Assembly: GCF_004118375.1 (NCBI RefSeq)
Contig: NZ_SDHX01000001.1
Span: 1,095,693 to 1,119,692 of the forward strand
Origin: Oleiharenicola lentus
GTDB lineage: Bacteria > Verrucomicrobiota > Verrucomicrobiia > Opitutales > Opitutaceae
Direction of reading: 5' to 3'
Length of the DNA: 24,000 bases
Shown here: piece after piece, positions 1-24,000 of the stretch
Position numbering within the stretch: the first letter of the stretch is position 1
Layout of the letters: the number at the start of each line of letters is the position of its first letter
The notes under the pieces: generated by a model
What the model was told of the DNA's origin: nothing
The model's input: the letters and a program-made list of their open reading frames with translations, nothing else
The model's database searches: none
Made by a program: the position numbers and the translations under genes

Positions 1-180
1 CACCGGGAGGCCGATGCGCGTCATCTCGGCGAGGTTGGCGCCCTTGCCGCCGAGCAGGGCCTTCATGGAGCCGTTGCCGTCGGCTTTGCCGGCGCCCCAC
101 GTGTAAACGTATTTGGCGGACTTGGCGGATTTCTTGGGCGCCGGTTTGGCGGACTTCTTAGCAGGTGTTTTTTTAGCCAT
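1..180 (-). CDS. ppdK: pyruvate, phosphate dikinase, first 60 codons (gene continues past the left edge)
   Basis: The reverse complement from ATG (178-180) reads [60 protein letters not shown]. The segment Y-x-F/W[32 protein letters not shown] is the conserved PPDK N-terminus. The ORF-track entry 63..557(-) is in a different, Arg/Pro-rich frame. Confidence 0.75.
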
Positions 181-474
181 GGTTGGGAAAAAGAATGGGG
201 AGCGGTCATGCGAGCGGGCCGCGCGGGGGGTGTCAACCCATTCGACGGTCTCAACGTGAACCTTTCGTTGGAATGGTAGACCGGGCCGCCCCGGTCGGCA
301 AAACTACGGAGCCGGGTGGTCCGGCCACCCCGGGGAAAGCCGGATATCCGGACCCGGAGCCAAGACCGGCCTTGCCCGGCGGGGGCAAAGTTGTTTTCAG
401 GACGAGACTTGAGCGACCAATACCCAGACCTGCCGAATGACGAATCCCCCCCGGCTGTGGCCGGCGGCAAGCCC

Positions 475-1206
475 ATGGGTTTCCTGGGGCACTTGGAGGA
501 GCTGCGGGTCACCCTCATCAAGTGCGCCGTGGTCTTCGCGATCTTTGTCACGATCATTGCCTACAATCTCGATAGCGCCGCCCACCTGCTGAACCTGCCG
601 CTGGAACAGATTCAGGCCGAGTATCCCAAGATGAAGACCGACTTGGTGACCAGCACCCCGATGGGTGTCTTCACCGTCATCATCAACATCTGCATCATGG
701 GTGGCGTGCTGTTGTCGCTGCCGTTTTGGTTGTTCTTCGTCGGGCAGTTCGTCGCCCCGGCCCTGACCCGGCGCGAGCTGAAGGTCATCGTGCCCACCGG
801 GCTGGCGGCCAACCTGCTCTTCATCGGCGGTGCCTCCTTCGGCTACTTTTTGCTCACGCCGAGCACCATCCGCGTGTCCTTCGAGCTCAATGAGCTGCTC
901 GGCTACACCATCATGTGGACGGCCGACAAATATTACAGCCTGCTGCTGTGGATGACGCTCGGCATGGGCGCGGCCTTCGAGTTCCCGCTGCTGATCGTGC
1001 TCGCGGTCTATATGGGCCTGCTCGAGGTCTCCACGCTGCGAAAATACCGCCGCCATGCCATTGTCGTGGTGTTTGTGATCGCCGCCATCATCACGCCGAC
1101 GCCCGACCCGATGACGCAATGTCTGGTCGCCGTGCCGCTCATCGTGCTCTATGAGCTATCGATCTGGGTCTCGGCCTTTATCGGCCGGCGGAACCAGGCG
1201 GCGTGA
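475..1206 (+). CDS. tatC: twin-arginine translocase subunit TatC
   Basis: From ATG 475 the protein reads MGFLGHLEELRVTLIK, the TatC H-L-x-E-LR signature. It has about 6 predicted TM segments and typical length. The track ORF starts at 316, but residues 1-53 are low-complexity and look like non-coding read-through. Confidence 0.85.
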   Translation: MGFLGHLEELRVTLIKCAVVFAIFVTIIAYNLDSAAHLLNLPLEQIQAEYPKMKTDLVTSTPMGVFTVIINICIMGGVLLSLPFWLFFVGQFVAPALTRRELKVIVPTGLAANLLFIGGASFGYFLLTPSTIRVSFELNELLGYTIMWTADKYYSLLLWMTLGMGAAFEFPLLIVLAVYMGLLEVSTLRKYRRHAIVVVFVIAAIITPTPDPMTQCLVAVPLIVLYELSIWVSAFIGRRNQAA

Positions 1207-1285
1207 GCGTGGGATGAAGTGAAGCAAGGTGGAGCCCGCGCTCCGTCGCGGGCTGGCGGCACAGGAGTTTCGCGCCAAAGCAAAA

Positions 1286-1305
1286 GGCCCGGCTTTCACC
1301 GGGCC
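1286..1305. terminator. GC hairpin between convergent genes (candidate bidirectional terminator)
   Basis: caaaaGGCCCGGctttcaCCGGGCCttgtaaattt forms a 7-bp perfect stem with a 6-nt loop. An A-run precedes it and a T-rich tract follows. It lies between the tatC stop (1206) and the stop of the minus-strand gene (1335). Confidence 0.5.
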
Positions 1306-1334
1306 TTGTAAATTTGAACCGTGGATCGGCAGGC

Positions 1335-1571
1335 TTACTTCCGCGACTCGATCTGGAACTTCAGGACGACCTTGAACATGTTCAGGGCGATCCAGAAGAC
1401 GCCCGACATGCAGGCGGCGGTGAGGCCGCCCCAGAGCTTGATCATCGCCGGGTCGCTGGACGGCACATGGGAGTGCACCAGCGTGTAGAAGATGACGAAG
1501 GCGATGCCGGTGAGCACCAGATCGACAACCAGACCGATGACGTTGAAGGGCTTCTTTTCGGACGATGACAT
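1335..1571 (-). CDS. small (78 aa) two-TM membrane protein, unknown function
   Basis: ATG start (1569-1571 on the minus strand). Two clear hydrophobic helices (VIGLVVDLVLTGIAFVIFYTLV and LTAACMSGVFWIALNMF). Normal amino-acid composition, unlike the overlapping plus-strand ORFs. Confidence 0.5.
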   Translation of the reverse strand: MSSSEKKPFNVIGLVVDLVLTGIAFVIFYTLVHSHVPSSDPAMIKLWGGLTAACMSGVFWIALNMFKVVLKFQIESRK

Positions 1572-1694
1572 GCCGGCAACATCAAGGAGGCGGGCGGGTT
1601 TTGTCCAACCGAAATTCCACGGGACCCCGGGAGCCGGGGCCCTTCGCCCCGGTGGGGAAACCGACCCGAGGTGGGCCGGCTCCCGCGCCCGGCC

Positions 1695-2525
1695 TTACTC
1701 CTTCAGCAACCGCTGGATCTCGCGGGCCAGTTTCGGACCGCGGGCGTTGGTCGAGACGACCAGGCCGCGCTTATCGAGCAGGAACATCGCGGGGATGCCC
1801 TGGATGCCGTATTGCTTGCCGAAGACGTTGTTCCAGTGGAGGCCGTCGTAGTATTGCGGCCAGGGCATCGCCTTCTCCTGGGCGAAGGCAAGCACGCCCT
1901 CGGCGGTCTTGTGCCGCGGGTTGGGCTTGGCCGGGTCCGGCGCCTTGTCGAAGGAGATGCCGACGATTTCGAAGCCTTGGGCGTGATACTGGTTGTAGGC
2001 CGCGACGACGTTGGGGATTTCCTGGATGCAGGGGCCGCACCACGTGGCCCAGAAGTCGATGAGCACAACCTTGCCGCGCAACGCGGCCACATCCACCGCG
2101 CGGCCGTCGGCGGCGGTGAACTTCATCTCGATCGGGCGCTGGATCAGCTCGGCCAGTGCGAGCTTCTTGTCGGCCACGGCTTTGACCTTCGGGTTGGCGT
2201 GGTCGGCGAACGCGGCCCACGCGGCCTTGGCCTGCCCGAGGTCGATCGATTCCACGTAGTAGAAGTAATTCCCGACAAACGAGGCGGCGCTGGCGTCCTG
2301 CGGGTATTGCGCGAGGAAGGCGTCGAGCTTCGCGCGCAGCGCCGGCGCGTCGAACACCTCGCGATCGGCGGCCTCGAACGCCTCGTCGTAAACCTTTTCC
2401 AAGGCGGTGCGGGCGGCGGTTTGCTCCGCGGGTTCCTTGGCGCCGTCTTCGGCGGCACGAGCGACCGGCAGCGTGAGCAACAGGCCGAGCATCAGAGAGA
2501 CAGGCAGAAGCGGGCGGATTTTCAT
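1695..2525 (-). CDS. secreted TlpA/ResA-like thiol:disulfide oxidoreductase (thioredoxin fold) with an N-terminal helical domain
   Basis: Signal peptide MKIRPLLPVSLMLGLLLTLPVARA. Thioredoxin active site in VVLIDFWATWCGPCIQEIP. Confidence 0.8.
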   Translation of the reverse strand: MKIRPLLPVSLMLGLLLTLPVARAAEDGAKEPAEQTAARTALEKVYDEAFEAADREVFDAPALRAKLDAFLAQYPQDASAASFVGNYFYYVESIDLGQAKAAWAAFADHANPKVKAVADKKLALAELIQRPIEMKFTAADGRAVDVAALRGKVVLIDFWATWCGPCIQEIPNVVAAYNQYHAQGFEIVGISFDKAPDPAKPNPRHKTAEGVLAFAQEKAMPWPQYYDGLHWNNVFGKQYGIQGIPAMFLLDKRGLVVSTNARGPKLAREIQRLLKE

Positions 2526-2590
2526 GAGGAACGCATGACGTCTTGTGGGCGCCGCTGCAAAACGAAACCAGCCGGCAACCCGCGTCTTGC

Positions 2591-2604
2591 TTGACCCGCA
2601 TCAA
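2591..2604 (+). promoter_or_regulatory. FNR/Dnr-type box 1 (TTGACCCGCATCAA, then ggc)
   Basis: Matches TTGAT-N4-ATCAA. GATAAT lies at 2627-2632, a 22-bp spacer after the box. The ATG of the downstream gene is at 2638. Confidence 0.65.
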
Positions 2605-2637
2605 GGCCGGGCGCGGCGGGATTGACGATAATGGGTC

Positions 2638-3450
2638 ATGTCCACCGCCACGCTGCCCATTCCTTCGTTCCCGCTCCAACGGCCGGTTCCGGTTGCTTCG
2701 GTGTTTCTGCCGAAGGAGCACGGCTCGTGGTCGCTCGCGCTGGAACCGCTCGCGCTCGGCCTGCTGGTTGCGCCGTCGTGGGCGGGTGGGGCGTTGGCCG
2801 GGGCGGCGGTGACGGGGTTCTTTGCCCGGCGGCCGCTGAAGGCGGCCCTGGATGCAACCCCTTCTCTTCGGCGCCAGGCAGCACGGCGGGCCCTGGCCCT
2901 GTTGGTCGTGCTGGCTGGCGTCGGACTGGTTCAATCGCTCGTGCTCTCGCCGTGGACCGCCTTCTGGCCGCTGCTGCCGGCGGCGGCGCTGGGTTTGGTT
3001 TTCGTCTGGTTCGACGCGCAGGGTGAATCCCGCGCGGCGGCGGCCGAGGTGGCGGGCAGCGCGGCGTTCGCATTCGTGCCCGCGGCATTCGTCACGCTTG
3101 CCGGCGGCGACGCGCCAACCGCCTTCGCGCTCGCAGTCCTCGCGCTCGCCCGCAGCGTGCCGGCCGTGCTCGCCGTGCGCTCCTACCTCCGGATGGCGAA
3201 AGGCGGGGCTCCGCGCCGCACGCTCTCGCTGGTCGCGGCGGCGGTCGCGCTCCTGGCTTCGCTCGGCCTGGTGCTGACCGCCCACATGCCTTCCGTCGCC
3301 GTTCCGCTGGCGGTGGTCCTTTTTGCCCGGGTCCTCTGGCTGCTGGGCCCGTGGCGTCCGACCTGGCCGGCCAAACGGATCGGCATGATGGAAGCCGCGC
3401 TCGGCCTGCTCTACGTGGCGCTGCTCGGCCTCGGCTGGCCCGCTGTGTGA
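2638..3450 (+). CDS. YwiC-like polytopic membrane protein
   Basis: The N-terminal LPKEHGSWSLALEPLALGLL resembles the P-x-x-HGAW motif that opens YwiC-like family proteins. About 8 hydrophobic segments. Sits immediately upstream of nirK, behind its own box. Confidence 0.5.
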   Translation: MSTATLPIPSFPLQRPVPVASVFLPKEHGSWSLALEPLALGLLVAPSWAGGALAGAAVTGFFARRPLKAALDATPSLRRQAARRALALLVVLAGVGLVQSLVLSPWTAFWPLLPAAALGLVFVWFDAQGESRAAAAEVAGSAAFAFVPAAFVTLAGGDAPTAFALAVLALARSVPAVLAVRSYLRMAKGGAPRRTLSLVAAAVALLASLGLVLTAHMPSVAVPLAVVLFARVLWLLGPWRPTWPAKRIGMMEAALGLLYVALLGLGWPAV

Positions 3451-3461
3451 AGCGCCAACCT

Positions 3462-3475
3462 TTGATCCGTATCAA
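3462..3475 (+). promoter_or_regulatory. FNR/Dnr-type box 2 (TTGATCCGTATCAA, then ggc), perfect consensus half-sites
   Basis: Perfect TTGAT-N4-ATCAA. TACTCT lies at 3498-3503 (22-bp spacer). The nirK ATG is at 3528. Confidence 0.75.
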
Positions 3476-3527
3476 GGCATCGCCCCGCGCTCTTCGCTAC
3501 TCTCACCCCCCCAGAAACCCAACCGCC

Positions 3528-5027
3528 ATGAAAACATCCCGCGTAATCCCCGCCGCTCTCCTCGCCCTGGTGCTCGCCGCGCCTGCTTTCGCCTCCGAGG
3601 GCCCGACCGATGCCAAGGGCCCGGTCCTGCTGCCGCCCGACGTGCAGGCCCTGCCGGTCGAGCAGGCCATCCTCACCGCGCCACCCCACGTGCCGCCACC
3701 GATCAAGCGCAAGCACGCTGCGCGCGTCGTCGTTAACCTCGAGGTGCGTGAGGTCGTCATGCGCATCGCCGACGGCGCCGAATACACCTTCTGGACCTAC
3801 GGCGGCTCCGTGCCCGGCTCGTTCATCCGCATCCGCGAGGGCGATGTCGTGGAGTTCACGCTCAACAACCACCCGTCCTCGAAGCTCCCGCACAACATCG
3901 ACCTTCACGCCGTCACGGGCCCCGGCGGCGGCGCGGCCTCGACCTTCACCGCGCCGGGCCACGGCTCGAAGTTTACTTTCAAGGCCCTCAACCCCGGCCT
4001 CTACGTCTATCACTGCGCGACAGCGCCCGTGCCCATGCACATCGGCAACGGCATGTATGGCTTGATCCTCGTCGAGCCGAAGGACGGCCTGCCGTCCGTG
4101 GACAAGGAGTTCTACGTCATGCAGGGCGAGTTCTACACTCAGGGCGGCTTCGGCGCCTCCGGCCTGCAGACTTTCGACATGGCGAAGTCCATCGATGAAC
4201 ACCCCACCTATGTCCTCTTCAACGGCTCGGTCGGCGCACTCGTCGGCGACAAGGCCCTGGACACCAAGGTCGGCGACCACGTGCGCGTCTATTTCGGCGT
4301 GGGCGGTCCCAACCTTACCTCCTCGTTCCACGTCATCGGCGAAATTTTCGACAAGGTCTGGACCGAGGGCGGCATGAAATACGCCCAGGAACACGTGCAG
4401 ACGACGATGGTCCCCTCGGGCGGTTCGGCCATCCTTGAGTTCAAGATGGACGTGCCCGGCACCTACGTGCTCGTGGACCACTCGCTCAGCCGCGCGTTCA
4501 ACAAGGGTGCGCTCGGCATGCTCAAGGCCTCCGGTCCCGAGGACCGCGTGATCTACTCCGGCAAGGAGATCGACGCCGTTTATTTCGGTGCCGCCGCCGA
4601 AGAGGGTTCCGCCTCCGCCCGGCGCGAGGCCGAGCTGAAGGCGAAGATCGCGGCCGAGATCAAATCCAACCCCGCCATCGCCAGCCTCACCAAGGAGGTG
4701 CAGCTCGAGCGCGGCAAGCAGGTCTATATGGCCAGCTGCTTCGCCTGCCACCTGCCCGACGGCAAGGGCATGGCCAACGTCTTCCCGCCGCTCGCCGGTT
4801 CCGACTACCTCAAGGCCGACCGCGACCGCGCGATCCGCATCGTGCTCAAGGGCCTCACCGGCCCGGTCACCGTCAACGGCGTGAACTACAACAGCGCCAT
4901 GCCGCCGCAACCGCTCACCGACGAGCAGGTCGCCGACGTGCTCACCTACGTGACGAACAGCTGGGGCAACGAAGGCCCCGCCACCACCGTGGACGACGTC
5001 CGCCGCGTGAAGAACGAGACACACTAA
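3528..5027 (+). CDS. nirK: copper-containing nitrite reductase NirK with fused C-terminal mono-haem cytochrome c domain
   Basis: Signal peptide MKTSRVIPAALLALVLAAPAFA. T1/T2 copper ligands in HNIDLHAV and YVYHCATAPVPMHIGNGMYG (AniA-like class). The C-terminal domain carries CFACH plus a distal SAMPP methionine. The track ORF start (3351) would read through the promoter, so ATG 3528 is preferred. Confidence 0.9.
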   Translation: MKTSRVIPAALLALVLAAPAFASEGPTDAKGPVLLPPDVQALPVEQAILTAPPHVPPPIKRKHAARVVVNLEVREVVMRIADGAEYTFWTYGGSVPGSFIRIREGDVVEFTLNNHPSSKLPHNIDLHAVTGPGGGAASTFTAPGHGSKFTFKALNPGLYVYHCATAPVPMHIGNGMYGLILVEPKDGLPSVDKEFYVMQGEFYTQGGFGASGLQTFDMAKSIDEHPTYVLFNGSVGALVGDKALDTKVGDHVRVYFGVGGPNLTSSFHVIGEIFDKVWTEGGMKYAQEHVQTTMVPSGGSAILEFKMDVPGTYVLVDHSLSRAFNKGALGMLKASGPEDRVIYSGKEIDAVYFGAAAEEGSASARREAELKAKIAAEIKSNPAIASLTKEVQLERGKQVYMASCFACHLPDGKGMANVFPPLAGSDYLKADRDRAIRIVLKGLTGPVTVNGVNYNSAMPPQPLTDEQVADVLTYVTNSWGNEGPATTVDDVRRVKNETH

Positions 5028-5055
5028 AACGGTAGCGGCGCTCTATGAACGCCGT

Positions 5056-5074
5056 CGGCGGTCACAGACCGCCG
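5056..5074. repeat. intergenic GC hairpin CGGCGGTCacaGACCGCCG nested inside a 9-bp outer inverted repeat (GTAGCGGCG 5032-5040 / CGCCGCTAC 5070-5078)
   Basis: The complementarity was read directly. It lies between the nirK stop and the nirV-like start. No T-run follows. Confidence 0.4.
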
Positions 5075-5091
5075 CTACAACCAACCCTCCC

Positions 5092-5958
5092 ATGACTGCC
5101 ACCGTCCGCCGCGTCCGCCCTCCCGTCTGCGGCTCCGCCCTGTGTAACGTAATACGTTACACATGTGCCGGGGTGGCGCTCTTGGTGTTGACGGGCGTGG
5201 CCTTGGGTGGATCGGAAATCGAAAATCCTAATTCAAAAATCGAAAATGCCGCCATGCGGATGGTGCCGTCCGGCACCTATGTGCCCCTCCAACGCTCGAC
5301 CAAGGACCCCGAGCAGGTGCCCGTCGCCGCCTTCCGGCTCGACACCGCGCCCGTCACCAACGCCGACTTCCTCGCCTTCGTCACTGCCAACCCGAAGTGG
5401 CGTCGCTCCGCCGTGAGCCGGCTTTTCGCCGACACCTCCTATCTGGAGCACTGGACCGGCGACCTCGAGCCCGGCTTGCGCGCTCCGCTCGACGCCCCCG
5501 TCGTGCGCGTGTCGTGGTTCGCCGCGCGCGCCTACGCCCGCTGGTCCGGCAAGCGCCTGCCCAGCACCGCCGAGTGGGAACTCGCCGCCGCCGCCGGCTA
5601 CACCACCGCCTTCGGCAAGAACGAACCCGACTTCAACCGCGACCTCTACGCCTGGCTCGCCCGCCCGGTGCCGGAGGTGCTGCCCTCGGTCGCCACCGCC
5701 AAGCCCACGCTCCACGGCGTGCGCGGCCTGCACGGTCTCGTGTGGGAATGGGTGGACGACTTCAACACCGCCATGGTCACCGGTGAATCGCGCGCCGACA
5801 CCGGTCTGGAGCGCGACCTCTTCTGCGGCGCCGGAGCCGCCGGGGCGAAGGAGACGAGCGACTACGCCGCCTTCATGCGCTCCGCCCTTCGTGCCTCCCT
5901 GAAAGCCAACAACACCACCACCTCGCTCGGCTTCCGCTGCGCGGCTTCTCTCCGATGA
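5092..5958 (+). CDS. nirV: FGE-sulfatase/SUMF1-family protein, NirV-like
   Basis: MVPSGTY...RVSWFAARAYARWSGKRLPSTAEWELAA...GLHGLVWEWVDD...LGFRCA are the conserved blocks of the formylglycine-generating-enzyme fold. Position directly after nirK matches the known nirK-nirV arrangement. Confidence 0.7.
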   Translation: MTATVRRVRPPVCGSALCNVIRYTCAGVALLVLTGVALGGSEIENPNSKIENAAMRMVPSGTYVPLQRSTKDPEQVPVAAFRLDTAPVTNADFLAFVTANPKWRRSAVSRLFADTSYLEHWTGDLEPGLRAPLDAPVVRVSWFAARAYARWSGKRLPSTAEWELAAAAGYTTAFGKNEPDFNRDLYAWLARPVPEVLPSVATAKPTLHGVRGLHGLVWEWVDDFNTAMVTGESRADTGLERDLFCGAGAAGAKETSDYAAFMRSALRASLKANNTTTSLGFRCAASLR

Positions 5959-6722
5959 AAACGACGATTCCCCTGATCACCCTCCTCTTCGCGGCCAGCA
6001 TCGCCGCCTCCGACAAACCCGCCGCCTGCTGCCCGGCCGACACCAAGCCGAAGGCCGGCAGCTGCTGCACCGTTGAAAAGGCGGACAAGGCGGCCTGTTG
6101 CGCGGAAAAGCCCTCCGCCCCGGCCGCGTGCTGCGCGGAGAAGGCTCAACCCGCGGCGTGCTGCGCCCAAGCCGACGCACCCAAGCCCGCCGCCTGCTGC
6201 GAAGAGATCAAGGGCTCCGAAACCACCGCCTTCTCCTCCGAATCGCTTTATCAGCTCGAGGCCGGCTTTACCGACGACCGGGGCCGTTCCTTCACCCTCG
6301 GCTCGCTCCGCGGCCGCCCCGTCGTGCTCACCATGTTCTTCGCCTCCTGCAGCTACGCCTGCCCGCTGCTGCTCACCGACATGCAGGCCATCCATGCGAA
6401 GCTGCCGGCCGACATCCGCGACCGGGCTGCGTTCGTGCTCGTGTCCTTCGACGTTGCCCGCGACACGCCGGCCGCGCTCGCGCAATACCGCGCCGACCGC
6501 CACCTCGACGCGCAGTGGACGCTGCTCCACGGCGACGACGACGCGGTGCGCGAGCTCGCCGCGCTGCTCGGCGTGAAGTTCAAGCAGGAGGCCGACGGCC
6601 AGTTCGCCCACTCCAACCTCATCACCATTCTCAACGGCGGGGGCGAGGTCGTCCACCAGCGCACCGGCCTCCGCGGCGGCCTCGACGAAACCGCCCAGGC
6701 CATCGTGGCCGCGTCGCGCTGA
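5955..6722 (+). CDS. Sco1/SenC-family copper chaperone with Cys-Cys repeat N-terminal extension
   Basis: ATGA start/stop overlap with the upstream gene. Signal/anchor sequence present. Sco thioredoxin fold with VVLTMFFASCSYACP (CxxxC) and a downstream His (FAHSNLI). The region before the fold contains six CC dipeptides. Confidence 0.8.
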   Translation: MKTTIPLITLLFAASIAASDKPAACCPADTKPKAGSCCTVEKADKAACCAEKPSAPAACCAEKAQPAACCAQADAPKPAACCEEIKGSETTAFSSESLYQLEAGFTDDRGRSFTLGSLRGRPVVLTMFFASCSYACPLLLTDMQAIHAKLPADIRDRAAFVLVSFDVARDTPAALAQYRADRHLDAQWTLLHGDDDAVRELAALLGVKFKQEADGQFAHSNLITILNGGGEVVHQRTGLRGGLDETAQAIVAASR

Positions 6723-6852
6723 AACGGTGCTTCGAACCTGAGGAACGTATGCCGGAGGTCACCGAGCAGCTGGTTTCAAGTGGCATGGGTCTCCCGACCC
6801 GTGACCTCGTTCCCCACCGGTCGGCAGCCCCGGGCCAACTCTTCTGCTGCCC

Positions 6853-7281
6853 ATGACCACGGCTCTGCCGCAGATTCTCGATCAGCGCCGGCCCGAGATT
6901 CGGGCGCGGTGGGAGGCGCTGTTGCGCCTTGAAAAACCTGCCACGGCAATGGCCACGCCGGACATCCTCGTCCACCTCTTCGACCACACCCTCGACGACG
7001 TGCTGGCGCCCAAGCGTCCGGCCGGGAAACCGGTCGCCGCCGAGGGCAAACTGCCTGGCCGGTGTCATTGCAATCCGCTGCGCCCGTATTTCGCCACGCT
7101 TGAGCAGGCCCTGCTCGAAGCGCTCATCTGGGCGCAAGCCGCCGACTCCTCCCTCGACGCCGAGACCCGCGTCGCCCAGGTCGGCGAACTTTGCGAACGC
7201 CTGCGCCGCGTTGCGCACCGGGAGATCCTGCTCCTCGACGGCGTCTGCCAGTGCATCTGTGCGGAGTTGCCGCCGGCTTGA
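6853..7281 (+). CDS. hypothetical 142-aa soluble protein with CHC and CQCIC motifs
   Basis: Normal composition and an ATG start. The N-terminus (ILDQRRPEIRARWEALL) is reminiscent of RsbRD_N-type helical sensor domains. Its TGA stop lies inside box 3. Confidence 0.45.
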   Translation: MTTALPQILDQRRPEIRARWEALLRLEKPATAMATPDILVHLFDHTLDDVLAPKRPAGKPVAAEGKLPGRCHCNPLRPYFATLEQALLEALIWAQAADSSLDAETRVAQVGELCERLRRVAHREILLLDGVCQCICAELPPA

Positions 7282-7291
7282 TTCGCGTCAA
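7278..7291 (+). promoter_or_regulatory. FNR/Dnr-type box 3 (TTGATTCGCGTCAA, then ggc)
   Basis: TAGGGT lies at 7314-7319 (22-bp spacer). The azurin ATG is at 7327. Confidence 0.7.
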
Positions 7292-7326
7292 GGCGGGCGC
7301 GCGTCCGGCGCGCTAGGGTGGGGGCG

Positions 7327-7836
7327 ATGAAAATCCATTCCACCCTGATCCTCCCGTTTCTCGCCGCCGGTGCGCTCCTGCTTTCCGCCTGCGGCAAATC
7401 CGAAGCTCCCGCTGCCGCCGCGTCTGCGGCAGCCCCCGCCCCTGATGGCGTGAAAGCCGTCAGCATCACCGCCGACGACAGCATGAAGTTCAGCGTGACA
7501 GAGATCCGCGCCGTGGCCGGCGAGAAGGTGCGCGTAACGTTCAAGAACGTCGGTCGCATGCCCAAGCAGGCCATGGGGCATAACTGGATTTTGCTCGTGC
7601 CGATGGCCGACAATGAAGTGCTCGCGCTCGCCCAGGCGGCCGCCGCCCGCGCGCCGGAATACCAACCGGCCGATGCCACGAAAGTTCTCGCGCACACCAA
7701 GCTGCTCGGGCCCAACGAGAGCGACACCGTCGAGTTCACCGCACCCGCCACGCCCGGCGACTATCCCTTCGTCTGCACCTTCCCCGGCCACGCGGCCCTG
7801 ATGAAGGGCAAACTCATCGTCGCGCCCAAGTCTTGA
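7327..7836 (+). CDS. azu: lipoprotein azurin (type-1 blue copper protein)
   Basis: Lipobox LLLSAC. Azurin signatures AMGHNWIL and YPFVCTFPGHAALMKG supply the His, Cys, His and Met copper ligands. Confidence 0.85.
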   Translation: MKIHSTLILPFLAAGALLLSACGKSEAPAAAASAAAPAPDGVKAVSITADDSMKFSVTEIRAVAGEKVRVTFKNVGRMPKQAMGHNWILLVPMADNEVLALAQAAAARAPEYQPADATKVLAHTKLLGPNESDTVEFTAPATPGDYPFVCTFPGHAALMKGKLIVAPKS

Positions 7837-7846
7837 TGCGCGTCAA
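7833..7846 (+). promoter_or_regulatory. FNR/Dnr-type box 4 (TTGATGCGCGTCAA, then ggc)
   Basis: Overlaps the azurin TGA stop (7834-7836). TACAAC lies at 7869-7874 (22-bp spacer). ATG is at 7882, with GTG at 7879. Confidence 0.7.
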
Positions 7847-7881
7847 GGCCGCGCGCGGCGCGGCCTGCTACAACCTTCGTG

Positions 7882-9300
7882 ATGTCTGCCCCGGCCGCCG
7901 TTCCCCTCGCGTCCCCGACCTTCGTCCCGTCTCCGGCGGTGGCGGCGGCCGGTGCGCGTTTTCCCGCCGCGGCCCGCGGTTGGTTCGCCTTTGGCGTCGG
8001 CAGCCTCGTGCTTGCGGGTCTGCTCTCGCTCCTGCTCGTCGTCGGCCGCCTGCCGTTCCTAGGCTGGCTGTTCACCGACCCGCTGTTCTTCAAACGCGCC
8101 CTCGTGGTGCATGTCGATCTGGCAATCGTCATCTGGTTTCAGGCCGGCGCCCTCGCGTATCTCGCCTGGGCGGTCGGCTCCCGGGTGCCACGCGGCCTCA
8201 CCGTCGCGTCGGTCGTGCTCGCCGGGCTCGGCATCCTTGGCCTGCTGGCCGGCGCGGTGATGCCGGGGGCACAGCCCATCCTCGCCAACTACGTGCCGGT
8301 CGTGGATCACCCGGTGTTTGTTGCCGGGCTCGTGGCGTGGTTCGCCGGCAGCGGCCTGTATTTTGCCGGCGCGCTCGCGGTGCCGGCGGAGCCGTCGGCG
8401 GCGCTGCCCGATGACGCGCTCGTCGCGCTGCGTGCCTCGGCCGCGGCGCACCTCATCGCGCTGGCGACCTTCGCCGCGGCTTGGCGCACGACGCTGCCGG
8501 GCCTGCCGGCCATCGGCTACTACGAGTTGGTGGCCTGGGGCGGGGGACACGTCATGCAGGTCGGCAACGTCGCCCTGATGCTCGGGCTGTGGTTGCTCCT
8601 GCTCCGCCGCTGGTCCGGCGAGAGCGTGGTCTCGCCCGCCACCATCCGCTGGCTGGCGGTGGCGCTGGTGCTGCCGCAGGCGGTGATGCCCTGGGTGGCC
8701 TGGGGCGGCACGTCGCGGCCGGCTTATTCCGAGATCGCGACGCAGCTGATGCGATGGACGATTTTCCCCGTGGTTCTGATCGTGCTCGGCCTGGGTATCC
8801 GGCACGTCGTGCGGCATGCGGCGAACCGCTCCGCCGGGGGCGGCTGGCGCCTCGTCGGCCTCGCCGGCAGCGCGCTGCTCACCGTGCTGGGCTTCGTGCT
8901 CGGCGCCTTCATCCGCGGCTCCAGCACGCTCGTGCCGGGCCATTACCACTGCGCCATCGGCGCAGTCACTCTCGCGCTGATGACGGCGGCCTACGACTTC
9001 AGCCGCGAGGCCGCGCCGCGCGCCCTCGGCCCGTCGCCGCGGCTCATCCGCTGGCAGCTCGTGCTCTTCGGCGCGGGGCAGGCCGTGTTCGGCCTCGGCT
9101 TTGCACTGGCCGGCGCCTTCGGCCTCGGGCGCAAGCAATACGGCGTCGAGCAGCATGTGCGCTCGCTCGGCGAATACCTCGGCCTCGGCGTGATGGGCCT
9201 CGGCGGTCTCGTGGCGGTGGCCGGCGGCCTCCTCTTTCTCGCCGTCATGCTCCGCGGTCTCGCGGCGTGGCGCACGCGTTCCCTTTCCCCCTCACCATGA
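7882..9300 (+). CDS. divergent 12-TM heme-copper-oxidase subunit-I paralog lacking the helix-VII His-His pair
   Basis: Clear block homology to the subunit I at 10033: ANYVPVVDHPVF vs TSYLPLLAHPAF, WGGGHVMQVGNVALMLGLWLLL vs WGLGHQSQQVNVCAMVAVWYLL, and VPGHYHCAIGAV vs IPGHFHVTVVGG. The helix-II His (VVHVDLAIVIWF) is kept. No HH is present where SAHHLL sits in the paralog. Confidence 0.7.
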   Translation: MSAPAAVPLASPTFVPSPAVAAAGARFPAAARGWFAFGVGSLVLAGLLSLLLVVGRLPFLGWLFTDPLFFKRALVVHVDLAIVIWFQAGALAYLAWAVGSRVPRGLTVASVVLAGLGILGLLAGAVMPGAQPILANYVPVVDHPVFVAGLVAWFAGSGLYFAGALAVPAEPSAALPDDALVALRASAAAHLIALATFAAAWRTTLPGLPAIGYYELVAWGGGHVMQVGNVALMLGLWLLLLRRWSGESVVSPATIRWLAVALVLPQAVMPWVAWGGTSRPAYSEIATQLMRWTIFPVVLIVLGLGIRHVVRHAANRSAGGGWRLVGLAGSALLTVLGFVLGAFIRGSSTLVPGHYHCAIGAVTLALMTAAYDFSREAAPRALGPSPRLIRWQLVLFGAGQAVFGLGFALAGAFGLGRKQYGVEQHVRSLGEYLGLGVMGLGGLVAVAGGLLFLAVMLRGLAAWRTRSLSPSP

Positions 9301-9446
9301 AAAACGAATCCGAAAAACACCCCTGGCAGAAGGTCCTCGACAATCCGTGGCTGCTCCTGGCCCTCGGCGTCCTCGTGCCCTTCCTGTCCTACACCGCGTG
9401 GGGCTGGATCGAGCTCCTGCTCATCAAGCCCGCGCAGCTCCCCTGA
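9297..9446 (+). CDS. 49-aa single-TM membrane peptide (possible small oxidase subunit)
   Basis: ATGA overlap with the upstream stop. Sequence MKNESEKHPWQKVLDNPWLLLALGVLVPFLSYTAWGWIELLLIKPAQLP has one hydrophobic helix. It forms the last 49 codons of track ORF 8481..9446; the rest of that ORF is an Arg/Pro-rich artefact. Confidence 0.5.
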   Translation: MKNESEKHPWQKVLDNPWLLLALGVLVPFLSYTAWGWIELLLIKPAQLP

Positions 9447-9458
9447 ACCGCCGCCGCC

Positions 9459-10010
9459 ATGAGCCTCCGCCCTCTCACCTCCCCCTGGTTCCACGCCCCC
9501 GCCGGCCATGAAAAGCTCTGGCTCGGTGTCGCCATTCTCTGGTGCTTCGTGATGTCGCTGATGATGCCCTACTGGCACTTTCGCGGGAAACAGAACAGCT
9601 CCGGCGAGGCCTACGCCGTCATGCCCGCCGATTTTCTCGCGCGCACCGAGAAATTCGTCGAGGCCAACCGCGTCGGCACCTTCAAGAACCCCACGCCCAA
9701 CGCCTTCGCGGCCGAGCTGCCGCTGGTGGAGCCGCCGGCCGGCGGCGACGCCTACCTCGTGGGCCGCATGTGGCAGTGGTATCCCGCGCTGCGCCTGCGG
9801 CAGGGCGAGACCTACCGCATCCACCTCTCCGCGCTCGACCTGCAGCACGGCTTCTCGCTCCAGCCGCTCAACATGAATTTCCAGGCCGTGCCCGGCTACG
9901 ACCACGTGCTCACGCTCACGCCCACGTCGAAGGGCGAGTTCACCATCGTCTGCAACGAATTCTGCGGCATCGGGCACCACGCGATGACCGGCAAGATCTT
10001 CGTCGAATAA
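9459..10010 (+). CDS. HCO subunit II with complete CuA site (cupredoxin domain, one N-terminal TM helix)
   Basis: CuA ligands are present: DLQHGFSL (His) and CNEFCGIGHHAM (C-x-E-x-C-G-x-x-H-x-x-M). Confidence 0.8.
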   Translation: MSLRPLTSPWFHAPAGHEKLWLGVAILWCFVMSLMMPYWHFRGKQNSSGEAYAVMPADFLARTEKFVEANRVGTFKNPTPNAFAAELPLVEPPAGGDAYLVGRMWQWYPALRLRQGETYRIHLSALDLQHGFSLQPLNMNFQAVPGYDHVLTLTPTSKGEFTIVCNEFCGIGHHAMTGKIFVE

Positions 10011-10032
10011 CCCCGCGACCCTCCCGCCTCCC

Positions 10033-11757
10033 ATGACCTCCGTCTCCGCCACCTTGCCCGTCGGCCCGCACTCGTTGGCCGCGCCCGCCACGCCGAAGCG
10101 CGTCTGCGCCACCACCGGCCTCGGCGTCTGTCTCGACGCCCAGCGTTTCATCAAGCTGCACGCCGTCGTCGGCGTCGTCTTCCTGCTCCTCGGCGGCATC
10201 GCCGCGTTGCTGCTCGCCCTCACGCGCTGGCAGACCGTGCACCTGCTGCCCGCCGACTGGTTCTACCGCGTGCTGACCTTCCACGGCATCAACATGCTGA
10301 TCTTCTGGATCCTGTTCTTCGAGGTCGCCATCCTCTACTTCGCCTGCACCACGCCGCTCAACGCGCGGCTCTTCTCGCGCAAGGTGGCCTGGGTCGGCTT
10401 CGCCCTCATGGGCGTCGGCGCGGTGATGGTGGACTGGGTCATCCTCGCGGGGAAGGCCGACGTCATGATGACGTCCTACCTGCCGCTGCTCGCACACCCC
10501 GCGTTCTACCTCGGCATCATCCTCGTGGCCGTGGGCACGCTGGTCGGCGTGTTCAATTTCTTCGCCACGCTCTACGTCGCCAAGCGGGACCGCGCCTACG
10601 AAGGCTCGATGCCCATCGTGACCTTCGGCGCGCTGGCCGCGGCGATCATCGCGGTGGTCACGCTCCTGCACGGCGCCATCGTCATGATCCCGACCTTTGC
10701 CTACTCGATGGGTTGGATCGGCCAGCCCGACCCGATCTGGTATCGCATCATCTGGTGGGGCCTCGGCCACCAGTCGCAGCAGGTCAACGTCTGCGCCATG
10801 GTCGCGGTCTGGTATCTGCTCTCGCACGTCATTGTCGGCGCGCGCCCGGTCAACGAGGCGGTCTGCCGCACGGCCTTCGCGCTCTACATTTTGTTCATCA
10901 ACATCGCGTCGGCCCACCACCTGCTCGTGGACCCGGCGGTCGGCTCGGCCTGGAAGATCTGGAACACCTCCTACGCGATGTATCTCGCGGTGCTCGCGTC
11001 CATGGTCCACGGCTTCACGGTGCCGGCCGGCGTCGAGATCGCCATGCGCGAGAAGGGTTACACGCGCGGTCTCTTCGGCTGGGTCGTCGCCCTGCCGTGG
11101 CGCAACCCGGCGCTCTCGGGCACCGTGCTCTCGGTGATCATCTTCGGCTTCCTCGGCGGCATCACCGGCGTCACGCTCGGCACGCAGCAGATCAACATCA
11201 TCGCGCACAACACACTGCGCATCCCCGGCCACTTCCACGTCACCGTGGTGGGCGGCACCACCCTGGCGTTCATGGCGCTGGCCTACTACGTGATTCCGCT
11301 GTTCTTTCAGCGCGACTTCATCTGGCGCGGCCTCGCCCGCCTCCAGCCCTGGCTGTTCGGTCTCGGCATCGTCATGCTGTCCTTCGGCATGTCCTTCGCC
11401 GGCTCGATGGGCGTGTCCCGTCGCAGCTGGGACATCGACGCGCAGGGTGTTTACGGTTCGGCGGCCCACCTCTGGCTCGGTGTGCTCGGCCTCGGCGGCG
11501 TGCTGGCCTTTGTCGGCCTGCTGGCTTTCGTACTGCTGTGCGTTGGCACGCTCCTCTTCGGCGAGAAGAACCACGGTCGGCCGATGGCCGACTGGGGCAC
11601 GCCGCCCGCACTCGCCGGGGCGCAGGCCGGTTCGCTGGCCGACAACCACTCGGCGACCAAGGGCACGATCGTGCTGACCCTGGTGTTCCTGGCCTGCTTC
11701 GCGGTTTATTACTTCGCCAACTGGAAGGCGCTGGCCGACGTGTGGCCCGTGCGGTGA
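10033..11757 (+). CDS. HCO superfamily subunit I, B-family-like, lacking the cross-linked Tyr (candidate alternative NO reductase catalytic subunit)
   Basis: The helix-II haem ligand is His84 (TFHGINMLIFW). The helix-VI ligand is His246, with Gln at the +4 position where Tyr sits in O2 reductases (WWGLGHQSQQVN). Helix VII has HH (SAHHLLVDP). Helix X has PGHFHVTVVGG. Confidence 0.8.
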   Translation: MTSVSATLPVGPHSLAAPATPKRVCATTGLGVCLDAQRFIKLHAVVGVVFLLLGGIAALLLALTRWQTVHLLPADWFYRVLTFHGINMLIFWILFFEVAILYFACTTPLNARLFSRKVAWVGFALMGVGAVMVDWVILAGKADVMMTSYLPLLAHPAFYLGIILVAVGTLVGVFNFFATLYVAKRDRAYEGSMPIVTFGALAAAIIAVVTLLHGAIVMIPTFAYSMGWIGQPDPIWYRIIWWGLGHQSQQVNVCAMVAVWYLLSHVIVGARPVNEAVCRTAFALYILFINIASAHHLLVDPAVGSAWKIWNTSYAMYLAVLASMVHGFTVPAGVEIAMREKGYTRGLFGWVVALPWRNPALSGTVLSVIIFGFLGGITGVTLGTQQINIIAHNTLRIPGHFHVTVVGGTTLAFMALAYYVIPLFFQRDFIWRGLARLQPWLFGLGIVMLSFGMSFAGSMGVSRRSWDIDAQGVYGSAAHLWLGVLGLGGVLAFVGLLAFVLLCVGTLLFGEKNHGRPMADWGTPPALAGAQAGSLADNHSATKGTIVLTLVFLACFAVYYFANWKALADVWPVR

Positions 11758-11766
11758 TTCCGGAAC

Positions 11767-11847
11767 TGTAGGGCGGGGTCTCCGAACCCCGCCTTGCGTC
11801 GATCGCGGTAACACGTCCGTGGCGGGGTTCGGAGACCCCGCCCTACA
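11767..11847. repeat. perfect 27-bp inverted repeat (TGTAGGGCGGGGTCTCCGAACCCCGCC / GGCGGGGTTCGGAGACCCCGCCCTACA) with a 27-bp spacer; REP/MITE-like element or terminator
   Basis: Arms at 11767-11793 and 11821-11847 are exact reverse complements. Each arm also folds on itself (GGCGGGG...CCCCGCC). Confidence 0.75.
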
Positions 11848-11858
11848 ACCAAGCAAAC

Positions 11859-12821
11859 ATGCTCATCCCCGCCCACGCCCCTGACGCCCCGCCGGCCGCT
11901 GCCTCCGCCGGCTCCCGCTTCTTCACCGGACCGGGCCTGCTGGTGTTTTTGGGCGCGGCGCTGACCGGCTACGAGGCGTTCCTGCTGCTGACCATCTTCG
12001 GCCCGACCGGAGAGGGTGCGCTGGGCGGCTTCGTGCGGGATTTCCAGCAATGGTGCTACCAGGGCGACCCGCGCACGGGCGGCATGTCGTGGGCCGCCGT
12101 CAGCATCATGTTGCTCGAGCCCGTCATGGTCGTGCTCGTGGCCGGAGTGCTTTGGCGCGATACGGTGGTGCAGCTGCGCTCGCCGGCGCTGTGGCTCCGC
12201 CACCTGCGGGCGGCGGCGGCCGGCCTGGTCGTGGTCGCGGCCGCGGTGGCCGGGCTGGTCGGGTATGCGCAGAGCGATCGTGCCGGCGGGGCTGTGCTCC
12301 CGCCGTTTCCCGGCGAACGCATCCGCGTGCAGCTTGCGGTGCCTGACAAGCCGCTCGTGGACCAGAAGGGCACGCCCTTCCGCCTCGCCGACCTGCGCGG
12401 GCAGGTGGTGCTCGTGACCGGCGTCTATGCCTCATGTTCGACGGCGTGCCCGGAAGTATTCAAGGAGCTGCGCGCCGTGCTGGGCGAACTGCCCGCCGCT
12501 GACCGCGCCGGGTTGCACGTCGTCGCGCTGTCGCTCAACCCCGAATACGAGACTGCCGAGATCATGGACGCCATGGCCGGCGCGCAGGGGCTGGCGTTTC
12601 CCGAGTTCCGTTACGTCAATGGCGAGCGCCCCGACGAGATGCGCGACCTGCTCAAGAGCCTGCAGTTCTCCGTCACGCGCGATCCGGAGACGGGGGTCCT
12701 GAATCACGCGAATCTCTTCCTACTGATTGATCGCGAGGGCCGCATCGCCTTCCGCTTCACGCTCGACCCGCGCCACCGCGCCTGGCTGCGCGAGGGCCTG
12801 CTGCACCTGCTCCGCGAATGA
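11859..12821 (+). CDS. membrane-anchored Sco1/SenC-family protein (multi-TM N-terminal domain plus Sco fold)
   Basis: VVLVTGVYASCSTACP (CxxxC) and a downstream NHANLFLLID His. Three to four N-terminal TM helices. Confidence 0.75.
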   Translation: MLIPAHAPDAPPAAASAGSRFFTGPGLLVFLGAALTGYEAFLLLTIFGPTGEGALGGFVRDFQQWCYQGDPRTGGMSWAAVSIMLLEPVMVVLVAGVLWRDTVVQLRSPALWLRHLRAAAAGLVVVAAAVAGLVGYAQSDRAGGAVLPPFPGERIRVQLAVPDKPLVDQKGTPFRLADLRGQVVLVTGVYASCSTACPEVFKELRAVLGELPAADRAGLHVVALSLNPEYETAEIMDAMAGAQGLAFPEFRYVNGERPDEMRDLLKSLQFSVTRDPETGVLNHANLFLLIDREGRIAFRFTLDPRHRAWLREGLLHLLRE

Positions 12822-14947
12822 GCGCACACCCGCATCCTGAACCGGACTGCGAGGCGCTGGCGGACAATCTGGGCGCTGGTCCTACGCCGGGGGCTGTTCC
12901 GCCTCAGCCGCCGGTCCGCGCCGCGCGGCTGTTTGCCGCGGGCGAAGCGCTTCTCACGCGCCTCGACACGCTGATTGAGCGCGTCTGGCCGCGGGCGCTC
13001 AATCCGCTGGCGCAGCTCGGGCCGGCGACCAACGCCATGCTGCTGCTCGCCACGCTCTCGGGCGTGCTGCTGCTGATCTGGTATTCGGCCAGTGTGCAGT
13101 CGGCGTGGTCGTCGCTGGCGGAACTGGGTCCGCGTTCCGCCGGCGGGATCGTGCGCAGCGTCCACCGCTATTCCTCGGACCTGGCGATGCTGCTCATGCT
13201 GCTGCACGCGCTCCGCACGCTGCTGGCGCGCAAGTTCGCCGATGCGCGCTGGTTGGCCTGGGTGAGCGGCGTGGGGATGCTCGGTCTCGTCTGGTTCATC
13301 GGCTGGACGGGTTACTGGCTGGTGTGGGACGAGCGCGCGCAGCTCGTTGCCACGGGCACGATGAAGGCGGTGGACGTGCTGCCGGTGTTCGGCGAGCCGA
13401 TGCTGCCGCTCTTCAACCATGACCGCACGGTGCCCTCGCTGCTGTTCTTCGTGGTGTTCTTTCTGCACATGGTGCTGCCGCTCGCGATCACCGGTGGGCT
13501 GGCCCTGCATCTGGCGCGCCTGAGCCGGTCGCGCCTGCTGCCCGACCGCCGGCTCACGGCCTGGCTCACCGGGGCGGTGTTCGTTGCGGCCCTGCTCGTG
13601 CCGGCCACCAATGCCGCGTCGGCCCATCTGGCGGTGAAGCCGGCGGCGTTCAGCCTGGACTGGTGGTTTTTGTGGCCGTTGCAACTGACCGCGCGGCTCA
13701 GCGGCCCCGGACTCTGGCTGGCGGCCGGACTGGCCGCCGCCGGACTCTTCACCGTGCCGTGGTGGCTCGCCCGCCGCCGGCTCCGCCCGGCTTTCCAGGC
13801 GACCGTGGATGTTTCTCGCTGCTTTTCATGCACGCTTTGCTCGCACGACTGCCCCTTCGGCGCCATCACGATGGTGCCGCGCACGGACGGGAAACCCTTT
13901 CCCTCGCAGGCGCAGGTGGACCCCGACCGCTGTATCGGCTGCGGCATCTGTGCCGGGGCCTGCGACACCCAGGGCATCGGGCTCGCGTGGTTCGACGCGC
14001 GGCGGGTCGGGCGCGAGCTGGAGGGAATGGTCGCGACGGAACACGCGCGCGGGGCGCGGCCGGCGATCGCCTTTGTCTGTGCGCAGGGTGACGGTGGCTG
14101 GGAACTTTTCGATCATGTGGGCTGGGCGCGGCGGCTGCCCGGCTACACGGTCCGTCCCGTGCCCTGTTCCGGTTGGGTCGAGCCGAAGCTCATCGAACGG
14201 CTCGTGACGAAGGGCGCCGCGGCCGTGCTCATCGTGGGGTGCGGCTCGGCCGAGACCTTCGGCCGCGAGGGCAACCGGTGGATGCCGGCGCGCATCTCCG
14301 GCACGCGCGAGCCTGCGCTCCGGCCCAACCGCGCCGATCCGCTTCGCGTCGCGCACGTGGACTTCGATCCGATCCGCCCGGAACGGCTGGCCATGGTGGC
14401 CGCCGGTCTGCTCCGGGCGGCAGACCCGGCCCCGGCGGTGCACACCGGGCGCACCGCGGGCTGGCTCGCGGGCCTCGGCGTCGCGGTGGCCGGACTGGCC
14501 GGGCTGCTGGCGCTGGCGAACGCGCCATTCCGCAGCCCCGAGCCGCCGGAGCCGGAGTTCATCGTGATGTTCCGCACTTACGGCGACTGGGTCGAAGGCG
14601 TGGCCGCCGACGCGACGCCGGCGGGCGAGGACCAGCGACCGGTGCACATGCGCGCCGCGCAACCGGTGCAGCGCACGCGGCAACCGGTGGTCGTGCGGGT
14701 GACGGTCAACGGCCGCACCGAGGAGCACGTCGTGCGCCCCAAGGGTTTTACTTCCGACGGCATGGCGGTCGGCGAGGTGCGGTGGCGTCTCGCGCCCGGG
14801 GCCCAAACCGCCGAGGTTTACCTGTGGACCCGCGGTGACACCACGGGCGAGCCGGCCCGCCGTTGGCGCGCCGAGTGGACCGCGCAGGCTCGACGCCGAC
14901 ATGTCCTCGCCTACGAGCCCGAAGCCGGTTTTATCTGGGCGCCCTGA
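12818..14947 (+). CDS. fusion protein: di-haem cytochrome b domain + 2x[4Fe-4S] ferredoxin + MvhD/FlpD-like domain + TM helix + C-terminal domain of unknown function
   Basis: ATGA overlap with the upstream gene. Two His pairs are spaced 14 residues apart: SVH116...LLH130 and FLH217...LH231. GWTGYWLVWDERAQ resembles the cytochrome b G-Y-x-L-P-W motif. Two ferredoxin motifs: CFSCTLCSHDCP and CIGCGICAGAC. AFVCAQGDG...PCSGWVEPKLIERLVTKGAAAVLIVGCG resembles hydrogenase delta-subunit-like domains. Confidence 0.65.
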   Translation: MSAHPHPEPDCEALADNLGAGPTPGAVPPQPPVRAARLFAAGEALLTRLDTLIERVWPRALNPLAQLGPATNAMLLLATLSGVLLLIWYSASVQSAWSSLAELGPRSAGGIVRSVHRYSSDLAMLLMLLHALRTLLARKFADARWLAWVSGVGMLGLVWFIGWTGYWLVWDERAQLVATGTMKAVDVLPVFGEPMLPLFNHDRTVPSLLFFVVFFLHMVLPLAITGGLALHLARLSRSRLLPDRRLTAWLTGAVFVAALLVPATNAASAHLAVKPAAFSLDWWFLWPLQLTARLSGPGLWLAAGLAAAGLFTVPWWLARRRLRPAFQATVDVSRCFSCTLCSHDCPFGAITMVPRTDGKPFPSQAQVDPDRCIGCGICAGACDTQGIGLAWFDARRVGRELEGMVATEHARGARPAIAFVCAQGDGGWELFDHVGWARRLPGYTVRPVPCSGWVEPKLIERLVTKGAAAVLIVGCGSAETFGREGNRWMPARISGTREPALRPNRADPLRVAHVDFDPIRPERLAMVAAGLLRAADPAPAVHTGRTAGWLAGLGVAVAGLAGLLALANAPFRSPEPPEPEFIVMFRTYGDWVEGVAADATPAGEDQRPVHMRAAQPVQRTRQPVVVRVTVNGRTEEHVVRPKGFTSDGMAVGEVRWRLAPGAQTAEVYLWTRGDTTGEPARRWRAEWTAQARRRHVLAYEPEAGFIWAP

Positions 14948-14955
14948 GTCCAAGC

Positions 14956-14969
14956 ATGACCTGCATCAA
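14956..14969 (+). promoter_or_regulatory. FNR/Dnr-type box 5 (ATGACCTGCATCAA, then ggc)
   Basis: One mismatch in the left half-site. TATCCT lies at 14992-14997 (22-bp spacer). ATG is at 15020. Confidence 0.55.
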
Positions 14970-15019
14970 GGCGGCGCCCCGCTTCCGGTGCTATCCTGTC
15001 CGCCTCACGTGAACCACCG

Positions 15020-15253
15020 ATGAAACCAAGCCATTTCAAGACCTTCGATGTCCGGCCGCTGCTGGCGCGCGGCGAGGAGCCCTTCGATGCCATCCGCTCG
15101 CGCGTGGATGCGCTTGCGGCGGGGCAGGGCGTCACGATCCTCGCGCCCTTCATGCCCGCGCCTCTTATTGAGCTGCTGAAGAGCGAAGGCTTCGCGTCCG
15201 CGATGGAGCACCGCGCCGACGGCGCGTGGGCCGTGAGTTTCTGGCGGGAGTGA
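15020..15253 (+). CDS. DUF2249-domain protein (77 aa)
   Basis: FDVRPLLARGEEPFDAIRSRVDALAAGQGVTILAPFMPAPLIELL...GAWAVSFWR matches the DUF2249 pattern (DVR, then short helices, then P-x-PL, then W-x-V). This family commonly accompanies hemerythrin/NO-responsive genes. Confidence 0.6.
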   Translation: MKPSHFKTFDVRPLLARGEEPFDAIRSRVDALAAGQGVTILAPFMPAPLIELLKSEGFASAMEHRADGAWAVSFWRE

Positions 15254-15341
15254 GACGGCCGCGTGTGACGAAAACTTTTCCAACAAGGGCTTGGCGCGCG
15301 CACGCGGGCCGCTCTTACTGGGGTCGTTGCTCTGACTTGCG

Positions 15342-15818
15342 ATGACCCTGCCCCCGCCTCGCACCCGCATGCTTCTGCTCGTGGCCATCGCCGCCACGCT
15401 GGGACTGTTCGCGGGCCTCGGCGGCTATACGTTTACCTACGCGCACGGGCTGTCGTATTTTTCCAACGACCCCACGGCGTGCGTGAACTGCCACATCATG
15501 CGCGAGCAGTTCGACGGCTGGCTGAAGGGCCCGCACCATGCCGTCGCCACCTGCAACGACTGCCACACGCCGCACAGCTTCATCCCGAAATACCTCAGCA
15601 AGGCCGAAAACGGCTTCTGGCACTCCAAGGGTTTCACGCTCCAGGATTTTCACGAGCCGATCATCATCCGCAAACGGAACATCGCCGTGCTCCAGGAAAA
15701 CTGCGTGTCCTGCCACCAGCAGATCGTGGATGGCATCAACACCCACCCCGGCGACCCGCAGAAGATGCTCGATTGTCTCCATTGTCACCGCGAGGTCGGC
15801 CACGGGCCGATGAAGTGA
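15342..15818 (+). CDS. nrfH: NrfH/NapC-family membrane tetrahaem cytochrome c quinol dehydrogenase
   Basis: N-terminal TM helix. Four CxxCH motifs: CVNCH, CNDCH, CVSCH, CLHCH. Typical size of about 160 aa. Confidence 0.85.
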
Positions 15819-15834
15819 ACTTTCATTCAACCGC

Positions 15835-15965
15835 CACGAATGAACACGAATACACTCGAATCAGAACCAACCCAACGCGCGCGTCATCCTGAGCCGTGCG
15901 AAGGATCCAAGGGGAAGTCGCATCACGCGCCGTCTGCCTGGATCCTTCGCTGCGCTCAGGATGAC
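15835..15965. repeat. composite intergenic repeat element: three tandem 10-mers, then an imperfect 27-bp inverted repeat
   Basis: Tandem 10-mers CACGAATGAA / CACGAATACA / CTCGAATCAG occupy 15835-15864. GTCATCCTGAGCCGTGCGAAGGATCCA (15883-15909) pairs with TGGATCCTTCGCTGCGCTCAGGATGAC (15939-15965). GC content is locally lower than in the flanks. Confidence 0.65.
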
Positions 15966-16038
15966 GGTGCGGGGAGTTTTGCGACGTTCGGGTCGTTCAT
16001 CCGTAGATTTATAACCTAGCTGCCTCGCCCCTCCCGCC

Positions 16039-17505
16039 ATGAAAACCACCCCCGACTCCCGTCAGCACGGCCTCGCCACCTGGGCGCTCATCGCGATCCT
16101 CGCCGCCACGGCCGGCGCCACCTTTCTCACGCTGATGCTCTACCAGAACATCGTCGCCCGGAAGGCCGAGGCCACCAAGGACGTGTTCCGCGTCGTCGAG
16201 GTGAGCGACGAGACCGTGGACCCCGCGATCTGGGGCAAGAACTACCCGCGCCAATACGACAGCTACCGGCGCACCGTGGACACCGAGCGCACGAACCACG
16301 GTGGCAGCGAGGCCTTCCAGCACCTCGACAAGGATCCGGTGTGGCGCCGGCTGTTTGCGGGCTACGCCTTCGCCGTGGATTACCGCGAGGAACGCGGCCA
16401 CGCCTACATGCTCATCGATCAGCGCGAGACGGAGCGAGTGAAGAACTTCAAGCAGCCCGGCGCCTGCCTCCAGTGCCACGCCTCCGCGGTGGACACCTAC
16501 CGCAAGGAGGGCATCAAGGCCGGCATCCCCGCGGGCAAGGAGCATTGGGAAGAGCAGATTCAGAAGGGCTTCGAGGTCGTCTGCGCCATGCCCTACAGCG
16601 AGGCGACCAAACTCGTGGAGCATCCGGTCTCCTGCATCGACTGTCACGACGCCGAGACCATGAACCTGCGCGTCAACCGCCCCGGCTTCCTCAACGGCAT
16701 CCGCGCGCTCGCCAATTCCGACTACCCGACGCCGCACCTGCCCAGCATCGAGCGCTGGCGCAAGGACGGTCGCAAGGGGCGCTATGAGCCCAACTCGGAC
16801 GCCACGCGCCAGGAAATGCGCTCGATGGTCTGCGCGCAGTGCCACGTCGAATATTACTTCAAGGGCGACAAGAAGCTCGTGACCTACCCGTGGGACAAGG
16901 GCCTGAAGGTCGAGCAGATCGAGACCTACTACAACGAGGTCGGGCACACCGACTTCAAGAACAAGGAGAGCGGCGCGCCCATCCTGAAGGCCCAGCACCC
17001 GGAGTTCGAGATGTGGAGCCAGGGCATTCATGCCCGCAGCGGTGTGGCCTGCGCCGACTGCCACATGCCTTATGTCCGCGAGGGCGCCATCAAGGTCAGC
17101 AACCACCATGTCCGCTCCCCGCTGCTCAACGTCGCCCAGGCCTGCCAGTCCTGTCACCGTATCCCCGAGCAGGAAATCAAGGCGCGAGCGCTCCTTGTGC
17201 AGGACCGCAACGCCGCGCTGCTCACGCGCGGCGAGGCGGCGGTGGTCGGCCTGTTGGACGCCATCGCCTTGGCCCAGAAAGCCGGCGCCACCGACGATCA
17301 GCTCAAAACCGCCCGAGACCTGCACCGCAAGGCGCAGTGGCGCCTCGACTTCGTGGCGGCCGAAAACTCGATGGGCTTCCACGCCCCGCAGGAGGCTGCG
17401 CGCATCCTCGCCGAGGCGATCGACTATGCCCGCCAGGGCGAAATCGCCGTTGCGAAGGAGACCAGGCCGGCGGGCGGCGGTGCCGTTGCGGGCGCCCTGA
17501 AGTAA
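16039..17505 (+). CDS. nrfA: pentahaem cytochrome c nitrite reductase NrfA (CxxCH active-site variant)
   Basis: Signal/anchor sequence present. Five haem motifs: CLQCH, CIDCH, CAQCH, CADCH, CQSCH. CAQCHVEYYF is the conserved NrfA Ca-site/active-site block. Confidence 0.9.
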   Translation: MKTTPDSRQHGLATWALIAILAATAGATFLTLMLYQNIVARKAEATKDVFRVVEVSDETVDPAIWGKNYPRQYDSYRRTVDTERTNHGGSEAFQHLDKDPVWRRLFAGYAFAVDYREERGHAYMLIDQRETERVKNFKQPGACLQCHASAVDTYRKEGIKAGIPAGKEHWEEQIQKGFEVVCAMPYSEATKLVEHPVSCIDCHDAETMNLRVNRPGFLNGIRALANSDYPTPHLPSIERWRKDGRKGRYEPNSDATRQEMRSMVCAQCHVEYYFKGDKKLVTYPWDKGLKVEQIETYYNEVGHTDFKNKESGAPILKAQHPEFEMWSQGIHARSGVACADCHMPYVREGAIKVSNHHVRSPLLNVAQACQSCHRIPEQEIKARALLVQDRNAALLTRGEAAVVGLLDAIALAQKAGATDDQLKTARDLHRKAQWRLDFVAAENSMGFHAPQEAARILAEAIDYARQGEIAVAKETRPAGGGAVAGALK

Positions 17506-17590
17506 GTTCGGGTGGCATGGGTCTCCCGACTCATGCTGCCGCGCGCCGAATGGATCGCGGGTCGTGAGATCCGCGGCACATCGCCAAAAC

Positions 17591-18820
17591 ATGAATCGCG
17601 GCACGCCCACAGTAATTCCCGAATTCCCGCCCGACGCCTCGCTGGCCCGGCGCTTCCGCGTCGCGTGGGGGTTCTTGCTCGTCTCCGTCCTGATTGGCCT
17701 CGGCTTGCGGCTCCAGTGGGTGTGGCCGTGGACGACGCTGGAATACAACCACCTGCTTCACGCGCACTCGCACGTCGCCTTCCTCGGGTGGGTGTTCAAC
17801 GCGTTTCTGGTCGTCGCGCTGCGGCATTTCGTGCCGCCGGAGGAGACGCGCGACTACGACCGGATCTGGTGGGCGATGCAGCTCGCCGTGCTGGGCATGC
17901 TGGGCACGTTTCCCTTCCAGGGCTACGCCCCGGCCAGCATCGCTTTTTCCACGCTGCACATGGCCGCGGCGTTCGTGTTCGCGGTGAAGCTCTGGCGCCG
18001 GAACCGCGCGGTCCCGGCGGCGCGGCCGCATCTGCGGCTGGCGCTCGCGTTTATGATCCTGTCCGGCGGCGGGCCGCTCGCCCTCGGCGTGTTGCCGGCG
18101 CTGGGGCTGCGCGAGTCGCCCGCCTACACGCTCGCGATCTATTTCTACCTGCACTGCCAATACAACGGCTGGTTTCCGTTTTTCCTGCAGGCCCTGCTGC
18201 TGCAACGCGCGCAGGAGCGGGGCTGGCGCGTGGATGACACCGCCGCAACCGGCGCCGCGTGGTGGCTCGCCGTCGGCGGGTTACTGACCTTTGCGCTTTC
18301 GACGCTTTGGTGCGGACCGCCGGCCGTGGTCGGCTGGATTGCGGTAGCGGGCGGCGTGATGCAGGCTGTCGGCGCGGTGCGTTTTGTCTGCGCCGTGCGC
18401 GGCGTGCCTTTGCCGGCTGACCGAGTCGTGCGTTTGTTGGCGTTTGTTGCCCTGGGGGCCTGGCTGCTCAAACATGTCCTGCACCTTGCCGGCCCCTGGC
18501 CCGGGCTCGCCGAACTCACCCAGCAGCGCTTCGTGGCCATCGCCTTCCTGCATCTCGTTTTTCTCGGTCTCGTGACGCCCGCTCTGCTTGTCTGGGCGCA
18601 CGGGTGCGGTTGGTTGCCGGCCGGAGCGCGGTTGCGGTTGGGCGCGGGTCTGTTGCTCGCGGGCACGGCGATCACGGAGTCTTTGCTGGTAGTGCCGACC
18701 TTCGTGGGTGGTCTGCCGTTCGGCTGGATGCTGCCGCTGCCCCTGTTGGTCGCCTCCGCCCTTATCGTGGCGGGGGTGGCGGTGCTCCGGCCGCGCGGGT
18801 CCGATTTGCCGGCGGCATGA
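17591..18820 (+). CDS. 12-TM His-rich membrane protein, family uncertain (possibly NnrS-like)
   Basis: About 12 hydrophobic segments. His motifs within helices: LLHAHSHVAFLGW, STLHMAAAF, YFYLHCQYNGWF, AFLHLVFLG. ATG 17591 is preferred over 17564. Its TGA stop lies inside box 6. Confidence 0.35.
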   Translation: MNRGTPTVIPEFPPDASLARRFRVAWGFLLVSVLIGLGLRLQWVWPWTTLEYNHLLHAHSHVAFLGWVFNAFLVVALRHFVPPEETRDYDRIWWAMQLAVLGMLGTFPFQGYAPASIAFSTLHMAAAFVFAVKLWRRNRAVPAARPHLRLALAFMILSGGGPLALGVLPALGLRESPAYTLAIYFYLHCQYNGWFPFFLQALLLQRAQERGWRVDDTAATGAAWWLAVGGLLTFALSTLWCGPPAVVGWIAVAGGVMQAVGAVRFVCAVRGVPLPADRVVRLLAFVALGAWLLKHVLHLAGPWPGLAELTQQRFVAIAFLHLVFLGLVTPALLVWAHGCGWLPAGARLRLGAGLLLAGTAITESLLVVPTFVGGLPFGWMLPLPLLVASALIVAGVAVLRPRGSDLPAA

Positions 18821-18830
18821 CCTGCGTCAA
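18817..18830 (+). promoter_or_regulatory. FNR/Dnr-type box 6 (ATGACCTGCGTCAA, then ggc)
   Basis: TAGGGT lies at 18853-18858 (22-bp spacer). ATG is at 18876. Confidence 0.55.
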
Positions 18831-18875
18831 GGCGCGCGGCGCGGCCTTGGGCTAGGGTGGGGCGTTCGCCATGCC

Positions 18876-19340
18876 ATGAGAACCACCCTCTATTATACCT
18901 TGCTGACGCTCCATATTCTCGGCGCCACGATTTGGACCGGCGGACACGTCGTGCTGGCCACAACGGTGTTGCCGCGGGCGCTGCGCGCAAAACGCGCATC
19001 TATCCTCACCGATTTCGAGCAGGGCTACGAACGCGTCGGCATGCCCGCTTTGGCCGTGCAGATTGTCACCGGTCTGTGGCTGGCGCACCGGCTGCTCGGC
19101 GCGCCGGCGAACTGGTTCAGCGACGCGCCGCTCGCGCACATCGTGCACGTGAAAATCCTCTGCCTCGCGGGCACTGCCGCGCTGGCGATCCATGCCAAGA
19201 CACGCGTCATCCCGCGCCTCAACGACGACAACCTCCCGGTGATGGCCTGGCACATTGCCGGCGTCACGGGGCTCTCCGTGCTCTTTGTGCTGGCCGGCGC
19301 CAGTGCGCGTCTGGGCGGTTTTCCCTTTTTTCAACCCTGA
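18876..19340 (+). CDS. CopD-like 4-TM membrane protein (154 aa)
   Basis: LTLHILGATIWTGGHVVL resembles the CopD-family L-H-x-L-x-A-x-x-W-x-G-G opening helix. Four TM segments. The in-frame ATG at 18876 follows the box/-10 pair. Confidence 0.4.
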   Translation: MRTTLYYTLLTLHILGATIWTGGHVVLATTVLPRALRAKRASILTDFEQGYERVGMPALAVQIVTGLWLAHRLLGAPANWFSDAPLAHIVHVKILCLAGTAALAIHAKTRVIPRLNDDNLPVMAWHIAGVTGLSVLFVLAGASARLGGFPFFQP

Positions 19341-19352
19341 ACCAAAACCGCC

Positions 19353-19706
19353 ATGTCCGCCGCCCTCCTTCCCTCCGACCAAGCCGCCGTATGCCCGCTG
19401 ACGGCTCCCGCGCAAAATGTAGCCCACGGCATCGTGAGCCAGGCTGTGCTCACCGCGCCCGGCCTGCGCGTGACGCTGTTCCGTTTTGCCGCCGGTCAGG
19501 AACTGTCCGAGCACACGACCCCGGCCCGCGCGCTGGTGCAGGTGTTGGCGGGCGTCTGCGAGTTCACGTTTCCCGACCGCAAACAAAGGATGGTCGCGGG
19601 CGATCTCCTGCACATGCCGCCGAAGCTGCCGCACGCCGTGCGCGCTGTCGAGGATCTGACGATTCTCATCACGCAGGCGACGCCGCCGGCCAAGCCGCTT
19701 GATTAG
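19353..19706 (+). CDS. cupin-domain protein (117 aa)
   Basis: G-x-E-L-S-E-H-T...VLAGVCEFTF...GDLLHMPPKLPHAV fits the two-motif cupin pattern. It starts 12 bp after the upstream gene. Confidence 0.6.
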   Translation: MSAALLPSDQAAVCPLTAPAQNVAHGIVSQAVLTAPGLRVTLFRFAAGQELSEHTTPARALVQVLAGVCEFTFPDRKQRMVAGDLLHMPPKLPHAVRAVEDLTILITQATPPAKPLD

Positions 19707-19783
19707 CCAGAGAGACGCAGAGACACAAAGACTGGGTCGATCAGAACTTTGTGACGTCGAGTCTTTGTGGTGAACATCTCCGA

Positions 19784-20440
19784 TTAAGAAACCAACGCAT
19801 CCCGCTCCCGATAGAACGCCCGGAGGGACTCAGCCTCGGCGGTGAAGGCCACGCCGTCGAGGAACGTCGCCCAGCCGGCTTCCTCGTGGCGCACGCCGAG
19901 CAGGAGTTCGCGCAGGATGAGCACGTTCCAATCGTGCGAGACGTGCAGGTCGAGCCGCCGGCCGCCGGCGACGGGCTCCCGCAACCTGGCCGTGACGTAG
20001 GCGAGTTTGCGCCGGGCGATATCGGGCGCGCGCAGGATCAGCTGCTCCGAGACCTGGTTGGTGAACCAGAGCCGCACAAACTTCTCGCCATGCAGGCCGC
20101 TCAGCCGGCCCGTCTCGATTTGGTCGAGGATGTAGGCGACGCCCAGTTCCGGCCGCGTGCCCACCAGTTCGACGTTCAGCCCCGCCCGCGCTGCGCCGGC
20201 CGCGACGCGCTCGGCCGTCTGCTGGCAGCGTTTGACCGGACTGTGAAAGAGGCGCACCCGGTCGAAGCCGCGGATCGCCGCGCCGAAGGCCTCGGCGTCG
20301 CGGTGCCCCGCCTCCGTCAGCTCCGCCGCCAGCGGTTCGCGCGGATCCGCGATCGGGTGGCGGGCGGCGTGGCGCAGCACGGCGGCGGCGCGGTCCGCCG
20401 GGAGGGTGGAGAGGGTGGCAAGCAGTTCGCTTCCTTGCAT
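19784..20440 (-). CDS. histidine phosphatase (phosphoglycerate-mutase-like) family protein
   Basis: AVLRHAARHPI (RHA-x-R catalytic motif) followed by LTEAGHRDAEAFG. The ATG at 20438-20440 is preferred to the GTG at 20446. Confidence 0.55.
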   Translation of the reverse strand: MQGSELLATLSTLPADRAAAVLRHAARHPIADPREPLAAELTEAGHRDAEAFGAAIRGFDRVRLFHSPVKRCQQTAERVAAGAARAGLNVELVGTRPELGVAYILDQIETGRLSGLHGEKFVRLWFTNQVSEQLILRAPDIARRKLAYVTARLREPVAGGRRLDLHVSHDWNVLILRELLLGVRHEEAGWATFLDGVAFTAEAESLRAFYRERDALVS

Positions 20441-20538
20441 GCCCACGGTGATGCGCGCTCCGTGGCCCGACGGTCAAGTCGCCAGACGGCACACTTCAGG
20501 CGCGACTTGCGCGCAAACCCCGTGCTAGCTTGCGCCCG

Positions 20539-21273
20539 ATGCCGACCGCCCCACGCGCCGCCGATCTCAAGCTAACCGGACTCGTCAGTTCCCTGCGTTG
20601 CTGCCAGCTCTTCACCGGGTTGTCACCGGAGGACCTGGCCGCCATCGCCGGCTTCACTTTGGTGCTGCGGCTGGCCAAGGACGATTATCTCTTCCACGAG
20701 GGCGAATCTTCGCGTGGTTTCTACGTCGTGCAGACCGGCGCGATCAACGTGCACCGCGTGAGCGCCGCCGGCAAGGAGCAGGTCATCCACGTGTTCCGCA
20801 TGGGCGAGTCGTTTGCCGAGGCGGCACTGGCCTCGGCCACCGGTTATCCGGCCAACGCGCGCGCGGTCGAGCCTTCCACCGTGCTGCTGATCCCCAAGGC
20901 CCCCATCCTCGAGCTGATCGGCCGCCGGCCGGATCTCGCGCTGCGCATGCTCGGCTCCATGAGCGCGCACCTGCGCGTGCTGGTGGGCGCCCTGGACGAC
21001 CTCACGCTCAAGGATGTCGAGACCCGCATGCTCAACTGGCTGGTGAAGCACGGGCGTGACGCGAAGGACGGGGTCATCGAGCTGCCCGGCACCAAGCGGG
21101 TGCTCGCGGCAGAACTGGGCACCAGCAGCGAAACGCTTTCCCGCACGCTGGCCCGGTTGCGCGATGACCGGCTCATTACGGTCGCAGCCAAGAGTATCAA
21201 GGTGCACGACGCCGCCCGGCTCGGGTCGATGCTACGCCGCAATCTCGGCGAAGTCGGCGCGCCGGGTGCTTGA
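20539..21273 (+). CDS. Crp/Fnr-family transcription factor, Dnr/NnrR/NssR-like (no FNR-type N-terminal Cys cluster)
   Basis: cNMP-binding-like beta-roll (YLFHEGESSRGFYVVQTGAINVHR...GESFAEAAL). C-terminal HTH TKRVLAAELGTSSETLSRTLARL carries the E--SR recognition motif that reads TTGAT half-sites. The track start at 20530 is TTG; the ATG is at 20539. Confidence 0.85.
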   Translation: MPTAPRAADLKLTGLVSSLRCCQLFTGLSPEDLAAIAGFTLVLRLAKDDYLFHEGESSRGFYVVQTGAINVHRVSAAGKEQVIHVFRMGESFAEAALASATGYPANARAVEPSTVLLIPKAPILELIGRRPDLALRMLGSMSAHLRVLVGALDDLTLKDVETRMLNWLVKHGRDAKDGVIELPGTKRVLAAELGTSSETLSRTLARLRDDRLITVAAKSIKVHDAARLGSMLRRNLGEVGAPGA

Positions 21274-21283
21274 CGCCGGTCAA
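21270..21283 (+). promoter_or_regulatory. FNR/Dnr-type box 7 (TTGACGCCGGTCAA, then ggc)
   Basis: Overlaps the regulator's TGA stop (21271-21273). CATACT lies at 21306-21311 (22-bp spacer). ATG is at 21330. Confidence 0.65.
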
Positions 21284-21329
21284 GGCCCCGCCGGACGTTC
21301 CGGCGCATACTCCCGCAGGAATCCGCCCC

Positions 21330-21746
21330 ATGGCCCTGACCGATCCCGCTCTTCCCGCACCTTTGTTCGACCGCCTCGGTGGTCGTCCGCGTTTGCTGCA
21401 AATGCTGCGGTATTTCTACGCCGACGTCCGTCAGCATCAGGAGATCGCGCCGATTTTTGCCGCGCACATCCACGACTGGCCGGCCCATTTGGAAAAGATC
21501 GCTGACTTTTGGTCGGGCGCGACCGGCGGCCCGGCGCGCTACGCCGGCCCCATGCCCTTCAAGCATGTGTCCCTCGGACTGGAGGAGAGGCATTTCGCGG
21601 CCTGGCTCGGGCTCTGGGCCCGGCATTGCCGCGCCCACCTGCCGGCGCGGGAAGCCGGGGAGCTGATCGCCCTGGCCGAAGGCATCGGCCAGCGGTTGCG
21701 TCAGATCATCACCCTGCACGGCGGCGGAAAATTTCCGCCCGCTTGA
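21330..21746 (+). CDS. truncated haemoglobin (2-on-2 globin)
   Basis: LFDRLGGRPRLLQMLRYFYADVRQHQEIAPIF...IADFWSGATGGPARYAG...KHVSLGLEERHFAAWLGLW follows the trHb pattern: L-x-x-x-GG, then F-Y, then F-W-x-x-x-x-GGP-x-Y, then H. Confidence 0.75.
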   Translation: MALTDPALPAPLFDRLGGRPRLLQMLRYFYADVRQHQEIAPIFAAHIHDWPAHLEKIADFWSGATGGPARYAGPMPFKHVSLGLEERHFAAWLGLWARHCRAHLPAREAGELIALAEGIGQRLRQIITLHGGGKFPPA

Positions 21747-21756
21747 TCCGCATCAA
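21743..21756 (+). promoter_or_regulatory. FNR/Dnr-type box 8 (TTGATCCGCATCAA, then ggc)
   Basis: Perfect half-sites. Overlaps the globin TGA stop (21744-21746). TAGGGT lies at 21779-21784 (22-bp spacer). ATG is at 21796. Confidence 0.75.
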
Positions 21757-21795
21757 GGCAAGGCGGCCGCCAGGCGGGTAGGGTGGGGCTCCATC

Positions 21796-22518
21796 ATGAG
21801 CACCACGACCCTGTCTGACCTCACTCCCGACTCCCGCATCGGCGATCTCGTCGCCACCCGTCCCGGCCTCGCCCGGATTTTTGAAGAGCTGCGCATCGAC
21901 TACTGTTGCGGCGGCAAGCAAAGCCTGGCGGCCGCCAGTGAAAGCCGCGGACTTTCCGTCACCACCGTCATCGCACTGCTGGACGCCGCTGCCGCCGCGC
22001 TGGCCTCCGGTCCGGCGGAAGTGGATGCCGCGGGCATGTCGCTGAAGGACCTGGCCGACCACATCGAGCATACCCATCACGCCTACCTGAAGGAAGAGTT
22101 GCCGCGCCTGGCCGAGATGGCGGAGCGCGTGGCCTACAAGCACGGTCATCGCGATGCGCGGTTGCAGGAGATGGCCACCACGGTCGTCAGCCTGACCCAG
22201 GAAATGTTCCAGCACATGCACAAGGAGGAGGCGGTGCTGTTTCCGCTGGTCCGGCAGATCGAGGGCGGCCTCCGCGGGGGCTTTGCCTCCTCGATCGGCG
22301 ACCCGATCCGCTGCATGGAAGAAGAACATGACAGTGCCGGTCGCGCGACGGAGCGGCTGCGGGAGCTGACCGACGGGTTCACGCCCGATGCGGACGCCTG
22401 CAACACCCACCGCGCCCTGCTGCACGGGCTGGCCCGCTTCGAGGCCGACCTGCACCGCCACGTGCACAAGGAGAACAACGTGATGTTCCCGCGGGCGCTG
22501 GCCCTGGTCTCGGCCTGA
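21796..22518 (+). CDS. ytfE: iron-sulfur cluster repair di-iron protein (RIC; ScdA/YtfE/DnrN family)
   Basis: ScdA_N motif FEELRIDYCCGGKQSL, followed by a hemerythrin-like domain with H-x-x-x-E and HKEE/HKEN histidine/carboxylate motifs. Confidence 0.85.
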   Translation: MSTTTLSDLTPDSRIGDLVATRPGLARIFEELRIDYCCGGKQSLAAASESRGLSVTTVIALLDAAAAALASGPAEVDAAGMSLKDLADHIEHTHHAYLKEELPRLAEMAERVAYKHGHRDARLQEMATTVVSLTQEMFQHMHKEEAVLFPLVRQIEGGLRGGFASSIGDPIRCMEEEHDSAGRATERLRELTDGFTPDADACNTHRALLHGLARFEADLHRHVHKENNVMFPRALALVSA

Positions 22519-22606
22519 GCCCTCGCGGCAGCCGCACAATCCCCGCCCGCAGCCGGGCAAGATCCGCGCACCCGGAACGGGTGAGGGGGAGTATAGTATC
22601 GTTGCC

Positions 22607-23071
22607 ATGAAAACGATCCTAGTTCCCCTCGACCTTTCGCCGGCGACGGTGCGGGTCTGCGACACGGCCAGCGACCTCGCCCGGCTCACCGGGGCCAGGC
22701 TCATCCTGATGCACATCGTCCAGCCGCCCCCGGTGATGATGAGCGAAGTCTATGCGTTCGACGACGGCAAGCTGACCGAACTGGTCGGTGCCGCCAAAAA
22801 GATCGCCGCCCGCAAGCTCCGTGCCGTGGAGCACCGGTGCGAGAAACGCGGATTGCTGACGACGTCGGTGCTGCGCGAGGGCGCACCCGTCGCCGCCATC
22901 CTCGCCAAGGCGGCCTCGGCCCACGCCAGTTGCATCGTGATGGGCAGCCACGGCCACGGCGCGATCTACGACCTGCTGGTCGGGAGCACCACCCATGGCG
23001 TGTTGAAAAAGGCGCCGTGTCCGGTGCTGGTGGTGCCGCCGGCCGGCCGACGGGCGCCGCGCGGAGGCTAG
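22607..23071 (+). CDS. universal stress protein (UspA family)
   Basis: MKTILVPLDLS...ILMHIV...IVMGSHGHGAIYDLLVGSTTHGVLKKAPCPVLVV is the canonical Usp ATP-binding-type pattern. Confidence 0.8.
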   Translation: MKTILVPLDLSPATVRVCDTASDLARLTGARLILMHIVQPPPVMMSEVYAFDDGKLTELVGAAKKIAARKLRAVEHRCEKRGLLTTSVLREGAPVAAILAKAASAHASCIVMGSHGHGAIYDLLVGSTTHGVLKKAPCPVLVVPPAGRRAPRGG

Positions 23072-23166
23072 AAAGCCCGCTGCTAGGCCTGCTTAGCCGC
23101 TCTGGTGACGGAGCGGCGGGATAATATCGTATTTGCACCCGGCCGACAGAACGCTTGTGTGAAGGC

Positions 23167-24000
23167 GTGGTTACCACGTCTGACAATGCCCGCCACAGCC
23201 GGGAACTGGTCCGCCAGCTCCGGGAATCGGATATTTTCAAGGATTACGAGAAGGCTTTCCGTGAGACAACCGGTCTGCCGATCAACCTGCGGCCCATCGA
23301 GGCCTTCGACCTGCCGCACCACAACGACCCCAAGGAGGCGCCCTTCTGCGCCCTCATGGCGAAGACCAACCAGACCTGCGCCGCCTGCCTGCAGCTCCAG
23401 CGCAAGGTTGAGGAGGAGGCCCGCATGGAGCCGAAGACGCTCAAGTGCTTCGCCGGTCTATGTGACTCCGCCGTGCCCGTGCGGGTGGGCGAGAACCTCG
23501 TGGCTTTCCTCCAGACCGGCCAGATCCTCCTGCACAAGCCCAGCGGCCGCGATTTCAAGAAGGTCACCCGCGAACTTATCAACTACGGCGTCGATGCCGA
23601 CCTGAAGAAGCTGGAGGAGGCCTGGTTCCAGACCCGCGTCCTGGAGAAGAAGCAATACGAGGCCGTGCTCCGCCTGCTGACCATCTTCGCCCAGCACCTC
23701 GCCTCGCTGAGCAACCAGCTCATGGTGGCGGCCAAACAGGCCGAGTCGCCCATGATCACCCGGGCGAAGGTCTATATCGCCGAGCACCAGCACGAGGAAA
23801 TGTCCCTGCGCCAGGTCGCCGGCGCGGTGAACACGAGCGCGTTTTATTTCTGCAAGATGTTCAAGCAGGCCACGGGCCTGACCTTCACCGACTATCTCGC
23901 CCGCGTGCGCGTCGAGAAGGTGAAAAACCTGCTCTTGAACCCGCACAAGCGCATCAGCGAGGCCGCCTACGAGGCGGGCTTCCAGTCGCTATCGCAGTTC
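23167..24000 (+). CDS. AraC-family transcriptional regulator with N-terminal PocR-like sensory domain (3' end beyond window)
   Basis: The open frame runs from 23125 to the window end and is not in the ORF track because it has no stop. Candidate starts are GTG 23167 and TTG 23155. The N-terminal domain reads FKDYEKAFRETTGLPINLRP...FCALMAKTNQTCAACLQ...LKCFAGLCDSAVPVRVGENLVAFLQTGQ. AraC HTH region: MSLRQVAGAVNTSAFYFCKMFKQATGLTFTDYLARVRVEK...EAAYEAGFQSLSQF. Confidence 0.75.
   Translation, partial: MVTTSDNARHSRELVRQLRESDIFKDYEKAFRETTGLPINLRPIEAFDLPHHNDPKEAPFCALMAKTNQTCAACLQLQRKVEEEARMEPKTLKCFAGLCDSAVPVRVGENLVAFLQTGQILLHKPSGRDFKKVTRELINYGVDADLKKLEEAWFQTRVLEKKQYEAVLRLLTIFAQHLASLSNQLMVAAKQAESPMITRAKVYIAEHQHEEMSLRQVAGAVNTSAFYFCKMFKQATGLTFTDYLARVRVEKVKNLLLNPHKRISEAAYEAGFQSLSQF

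Follow-up and report, generated by a model that had tools for sequence, protein, structure and literature searches.

The window, by which we mean the whole 24,000-nt stretch of Oleiharenicola lentus DNA analysed here, contains eight inferred transcription units and a gene encoding a regulator of the Crp/Fnr family, all on the forward strand and including a haem-copper (HCO) operon:

2638-3450, forward strand: inferred unit 1, YwiC-like membrane protein
3528-7281, forward strand: inferred unit 2, nirK-cytochrome c, FGE-sulfatase (nirV-like), SCO1/SenC and a 142-aa unknown protein
7327-7836, forward strand: inferred unit 3, cupredoxin lipoprotein
7882-14947, forward strand: inferred unit 4, HCO-like 472-aa paralogue, CuA subunit II, Tyr-less B-type HCO subunit I, SCO and a cytochrome b-4Fe4S-FlpD fusion
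15020-18820, forward strand: inferred unit 5, DUF2249, nrfH, nrfA and a 418-aa unknown membrane protein
18876-19706, forward strand: inferred unit 6, CopD-like membrane protein and cupin
20539-21273, forward strand: Crp/Fnr-family regulator, DNR-like, 244 aa, probable cognate activator
21091-21162, forward strand: helix-turn-helix of this regulator, TKRVLAAELGTSSETLSRTLARLR, with E198, S201 and R202 at nt 21130-21144
21330-21746, forward strand: inferred unit 7, truncated (bacterial-like) globin
21796-22518, forward strand: inferred unit 8, RIC/ScdA-type di-iron repair protein, possibly running on into USP (22607-23071)

Pfam and NCBIfam agree with the gene labels that a preliminary description of this DNA had assigned. 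The families recognized are YwiC, NirK carrying a cytochrome c at its C-terminus, cupredoxin, COX2/COX1-like HCO, DUF2249, NrfH, NrfA, CopD-like, cupin, Crp/Fnr, truncated globin and RIC, the latter as ScdA_N plus hemerythrin. The three unknown proteins gave zero matches in Pfam (E<=10) and NCBIfam, and no similarity was found between the 418-aa protein and the 472-aa HCO-like protein. The text of PMC11214002 gave no placement of the HCO in the eNOR, sNOR or another family. A scan for intrinsic terminators yielded none between the transcription units, and a scan of the whole window for canonical sigma-70 promoters (TTGACA/TATAAT type) yielded none either.

Each transcription unit is preceded by a short palindromic box. 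Eight such boxes had been proposed, and all eight were matched at exactly the coordinates expected, each being followed by GGC as described and seven of them directly preceded by a C:

2591-2607, forward strand: box 1, TTGACCCGCATCAA plus GGC, in the divergent intergenic region 5' of ywiC (PWM score 22.4)
3462-3478, forward strand: box 2, TTGATCCGTATCAA plus GGC, 5' of nirK (PWM score 21.9)
7278-7294, forward strand: box 3, TTGATTCGCGTCAA plus GGC, 5' of the cupredoxin gene; the preceding 142-aa ORF ends with the TGA of this box
7833-7849, forward strand: box 4, TTGATGCGCGTCAA plus GGC, 5' of the HCO operon; the cupredoxin gene ends with the TGA of this box
14956-14972, forward strand: box 5, ATGACCTGCATCAA plus GGC, 5' of DUF2249-nrfH-nrfA
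18817-18833, forward strand: box 6, ATGACCTGCGTCAA plus GGC, 5' of copD-like/cupin; the preceding 418-aa ORF ends with the TGA of this box
21270-21286, forward strand: box 7, TTGACGCCGGTCAA plus GGC, 5' of the truncated globin gene; the regulator gene ends with the TGA of this box
21743-21759, forward strand: box 8, TTGATCCGCATCAA plus GGC, 5' of RIC (PWM score 23.4, the best); its TGA is the globin stop

Scanning the 24 kb for TTGAYNNNNRTCAA with at most one mismatch gave 9 matches against 0.78 expected (the shuffle mean); in 100 shuffles the maximum was 4 matches and none reached 9. The exact motif is present in six of the eight boxes, those at 14956 and 18817 beginning with ATGA. All eight lie within the approximately 10.5% of the window that is outside internal coding sequence, consistent with the intergenic or gene-end placement described before, and in 5/7 cases the box overlaps the preceding gene's stop codon. 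A position weight matrix (PWM) built from these same eight sites, as the preliminary description had suggested, was run on the window and separated them (scores 17.6-23.4) from all else, the next best site scoring 12.2. This is the ninth match, at position 4062 inside nirK (TTGATCCTCGTCGA), which was rejected as a chance occurrence: it carries a mismatch in the invariant TCAA, is not followed by GGC and, at 12.2, scores at background level (in 200 shuffles the maximum score had a median of 11.4).

Downstream of every box, at a distance of exactly 22 nt from its end, a predicted -10 hexamer of the form nAnnnT was found (8/8):

2627-2632, forward strand: -10-like GATAAT, 22 nt after box 1
3498-3503, forward strand: -10-like TACTCT, 22 nt after box 2
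7314-7319, forward strand: -10 TAGGGT of box 3, followed after 7 nt by the ATG at 7327 (near-leaderless)
7869-7874, forward strand: -10 TACAAC of box 4, followed after 7 nt by the ATG at 7882
14992-14997, forward strand: -10 TATCCT, 22 nt after box 5
18853-18858, forward strand: -10 TAGGGT, 22 nt after box 6
21306-21311, forward strand: -10-like CATACT, 22 nt after box 7, with an alternative TACTCC at 21308
21779-21784, forward strand: -10 TAGGGT, 22 nt after box 8

This gap to the predicted -10 hexamer places the box centre at -41.5, which, as far as predicted -10 elements go, is the textbook layout for class II promoters activated by Crp/Fnr proteins. Since the ywiC ATG (2638) coincides with the predicted transcription start site, a leaderless transcript is predicted for this gene. 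In the -35 region the only conserved bases are G16 and C17, leaving the -35 hexamer poor or absent.

The same arrangement recurs in a comparison set of 80 related Opitutaceae/Verrucomicrobiota loci (1.29 Mb, with flanks of +/-10 kb; the metagenome sources are freshwater, groundwater, soil and wastewater), in which the exact motif occurs 110 times against 1.0 in shuffles, an approximately 100-fold excess. At least one box is present in 74/80 loci with a regulator orthologue, a co-occurrence that is partly built in because the loci were picked via the regulator gene. Boxes precede the first gene of the HCO operon (unk473) in 24/24 orthologous loci, the RIC orthologues in essentially all of 41 loci, and orthologues of nirK in 21/28, ywiC in 8/13 and trHb in 8/19 loci; for DUF2249 orthologues the count is 28/60. 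Even the deviating ATGA distal half-site is kept in 18 of 28 boxes orthologous to box 5, copD orthologue boxes have ATGAC in 5/5 cases, and the order box-DUF2249-nrfH-nrfA is retained in five loci (L004, L005, L032, L044 and L071). Other regulon members seen in relatives are qNOR, YgbA_NO, NMO and DGC. Some boxes in relatives precede respiration-related genes, for example a UbiA/haem O synthase-like gene.

A logo drawn from 157 instances reads C-TTGA-YCYGCR-TCAA-GGC followed at a fixed offset by G-n-T-A-n-n-n-T, with uninformative flanks; position 4 of the motif is A in 154/157 and position 11 is T in 154/157. Among 156 instances, TAnnnT at the exact offset was present on the gene side in 75 and on the other side in 3, and GGC was found 109 times on the gene side versus 16 times on the other. 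Box density amounts to 16.3 per 100 kb within nitrogen-oxide islands versus 2.0 outside. The regulon had been called local, and to this extent the term is justified: the motif is 8-fold denser in the islands than in their flanks, so that locality is partly shown, for the stretch of genome that reaches as far as these flanks.

The regulator encoded at 20539-21273 matches an O. lentus Crp/Fnr protein at 100% identity and has the two-domain architecture of this family (cNMP_binding PF00027, 7.9e-20; HTH_Crp_2 PF13545, 1.4e-14). Both features singled out in the preliminary description were recovered. The E--SR recognition helix is present as ETLSR, with E198, S201 and R202 invariant in 80 orthologues, and the FNR cysteine cluster is lacking, the only cysteines being C21 and C22. 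The four-Cys [4Fe-4S] ligand set of FNR is thus absent, and with 53 bits the protein stays below the cut-off of 228 for the NCBIfam Fnr model. The best solved relative is DNR of Pseudomonas aeruginosa (3dkw, E=6e-24, 88 bits), a distant relationship; in the same PDB comparison FNR reached 45 and FixK2 34 bits. With the NCBIfam FixK model 53 bits were obtained (cut-off 300), the best NCBIfam match being FtrB, a FixK-cascade activator, with 94 bits versus a cut-off of 211. Several close homologues are annotated by JGI as 'dissimilatory nitrate respiration regulator'. No box is present in the regulator's own promoter (20447-20538), which holds just a GTCAAG half-site and a 10-bp palindrome, TTGCGCGCAA.

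The haem ligands of DNR could not be transferred residue by residue. In the phmmer alignment DNR His187, a haem ligand, is matched to the invariant Glu192 of the regulator. His139, reported as a proposed haem ligand (PMC8510549), is placed opposite Arg146. Because these histidines are not conserved, DNR-style haem sensing is not supported at the level of individual residues. His72, His84 and His144 of the regulator are invariant and could be alternative ligands, and Cys21 and Cys22 are moderately conserved (88% and 74%).

Among known systems, the closest parallel is offered by the DNR (DnrD) regulon of P. aeruginosa, P. stutzeri and beta-proteobacteria (Rodionov et al. 2005, PMC1274295), of which the box consensus, CTTGATnnnnATCAAG, is matched by the extended motif C-TTGAY-N4-RTCAA-G found here. 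Both systems have a Crp/Fnr activator that lacks the FNR cysteine cluster and possesses an E-x-x-S-R helix, and their targets correspond, those of DNR including nirK/nirS, nor and dnrN(RIC)-type NO-stress genes. They differ in host phylum, here Verrucomicrobiota (Opitutaceae), the alignment between the regulators being distant, and in His139 and His187 not being kept in O. lentus. Moreover, the O. lentus regulon adds nrfHA (ammonification) and three proteins without Pfam family, has a Tyr-less B-type HCO in place of cNOR, and shows no visible ANR-to-DNR cascade. At the class II promoters of E. coli FNR, the equivalents E209, S212 and R213 recognise the half-site. These promoters share with the ones described here a TTGAT-N4-ATCAA palindrome at -41.5 (predicted here), a -10 element and a -35 that is weak or missing, whereas a promoter-proximal GGC is strongly conserved in the present set and the O. 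lentus regulator, at 45 bits from FNR, is without the four [4Fe-4S] cysteines. HcpR (HcpR1) of delta-proteobacteria, which controls nitrosative-stress genes and clusters with DNR in trees, has the motif wyTTGACnnnnGTCAArw (PMC1274295); it is alike in its FNR-like motif, by its published description, but its core targets hcp and frdX are absent from the window. Alpha-proteobacterial NnrR is of the same type, in that this Crp/Fnr activator responds to NO and acts on nirK, nor and nnrS, yet its motif, ctTTGcgnnnncgCAAag (PMC1274295), consists of TTGcg-N4-cgCAA instead of TTGAY...RTCAA.

Taken together, the sequence evidence supports the earlier reading that the eight boxes behave as FNR-type activator sites, and we consider it probable that they constitute a class II regulon of eight promoters driven by a DNR-like regulator in response to an NO-linked signal. 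In the proposed mechanism, the boxes would be sites for a homodimeric activator of the Crp/Fnr family, each located at -41.5 of a class II promoter with a -10 but without a usable -35. The binding protein is most probably the DNR-like protein 20539-21273, the E198/S201/R202 helix of which would read the TTGA half-sites. In its active form it would recruit RNA polymerase, acting presumably as an activator and not as a repressor, to the eight promoters and as such drive about 21 co-directional genes: ywiC, nirK-nirV-SCO, the cupredoxin gene, the operon of the Tyr-less B-type haem-copper protein (a putative NO reductase), DUF2249-nrfHA, copD-like/cupin, the truncated globin and RIC. G16 and C17 of the promoter-proximal GGC fall outside the symmetric protein site and probably represent a vestigial -35 or a contact with sigma region 4. 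That the signal is NO or nitrite is suggested by what the regulon contains (nirK, Tyr-less B-type HCO, nrfHA, RIC, trHb and DUF2249, and in relatives also qNOR and YgbA), the most likely inducer being NO, or nitrite-derived NO, at low oxygen.

A different signal would follow if the cis-encoded regulator did bind the boxes but were FixK-like, sensing neither NO nor haem and responding to low oxygen or redox through its own level, oxidation of Cys21/Cys22 or another ligand. The loss of the DNR haem histidines, the moderately conserved Cys pair 21-22 and FtrB as best NCBIfam match, though far under its cut-off, are in line with such a protein, which we nevertheless judge rather unlikely: the similarity to FixK2 is much weaker than that to DNR (34 versus 88 bits), no fixLJ-like genes were found in the window, the regulator promoter carries no box there, and the invariant His72, His84 and His144 could take over as ligands. 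Moreover, the members of the regulon produce NO, consume it or serve in repair, and in relatives they include YgbA_NO and qNOR.

Somewhat less probable still, the sites may be genuine FNR-type sites that are mainly bound by a different Crp/Fnr paralogue whose gene lies elsewhere in the genome, for example an FNR/ANR-like O2 sensor or a FixK-like protein, with the cis-encoded protein being secondary or acting on a subset. FNR/ANR matrices can hardly be told apart from those of DNR, and the regulons predicted with them overlap (PMC8510549), our view of the O. lentus genome comprises 24 kb, and in relatives respiration-related genes of the UbiA/haem O synthase-like kind are among those fronted by boxes. 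Conversely, the cis-encoded regulator has precisely the invariant E-x-x-S-R helix that such a half-site needs, regulator and boxes occur together in 74/80 loci (in part by the choice of loci), no second Crp/Fnr paralogue was found in the 1.29 Mb of the 80 related loci, and the regulon is NO-centred and not generally anaerobic.

That the repeats are non-regulatory, being chance palindromes, REP-like repeats, terminator hairpins or RNA elements at gene ends, is extremely improbable and effectively refuted, for they are indeed palindromic and overlap an upstream stop codon in 5/7 cases, but their stem would be just 4-5 bp, AT-rich and without a T-tract, the conservation of TTGA/TCAA around a variable centre is the pattern of a protein site, and the fixed 22-nt spacing to the -10, the strong direction towards the downstream gene and the approximately 100-fold excess over shuffles in 80 loci all speak against it.

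A regulon driven by a DNR-like protein is a well-known kind of system with a textbook mechanism; the predicted Opitutaceae example is new, and our literature search for a verrucomicrobial DNR/FNR regulon or for O. lentus nitrite physiology returned nothing specific. With one type of activator site 5' of nirK, of a putative unconventional NO reductase and of nrfHA, denitrification (N2O release) and ammonification (nitrogen retention) appear to be switched on together. More tentatively, the regulator might be an Opitutaceae-specific DNR-like protein that senses NO or redox state by non-DNR chemistry, as suggested by the missing DNR haem histidines, the invariant His72, His84 and His144 and the Cys21-Cys22 pair, and that co-activates NirK and the Tyr-less B-type HCO (to N2O) as well as NrfHA (to ammonium) from one type of box. 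If so, the fate of nitrite in dual-pathway bacteria would not be decided at transcription initiation, and the three proteins without a family, one of them a degenerate HCO subunit-I paralogue, would be marked as new components of NO metabolism. The result is a predicted, testable regulatory map of nitrogen-oxide metabolism in Opitutaceae, which nominates three uncharacterised proteins as NO-related and in which the predicted co-activation of NirK and NrfA bears on the ecological question of what decides the fate of nitrite in organisms possessing both pathways.

Gene calls, made at a window G+C content of 68% from third-position G+C content and domain matches, gave the order below; the domain matches agree with the gene labels of the preliminary description.

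Genes of the window, in order (HCO, haem-copper oxidase-type)
1, tatC
2, TlpA-like redoxin, divergent
3, YwiC-like
4, NirK with C-terminal cytochrome c
5, FGE-sulfatase (nirV-like) protein
6, SCO1/SenC
7, 6853-7281 (+), 142-aa protein, no family assigned
8, cupredoxin lipoprotein
9, 7882-9300 (+), 472-aa membrane protein, first of the HCO operon
10, CuA-type subunit II
11, 10033-11757 (+), HCO subunit I
12, second SCO
13, 12818-14947 (+), cytochrome b-4Fe4S-FlpD fusion, 709 aa, last of the HCO operon
14, DUF2249
15, NrfH
16, NrfA
17, 17564-18820 (+), 418-aa membrane protein, no family assigned
18, CopD-like
19, cupin
20, histidine phosphatase, divergent
21, Crp/Fnr regulator
22, truncated globin
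23, RIC (ScdA_N + hemerythrin)
24, USP
25, ~23190-24000 (+), AraC/PocR-like

For Verrucomicrobiota, a NirK carrying a c-haem extension is already on record (PMC4770552). The 709-aa fusion joins a cytochrome b/b6 N-terminal domain to one 2x[4Fe-4S] ferredoxin domain and to FlpD, the delta domain of methyl-viologen-reducing hydrogenase, and is a candidate for an unusual electron-input module of the oxidase-like complex. Pfam at E<=10 returned no match for the 142-aa or the 418-aa protein, both products of regulon genes; the latter is polytopic, carries a HAHSH motif and lies directly 3' of nrfA, a position in which an orthologue was seen in only one related locus (L004). The AraC-type gene with a PocR-like N-terminal region has a lower GC content, begins just 3' of the USP gene, extends past the window end and has no box upstream.

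Eight TTGAY-N4-RTCAA boxes on the forward strand, intergenic or at gene ends and each followed by GGC, had been proposed to define a local regulon. With at most one mismatch, TTGAYNNNNRTCAA matches nine times in the 24-kb window, compared with a mean of 0.78 in 100 dinucleotide-preserving shuffles, none of which reached nine. Eight matches are exactly the proposed sites (2591, 3462, 7278, 7833, 14956, 18817, 21270 and 21743) and the ninth, TTGATCCTCGTCGA at 4062, lies within nirK. GGC directly follows the box in 8/8 and C directly precedes it in 7/8, and all eight fall in the ~10.5% of the window outside internal coding sequence. A position weight matrix trained on the eight boxes, suggested in the preliminary description for a genome-wide scan and run here over the window with shuffled sequence as control, scored them at 17.6-23.4; the runner-up position, at 12.2, is inside the range of shuffled sequence, whose maxima had a median of 11.4 and a 95th percentile of 15.5. 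Shuffle counts, matrix separation and non-coding placement together establish that the pattern is real and far above chance.

From box end to an nAnnnT hexamer the distance is exactly 22 nt in all eight cases, the -10-like hexamers being TAGGGT (three times) and TACTCT, TACAAC, TATCCT, GATAAT and CATACT (once each). Taking the start 7 nt 3' of the predicted -10 hexamer, the box centre would lie at -41.5, the position that defines class II Crp/Fnr-activated promoters, as established for FNR and CRP in E. coli. The whole 24-kb window yielded no canonical -35/-10 promoter and no intrinsic terminator between units, consistent with activator-dependent promoters within a dense array of co-directional genes. 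In five of the seven boxes with a co-directional upstream gene, the TGA of TTGA/ATGA is that gene's stop codon (7279-7281, 7834-7836, 18818-18820, 21271-21273 and 21744-21746), and in the other two the stop lies 8 and 11 nt 5' of the box, so that promoters abut the preceding coding sequences without terminators. The overlap may be selected, or may be a by-product of ORFs reaching their first stop in GC-rich DNA. The sole convincing intrinsic terminator of the window (1284-1307, minus strand; 10-bp stem with 7 GC pairs, T-tract) lies ~390 nt 3' of the TlpA-like gene, suggesting that the interval holds either a small gene missed in calling or a long 3' UTR.

Predicted leaders are very short, with ATG at most 1 base from the predicted start for ywiC, the cupredoxin gene and the first HCO-operon gene, and the regulator's own promoter is arranged alike (TAGCTT-7 nt-ATG, TAGCTTgcgcccgATG). 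This recurrence of a -10 hexamer, ~7 nt and ATG (7314-7329, 7869-7884 and 20526-20541; ywiC, 2627-2640, with a gap of 5 nt) implies that the four mRNAs are leaderless or near-leaderless, without a Shine-Dalgarno sequence.

Conservation was assessed in 80 loci (1.29 Mb; Opitutaceae and a few Verrucomicrobiae), chosen through the regulator gene, with regulator relatives at 64-95% protein identity. The exact motif occurs 110 times versus 1.0 in block shuffles, and the one-mismatch motif 133 times versus 30. A box precedes the orthologue of the first HCO-operon gene in 24/24 loci, nirK in 21/28, RIC in essentially all of 41, DUF2249 in 28/60, ywiC in 8/13, the globin gene in 8/19 and the copD-like gene in 5/9, and the regulator gene itself in merely 6/80. 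Exact boxes are 8x denser in islands of N-oxide genes than in the flanking 700 kb (16.3 versus 2.0 per 100 kb), and those outside islands mostly lie upstream of further plausible targets, namely genes for qNOR, a YgbA_NO protein, a DGC-domain protein, nitronate monooxygenase, an alginate-export-like porin, a UbiA prenyltransferase and a NapH/NosR-like Fe-S protein. In the more distant Verrucomicrobiae loci, YgbA_NO and DGC-domain genes are transcribed divergently from a region ~0.8 kb 5' of the regulator gene that holds a pair of boxes ~55 bp apart, apparently one per direction (L075, 9156-9222; L077, 9161-9230; L079, 9222-9290).

Oriented by gene, 157 instances yield the logo C-TTGA-YCYGCR-TCAA-GGC, with a second block, G-n-T-A-n-n-n-T, at an offset identical to that in the window and all other flanking columns below 0.5 bit. 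The signal is directional, towards the gene: among 156 instances, TAnnnT stands at the exact offset 75 times on the gene side versus 3 on the opposite side (background 0.2% per position), and GGC 109 times versus 16. ATGA replaces the promoter-distal half-site in 18 of 28 DUF2249 boxes and 5/5 copD-like boxes, with the promoter-proximal TCAA invariant; being gene-specific and conserved, the ATGA boxes of the window (14956 and 18817) are not sloppy copies, which suggests tuned, weaker sites at these promoters. The first base of the GGC, G15, is the counterpart of the C at position 0 and part of the symmetric site (compare the DNR consensus of PMC1274295, CTTGATnnnnATCAAG). G16 and C17 are not mirrored in the logo, and a homodimer does not account for this asymmetry. 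Given it and their place at ~-33/-32, in the -35 region, they are probably a residual contact for RNA polymerase (sigma region 4).

The regulator, 100% identical to an annotated protein of Oleiharenicola lentus (Opitutaceae, Verrucomicrobiota) and with hundreds of metagenomic homologues at 80-93% identity, combines a cNMP-binding-like domain and a Crp-type HTH. It reaches no NCBIfam equivalog cut-off (FtrB, the best, 94 bits versus 211; Fnr 53 versus 228), and its best match among solved structures is P. aeruginosa DNR (3dkw; 6e-24, 88 bits), ahead of FNR (45) and FixK2 (34). The E--SR recognition helix described earlier is present as ETLSR, with E198, S201 and R202 invariant in the 80 orthologues; together with box statistics and conservation, it supports the reading of a box-defined regulon with a Crp/Fnr regulator encoded in cis. 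At least one box lies in the fetched flanks of 74/80 regulator-bearing loci, and no second Crp/Fnr gene was seen there, which supports the cognate pairing but does not prove it, since the regulator was the basis for choosing the loci, and FNR/ANR proteins have the same box specificity as DNR proteins (PMC8510549). Ten nt 5' of the regulator's putative -10 lies a perfect 10-bp palindrome, TTGCGCGCAA (20507-20516), which resembles two NnrR-type half-sites (TTGCG/CGCAA) without spacer and may serve as operator for a different factor.

Unlike FNR proper, the regulator lacks the Cys cluster, as had been stated: C21 (88% conserved) and C22 (74%) are its only cysteines, so the FNR iron-sulfur cluster is excluded. 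Both working mode and box consensus are those of DNR regulons of Pseudomonas and beta-proteobacteria, whereas the NnrR box (TTGcg-N4-cgCAA) differs. Membership of the strict DNR subfamily, marked by haem ligands and NO response, is only a possibility here. DNR His187, a haem ligand, aligns with an invariant Glu192. DNR His139, reported to be important in haem coordination (PMC8510549), aligns with Arg146. The haem part of the proposed NO/haem-responsive type is therefore not transferable residue by residue; His72, His84 and His144 are invariant in the 80 orthologues.

NO is the likely signal, on the grounds of regulon content, which comprises an NO producer (NirK), candidate consumers (the window HCO, and qNOR in relatives), repair of NO damage (RIC), globin, YgbA_NO and DUF2249 (presumably COG4309). 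Genes of the YgbA_NO and DUF2249 types are recurrent members of NsrR, DNR and NnrR regulons; for dnrN/RIC, see PMC1274295. HCO subunit I, nearest to Thermus ba3 (B family, 1.9e-44), has a Gln in GHQSQQ (10765-10782) where the cross-linked Tyr237 (GHPIVY) would be; under the criterion set out by Murali et al. 2024 (PMC11214002), a B-derived HCO that lacks this Tyr and has a CuA subunit counts as a putative NO reductase. The 472-aa protein drew no match in Pfam and NCBIfam searches but aligns with subunit I (25% identity over 411 aa, E=6e-14), of which it is a divergent paralogue; it retains the GGGH and PGHYH histidine motifs, has LPQ in place of the AHH pair, and is kept in 24 related loci, with a box upstream in every one.

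In the literature, no description of such a regulon was found for Verrucomicrobiota. Of most interest is the presence of one type of activator site at both nirK and nrfHA. The order box-DUF2249-nrfH-nrfA is kept in five related loci (L004, L005, L032, L044 and L071), and in two others (L049 and L056) the box is followed by a porin gene and then nrfHA. The shared site and these conserved arrangements imply that two competing nitrite-reducing pathways are co-induced.

Follow-up and report, generated by a model that had tools for sequence, protein, structure and literature searches.

The 24,000-nucleotide stretch of the Oleiharenicola lentus genome analysed here (the window) probably contains eight class II, activator-dependent promoters of the sigma-70 type, which, with a ninth at G000:C1:3053164, would belong to a Dnr-like, NO-responsive Crp/Fnr regulon. 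Three or four of the genes have their start codon at the expected point of transcription initiation, and their mRNAs are thus probably leaderless.

Box and hexamer geometry

A motif search of the window located boxes on the + strand at 2591, 3462, 7278, 7833, 14956, 18817, 21270 and 21743. The sequence is TTGA-N6-TCAA at six of these sites and ATGA-N6-TCAA at the other two, and a search of the window allowing at most one mismatch returned 13 matches versus 2.6 expected. The promoters and their genes are listed below, with the gap given between hexamer and start codon.

2591–2640, + strand: promoter 1; box TTGACCCGCATCAA 2591–2604, spacer 22 nt, GATAAT 2627–2632, gap 5 nt
2638–3450, + strand: YwiC-like gene (promoter 1); ATG 2638, mRNA predicted leaderless
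3462–3530, + strand: promoter 2; box TTGATCCGTATCAA 3462–3475, TACTCT 3498–3503, gap 24 nt
3528–5027, + strand: NirK-cytochrome c gene (promoter 2); ATG 3528, predicted C/A-rich leader of ~18 nt without Shine-Dalgarno (SD) sequence
7278–7329, + strand: promoter 3; box TTGATTCGCGTCAA 7278–7291, TAGGGT 7314–7319, extended TAGGGTGGGG, gap 7 nt
7327–7836, + strand: azurin-like cupredoxin lipoprotein gene (promoter 3); ATG 7327, predicted leader 0–1 nt
7833–7884, + strand: promoter 4; box TTGATGCGCGTCAA 7833–7846, whose TGA is the stop codon of the azurin-like gene, TACAAC 7869–7874 preceded by TGc (extended -10), gap 7 nt
7882–9300, + strand: HCO-subunit-I paralog, 472 aa (promoter 4); ATG 7882, predicted leader 0–1 nt
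14956–15022, + strand: promoter 5; box ATGACCTGCATCAA 14956–14969, TATCCT 14992–14997 preceded by TGc, gap 22 nt
15020–15253, + strand: DUF2249 gene, followed by nrfHA (promoter 5); ATG 15020, predicted leader ~16 nt
18817–18878, + strand: promoter 6; box ATGACCTGCGTCAA 18817–18830, TAGGGT 18853–18858, gap 17 nt
18876–19340, + strand: CopD-like membrane protein gene (promoter 6); ATG 18876, predicted leader ~11 nt
20539–21273, + strand: Crp/Fnr-family regulator; Pfam cNMP_binding and HTH_Crp_2
21270–21332, + strand: promoter 7; box TTGACGCCGGTCAA 21270–21283, CATACT 21306–21311, gap 18 nt
21330–21746, + strand: truncated globin gene (promoter 7); ATG 21330, predicted leader ~12 nt
21743–21798, + strand: promoter 8; box TTGATCCGCATCAA 21743–21756, TAGGGT 21779–21784, gap 11 nt
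21796–22518, + strand: YtfE/RIC di-iron repair protein gene (promoter 8); ATG 21796, predicted leader ~5 nt
G000:C1:3053164: ninth site, from a genome-wide signature search; TACACT-cctccc-ATG before an ABC ATPase gene, gap 6

According to the sequence-only reading, all eight boxes are followed by a -10-like hexamer whose first base lies exactly 23 nt beyond the final base of the box. We reproduced this result, together with all coordinates of boxes, hexamers and start codons and the distances from box centre to ATG (40.5, 59.5, 42.5, 42.5, 57.5, 52.5, 53.5 and 46.5 nt). The extended TAGGGTGGGG was likewise found at three hexamers. Its description of the hexamers as TAnnnT holds strictly for five of the eight: GATAAT and CATACT lack the first T and TACAAC lacks the last, while seven fit nAnnnT and six begin with TA. 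When spacers of 10–35 nt were scanned in the window, seven hexamers fell at 22 nt, none at 21 or 23 nt, and at most one at any other spacing (binomial P ~7e-11, or ~1e-9 to 2e-9 after correction for 25 offsets). Genome-wide, the full signature of box, 22 nt and hexamer occurs only at the eight window sites and at C1:3053164.

The same spacing dominates in the family Opitutaceae. Across about 144 sites in 61 genomes, which include related genomes and are thus not independent samples, TAnnnT was found 78 times at a spacer of 22 nt, 10 times at 21 nt, 11 times at 23 nt and 0–5 times at each of the other spacers between 12 and 34 nt. In these 61 genomes, the pattern box + GG + N20 + NANNNT gave 122 matches, compared with 9 for a reversed-pattern control. 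Judged from sequence comparison, the box and hexamer layout is inherited across the family.

The cis-encoded regulator and proposed class II activation

The regulator encoded at 20539–21273, the stop codon of which (TGA) lies inside box 7, is probably the cognate activator of the boxes. Among solved structures its best relative is DNR from P. aeruginosa (3dkw, E = 6e-24), with FNR behind at 5e-11, and all of its NCBIfam matches fall below the cut-off. Read from the sequence, the N-terminus is free of an FNR-type Cys cluster, and the recognition helix has the sequence ETLSR, corresponding to the E--SR motif. The boxed targets comprise nirK, ytfE/RIC, globin, cupredoxin, the HCO cluster and DUF2249-nrfHA, and we infer that the regulator responds to NO only from nirK, ytfE/RIC and globin among them.

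With +1 at the seventh base after the hexamer, the 22-nt spacer places the box centre at -41.5, overlapping the position of the missing -35 element. A promoter search of 2400–22300 revealed no -35/-10 consensus promoter, and the -35 position of the box promoters reads AGGCnn. Together with the 22-nt spacer and a cis-encoded Crp/Fnr protein closest to DNR, this lends sequence-level support to the class II (-41.5) geometry proposed earlier. We considered whether the box might instead be a repressor operator, blocking the promoter as long as no NO or nitrite signal is received. Repression is possible from a site overlapping the -35 region, but these promoters offer no -35-like hexamer that could be occluded, and a phase that stays within 1 bp of -41.5 is the signature of class II activation by proteins of the Crp/Fnr family. 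The resemblance of the regulator to the activator DNR, and the presence in relatives of single palindromic boxes serving a divergent pair of -10 hexamers, both spaced by 22 nt, make an operator function extremely unlikely.

In the activator model, the regulator would bind as a dimer to TTGAyNNNNrTCAA(GG), and the bound dimer would recruit RNA polymerase to the TAnnnT-type -10 hexamer exactly 22 bp downstream, with transcription expected to begin 6–8 nt past the hexamer. For the YwiC-like, azurin-like, HCO-paralog and distant ABC-ATPase genes, transcription is predicted to start on the A of the ATG or one base earlier, which would make these four mRNAs leaderless or leave them with a 1-nt leader; their 5'-terminal AUG would then be recognized directly for translation. 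Leaders of ~5–18 nt lacking an SD sequence are expected for the remaining five genes, which would use an SD-independent route of translation, as most genes of this SD-poor genome must.

Start codon position and predicted leaders

The leaderless reading of the YwiC-like, azurin and HCO-paralog genes gains support from three independent sequence comparisons, across the family, between orthologues and genome-wide. At none of 116 family sites does the earliest ATG that opens a long reading frame lie at gaps 0–4; the counts then rise to a sharp peak at 6 nt (5, 22 and 5 cases at gaps 5, 6 and 7, or 32 in total) before declining in a tail. At gap 6, 22 sites start with ATG and 3 with GTG. All four leaderless candidates in this genome, the YwiC-like, azurin-like, HCO-paralog and ninth-site genes, start with ATG, at gaps 5, 7, 7 and 6. 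Among the eight window sites, only promoter 1, at gap 5, matches the modal family geometry, as does the ninth site at gap 6. The azurin-like and HCO-paralog genes have gap 7, and their favoured +1 may be the G that immediately precedes the ATG, which would leave a leader of 1 nt.

The position of the start codon differs in constancy between orthologue groups. Of 13 genera with a boxed YwiC-like orthologue, 10 have the start codon at gap 6, and its position is kept even though the N-terminal segment preceding PKEHGSW ranges from 13 to 32 aa. YtfE shows gaps of 5–6 in 9 of 11 Opitutaceae orthologues, DUF2249 homologues have gap 6 in four other genera, and azurin-like homologues within the family have gaps of 6–12. 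NirK orthologues are always leadered (gaps 17–38), and the CopD-like gene of Oleiharenicola MAG L001 shows the same gap as promoter 6. Box, 22 nt and hexamer are present in all ten HCO-paralog orthologues, with the first in-frame start at gaps 6, 6, 8, 10, 12, 13, 14, 14, 17 and 24; most are therefore short-leadered (gaps 8–24) rather than leaderless, which counts against the leaderless reading of this gene.

These comparisons also bear on whether the start codons are mis-assigned, with the real starts lying downstream in frame, such as GTG 2701 in the YwiC-like gene, and leaders of at least 60 nt. The Pfam YwiC match does not start until residue 24, ATG 2638 is followed 63 nt later by the in-frame GTG (gap 68), and the N-terminal segments of the YwiC-like and HCO-paralog proteins are poorly conserved. 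Against this, YwiC-like genes of 13 genera have an in-frame start codon 6–10 nt past the hexamer regardless of how far away the conserved core lies, and in 10/10 HCO-paralog orthologues the hexamer is followed first by a start codon in the frame of the protein. The azurin-like N-terminus MKIHSTLILPFLAAGALLLSAC, read from the sequence, is a lipoprotein signal peptide that begins at ATG 7327. We regard mis-assignment as very unlikely.

A third alternative, which we consider improbable, is that the hexamers are minor or not working -10 elements and that the genes are mainly internal cistrons of upstream read-through transcripts with long 5' regions. The boxed genes are all co-oriented and tightly packed, five of the eight boxes contain the stop codon of the preceding gene, and a scan of the 2400–22300 region found no intergenic intrinsic terminators; read-through from upstream promoters probably does yield, in addition, longer mRNAs in which these ATGs are internal. 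Translation without an SD sequence, evidently the norm for most genes of the genome, would also permit it. Such transcripts can coexist with the box promoters, but they leave the spacings unexplained. An unused hexamer would not be kept at exactly 22 nt in 78 of ~144 family sites, nor would the start codon keep a distance of 6 nt from it as the protein N-terminus diverges, and the lack of ATGs at gaps 0–4 fits a constraint imposed by the transcription start.

The sequence-only reading had also remarked on the absence of SD sequences near the starts and asked whether leaderless starts are general in this genome. A GGAG-type motif indeed occurs in none of the short leaders. SD motifs are scarce throughout the genome, and their absence does not set the regulon apart; it is a property of the lineage. 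As to leaderless starts, TAnnnT shows a small peak exactly at -12 from predicted start codons (51 cases versus 10–23 elsewhere), and the T at -7 is specific to this position; the leaderless class is small, at about 1–5% of gene calls by crude, codon-score-based calling of 2638 ORFs. The corresponding fraction of the Dnr-type regulon is 4/9 sites here and about 28–39% of family sites.

Known systems and significance

In proteobacterial denitrifiers, the nirS and norC promoters carry FNR-type boxes in the class II position. The Opitutaceae sites resemble E. coli class II FNR/CRP promoters (TTGAT-N4-ATCAA) in their palindrome, 22-bp spacer, lack of a -35 element and association with a Crp/Fnr-family protein bearing an E--SR recognition helix; for FNR, the centre of class II sites is given as -41.5 (PMC3032703). 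Unlike those of E. coli FNR, they have a conserved GG after the promoter-proximal half-site and a -10 element of the high-GC type TAnnnT, often TAGGnT, while the regulator, in contrast to FNR, lacks the Fe-S cysteine cluster and its host is a verrucomicrobium.

The targets also recall the DNR/NNR/NnrR regulons, namely nitrite reductase, an NO-reductase-like HCO cluster, a DnrN/YtfE-type repair protein and copper proteins. In comparison with these systems, regulator identity is only remote, with no NCBIfam equivalog at cut-off, the regulon adds YwiC-like, DUF2249-nrfHA, CopD-like and globin genes, and leaderless mRNAs are predicted for many of its targets. To our knowledge, the latter is not the described state for the Pseudomonas or Paracoccus regulons.

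In Actinobacteria and Deinococcus-Thermus, leaderless genes are recognizable by a TANNNT some 12 bp upstream of the start codon (Zheng et al. 2011, PMC3160421). The genes described here share with them the hexamer start at -12 from the ATG, mostly AUG starts and no SD sequence, but differ in that their promoters are predicted to be activator-dependent. In Akkermansia muciniphila, of the same phylum, 10% of mapped transcription start sites are leaderless (PMC4782308). The class II box promoters with predicted leaderless mRNAs are a well-supported case of two known things in combination and do not constitute a new mechanism.

A further, doubtful proposal is that the Opitutaceae Dnr-type NO/nitrite regulon has been specifically selected for leaderless translation, in a cassette of ~45–48 bp with a promoter-fixed start codon. 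The YwiC-like, YtfE and DUF2249 genes of most genera may then combine a box at -41.5, a -10 element and a +1 at the A of the AUG; leaderless frequency may be several-fold above the genome background, and the compressed control cassette may begin inside the upstream gene's stop codon. If so, each island gene would be switchable by NO independently, and translation under nitrosative stress would proceed without a leader-dependent initiation step.

We know of almost no promoter genetics in Verrucomicrobiota, and the present model offers a base-precise, testable description of promoters in a denitrification and NO-stress regulon of this phylum. For poorly annotated proteins such as the YwiC-like protein and the HCO paralog, it yields predictions of where transcription starts and where the protein begins, and may thereby help correct start-codon annotation in MAGs. 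If leaderless starts are truly enriched, the regulon would be a natural system for studying why stress regulons favour leaderless mRNAs.

Spacing of Fnr-type boxes and −10-like hexamers

The window (G000:C1:1095693–1119692) of the source genome (4.71 Mb, 65% GC, two contigs) contains 13 matches to the Fnr-type palindrome TTGA-N6-TCAA with at most one mismatch, against 2.6 expected. Eight of these matches are the boxes considered here; all lie on the + strand, with GG directly after each.

Boxes in the window (first coordinate, strand), the genes they precede, the gap (nt between hexamer and start codon), and the 5′ end or leader predicted with +1 set 6–8 nt after the hexamer
2591, + strand: YwiC-like membrane protein, start 2638; gap 5; predicted +1 at A2638, with C before it
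3462, + strand: NirK fused to cytochrome c, start 3528; gap 24; predicted leader ~18 nt
7278, + strand: azurin-like cupredoxin, start 7327; gap 7; predicted +1 at G7326 or A7327
7833, + strand: HCO paralog (heme-copper-oxidase subunit-I-like, 472-aa membrane protein without Pfam match), start 7882; gap 7; predicted +1 at G7881 or A7882
14956, + strand: DUF2249 protein, upstream of nrfHA, start 15020; gap 22; predicted leader ~16 nt
18817, + strand: CopD-like protein, start 18876; gap 17; predicted leader ~11 nt
21270, + strand: truncated globin, start 21330; gap 18; predicted leader ~12 nt
21743, + strand: YtfE/RIC iron-sulfur repair protein, start 21796; gap 11; predicted leader ~5 nt

Extraction of the sequences reproduced every hexamer, coordinate and box-centre-to-ATG distance of the sequence-only reading. 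A −10-like hexamer at the fixed position holds in all eight cases, but strict TAnnnT fits only five of the eight; A2 and T6 are kept in seven, and six begin with TA. TACAAC, the sole hexamer without T6, is preceded by TGc, forming an extended −10. The rigid box/−10 geometry was confirmed by scanning the eight boxes for nAnnnT at spacers of 10–35 nt: the motif occurs seven times at 22 nt, is absent at 21 and 23, and appears no more than once at any other spacer (binomial P ~7e-11 uncorrected, ~2e-9 corrected for 25 offsets). No −35/−10 consensus sigma-70 promoter was found in window 2400–22300 (20 kb), compared with 1.3 expected in shuffles. In five of the eight promoters, the stop codon of the upstream gene is itself the TGA of the first half-site (7279–7281, 7834–7836, 18818–18820, 21271–21273 and 21744–21746), and these intergenic regions (45–49 bp) contain nothing but box, spacer, −10 and start codon.

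A genome-wide search for the complete signature (box, GG, 22 nt, −10-like hexamer) yielded just one site besides the eight in the window. At this ninth site (G000:C1:3053164–3053214), TTGATCCAGGTCAAgg, 22 nt, TACACT and cctccc (6 nt) lead to the ATG of an ABC-transporter ATPase; we refer to these nine as the regulon. The orthologue of the ninth site in another Opitutaceae genome (G057, locus L103) has a gap of 13. Among 61 Opitutaceae genomes representing 60 genera, box-GG-N20-NANNNT gave 122 matches versus 9 for the reversed control. With the spacer left free, TAnnnT occurred 78 times at 22 nt, 10 times at 21, 11 times at 23 and 0–5 times at each other spacer from 12 to 34 nt. One palindromic box in these relatives often serves two divergent hexamers, 22 nt away on each side, as at loci L060 (G015:C52:30801–30870), L050 (G023:C1:4497743–4497812), L084, L110 and L113, which have GG-type flanks on both sides; all eight window boxes, in contrast, are unidirectional. 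A phylum-wide pattern scan gave matches outside Opitutaceae near control level in AT-richer genomes, and a few other families have similar 21–22-nt sites. With a 22-nt spacer and +1 at the seventh base after the hexamer, the box is centered at −41.5, the class II position of FNR (PMC3032703).

Start-codon spacing and predicted leaders

The 5′ ends and leaders listed for the window match those predicted by the sequence-only reading. In the five leadered window genes we found no hidden in-frame upstream starts, GTG 15009 and ATG 18871 being out of frame. The latter opens a two-codon mini-ORF, ATG-CCA-TGA (18871–18879), which runs across the start codon of the CopD-like gene (ATGCCATGA); this mini-ORF is probably a chance occurrence, because it is absent from the Oleiharenicola MAG locus L001 (cacgccATG).

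To describe start-codon placement in relatives, we took 116 box-plus-hexamer sites from other family genomes and scored the first ATG with an ORF of 60 codons or more. No gap of 0–4 nt was observed; there were 5 sites at gap 5, 22 at 6, 5 at 7, 3 at 8, 7 at 9, 4 at 10 and 5 at 12, with a thin tail further out. The gap-6 peak was absent in control registers moved by −20 or +40 nt.

Individual genes differ in this respect. Searches by tblastn without filters recovered YwiC-like orthologues in 16 genera including the source genome, 13 of which carry box and hexamer. An in-frame start lies at gap 6 in 10 of these 13 (8 ATG, 2 GTG) and at gaps 7, 8 and 10 in the others, while 13 to 32 residues precede the conserved PKEHGSW motif. 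Since the start stays at gap 6 as the length of the N-terminus varies, the orthologue sequences indicate that the promoter rather than the protein sets the position of this start codon. Judged by the relatives of its YtfE, the organism belongs to Opitutaceae, close to MAGs of Oleiharenicola, Lacunisphaera and Opitutus; YtfE orthologues have a gap of 5–6 in 9 of 11 Opitutaceae genomes, and homologues outside the family have AGGAGG-type sites and no box. Box, 22-nt spacer and hexamer are present in all ten HCO-paralog orthologues, with first in-frame starts at gaps 6, 6, 8, 10, 12, 13, 14, 14, 17 and 24. NirK is the sole regulon member that always has a leader (gaps 17–38). Its leaders (window 3504–3527; orthologues at L050, L059, L071, L074, L075, L083, L088, L092, L101 and L112) are C/A-rich, for example cccagaaacccaaccgcc, and lack a purine-rich motif. 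Mis-assignment of the start codons is very unlikely, as it would leave the constant spacings of 22 and 6 nt, or the absent −35, unexplained.

Start signals across the genome

TAnnnT at −12 is a published mark of leaderless genes (PMC3160421), and 10% of mapped TSSs in Akkermansia are leaderless (PMC4782308). Leaderless starts elsewhere in the source genome, a point the sequence-only reading had raised for checking, are indicated by crude gene calls (2638 ORFs), in which TAnnnT lies exactly at −12 from the start codon in 51 cases, compared with 10–23 at other offsets. The T at −7 is specific to this peak, with a TAnnnT/TAnnnV ratio of 0.9 at gap 6 versus 0.2–0.3 elsewhere. An origin of the peak as an in-frame TAG/TAA artefact of ORF bounds was rejected, as other in-frame offsets reach only 11–23 and the T at −7 is gap-6-specific. 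The genome-wide candidate hexamers at −12 are mostly of the TAG/TAA type (40 TARnnT, 11 TAYnnT), so that the −10 element doubles as an in-frame stop four codons ahead of the ATG. Since regulon promoters with other gaps show the same preference for TAGGnT, it probably belongs to the −10 itself.

Shine-Dalgarno (SD) four-mers upstream of all predicted starts reach only ~2x background. C occupies −1 in 68% and −2 in 52% of predicted start codons, which follow a C-rich stretch of 20 nt. The 3′ end of the 16S rRNA, GGATCACCTCCTTT, nonetheless retains CCTCC (C2, minus strand, near 935394 in reverse-complement coordinates). Scarcity of SD sequences alongside a conserved anti-SD is listed for Verrucomicrobia, strain IMCC26134 among them (PMC10783764). 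Given this scarcity in both genome and phylum, the absence of SD in the regulon leaders is a lineage trait: the leaders do lack an obvious SD, as had been noted, but this is not peculiar to the regulon.

Proposed mechanism and relation to known systems

The ORF at 20539–21273 encodes a Crp/Fnr protein; among solved structures, P. aeruginosa DNR matches it best (3dkw, E = 6e-24), with FNR behind. The protein has the recognition helix ETLSR and lacks an N-terminal cysteine cluster. Beyond the geometry, its family-wide conservation, the regulator's family and the target functions, which are established here, we propose that a Dnr-like dimer would bind the box at −41.5 under NO or nitrite stress and bring RNA polymerase to the TAnnnT hexamer. 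In three of the window genes and in the gene behind the ninth site, transcription would begin at or beside the AUG, and the ribosome may then recognise the 5′-terminal AUG directly.

Intrinsic terminators between the boxed genes were not found in window 2400–22300, so read-through transcripts probably coexist with mRNAs from the box promoters. That read-through alone accounts for expression, with the hexamers unused, is unlikely, since the same spacings or the missing −35 would go unaccounted for. This objection applies equally to the box acting as a repressor operator, which we consider highly improbable.

The class II geometry of FNR and DNR, whose 22-bp spacer (predicted box centre −41.5) the regulon shares, is well known. 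So are leaderless genes carrying TANNNT at −12, which have been mapped in Verrucomicrobiota and whose signature the source genome shows. Thermus DnrT/NsrR sites lie 50–73 nt before start codons and are accompanied by ribosome-binding sites, and thus offer no leaderless precedent. In the literature searched, neither a TSS map nor a promoter study turned up for Opitutaceae, and on leaderless class II Fnr/Crp promoters there were only tangential papers; the combination of class II geometry and leaderless genes in a Verrucomicrobial Dnr-type regulon was not found in the searchable literature. The mildly new aspect is a family-wide, gene-specific leader pattern, together with extremely compact control regions: the YwiC-like, YtfE and DUF2249 genes are predicted to be usually leaderless, and NirK never.

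Follow-up and report, generated by a model that had tools for sequence, protein, structure and literature searches.

A three-histidine CuB/FeB site is treated as a near-universal signature of haem-copper oxidoreductases (HCOs), in which an Arg pair in the XI-XII loop binds the haem propionates. Within this superfamily, eNOR, an NO reductase derived from the B family, is a widespread N2O-producing enzyme. Haem As occupies both of its sites, and ctaA is frequently found in its operons (PMC11214002); a conserved Gln at the Tyr position together with three His identifies it (PMC8756737, after Hemp & Gennis 2008). Departure from the three-His rule has been described for gNOR, in which one active-site His is replaced by Asp and which was called the first such case among HCOs (Murali et al. 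2024). A further protein of eNOR operons has been named in Ferrigenium, where F. straubiae gene 2878407321 is listed as an 'eNOR scaffold protein' of 'unknown function'; it is a hypothetical protein in IMG, is assigned to KEGG K02274 (COX subunit I), is flanked by cyt b/FeS genes and has a proteome-table value of 28.0 versus 31.6 for eNOR I and II, and the same preprint proposes a supercomplex (bioRxiv 10.64898/2026.01.22.701106).

Here we analyse a window, meaning a whole stretch of 24,000 nt from Oleiharenicola lentus, in which an eNOR operon begins with a paralog of HCO subunit I (locus tag ESB00_04590). The paralog keeps the residues for both haems, lacks two of the three CuB/FeB ligands, and belongs to a family that is very large, strongly conserved and functionally uncharacterised.

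Results and Discussion

The Paralog Has the Subunit I Fold

The features of the operon are collected in Table 1. The NCBI protein for the paralog starts at 7882 and is 100% identical over its 472 aa. An earlier sequence-only reading of this DNA had proposed that the paralog is homologous to the downstream catalytic subunit, and both comparisons made here bear this out: BLASTP aligned the two proteins with 25% identity over 411 columns (E=7e-14), and profile-profile alignment with hhalign gave a probability of 99.9% over 404 columns (E=5.6e-33). When searched as a single sequence, the paralog had no match in Pfam (E<=0.01), NCBIfam or PDB sequences, Pfam COX1 included, so its kinship to HCOs becomes visible only through profiles and structure. 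Many of its relatives do reach Pfam COX1, unlike the Oleiharenicola sequence alone, and the PDB matches of the family profile are B-family structures only (ba3, 5e-16; Aquifex, 1.3e-13). NnrS (PF05940), a haem/copper 12-TM protein of denitrifiers, gave no match in the paralog at E<=0.01 in Pfam, and is a separate gene in one related locus (L089).

Table 1. Features of the eNOR operon in the window and key residues of the paralog
Feature	Coordinates	Strand	Remarks
FNR/Dnr/NnrR-type box TTGATGCGCGTCAA	7833..7846	+	directly upstream of the paralog; the operon's regulatory site
Paralog of HCO subunit I	7879..9300	+	473 aa from GTG 7879, 472 aa from ATG 7882
Key residues of the paralog			H78, H224, H355, H357, R418-K419, Q227, E216, W220
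49-aa single-helix peptide	9297..9446	+	start overlaps paralog stop (ATGA 9297-9300)
eNOR subunit II	9459..10010	+	cupredoxin (PF00116), CuA motif C-x-E-x-C-G-x-x-H-x-x-M
eNOR subunit I	10033..11757	+	intact catalytic subunit; COX1 7.9e-62; ba3 1.9e-44
Sco1/SenC-type copper chaperone, N-terminal membrane region	11859..12821	+	syntenic in 66 loci
cyt b/FeS fusion protein	12818..14947	+	recurrent partner of the paralog

The AlphaFold model of the paralog (pLDDT 82.5, pTM 0.84) contains 12 long helices and superposes on ba3, Aquifex and bovine subunit I with TM 0.65-0.70. Foldseek returned ba3, Aquifex, bovine and cbb3 subunit I (TM 0.6-0.7), and the best structural matches are T. thermophilus ba3 CbaA and Aquifex ba3 (7DEG), at TM 0.65-0.70. 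The paralog has both the fold and the sequence homology of subunit I that characterise the HCO superfamily.

Both Haem Sites Are Retained and the Binuclear Metal Site Is Lost

Residues of the paralog are numbered from 7879. H78 aligns with the helix-II haem His by BLASTP as well as hhalign, and H355-Y-H357 aligns with the H-F-H of helix X. The helix-VI CuB His has its counterpart in G223-H224, which lies in a motif that the paralog and eNOR I have in common (G-H-x-x-Q-x-x-N-V-x-x-M-x-x-x-W-x-L-L), and R418-K419 aligns with the R449-R450 pair in the XI-XII loop of ba3. These alignments predict that H78 and H357 still form the bis-His site for the low-spin haem, that H355 is still the axial ligand of the high-spin haem, and that the Arg/Lys pair for the propionates is kept. 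Conservation across 480 family sequences is extreme: H78, H224, H355, H357 and R418 are present in all 480, K419 in 478, and Y356, W220 and Q227 in at least 99%. Around the former binuclear pocket, H224, Q227, E216 and W220 are 97-100% conserved in the same set.

The situation in helix VII is different. When the two proteins are aligned ungapped from the conserved Arg of this helix, the SAHHLL segment lies opposite P271-W-V-A-W-G276 of the paralog, and in gapped profile alignments the His-His falls in a deletion or insertion; in neither type of alignment does a His of the paralog occupy this site. The ligand positions are V273/A274 in the paralog and Leu/Ala in the family, and a His-His dipeptide occurs within the helix-VII segment in only two of the 480 sequences. 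At His+4, the site of the Tyr, the paralog has V228, most relatives have Phe, and the family as a whole has F, V, A or L. Since the pattern is repeated in 480 homologues, chance can be excluded as its origin. The sequence-only reading had described the retained His residues, the PWVAWG replacement and the Val at His+4, and had predicted a 12-TM protein with both haem sites and without a conventional binuclear site; the alignments and the model agree with it on each of these points.

H224 in helix VI is thus the sole CuB/FeB ligand present, and with both helix-VII His lost the paralog cannot build a CuB/FeB binuclear centre. It also lacks the cross-linked active-site Tyr of the A, B and C oxygen reductases. 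Compared with eNOR subunit I (the Rhodothermus marinus enzyme, PMC11214002), the paralog has the same 12-helix fold, haem ligands and Arg pair, and shares the operon and the helix-VI motif, including a Gln at His+3 that is absent in ba3. However, it lacks both helix-VII His, with an 8-residue deletion there in the profile alignment, has Val or Phe at His+4 instead of the diagnostic Gln, is approximately 100 residues shorter and evolves faster; with Val at the Tyr position and a single His, it does not have the full set of residues that identifies an eNOR catalytic subunit. In ba3, H72, H233, H384, H386 and R449-R450 all have equivalents in the paralog whereas H282/H283 and Y237 have none, which makes both a CuB site and oxygen chemistry impossible. 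gNOR, another HCO relative, likewise breaks the three-His rule, but it retains two His together with a carboxylate, and a catalytic role has been proposed for it. The paralog has no carboxylate at those columns, and two of its ligand positions are aliphatic (Leu/Val and Ala), so that no metal site remains.

It is very improbable that a binuclear metal site survives through substitute ligands, namely H309/H313 or H144/H426. H144, H309 and H426 are invariant in the close Opitutaceae clade, but conservation across the family speaks against these ligands. Among 125 representatives, His is found at position 309 in 9, at 313 in 6, at 144 in 91 and at 426 in 22; among the 480 family sequences, position 309 is His in 114 and position 144 in 299. 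H309 moreover lies at the end of helix VIII in the model, outside helix VII, and other conserved Met/Thr residues (M291, M368) match residues of eNOR I and ba3 and are ordinary HCO features. The sequence-only reading had itself singled out H309/H313 as the residues that could overturn its proposal; as H309 is unconserved across the family, the idea fails and the loss of the metal site stands.

A Large Family under Purifying Selection

At E<=1e-3, searches retrieved 1307 representatives of 50%-identity clusters, of which 483 remained at E<=1e-30, and a betaproteobacterial member used as query retrieved 6470 proteins at E<=1e-20. It is well supported that the paralog belongs to a very large family in bacteria whose ancestor was a B-family/eNOR-type HCO subunit I.

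A decaying duplicate, i.e., a pseudogene in the making, would be consistent with two observations: across loci the paralog evolves faster than eNOR I (39-70% versus 62-90% identity), and its sequence has no Pfam or NCBIfam match. Against this, the ORF is intact in every related locus examined, synteny extends across phyla, the haem ligands are invariant in hundreds of divergent clusters, dN/dS is 0.07-0.27, and the probable Ferrigenium homologue was detected as transcript and protein. Decay is thereby refuted and keeps a negligible probability. The sporadic, degenerate homologues that the sequence-only reading had named as evidence against its own proposal are not what the family presents.

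The Paralog Opens a Conserved eNOR Operon

The downstream partner is, judged from its residues, an intact eNOR-type NO reductase. Its subunit I has H84, H246, H295-H296, H400 and H402 with Gln250 at the Tyr site; ba3 Y237 aligns with this Gln, and Q250, H246 and H295-H296 are invariant in 68 orthologues. Assignment of the operon to sNOR (the norSY-senC-orf1 cluster of ammonia oxidisers) was considered and rejected because an invariant Gln, diagnostic of eNOR, occupies the Tyr position. The order paralog, 49-aa peptide, eNOR II, eNOR I, Sco and cyt b/FeS is the same in all 80 related loci, which come from Verrucomicrobiota, Myxococcota, Balneolaceae and Methylomirabilota, and 34 of them carry an adjacent haem O synthase-like UbiA gene. 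The cyt b/FeS fusion comprises five parts: it opens with a cytochrome b (bc1/b6-type N-terminal domain), continues with 2x[4Fe-4S] and an FlpD/MvhD-like domain and, after a single TM helix, ends in an all-beta domain.

As had been proposed, the paralog is the first gene behind an FNR/Dnr-type box. The window contains six TTGA-N6-TCAA boxes versus 0.14 expected, and in 56 of 77 related loci a box lies at most 260 nt upstream of the paralog homologue, the usual distance to the start being 40-65 nt. Genes for nirK and nrfA lie nearby, as does eNOR. The proposed coupling of the paralog to the small peptide is seen in the stop/start overlap of the two genes, but the peptide itself most likely is an eNOR subunit, equivalent to IIa, rather than a partner of the paralog, because it always stays directly upstream of eNOR II, even where the paralog is placed elsewhere in the operon, and the gene for ba3 subunit IIa likewise lies directly upstream of that for subunit II.

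A COX-subunit-I-like protein in an eNOR operon, as named in Ferrigenium, is found in the window and in all 80 related loci with eNOR I and II. In Ferrigenium, its gene follows a small hypothetical gene within the eNOR operon and has cyt b/FeS genes flanking it. The two differ in that the window paralog is first in its operon whereas the Ferrigenium gene is near the end, and the latter was named without a ligand analysis. Betaproteobacterial members (L157, L163, L169 and others) reproduce the published Ferrigenium gene order exactly. From synteny and annotation, the paralog very probably belongs to the family of the 'eNOR scaffold protein'. The sequence-only reading had not recognised a described HCO family; specialists had in fact already named the gene, although our literature search found no description of its ligand pattern.

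Genomic Company and Possible Roles of the Paralog

More distant family members occur inside betaproteobacterial eNOR operons, and others lie beside ctaA, ctaB, ctaM, surf1 and aa3-type oxidase genes, in neighbourhoods that lack N-oxide genes. Individual loci of the latter kind read CtaA-paralog-Sco, DUF420(CtaM)-paralog-UbiA-COX2-COX1-CtaG-COX3 and paralog-UbiA-Surf1-COX3-CtaG-COX1-COX2, all three free of N-oxide genes. The distant clade contributed 58 loci of 6 kb or more, of which 43 contain UbiA or CtaA, 35 contain cyt b/FeS and 27 contain eNOR I. In one distant locus, a radical SAM gene and an FeS-protein gene adjoin the paralog. The expectation that homologues always sit beside Tyr-less HCOs therefore does not hold. 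Of the three options that the sequence-only reading had offered, this context favours the pseudo-enzyme scaffold and argues against an NO-specific sensor or enzyme.

A helper protein is more likely than an enzyme or a dead gene, because the conserved family travels with eNOR-type enzymes and haem-A-making genes. We tentatively infer that the paralog, binding haem but lacking copper, assists haem-A-type HCOs as an accessory protein or in their assembly. It would bind two haems as subunit I does and would be catalytically inert towards NO and O2. In one version, it may stand in for subunit I, taking up haem O/A(s) from CtaB/CtaA or holding it for hand-over; in another, it may be a scaffold that stabilises eNOR I while cofactors are inserted. 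Loss of the copper site could keep such a haem-loaded holder from uncontrolled O2 or NO chemistry. Surf1/Shy1 and CtaM (DUF420) share the genomic company of the paralog (ctaA, ctaB, sco and cox genes) and a proposed role around haem A delivery, but have 1-5 TM helices and no kinship with it in sequence or fold, so the likeness is one of how it may work and not of membership. The known haem-A insertion factors Surf1 and CtaM are small and unrelated, and our literature search, reviews of assembly included, found no subunit-I-like assembly factor, which counts against an assembly role. Further points on that side are the absence of ctaA and ctaB from the 24,000-nt window and the near-perfect two-haem site with H224, Q227 and E216, which resembles a working redox or active site more than a transient holder.

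In eNOR contexts, the tight linkage of the paralog to cyt b/FeS, sometimes with stop/start overlap, and to a TM-anchored beta domain also speaks against assembly and suggests a redox partnership. Where the gene order changes, the paralog still adjoins cyt b/FeS, starting 1 nt after its stop in one locus (L089). In a second (L086), the paralog overlaps an FeS protein of 421 aa whose homology is to the C-terminal two-thirds of the cyt b/FeS in the window (1e-23), and in a third (L157) the stop of the paralog and the start of a cyt b/2Fe-2S/FAD/NAD protein overlap. The beta domain occurs in two forms, as a fusion with cyt b/FeS or as the product of a stand-alone gene immediately upstream of the paralog. 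We considered this domain as a copper-less cupredoxin ('pseudo-subunit II') and found no support for the idea (hhalign probability of 1% against eNOR II); its single-sequence AF2 model (pLDDT 65) gave only insignificant generic beta-sandwich matches. The linkage, together with the fully conserved haem sites in 480 sequences and the supercomplex proposed in the Ferrigenium preprint, makes a redox subunit a serious rival, if on balance an unlikely one. The two-haem paralog with the beta domain would dock to cyt b/FeS (or cyt b/2Fe-2S/FAD/NAD) proteins and form a permanent relay from a cytoplasmic or quinol-level donor to eNOR, as an eNOR supercomplex. However, many family members accompany ctaA, ctaB and aa3-type genes and have neither a cyt b/FeS nor a beta-domain gene nearby, eNOR II keeps a CuA site for periplasmic donors, and the Ferrigenium proteome value is below those of eNOR I and II. 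Both haems in HCOs are at one depth near the outer face, and the HCO fold is for this reason no transmembrane wire.

The paralog might instead be, as the sequence-only reading had allowed, a haem-only enzyme or an NO/O2-binding protein, whose active site would be the high-spin haem with H224, Q227 and E216 on its distal side and with NO scavenging or a haem-modifying reaction as possible roles. The conserved pocket, W220 included, the FNR/Dnr-type control with nirK, eNOR and nrfA nearby, and the radical SAM and FeS-protein genes in the distant locus would fit. We nevertheless regard this as distinctly unlikely: a sensor would want an output domain, which the protein does not have, the aa3/ctaA/ctaB contexts contain no N-oxide genes, nothing points to a substrate, and no HCO chemistry is known to proceed without a second metal. 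Improbable, too, is the reading in which the paralog is no passive scaffold but an active redox enzyme, with haem alone on an HCO fold, that works alongside the TM-anchored beta domain and the accompanying cyt b/FeS(/FAD/NAD) proteins. Such an electron-fed system may make or mature haem A(s) for eNOR when O2 is scarce; mitochondrial Cox15 requires ferredoxin and ferredoxin reductase. Alternatively, it may be an electron-input module that turns eNOR into a cytoplasm- or quinol-linked NO reductase supercomplex.

Implications

In thousands of sequences from several phyla, two of the three ligands of the HCO signature have been dropped while every haem determinant is kept under purifying selection. 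Family members are labelled 'cytochrome c oxidase subunit I' or 'cbb3-type ... subunit I' in databases, and through these labels genome and metagenome surveys overcount oxidases and NO reductases. The family has genetic ties to eNOR and, in other clades, to haem O/A synthases and aa3-type oxidases. If the paralog is an assembly partner, it would be a missing piece in the delivery of haem A(s) to subunit I; if it is redox-active, it would alter the view of the electron route to eNOR. On either reading, it offers a concrete, testable handle in the form of a single gene and a single protein.

A conserved paralog of subunit I that lacks two of the three CuB ligands

The gene that follows azurin in this Oleiharenicola lentus window (Opitutaceae, Verrucomicrobiota) encodes a 473-residue protein, here called the paralog, that matches hypothetical protein ESB00_04590 at 100% identity. 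As a single sequence it gave zero matches in Pfam, NCBIfam and PDB sequence searches, which accounts for its "hypothetical" annotation. Using BLASTP, it aligned with the downstream haem-copper oxidoreductase (HCO) subunit I (25% identity over 411 columns, E = 7e-14), with H78, G-H224 and H355-Y-H357 placed at haem and CuB histidines; both proteins carry the motif G-H-x-x-Q-x-x-N-V-x-x-M-x-x-x-W-x-L-L. Counting ungapped from the conserved helix-VII Arg puts SAHHLL opposite P271-W-V-A-W-G276, and the His+4 position is V228. Every element described in the sequence-only reading was found again. Profile-profile comparison of the two families gave a probability of 99.9% (E = 5.6e-33, 404 columns), with an 8-residue deletion facing AHHLLVDP; against ba3, the family profile has Leu facing H282, and H283 is an insertion. 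None of these alignments (ungapped, profile-profile, profile against ba3) offered a helix-VII His. The AlphaFold model, built from 17 homologues (pLDDT 82.5, pTM 0.84), has 12 long helices, in agreement with the predicted 12-TM protein, and matches subunit I of Aquifex ba3, Thermus ba3, bovine and cbb3 oxidases (TM 0.6-0.7, 15-17% identity). We are nearly certain that the protein is a conserved CuB-less HCO paralog.

Genes of the window (strand as read)
Feature	Coordinates	Strand
nirK fused to cytochrome c	3351-5027	+
FGE-sulfatase/NirV-like gene	5092-5958	+
Sco (first)	5955-6722	+
142-aa ORF	6853-7281	+
Azurin	7318-7836	+
Paralog (CuB-less HCO subunit I homologue)	7879-9300	+
49-aa single-helix peptide	9297-9446	+
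CuA cupredoxin subunit II (eNOR II)	9459-10010	+
HCO subunit I (eNOR I)	10033-11757	+
Sco (second)	11859-12821	+
709-aa cytochrome b + 2x[4Fe-4S] + FlpD-like fusion (cyt b/FeS)	12818-14947	+
DUF2249	15020-15253	+
nrfHA	15342-17505	+
Crp/Fnr regulator	20530-21273	+

Searching 1.84 billion cluster representatives (50% identity) with a profile retrieved 1307 relatives at an E-value cut-off of 1e-3 and 483 at the stricter 1e-30. Alignment of 124 full-length representatives, whose identity to the query ranges from 29% to 67%, leaves exactly four invariant histidines (H78, H224, H355, H357) and an invariant R418, and all five residues are still 100% conserved in the pooled set (n = 480). There K419, Y356, W220 and Q227 reach at least 99%, E216 97% and N137-Y138-x-P140 98-99%, and a His-His anywhere in the helix-VII segment occurs in only two sequences. 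R418-K419 aligns with the R-R pair in the XI-XII loop of eNOR I and ba3, which in HCO structures holds the haem propionates. Pairwise dN/dS is 0.07-0.27, which indicates purifying selection, although of a weaker kind than on the adjacent catalytic subunit in 9/10 pairs. The invariant haem ligands, the hundreds of relatives and these ratios effectively rule out a pseudogene, the decaying duplicate that had been envisaged earlier. An alternative metal site built on H309 and H313, also raised then, is effectively excluded as well, since His is found there in only 9/125 and 6/125 representatives, respectively.

The partner enzyme is an eNOR

The downstream subunit I matches ba3 (1.9e-44), retains all six histidines and carries Gln in place of the cross-linked Y237 of ba3; the histidines and this residue, Q250, are invariant in 68 orthologues. 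A conserved Gln at the Tyr position is diagnostic of eNOR (PMC8756737, after Hemp & Gennis 2008), which identifies the operon as an eNOR operon and led us to reject the sNOR cluster first suspected. Like eNOR I and unlike ba3, the paralog has Gln at His+3; eNOR I and the window paralog also share Asn at His+6, a position that varies among N, S and H within the family. This shared Gln, together with the family profile, which matches only B-family structures in the PDB, places the origin of the paralog in the B/eNOR lineage.

Regulatory boxes

TTGA-N6-TCAA boxes occur six times in the window (2591, 3462, 7278, 7833, 21270, 21743), where 0.14 would be expected; nirK, azurin and the paralog/eNOR operon have such boxes upstream, and others are found around the gene for the Crp/Fnr regulator. 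The box at 3462-3475 falls inside the nirK ORF, whose listed start is therefore over-extended. An FNR/Dnr-type box precedes the paralog homologue in 56/77 close-clade loci; in the window it is TTGATGCGCGTCAA at 7833-7846, centred 42.5 nt upstream of ATG 7882. In no fewer than eight loci from Opitutaceae (L001, L004-L006, L009, L010, L012, L034) the box begins 48 nt 5' of the called start, with its centre at -41.5, the spacing of a class-II activator but here counted to the start codon and not to the transcription start, which suggests that the paralog mRNA is leaderless.

Genomic context in close and distant clades

For the close clade, one genome per species was scanned with a single peptide pattern, giving 279 relatives, and the best 80 of these, from Verrucomicrobiota, Myxococcota, Balneolaceae and Methylomirabilota, were analysed. 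The order paralog, peptide, eNOR II, eNOR I, Sco, cyt b/FeS holds in 80/80 within contig reach, which includes eNOR I in 71 and the cyt b/FeS gene in 57. A UbiA-family (haem O synthase-like) gene adjoins in 34/80: 29 have it immediately 5' of the paralog in divergent orientation, and five after cyt b/FeS; the window holds no ctaA or ctaB, and azurin occupies the upstream spot. As in the window, a subset of loci has nirK, the FGE-like gene and Sco on the upstream side. Copper nitrite reductase and nrfHA, the ammonia-forming cytochrome c552 nitrite reductase, share the same 24 kb, and nitrite can therefore go to NO or ammonium. The 142-aa ORF, which has no family match, recurs near the operon on either strand in a few related loci (L012, L015, L024, L050).

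The stop of the paralog overlaps the start of the peptide ORF (ATGA), the arrangement previously read as translational coupling. Wherever the paralog sits, the peptide stays directly upstream of eNOR II, in the position of ba3 subunit IIa (cbaD), so the overlap most likely reflects operon packing and not partnership.

Distant clades were sampled through individual look-ups and 80 metagenome loci, whose paralogs share 30-36% identity with the one in the window, and show two kinds of neighbourhood. The first is a reordered eNOR operon, e.g., in L157: peptide, eNOR II, eNOR I, UbiA, (Sco), cyt b/FeS, a 167-190-aa protein, paralog and a cytochrome b/2Fe-2S/FAD/NAD protein, with ctaA nearby; in L089 the paralog starts 1 nt past the cyt b/FeS stop. 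The second has no N-oxide genes: ctaA-paralog-sco, ctaM(DUF420)-paralog-ctaB-COX2-COX1-ctaG-COX3 and paralog-ctaB-...-surf1-COX3-ctaG-COX1-COX2. Among the 58 distant loci of at least 6 kb, 43 contain UbiA or CtaA, 35 cyt b/FeS and 27 an eNOR-type subunit I. In L086 (1-2711, 3062-4807) a gene for a 421-aa protein overlaps the paralog; this protein corresponds to the cyt b/FeS fusion minus its cytochrome b domain, keeping the FeS, FlpD and beta-domain parts, and genes for a radical SAM protein and a Crp/Fnr regulator come next. The L157 cytochrome b, 2Fe-2S, FAD and NAD-binding fusion (9356-11251), found in betaproteobacterial eNOR operons, starts 4 nt before the paralog stop; it is the "Cytbc1-like protein" of a Ferrigenium preprint (bioRxiv 10.64898/2026.01.22.701106) and implies that an NAD(P)H-linked route for electrons accompanies eNOR.

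In the cyt b/FeS protein, the last ~100 residues (within the C-terminal part at 14408-14944) are predicted to be all-beta and should be periplasmic, as they follow an extra TM helix after the cytoplasmic FeS/FlpD part. This beta domain is homologous to the stand-alone 167-190-aa protein of betaproteobacterial-type eNOR operons (L157 7474-7977; L091 166-669), whose gene lies directly upstream of the paralog in these lineages. It has zero similarity to subunit II, no Pfam family and no significant match in a PDB fold search. It occurs in 42/44 long close-clade and 35/58 distant-clade loci, and was not found in the ctaA/ctaB/aa3 contexts of the distant clades. Such tight coupling in eNOR-type operons supports the main rival reading, in which the paralog would be a permanent redox-active subunit acting together with the beta domain and the cyt b/FeS proteins; the contexts devoid of these genes count against it and leave it rather unlikely.

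A possible role in HCO biogenesis

The haem determinants of the paralog are all conserved and two of the three metal ligands are absent, in a gene under purifying selection that belongs to an operon with FNR-type boxes. By its ligand pattern, the protein would bind one low-spin and one high-spin haem and form no binuclear centre, and for that reason would be unable to reduce NO or O2 in the manner of an HCO. What all contexts have in common is a haem-A-type HCO, haem O/A synthases and Sco, not nitrogen-oxide metabolism, and eNOR carries haem As in both sites (PMC11214002). On these grounds we tentatively favour, at a little less than an even chance, an accessory role in HCO biogenesis, in which the paralog would hold haems as a stand-in for subunit I or, alternatively, serve as a scaffold for HCO assembly. 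That the paralog acts on its own, as a haem enzyme or an NO-binding protein, seems improbable. Reviews of oxidase assembly make no mention of a subunit-I-like assembly factor.

The Ferrigenium preprint names an eNOR scaffold protein; its supplement lists the gene (IMG 2878407321) as "hypothetical protein", KEGG K02274, cytochrome c oxidase subunit I, with a hypothetical gene just ahead of it and a proteome value of 28.0 versus 31.6 for eNOR I and II. Compared by annotation and gene order, not by sequence, the paralog very likely belongs to this family. We found no description of its ligand pattern in the searchable literature, where gNOR is the first HCO family with an active-site histidine replaced (Murali et al., 2024); noticed by name in one preprint, the family is otherwise undescribed and uncharacterised. 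It spans phyla and two kinds of HCO, and is thus more general, and less tied to NO, than the sequence-only reading held. Its public labels are "cytochrome c oxidase subunit I" (JGI, KEGG) and, often, despite the B/eNOR lineage, "cbb3-type cytochrome c oxidase subunit I" (PGAP), and surveys that count oxidases and NO reductases by such labels over-count them.

Follow-up and report, generated by a model that had tools for sequence, protein, structure and literature searches.

The operon described here from Oleiharenicola lentus most likely encodes an eNOR, an enzyme that would convert NO to N2O. The family has already been described and is not new; the contribution is its correct identification in O. 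lentus. Within the window, the whole stretch of 24,000 nucleotides that was analysed, positions 9297-11757 can with good confidence be read from their sequence as a three-subunit (IIa-like, II and I) heme-copper oxidoreductase (HCO) of the eNOR family. Positions given below are those of the window and all genes described are on the + strand.

The eNOR is a CuA-dependent nitric oxide reductase (NOR) derived from B-type oxygen reductases (Murali et al. 2024, PMC11214002), and the family is defined by a B-type scaffold, a CuA subunit and a Tyr to Gln replacement at the cross-link site (PMC8756737 Table A4, after Hemp & Gennis 2008). According to the same table (PMC8756737 Table A4), the residue at this site is Gln in eNOR, Asn in sNOR and bNOR and Asp in gNOR. 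Since the Rhodothermus marinus eNOR reduced NO and not O2 with several donors tried (PMC11214002), the family has moved beyond the status of a proposed enzyme. Furthermore, an Opitutales isolate with NirK, NrfAH and an eNorAB called by Murali's HMMs respired nitrite to N2O (PMC13274419).

Catalytic subunit I

Subunit I (574 aa, 10033..11757) was assigned as the eNOR-type catalytic subunit by PF00115 (210 bits), its ba3 alignment and the tree discussed below. A residue check located all six canonical HCO histidines, H84, H246, H295, H296, H400 and H402, at exactly the positions given in the preliminary description, which had also proposed a B-type scaffold in which the helix VI Tyr is replaced by Gln with Gln and Asn flanks. 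The closest solved structures are B-type ba3 oxidases, at about 155 bits, with A-type oxidases reaching at most 34 bits, hence the scaffold was correctly named. In the HMMER alignment to Thermus thermophilus ba3 (E 2e-44) H246 corresponds to ba3 H233 and Q250 to ba3 Y237. Residues 241-252 read WWGLGHQSQQVN, so that the helix VI motif is GHQSQQVN and the B-family GH-P-x-V-Y with its cross-link Tyr is lacking. All 238 full-length homologues (60-96% identity) carry the six His as well as Q249, Q250 and N252, therefore the residue pattern is not due to chance. This agrees with the earlier reading of a Tyr-less, CuA-dependent NOR, which matches the published eNOR definition.

S323, H326, T329 and Y261 are likewise present in all 238 homologues. 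S323 is the retained equivalent of S309 (ba3 numbering), a residue present in eNOR and bNOR and absent from sNOR (Murali et al. 2024), while two of the five ba3 K-path positions are changed, T312 to His326 and Y244 to Val257. Y149, conserved among the homologues, matches the Tyr in the helix 3-4 loop published as an eNOR feature (10.1101/592808). Other NOR types have different hallmarks. cNOR and qNOR have a C-family-related scaffold, a Glu among the FeB ligands and, in place of CuA, a subunit of cytochrome c or quinol type, whereas here the best PDB relatives are ba3 oxidases and the partner carries CuA. In gNOR an Asp stands in for one active-site His and subunit II carries no CuA ligands, whereas the O. 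lentus enzyme has the full set of CuA ligands and all three His of the CuB site.

The nearest solved relatives being ba3 oxidases, the protein could instead be a high-affinity B/K-type O2 reductase that either dispenses with the His-Tyr cofactor or, like cbb3 oxidases, draws the Tyr from a different helix, the nirK context then reflecting microoxic respiration. We regard this as improbable. Helices VII and VIII carry three tyrosines, Y285, Y314 and Y317, that never vary within the query family; Y285 and Y314 are kept across all Gln-type reference sequences, while Y317 is His in the Thermus enzyme. The cbb3 cross-link Tyr is found 6 residues ahead of the HH pair. Since Y285 precedes that pair by 10 residues it should sit one helical turn too deep, and sequence positions argue against contact of any of the three tyrosines with H246. 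The invariance of Gln250 and the presence of a nitrosative-stress gene, RIC/YtfE, in the regulon also count against O2 reduction. According to Murali et al., models of these families show no migrated Tyr, and the R. marinus eNOR showed no O2 reduction (PMC11214002). On the other side, it has been argued that sNOR acts as an oxidase, and whether it functions as NOR or oxidase is under debate (10.1101/765727), which makes sequence-based NOR calls contestable.

Subunit II and a small third subunit

Subunit II (183 aa, 9459..10010; PF00116, PDB 7deg_B and 1ehk_B) is a CuA protein with one N-terminal TM helix, and its structure matches are ba3 and Aquifex subunit II. Its CuA site is intact, as previously claimed: in the motifs DLQH130GF and C165NEFC169GIGH173HAM176 all five side-chain copper ligands, H130, C165, C169, H173 and M176, are present and invariant in 78/78 orthologues. 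E18, also invariant (78/78), aligns with Glu15 of ba3 subunit II, which lies at the entrance of the K-channel.

A further ORF, overlooked in the preliminary description, is located between subunit II and the gene preceding it. It encodes a 49-aa single-TM protein (9297..9446; sequence read, tblastn), and its ATG overlaps the TGA of that preceding gene. By tblastn it is found directly 5' of subunit II in 79 of the 80 closest related loci of the genome scan, each of at least 60% identity, to which all counts out of 80 refer, and likewise at the Defluviimonas, T. roseum and Thermus loci. The protein is probably a IIa-like third subunit.

Phylogeny

Phylogenetic placement had been suggested as a check on the function. 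A neighbour-joining tree with 100 bootstraps, with R. marinus Rmar_0161 and sNOR reference sequences not among its sequences, places the O. lentus protein in a Gln-type clade (bootstrap 97) outside the Tyr-bearing O2-reductase clade. This Gln-type clade holds the query subclade (99), Defluviimonas, T. roseum and a Thermus plasmid enzyme, and canonical B-family sequences split from the O. lentus protein at bootstrap 100. The Thermus plasmid enzyme has GHFK in helix X, corresponding to the His/Lys low-spin-heme variant reported for some eNORs by Murali et al. A search seeded with a Rhodothermales homologue named no Rhodothermus, and thus not the R. marinus eNOR, among the 120 best relatives. The published eNOR alignment includes Thermus and Rhodothermus profundi sequences, and according to its authors the key active-site residues are kept in all. 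Plasmid copies from Deinococcus and Geobacillus, two genera listed as hosts of sNOR and therefore considered as sNOR references, were rejected as Tyr-bearing ordinary B-family oxidases.

Separate from the Gln-type clade, and joined with it at bootstrap 100, stands a sister group that retains the Tyr (GH-x-x-Q-Y-x-N), which is a further argument for O2 reduction. It probably corresponds to the 'K family' O2 reductases of Hemp/Murali, which are said to cluster with eNOR (10.1101/592808).

Operon and partner proteins

Upstream of the three subunit genes, a co-transcribed, divergent subunit I paralogue (473 aa, 12 predicted helices, 7879..9300; BLASTP, AF2, Foldseek) was found that is 100% identical to O. 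lentus ESB00_04590 and occupies this position in 63 of the 80 loci. It has 25% identity to subunit I (BLASTP, E 7e-14), and searches of PDB sequences, Pfam and NCBIfam gave no match. Its AF2 model (pLDDT 87.7) has ba3 subunit I and cbb3 CcoN as top Foldseek matches, with TM 0.65-0.70. Invariant residues, derived from 163 homologues, show that the His equivalents of both hemes (H78, H355, H357) and one CuB His (H224) are retained and that the helix VII His-His pair, and thus two of the three CuB histidines, is gone. Searching the literature for an HCO family without CuB histidines gave only the Murali papers.

Downstream lies a gene for a membrane-anchored Sco/SenC-like protein (11859..12821; PF02630) with three TM helices, C193xxxC197 and H283, presumed to be the copper chaperone for CuA, which is 3' of subunit I in 71 of the 80 loci. 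Its stop codon overlaps the start codon region of a gene for a 709-aa fusion protein (12818..14947; Pfam, NCBIfam and PDB matches). This protein combines a di-heme cytochrome b6-like domain (H116/H130, H217/H231), two [4Fe-4S] clusters of the CxxCxxCxxxC type and an FlpD/MvhD-like domain, followed by one further TM helix and, in the Oleiharenicola-type subclade, a C-terminal domain of about 140 aa, which we infer to be periplasmic. PDB matches are cytochrome b6 (3e-18) and HdrA (2e-10). The fusion protein occurs at 66 of the 80 loci, and it is encoded downstream of a Gln-type subunit I in 43/43 testable metagenome loci.

A tentative, rather doubtful extension is that the eNOR does not work by itself as a two-subunit enzyme supplied by soluble carriers but forms the terminal part of a dedicated and undescribed membrane module. 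The fusion protein could take electrons from quinol or from a donor in the cytoplasm and pass them on to CuA. The paralogue, with both heme sites kept and two CuB His lost, is translationally coupled into the Oleiharenicola-type operon. If true, the paralogue would represent an HCO family whose active site has an as yet undescribed composition.

The constant presence in the subclade of extra partner proteins without assigned function might also be taken to mean that the enzyme uses this scaffold for something else, such as sensing, N2O reduction or NO dismutation, or that its activity depends on the co-encoded paralogue, and HCO variants with other proposed chemistries do exist (NOD, a putative N2O reductase; Murali et al. 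2024). Those variants, however, are related to qNOR and cNOR and not to the B family (Murali et al. 2024), no metal ligand that a functional binuclear site requires is missing, and relatives without the paralogue have the same subunit I active site, which makes this very unlikely. Least credible is membership of the sNOR family (norS-norY-senC-orf1 of ammonia oxidisers): the order subunit II, subunit I, SenC and fourth gene parallels the Nitrosomonas norSY-senC-orf1 cluster and had suggested it, but sNOR has Asn where Gln250 is invariant here and lacks the S309 equivalent that is invariant here as S323, and clade-mates of the O. lentus enzyme show the eNOR-specific His/Lys variant and cyoE in the operon, so that this identity was rejected.

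Genomic context and regulation

The eNOR operon is preceded by genes for nitrite reduction. NirK, a copper nitrite reductase with a C-terminal cytochrome c domain (3528..5027, with ATG 3528 the probable start; TIGR02376 364 bits, cut-off 296; PF00034), is the source of NO. A NirV-like FGE-sulfatase-domain protein (5092..5958; PF03781) and a second Sco/SenC (5955..6722; PF02630) are nirK accessory genes and accompany NirK in about 10 related loci. The lipoprotein azurin that had been put forward as adjacent electron donor is indeed encoded at 7327..7836, 7327 being the first ATG within the 7318 ORF. It carries the lipobox LLSAC and matches solved azurins at E 3e-23, lipid-modified azurin 3ay2 among them; TIGR02695 scored 94.5 bits, under its 105.1 cut-off. 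A role as candidate periplasmic electron donor is plausible, and azurin lies near the enzyme in only 5 of the 80 loci.

Pattern search found 8 FNR-type boxes in the window where 2.15 were expected. Perfect boxes precede nirK (3462-3475) and the gene for the di-iron Fe-S repair protein RIC/YtfE (21743-21756; gene 21796..22518, TIGR03652 223 bits, cut-off 204.7), the nitrosative-stress gene mentioned above, and a further box precedes azurin (7278-7291). The FNR/Dnr-type box TTGATGCGCGTCAA (7833..7846, no strand assigned) lies 33 bp before the start codon of the paralogue and is likely the operon promoter element. A box is found 5' of the paralogue in 30/30 Verrucomicrobiota loci, mostly about 40-70 bp before the estimated start. 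A Crp/FNR-family regulator (20530..21273; PF00027, PF13545, FtrB/FixK/Fnr models) is a candidate for reading these TTGAT-N4-ATCAA boxes. Scans of the window gave zero sigma-70 sites, terminator-like matches near shuffle level and nothing for Rfam and tRNA, and the ORFs 17564-20575, 1671-2594 and 6853-7281 had no family matches.

Heme A/O synthase genes (ctaA, ctaB) were not found within the 24-kb window. This speaks against eNOR, though these genes occur in 'many' and not all eNOR operons, eNOR being characterised by heme As in both sites (Murali et al. 2024). Related Defluviimonas-type operons include cyoE.

Proposed mechanism

From the sequence we infer the NO reductase activity, electron donor, metal identity and proton path of the O. 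lentus enzyme. On the periplasmic side subunit II would receive electrons at its binuclear CuA centre, with the lipoprotein azurin, the cytochrome c domain of NirK and the operon-encoded cytochrome b/Fe-S protein as candidate donors. From CuA the electrons would travel via the low-spin heme (H84/H402) to the site formed by the high-spin heme (H400) and the metal that H246/H295/H296 bind, where two NO would be converted to N2O. Such a two-electron reaction would need no His-Tyr radical cofactor, and Gln250, with the invariant Gln249 and Asn252 beside it, occupies the place of that cofactor. The protons would probably be taken up on the cytoplasmic side along a path resembling the K-channel, formed by E18 of subunit II and T329, Y261, H326 and S323 of subunit I, which would make the reaction electrogenic. 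As part of an FNR-type regulon shared with nirK, the enzyme would detoxify or respire the NO made by NirK.

Annotation and significance

RefSeq lists subunit I as WP_129046549.1 under the name 'cbb3-type cytochrome c oxidase subunit I'. The label 'cbb3-type cytochrome c oxidase' is also carried there by hundreds of its relatives, which occur in Verrucomicrobiota, Myxococcota, Leptospiraceae, Bacteroidota and other groups. Re-annotating them would alter the denitrification capacity predicted for these bacteria, which are common in soil and freshwater. The eNOR-type enzymes are thought to make a large and mostly unannotated share of environmental N2O. O. lentus is cultured and could be a source of mesophilic eNOR for biochemical work, and could likewise serve to test energy conservation via the K-type channel and the roles of the cytochrome b/Fe-S partner and the CuB-poor paralogue.

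Comparison with known systems

The T. thermophilus ba3 oxidase of the B family (PDB 1EHK/3S8F) has the same fold and all the metal ligands of the O. lentus enzyme, and also a single-TM CuA subunit II, a small IIa-like subunit and the K-path residues S309, T315, Y248 and subunit II E15. It differs at the cross-link site, where Tyr237 is replaced by Gln250, in helix VI (GH-PIVYFW versus GH-QSQQVN), in the K-path replacements by His and Val and in the invariant buried Glu97 in helix II of the O. lentus enzyme. The sister clade that retains the Tyr (P0243, P0246 and P0247, at 41-43% identity, and P0263, at about 33-35%) shares E97, Q249, N252, Y285 and H326 with subunit I; it differs in having the cross-link Tyr, Val for N290 and an aliphatic residue for Y314.

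The sNOR (NorSY, ammonia oxidisers) and bNOR (CuANOR, Bacillus azotoformans) are CuA-type, B-family-derived and Tyr-less putative or proven NORs as well. sNOR has the same gene order with senC, but Asn at the Tyr site and no S309 equivalent; bNOR also has Asn at this site and is limited to Bacillales.

The published eNORs, R. marinus Rmar_0161 with heme As and the Magnetospirillum 'cytochrome a1-like hemoprotein', share with the O. lentus enzyme the six His, Gln at the Tyr site and a CuA subunit II. The eNOR of Murali et al. 2024 further shares the S309-equivalent Ser, the subunit II Glu of the K-type channel, the helix 3-4 loop Tyr and the association with nirK. Unlike many eNOR operons, that of O. 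lentus has no ctaA or ctaB, and its subclade of at least 60% identity adds the upstream subunit-I-like paralogue and a longer (about 700 aa) cytochrome b/Fe-S partner.

Gene content of the locus

In Oleiharenicola lentus (Opitutaceae, Verrucomicrobiota) the plus strand of the window carries, in this order, a YwiC-like gene, nirK with a fused cytochrome c domain (3528-5027), a NirV-like FGE-domain gene, Sco/SenC, a 142-aa orphan, a lipoprotein azurin (7327-7836), a 473-aa membrane protein, a 49-aa ORF, CuA subunit II, heme-copper oxidase (HCO) subunit I, a second Sco, a 709-aa cytochrome b/Fe-S fusion, nrfH, nrfA, a Crp/FNR regulator, RIC/YtfE (21796-22518) and a universal stress protein. Exact matches were found for subunit I (10033-11757, RXK55183.1 / WP_129046549.1), subunit II (9459-10010, RXK55182.1 / WP_129046548.1), the second Sco (11859-12821, RXK55184.1 / WP_129046550.1) and the fusion (RXK55185.1 / WP_129046551.1), and the 473-aa protein is 100% identical to ESB00_04590. 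RefSeq labels subunit I 'cbb3-type cytochrome c oxidase subunit I'.

The nirK-linked Sco/SenC (5955-6722, plus strand) has six Cys-Cys dipeptides spaced by about 11 residues (ACCPAD..SCC..ACC..ACC..ACC..ACC) in a stretch N-terminal to its normal CxxxC Sco domain, which may form an extra copper-binding region. The soluble orphan (6853-7281, plus strand) shows CHC and CQCIC motifs, lacks a family match and is found near the operon in nine of 80 related loci.

Active site and phylogeny of subunit I

The preliminary description had read the CuA subunit II and Tyr-less subunit I as an NO-reducing rather than an O2-reducing HCO, and the motifs it quoted were all recovered from the translations of both subunits. 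HMMER aligned subunit I (574 aa) with Thermus thermophilus ba3 (E 2e-44), placing H246 on ba3 H233 and Q250 on ba3 Y237, the tyrosine of the His-Tyr cofactor. Since ba3 scored about 155 bits and A-type oxidases at most 34 bits, the scaffold is indeed B-type; subunit II (183 aa) aligns to the CuA subunits of ba3 and Aquifex. Among 238 full-length subunit I homologues with 60-96% identity to the query, the six His, Q249, Q250 and N252 never vary, and neither do the copper ligands of the CuA site in 78 orthologous subunit II sequences, hence both the Tyr-less site and the intact CuA site are real and under strong selection. Buried in helix II, Glu97 (10321-10323) never varies in the Gln-type clade or in its Tyr-bearing sister; B-family oxidases have Ala, Ile or Leu there.

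Phylogenetic placement, the check initially suggested, was performed by neighbour-joining with 100 bootstraps on subunit I homologues that included the Defluviimonas, T. roseum and Thermus plasmid enzymes, and agrees with the NO reductase reading: the query subclade (support 99) lies inside a Gln-type clade (support 97). Its sister sequences keep Tyr in GH-x-x-Q-Y-x-N, and together these groups split from canonical B-family oxidases, ba3 included, at 100. As a pair, the Gln-type clade and its sister form a natural Tyr/Gln switch in which the transition between oxidase and NO reductase could be examined.

The closest relatives outside the Gln-type clade are P0243, P0246, P0247 and P0263, three at 41-43% identity and P0263 at about 33-35%, with Tyr at the cross-link site in GH-x-x-Q-Y-[VI]-N; E97, Q249, N252, Y285 and H326 are common to them and eNOR. 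According to Hemp and co-workers (10.1101/592808) 'K family' O2 reductases cluster next to eNOR, and these four are probably members of that unpublished family. P0296, P0307, P0311, P0370 and P0389 form a separate HCO group with F-H-x-x-H-Y in helix VI, Y-H rather than H-H in helix VII and Y-x-H rather than H-x-H in helix X, so that both metal-site and heme ligands are altered.

Probable assignment to the eNOR family

Tyr-less NO reductases derived from the B-family are sorted by the residue at the Tyr site: Gln in eNOR, Asn in sNOR and bNOR (CuANOR), and Asp in gNOR (PMC8756737 Table A4). The window's order of II, I, senC and X resembles the norSY-senC-orf1 cluster of ammonia oxidisers, so sNOR was compared explicitly. 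The equivalent of ba3 S309 is kept in eNOR and bNOR and missing from sNOR (Murali et al.); in subunit I it is the invariant Ser323 and the site residue is Gln, by which sNOR was rejected. An eNOR identity is also consistent with invariant Y149, matching the conserved helix 3-4 loop Tyr listed as an eNOR feature (10.1101/592808), and with plasmid-borne relatives carrying GH-x-x-Q-Q-[VI]-N in Defluviimonas (50% identity), Thermomicrobium roseum (45%) and T. thermophilus (46%). Helix X of the Thermus plasmid protein reads GHFK; Murali et al. attribute this His/Lys variant at the low-spin heme to 'some eNORs'. The published eNOR alignment included one Thermus and one Rhodothermus profundi sequence, and according to its authors all of them keep the key active-site residues. 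Purified Rhodothermus marinus eNOR contains heme As and turns over NO at 0.68 per second at 25 C, with no reduction of O2 (PMC11214002).

Judged from the diagnostic residue, accessory features and indirect phylogenetic anchors, subunit I is most likely an eNOR; the NO reductase interpretation thus appears essentially right, given the Gln at the Tyr site, the S309 equivalent and the Gln-clade placement. The family has carried its name since 2008; its biochemical validation dates from 2024 and a report of it from Opitutales from 2026. The enzyme itself is of low novelty, a probable member of a known family under a wrong RefSeq label. The remaining interest of the locus lies in its conserved partner proteins.

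Conserved partner proteins

The 80 closest genome loci, all with at least 60% identity and from at least eight phyla, share a module of subunit-I-like paralogue, IIa, II, I, Sco and cytochrome b/Fe-S protein: subunit II is present in 78, Sco in 71, the fusion in 66 and the paralogue, with self-hits removed, in 63. The fusion (12818-14947, plus strand) consists of a cytochrome b6-like domain with two H-x13-H pairs, two CxxCxxCxxxC motifs (2x[4Fe-4S]), an FlpD/MvhD-like domain, one further TM helix and a C-terminal domain of about 140 aa; the Defluviimonas locus holds a 526-aa homologue (E 5e-75). An independent metagenome scan was seeded with the fusion (loci L088-L167), a locus being testable if its sequence extended 3.2 kb or more upstream. 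All 43 testable loci have a subunit I homologue 5' of the fusion and in the same orientation, so the fusion is a dedicated eNOR partner, and we infer that it acts as an electron-input module. In 40 of these 43 the helix VI motif could be read and was of the Gln type, the motif search falling short of helix VI in the other three. Two operon types occur, the Oleiharenicola type and one ordered II, I, cyoE, (Sco), cytochrome b/Fe-S, whose cyoE (heme O synthase) recalls the ctaA/ctaB genes described next to Magnetospirillum eNOR.

The 473-aa paralogue (7879-9300, plus strand) shares 25% identity with subunit I (E 7e-14), and its AF2 model (pLDDT 87.7) can be superposed on both ba3 subunit I and CcoN of cbb3 with TM 0.65-0.70. 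H78, H224, H355 and H357 are invariant among 163 family members wherever the position is occupied, retaining both heme-ligand sets and one CuB His, and the helix VII His-His pair is absent from the family, so by its ligands the paralogue could bind both hemes and no normal CuB or FeB. K-path residues are not kept. A literature search on HCO families without CuB histidines yielded no published account of such a family; gNOR was the first HCO family to replace even one active-site histidine (Murali et al.). Paralogue-like genes also occur in some cyoE-type loci (L118, L123, L143, L145, L149, L151).

The paralogue is translationally coupled to the eNOR genes, and its stop codon overlaps the ATG of a 49-aa single-TM ORF (9297-9446, plus strand; MKNESEKHPWQKVLDNPWLLLALGVLVPFLSYTAWGWIELLLIKPAQLP) below default ORF length. 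This ORF lies just 5' of subunit II in 79/80 related genome loci and is probably the counterpart of ba3 subunit IIa. Copies labelled hypothetical also occur at the Defluviimonas, T. roseum and Thermus loci.

Regulation

The window contains eight TTGAT-N4-ATCAA boxes where 2.15 were expected, a number reached by 0/100 shuffles. These FNR/Dnr-type palindromes precede ywiC (2591-2604), nirK (3462-3475), azurin (7278-7291), the eNOR operon (7833-7846) and RIC/YtfE (21743-21756), besides occurring elsewhere in the window, and the operon start is preceded by a box in 30/30 Verrucomicrobiota loci, mostly at a distance of about 40-70 bp. No N-terminal Cys cluster was seen by eye in the Crp/FNR-family regulator (20530-21273, plus strand). 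Boxes and regulator would define a compact regulon whose composition fits an NO/low-oxygen response.

Proposed mechanism and comparison with known systems

Based on ba3 homology and the eNOR paper, electrons would enter in the periplasm at CuA (H130, C165, C169, H173 and M176 of subunit II) and pass through the bis-His heme (H84/H402) to the high-spin heme (H400) and tri-His metal site (H246, H295, H296), where two NO would be coupled to N2O. With the ba3 path residues numbered after Chang et al. 2009, the K-type proton path looks largely intact: E18 of subunit II corresponds to ba3 subunit II E15, and T329, Y261 and S323 of subunit I to T315, Y248 and S309, with T312 changed to His326 and Y244 to Val257. 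Such a path is in line with the capacity of eNOR, proposed by Murali et al., to draw protons from the cytoplasm and conserve energy. The same authors note that a Tyr radical donor is dispensable because reduction of NO to N2O takes two electrons.

Directly 3' of the eNOR operon lie nrfH and nrfA (15342-17505, plus strand), encoding ammonifying nitrite reductase, so the organism has neighbouring genes for both routes of nitrite reduction, to NO and to ammonium, a combination reported for Verruconatronum. The window's trio of NirK, eNOR-type enzyme and NrfAH is also found in a cultured Opitutales bacterium, whose eNorAB were assigned with Murali's HMMs and which reduces nitrite to N2O in respiration (PMC13274419).

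Follow-up and report, generated by a model that had tools for sequence, protein, structure and literature searches.

Gene organization of the locus

The window analysed here, a 24,000-nucleotide stretch of DNA from Oleiharenicola lentus, contained a cluster of six genes encoding, in order, a paralogue of HCO subunit I, a 49-aa peptide, a CuA-carrying subunit II, subunit I, a long Sco protein and a 709-aa fusion protein (Table 1). The last of these is a membrane electron-transfer protein, in which a dihaem cytochrome b is followed by two [4Fe-4S] motifs, an MvhD-like domain, a transmembrane (TM) helix and a β-sandwich. A preliminary description of this DNA had reported translational coupling of the fusion gene to a membrane Sco and a position directly after HCO genes, and both statements hold: the Sco stop codon overlapped the fusion-gene start (ATGA at 12818), and Pfam assignments across the window placed the HCO genes directly upstream of the Sco and fusion genes. 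The Sco protein carried an N-terminal extension of ~150 aa with three hydrophobic helices (by hydropathy).

Table 1. Positions in the window of the fusion gene, its parts and the neighbouring genes of the cluster
Feature	Position (nt)	Strand	Evidence
Divergent subunit I paralogue, 473 aa, first gene of block	7879..9300	+	BLASTP vs subunit I
Single-helix peptide, 49 aa, resembling a small oxidase subunit	9297..9446	+	sequence
HCO subunit II	9459..10010	+	PF00116; CuA motif H...CNEFCGIGHHAM
HCO subunit I, B-family-derived, probably eNOR-type	10033..11757	+	PF00115
Sco/SenC copper chaperone	11859..12821	+	PF02630 at aa 166-295
Whole fusion gene, 709 aa	12818..14947	+	ORF and translation, Pfam, full-length relatives, AlphaFold model
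Cytochrome b module, aa 36-320	12923..13777	+	PF00033, PDB b6 match, Foldseek, hydropathy
Haem-ligand His codons H116 (13163-13165), H130 (13205-13207), H217 (13466-13468), H231 (13508-13510)	13163..13510	+	
GWTGYWLVWD, aa 162-171	13301..13330	+	alignment to b6
PEWY-like loop SLDWWFLWPLQLT, helices E-F, aa 279-291	13652..13690	+	sequence inspection and model helix order
Two [4Fe-4S] motifs, aa 330-388	13805..13981	+	Fer4 families (Pfam), invariant Cys
MvhD/FlpD-like α/β domain, aa ~412-520	14051..14377	+	PF02662
Motif VGCGSAETFGREGN, aa 473-486	14234-14275	+	holds C475 and T480
Seventh TM helix, aa 545-567	14450..14518	+	hydropathy peak 2.08; helix in model
β-sandwich, predicted periplasmic, aa 568-709	14519..14944	+	domain model pLDDT 89.7

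The best PDB match of subunit I was ba3 (E 2e-44), and its three active-site histidines were in place (GH, AHH and GHFH all present). At the cross-link Tyr position in helix VI it had Gln, with GHQSQQ aligning to GHPIVY of ba3; Gln at this position is the signature of eNOR, and Asn that of sNOR (Table A4 in PMC8756737). Subunit II had a complete CuA motif, found also in all 62 related loci, and no cytochrome c domain. Judged from these residues, the neighbouring HCO is probably an NO-reducing enzyme of the eNOR type. In a cultured isolate of the Verrucomicrobiota whose N-oxide gene inventory is the same, custom HMMs assigned an enzyme to the eNOR clade (PMC13274419), and within the eNOR family NO reduction without O2-reductase activity has been demonstrated only for the Rhodothermus marinus enzyme (PMC11214002). 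The ATG of the 49-aa peptide overlapped the stop codon of the gene upstream, and a gene of the same size occupied the same place in three related loci (L081, L083 and L086). The subunit I paralogue, present in 50 of 52 loci, shared 25% identity with subunit I (BLASTP, E 7e-14) and retained the histidines of helices II, VI and X, without the His pair of helix VII.

Genes of N-oxide metabolism and NO stress (NirK, NnrS, Rrf2, RIC and Usp) made up the wider context in the window and related loci. No ORF with a Rieske motif was found within ±7 kb in 49 loci, or in the Pfam scans of the window, and no cytochrome c1 or f was encoded with the fusion gene. The cluster encoded no cytoplasmic partner (flavoprotein or ferredoxin), and neither the window nor any of 80+ related loci contained a hydrogenase or an HdrA-type flavoprotein.

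Domain architecture and predicted topology of the fusion protein

The unusual multi-domain fusion outlined in the preliminary description was borne out, with every motif listed there found at its residue in the translation and the Cytochrome_B, Fer4 and FlpD domains all matched by Pfam HMMs. The whole 709-aa chain was modelled confidently by AlphaFold as a single chain (pLDDT 89.3, pTM 0.88). Its cytochrome b module comprised an N-terminal surface helix and six TM helices (A-F), the counterpart of cytochrome b6 together with helices 1 and 2 of subunit IV. PF00033 matched aa 55-236 (77.2 bits, cut-off 27.2, E 2e-21), a PDB sequence match to cytochrome b6 (E 1e-18) provided a residue alignment, and the best Foldseek matches were full-length bc1 cytochromes b over 280-360 columns. 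Helices B and D carried the pairs H116/H130 and H217/H231, each with a spacing of 14 residues (in b6 the histidines of helix D are one residue further apart); all four aligned to the ligand histidines of b6 and were invariant in the 44 diverse relatives over which residue conservation was scored. By alignment to b6, the p-side haem would be held by H116/H217 and the n-side haem by H130/H231.

The segment GWTGYWLVWD, at the end of helix C, was the counterpart of b6 'TGYSLPWDQ' and bc1 'PWGQ' in the p-side quinol pocket, with WLVWD aligning to LPWDQ of b6 and both W170 and D171 present in 44/44 relatives; as the most conserved stretch of the family, it served as the scan pattern. In the loop between helices E and F, D281 (within LDWWF) lay at the position of the PEWY Glu and was Asp in 41 and Asn in three of the 44 relatives; the equivalence of SLDWWFLWPLQLT to PEWY is our reading from inspection of the sequence and the helix order of the model, and not from an alignment output. 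The haem cn Cys was absent, b6 'FYCLGG' aligning to 'LAQLGP'. These comparisons establish the module as a dihaem cytochrome b of the bc1/b6 type in which the quinol-pocket motifs of the p-side are retained.

The first [4Fe-4S] motif consisted of C335, C338, C341 and C345 (within CFSCTLCSHDCP, aa 335-346) and the second of C372, C375, C378 and C382 (CIGCGICAGAC, aa 372-382), all eight being invariant among relatives. This region was similar to the C-terminal ferredoxin domain of HdrA (5odc_A 551-650, E 2e-10), and residues 325-495 aligned to residues 569-729 of HdrA2 (NCBIfam NF040770, E 8e-19), that is, to its C-terminal ferredoxin and MvhD parts. The FlpD match (aa 442-516) scored 28.0 bits against a cut-off of 22.3, and relatives gave stronger matches (E 1e-10 to 1e-12). 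The MvhD-like domain had C421, C450 and C475; the position of the fourth Cys was occupied by T480, so that GC-x4-C was incomplete, in line with the missing second Cys that had been remarked on for the GC-x-x-x-CH block. The first three cysteines were found in 43/44 relatives and the fourth in 28/44. The four MvhD cysteines are, we assume from the MvhD literature, ligands of a [2Fe-2S] cluster.

Hydropathy and the AlphaFold model both showed the extra TM helix and the β-rich tail of the preliminary description. This seventh helix returns the chain to the periplasm, and in some relatives a cytochrome c comes after the same helix. The tail had a conserved loop (...L-P-x-H610-M611-R612, nt ~14603-14665) as well as conserved G643 and D647; it gave no match in Pfam, in PDB profiles or, by Foldseek, in the PDB at E<=1e-3, in keeping with the earlier statement that it held no recognisable motif. 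It contained no Cys in the window protein and no recognisable cofactor motif, and no acceptor for a first electron was evident. Given the cytochrome b fold, the chain must start on the n-side and helix F must end there, and the charge bias agrees, with five K+R to one D+E in the D-E loop and RRRLR after helix F. On the question of which side of the membrane the domains face, the Fe-S and MvhD-like domains are predicted to be cytoplasmic and the tail periplasmic.

Relatives and conserved gene context

Database searches found 915 relatives of the fusion protein. More than 120 were full-length, with 62-96% identity and the same domain set; a further 360 clusters (at 50% identity) were matched at E<=1e-30, many spanning residues ~30-707, and at least 600 stretches of the species-genome set encoded a relative. 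Two relatives, P0201 and P0254, ended in a cytochrome c instead of the β-sandwich, and the gene for P0201 lay in an HCO cluster of the same kind. Among solved structures, the third-ranked match of this cytochrome c domain was the cytochrome c domain of caa3 oxidase subunit II (1w2l, E 1e-7), behind, among others, a dihaem protein (E 2.9e-8). One database protein (P0130) fused Sco to a fusion-type cytochrome b. A short paralogue of 487 aa was encoded in another locus (L074), outside any HCO cluster.

Subunit I and Sco genes lay directly upstream of the fusion gene in 61 of the 62 loci with enough upstream DNA, and H-x-[SA]-Q-Q was read in all 64 readable partner HCOs, so the co-occurrence with Tyr-less HCOs, which had been proposed as a check at the outset, extends well beyond this genome. 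The synteny spanned Verrucomicrobiota, Myxococcota, Planctomycetota, Rhodothermales and Balneolaceae, and included relatives of only 26-39% identity. In L081 a fusion-type gene directly followed subunit I, with Sco genes at the opposite end of the cluster.

Comparison with known systems

With cytochrome b of the bc1 and b6f complexes (PF00033) the fusion protein shares the four histidines of helices B and D, the PWDQ/PWGQ motif of helix C and a PEWY-like Asp loop, and its helices A-F superpose on bc1 cytochrome b. It differs in lacking the haem cn Cys and in having cytoplasmic Fe-S domains in place of helices G and H, and its gene has no nearby Rieske gene (0/49 loci) or cytochrome c1/f and is tied to the HCO cluster instead of a complex III operon. 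Complex III was considered as the system to which the gene might belong, and was set aside with no Rieske protein or cytochrome c1/f at the loci examined.

NarI-NarH, HdrE-HdrD and QmoC follow the same plan, in which a quinol site and two stacked haems are combined with Fe-S clusters in the cytoplasm, but their anchors work for a catalytic subunit on the cytoplasmic side and lack a periplasmic domain. The cytochrome b fold of these anchors is that of another family (the NarI type), and no NarI-type Pfam match was obtained in the fusion protein. The ferredoxin and MvhD unit resembles that of HdrA2 (NF040770) and the Hdr-Mvh structures (5odc), as judged from the alignment of aa 325-495 and the FlpD match. 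Here, however, this unit is joined to a membrane cytochrome b, and the HdrA flavin domain, HdrBC, hydrogenase and fourth MvhD Cys are all missing.

A further parallel was found in an eNOR operon of Ferrigenium straubiae, where two 'rather unusual' genes for cytochrome b with [Fe-S] were reported, the proteins being partly similar to bc1 chain C and detected in the proteome during Fe(II) oxidation coupled to nitrate reduction, and where a quinol:NAD+ oxidoreductase supercomplex was put forward as speculation (10.64898/2026.01.22.701106). Those genes likewise lie beside eNOR subunits II and I, sco1 and a 'scaffold' gene; the likeness is one of description, with homology presumed. One of the two proteins also has FAD and NADH domains, unlike the protein studied here, and neither an MvhD-like or periplasmic domain, nor a seventh helix, nor a wide distribution is mentioned in the preprint. 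In view of this 2026 preprint, the preliminary remark that such an arrangement was not known for a NOR no longer fully holds.

Geobacter CbcL and CbcBA also couple a dihaem b-type quinone oxidoreductase to a membrane-tethered periplasmic cytochrome c, an arrangement resembling that of P0201 and P0254, and no Rieske protein is mentioned for them (bioRxiv 10.1101/2021.04.15.440034); in contrast to the present family, CbcB is related to hydrogenase-type cytochrome b, cytoplasmic Fe-S is absent and the role is extracellular electron transfer. The sNOR cluster of ammonia oxidisers (norSY-senC-orf1) and the Bacillus CuA-NOR cluster have a B-family-derived, Tyr-less CuA HCO followed by Sco and a membrane-protein gene, with Asn there and Gln here at the Tyr position. 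The extra gene of the Bacillus cluster encodes a six-helix protein of ~190 aa without haem b or Fe-S motifs, and Nitrosomonas eutropha has the same cluster organization (PMC3475470). Membership of the sNOR cluster was rejected on two grounds, the Gln and a fourth gene encoding a 709-aa cytochrome b/Fe-S fusion instead of the six-helix orf1 product.

Proposed function and alternative explanations

The fusion protein, the last conserved product of the six-gene eNOR-type cluster, is most likely the dedicated membrane redox partner of that enzyme. More specifically, we tentatively favour, with somewhat less than even confidence, a Rieske-less quinol-oxidising redox partner through which the quinone pool would be connected with the CuA site in the periplasm and with an Fe-S relay in the cytoplasm. 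Menaquinol would be oxidised at the periplasmic face, one electron passing outwards to the CuA of eNOR, carried either by the periplasmic domain on its tether or by a soluble protein (cupredoxin or cytochrome), and the other from the p-side to the n-side haem and on to the Fe-S relay, a Q-cycle-like split made without Rieske protein or c1. In the clade of the window, which has probably lost the fourth MvhD-like Cys and a Cys pair of the tail, the relay may be simplified. This reading is favoured by domain identity and invariant ligands (the four histidines, eight Fe-S cysteines and W170/D171, with D281 near-invariant), by the topology and the cytochrome c tails of P0201 and P0254, by the 61/62 synteny with a partner that always has Gln and a full CuA subunit in an N-oxide context, by the lack of a Rieske motif in 49 loci, and by the independently proposed supercomplex with its proteins in the proteome (10.64898/2026.01.22.701106). 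Against it count the missing evident acceptor of the first electron, the three of four MvhD cysteines, the lack of a cytoplasmic partner in the cluster, and the Sco coupling, which suits a role in biogenesis equally well; R. marinus eNOR, moreover, reduces NO with artificial donors, and no cytochrome b subunit is mentioned for it (PMC11214002).

The gene had originally been proposed to encode a quinol-oxidising electron-input or electron-bifurcating module. The anatomy fits such a module, as the p-side quinol-site motifs are kept, the Fe-S domains are predicted cytoplasmic and the tail periplasmic, and some relatives end in cytochrome c; quinol oxidation, the direction of flow and bifurcation are parts that we infer. 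That the fusion protein and eNOR form a Rieske-less, Q-cycle-like bifurcating supercomplex appears unlikely. In such a complex the very high potential of NO reduction would pull one menaquinol electron to CuA, and the other would be forced across both haems against the membrane potential to low-potential Fe-S clusters on the cytoplasmic side, from which electrons would go to ferredoxin, or to NAD+ in variants with FAD/NADH domains. If true, this would be a new coupling of denitrification to the production of low-potential reductant, and would make the old question of energy conservation by NO reduction directly testable.

A rather improbable alternative to the redox-partner reading is a biogenesis factor that, together with the long Sco, matures eNOR outside the catalytic electron path, for example by supplying transmembrane electrons that keep copper or Sco reduced at CuA insertion, or by supporting the synthesis or insertion of modified haem. 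The translational coupling to Sco, the position immediately after it in 61/62 loci and the unusual three-helix membrane extension of this Sco all speak for such a role, as do the modified haem a of eNOR and the haem-synthesis genes of many eNOR operons (PMC11214002), with UbiA present in one locus here (L082). The Sco-cytochrome b fusion P0130 points the same way, but it is a single case that may be a gene-call artefact. Against biogenesis speaks L081, where the fusion-type gene directly follows subunit I and the Sco genes are at the other end. A thiol-disulfide relay to Sco is impossible in the window protein, as its tail has no Cys; cytochrome c tails like the CuA-donor domain of caa3 point instead to catalytic electron delivery, and for a chaperone the apparatus would be large, with a pair of haems, a pair of [4Fe-4S] clusters and the conserved motifs of a quinol site.

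It is also unlikely that the protein is a one-way wire, carrying electrons from a cytoplasmic reductant through Fe-S, the n-side haem and the p-side haem to eNOR and bypassing the quinone pool in a fast, non-conserving detoxification of NO. The linear layout from cytoplasmic Fe-S over two stacked haems to a periplasmic domain would suit this, in HdrA/Mvh complexes the ferredoxin and MvhD unit serves for the entry and relay of electrons, and the NO-stress genes (RIC, Usp, NnrS and Rrf2) are consistent with it. The quinol-pocket motif, however, is what the family conserves best (W170 and D171 in 44/44, D281 in 41/44) and would be needless in a pure wire, and neither a donor-specific domain nor a donor partner gene is present.

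Less probable still is an inward loop of the NarI/NarH type, in which periplasmic quinol oxidation would send both electrons to a cytoplasmic acceptor, leaving the link to eNOR regulatory or one of co-expression only. Its layout of p-side quinol site, two haems and cytoplasmic Fe-S is that of NarI-NarH (NarI in PMC3475470) and HdrE-HdrD, and the short paralogue of L074 exists outside HCO clusters; yet such a loop would leave the seventh helix, the conserved domain in the periplasm, the variants with cytochrome c and the near-obligate eNOR synteny unexplained, no catalytic cytoplasmic subunit is encoded, and the potential of HdrA-type ferredoxin clusters would usually be too low for electrons to run downhill from menaquinol without assistance. 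Finally, a frameshift or assembly fusion of separate cytochrome b, ferredoxin and MvhD genes, raised solely as a caveat in the preliminary description, found no supporting evidence and was rejected as having a negligible probability, since length and domain order agree across hundreds of independent full-length relatives (NCBI, JGI, ENA and Logan assemblies), the cultured isolate Fodinibius halophilus has a family member, and the whole chain models confidently.

Domain architecture of the fusion protein

The fusion protein is a bc-type cytochrome b with no Rieske protein encoded nearby; it carries Hdr/Mvh-type Fe-S modules and would serve eNOR, a haem-copper oxidase (HCO)-type NO reductase, as a dedicated partner. 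The ORF, on the forward strand, translates into 709 residues, in which the elements named in the preliminary description were recovered as stated: the His pairs H116/H130 and H217/H231 (spacing of 14 residues in each pair), the GWTGYW block (GWTGYWLVWD at 162-171), the two [4Fe-4S] motifs (CFSCTLCSHDCP at 335-346 and CIGCGICAGAC at 372-382) and a GC block without its second Cys (VGCGSAETFGREGN at 473-486, with T480 at the fourth-Cys position). An HMM check of the proposed cytochrome b, Fer4 and FlpD assignments found Pfam support for all three, with Cytochrome_B at aa 55-236 (E 2e-21), several Fer4 families at aa 330-388, and FlpD at aa 442-516 (28.0 bits relative to a cut-off of 22.3). No NCBIfam model was specific to the fusion protein; the best cytochrome b matches there were ExtP and cytochrome b6, and residues 325-495 aligned to the C-terminal ferredoxin and MvhD part of HdrA2 (E 8e-19). 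The nearest solved structures by sequence were cytochrome b6 (E 3e-18) and HdrA in its C-terminal ferredoxin domain (5odc_A 551-650, E 2e-10). Geobacter CbcBA was considered as a relative and rejected, being an analogue only, with a cytochrome b of the hydrogenase type.

In an alignment of 44 diverse family members (residue numbers are those of the window protein), the four haem His, W170, D171 and the eight Fe-S Cys were invariant, D281 was kept in 41, and the MvhD-like C421, C450 and C475 were each present in 43, with the fourth MvhD-like Cys in 28. Alignment to cytochrome b6 identified H116/H217 as the p-side and H130/H231 as the n-side haem ligands, and matched GYWLVWD to the cytochrome b6 motif GYSLPWDQ; the Cys binding haem cn had no counterpart in the fusion protein, and the helix D His spacing was bc1-type, unlike the b6-type. 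By inspection, SLDWWFLWPL (279-288) is the putative counterpart of the PEWY loop, with Asp replacing Glu. A single-chain AlphaFold model built on the same alignment (pLDDT 89.3, pTM 0.88) consisted of helices A-F, an α/β region (328-533), a long helix (545-567) and a β-sandwich (569-708). Foldseek matched the whole model to full-length bc1 cytochrome b over 280-360 columns, so that the membrane part corresponds to cytochrome b through helix F.

Membrane topology and the C-terminal tail

A hydropathy scan gave seven helices. In the cytochrome b fold, both the N-terminus and the end of helix F face the cytoplasm; the D-E loop carries five K+R relative to one D+E, and helix F is followed by RRRLR. 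Fold and charges together assign the Fe-S and MvhD-like domains to the cytoplasm and the tail to the periplasm. Independent support for a periplasmic tail came from two database relatives (P0201 and P0254), in which a cytochrome c domain replaces the β-sandwich behind the seventh helix. Among solved structures, the P0201 domain matched the dihaem protein 7zs0 (E 2.9e-8) and, third-ranked, 1w2l (E 1e-7), the cytochrome c domain of caa3 oxidase subunit II; in caa3 oxidases this domain donates electrons to CuA. P0201 (4152..6461 of related locus L081) is encoded in the same kind of HCO block, where the Sco genes lie upstream of the oxidase genes, unlike their usual place between subunit I and the fusion gene.

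Modelled alone, the tail reached a pLDDT of 89.7. It had no Pfam match, no PDB profile match and no Foldseek match in the PDB at E<=1e-3 (generic sandwiches only, TM ~0.3). It contains a conserved loop, L-P-x-H610-M611-R612 (39-41 of 44 members), together with G643 and D647; the window protein has N631 where 41 of 44 have Asp. A Cys pair flanks the HMR loop in 25 of the 44 members and is absent from the window protein. In the alignment columns of window residues 480 and 595/617, 24 members had both the fourth MvhD Cys and the tail Cys pair, 15 had neither and five were mixed. These covarying positions lie on opposite sides of the membrane, and their paired loss may reflect phylogeny alone.

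Size of the family and earlier descriptions

A word-indexed search returned 915 relatives, with more than 120 full-length proteins (about 705-712 aa, 62-96% identity) carrying an identical precomputed domain set. An exhaustive search gave 3364 matches among 50%-identity representatives, 360 of them at E<=1e-30, many of which were 650-730 aa long and covered residues ~30-707 at 30-48% identity. A frameshift or assembly artefact joining separate genes, a possibility raised beforehand, was ruled out by these hundreds of full-length relatives with the whole architecture; since distant relatives are also full-length, tail included, the whole architecture represents an old and widespread family. Public databases list its members under unspecific or misleading names ('cytochrome b N-terminal domain-containing protein', 'hydrogenase iron-sulfur subunit', 'ferredoxin/F420-reducing hydrogenase delta subunit'). 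Two database proteins are single cases that could be genuine fusions or gene-call/assembly artefacts, and no conclusion rests on either: P0130 combines Sco, cytochrome b and Fer4 in a single chain, and P0079 consists of a subunit I (COX1) fragment followed by a family protein.

The paper defining these NOR families makes no mention of a cytochrome b/Fe-S gene of this type (PMC11214002). In a 2026 preprint on Ferrigenium straubiae, the usual eNOR operon consists of eNOR II, eNOR I, haem o synthase, sco1 and a 'scaffold' protein, with two further genes called 'rather unusual', one encoding cytochrome b, [Fe-S], FAD and NADH parts and the other cytochrome b and [Fe-S]; the proteins were detected in a published proteome, and the authors suggest a supercomplex coupling NO reduction to NAD+ reduction (10.64898/2026.01.22.701106). 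The initial statement that no such arrangement was known for any NOR therefore has to be narrowed, the association of cytochrome b/[Fe-S] with eNOR having been seen once, in one genus. Not reported in the preprint are how widely the family is distributed, its MvhD-like domain, seventh helix and periplasmic domain, and the cytochrome c variants.

Gene neighbourhood and conserved synteny

The window is an N-oxide island with both routes from nitrite, a NirK-cytochrome c set versus NrfHA (see table). On the NirK side are the NirV-like FGE protein, the second Sco and the cupredoxin. The NirK ORF overlaps a YwiC-like ORF, and one of the two starts is therefore probably wrong.

Predicted features of the window (window positions)
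Feature	Position	Strand	Source
YwiC-like ORF	2638-3450		
NirK with C-terminal cytochrome c	3351-5027	+	Pfam scan
FGE-sulfatase (NirV-like) protein	5092-5958	+	
Sco (second copy)	5955-6722	+	
orf6853, no Pfam or NCBIfam match	6853-7281	+	
Cupredoxin	7318-7836	+	
473-aa subunit-I paralogue	7879-9300	+	
49-aa single-helix peptide	9297-9446	+	
HCO subunit II, full CuA motif	9459-10010	+	
HCO subunit I	10033-11757	+	
320-aa Sco, three extra N-terminal helices	11859-12821	+	
Fusion protein	12818-14947	+	
NrfH	15342-15818	+	
NrfA	16039-17505	+	
orf17564, no Pfam or NCBIfam match	17564-18820	+	
orf18857, no Pfam or NCBIfam match	18857-19702	+	
orf19751, no Pfam or NCBIfam match	19751-20575	+	
Crp/Fnr regulator	20530-21273	+	
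RIC/ScdA	21796-22518	+	
Usp	22607-23071	+	

The gene order (subunit II, subunit I, Sco, fusion gene) agreed with the placement after the HCO genes originally reported, as did the translational coupling, the ATG at 12818 overlapping the stop codon of the Sco gene. In a scan of one genome per species, at least 600 stretches encoded a relative of the fusion protein, and synteny was counted in the best 80 of these loci by tblastn with all window proteins; these 80 span Verrucomicrobiota, Myxococcota, Planctomycetota, Rhodothermales and Balneolaceae. The proposed co-occurrence with Tyr-less HCOs was borne out: subunit I and the long Sco lay directly upstream on the same strand in 61 of 62 loci with at least 3 kb upstream, H-x-[SA]-Q-Q was present in all 64 readable partner subunits I, and the CuA motif in all 62 subunits II. 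The subunit-I paralogue was found in 50 of 52 loci with at least 5.2 kb upstream, the gap between Sco and fusion gene was mostly a few bases or an overlap, and no ORF with a Rieske motif occurred in 49 loci of at least 12 kb. The sole exception to the 61/62 synteny, L074, encodes a 487-aa short paralogue (6884..8347) with cytochrome b and Fer4 only, no FlpD match and no tail, which lies outside any HCO cluster among cytochrome P450 and housekeeping genes. Relatives at just 26-39% identity (L082-L085) share this block, and NnrS, NirK-cytochrome c or UbiA is encoded in its vicinity. A functional tie to the downstream nrfHA was rejected, NrfH/NrfA being adjacent in just 3-4 of the 80 loci. The four ORFs without domain matches recurred near the cluster in 10 (orf6853), seven (orf18857), four (orf17564) and two (orf19751) of the 80 loci.

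The 473-aa product, a divergent subunit-I paralogue (25% identity, E 7e-14), has no Pfam match. It retains the His of helices II, VI and X but not the His pair of helix VII, and could thus bind haems but not a full CuB/FeB site. Perhaps it corresponds to what the Ferrigenium preprint names the 'eNOR scaffold protein'; in related loci its gene opens (or closes) the cluster. The 49-aa ORF starts with an ATG that overlaps the stop codon of the paralogue gene (ATGA). In three related loci (L081, L083 and L086) an equally long gene is called at this position, and the single-helix product is similar to the small third subunit of ba3-type oxidases. The long Sco owes its size to an N-terminal extension of ~150 aa (11859..12338), which contains three hydrophobic helices and matches no Pfam family; the Sco of related clusters is likewise ~300-330 aa long, ordinary Sco proteins having about 200 aa.

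The neighbouring oxidase

The closest solved structure to HCO subunit I was Thermus ba3 (E 2e-44), in the alignment to which GHQSQQ falls on GHPIVY, replacing the cross-link Tyr by Gln, and Ser is kept at the K-channel Ser309 position. Residue-level definitions of the NOR families were taken from PMC8756737, where a table lists Q at the Tyr position for eNOR, N for sNOR and the Bacillus CuA-NOR, and D for gNOR; by this signature the window HCO is eNOR-like. Custom HMMs placed the enzyme of a cultured Verrucomicrobiota isolate in the eNOR clade; this isolate reduces nitrite to N2O and shares the NirK (with its cytochrome c) and NrfAH inventory of the window (PMC13274419). The biochemically characterised eNOR is that of Rhodothermus marinus; no protein of that organism was among the best 120 matches to a Rhodothermales subunit I query.

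Identity of the fusion gene with 'orf1' of the ammonia-oxidiser sNOR cluster (norSY-senC-orf1) was rejected: Bacillus clusters, said by their authors to be organised like the sNOR cluster of Nitrosomonas eutropha, have a ~190-aa six-helix protein as the corresponding gene product (PMC3475470). The Gln, not Asn, at the Tyr position also contradicts membership of an sNOR cluster.

Possible role of the fusion protein

While the observation in the preliminary description held as a whole, its functional interpretation, a quinol-oxidising electron-input or bifurcating module, was supported in part only: the bc1-type dihaem cytochrome b, the conserved p-side pocket and the cytoplasmic 2x[4Fe-4S] and MvhD-like domains agree with it, and no evidence fixes the direction of electron flow. 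We tentatively regard the fusion protein as a redox partner of eNOR in a general sense. Menaquinol would be oxidised by the cytochrome b part at the periplasmic face, one electron passing to CuA of eNOR via the tethered periplasmic domain or a soluble carrier and the other crossing the membrane via the two haems to the cytoplasmic Fe-S relay; true bifurcation is improbable. The cytochrome c variants favour electron delivery to the oxidase and the conserved p-side pocket favours quinol chemistry, while the β-sandwich without a visible cofactor site, the absence of a cytoplasmic partner encoded in the cluster and the loss of one MvhD Cys in the window clade speak against this reading.

A biogenesis role together with Sco is rather doubtful. 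One specific candidate, a thiol-disulfide relay from the tail to Sco, was rejected for the window clade, whose tail has no Cys. The protein could also serve as an outward wire from a cytoplasmic reductant, which we regard as unlikely; an inward NarI/NarH-like loop is very unlikely.

As a redox partner of eNOR, the fusion protein would be of interest mainly as a lead to how electrons enter a widespread enzyme that forms N2O, and to its possible energy coupling. Enzymes of the eNOR type are thought to be responsible for much of the NO reduced and N2O formed in the environment (PMC11214002); in the eNOR literature searched, the physiological electron donor is not named and energy coupling is a prediction. 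The fusion protein adjoins such an enzyme in at least several hundred species of several phyla and is the obvious candidate for connecting eNOR with the quinone pool and the cytoplasm. Should it prove to be an electron-input or splitting module, the energy that its carriers gain from denitrification would have to be counted differently, and it would be a rare natural case of a bc1-type cytochrome b that works with no Rieske protein. Irrespective of what the fusion protein does, the six-gene block (from subunit-I paralogue to fusion gene) marks this enzyme system in genomes more sharply than do the oxidase genes by themselves, whose mis-annotation as cytochrome c oxidase is routine. Cultured carriers make the question testable, and a possible experimental host is Fodinibius halophilus (GCA_011059105.1, JAALLS010000012.1; locus L086), in which genes for an Rrf2-family regulator, a porin, a cupredoxin and NirK lie ahead of the complete block (4822..11965).
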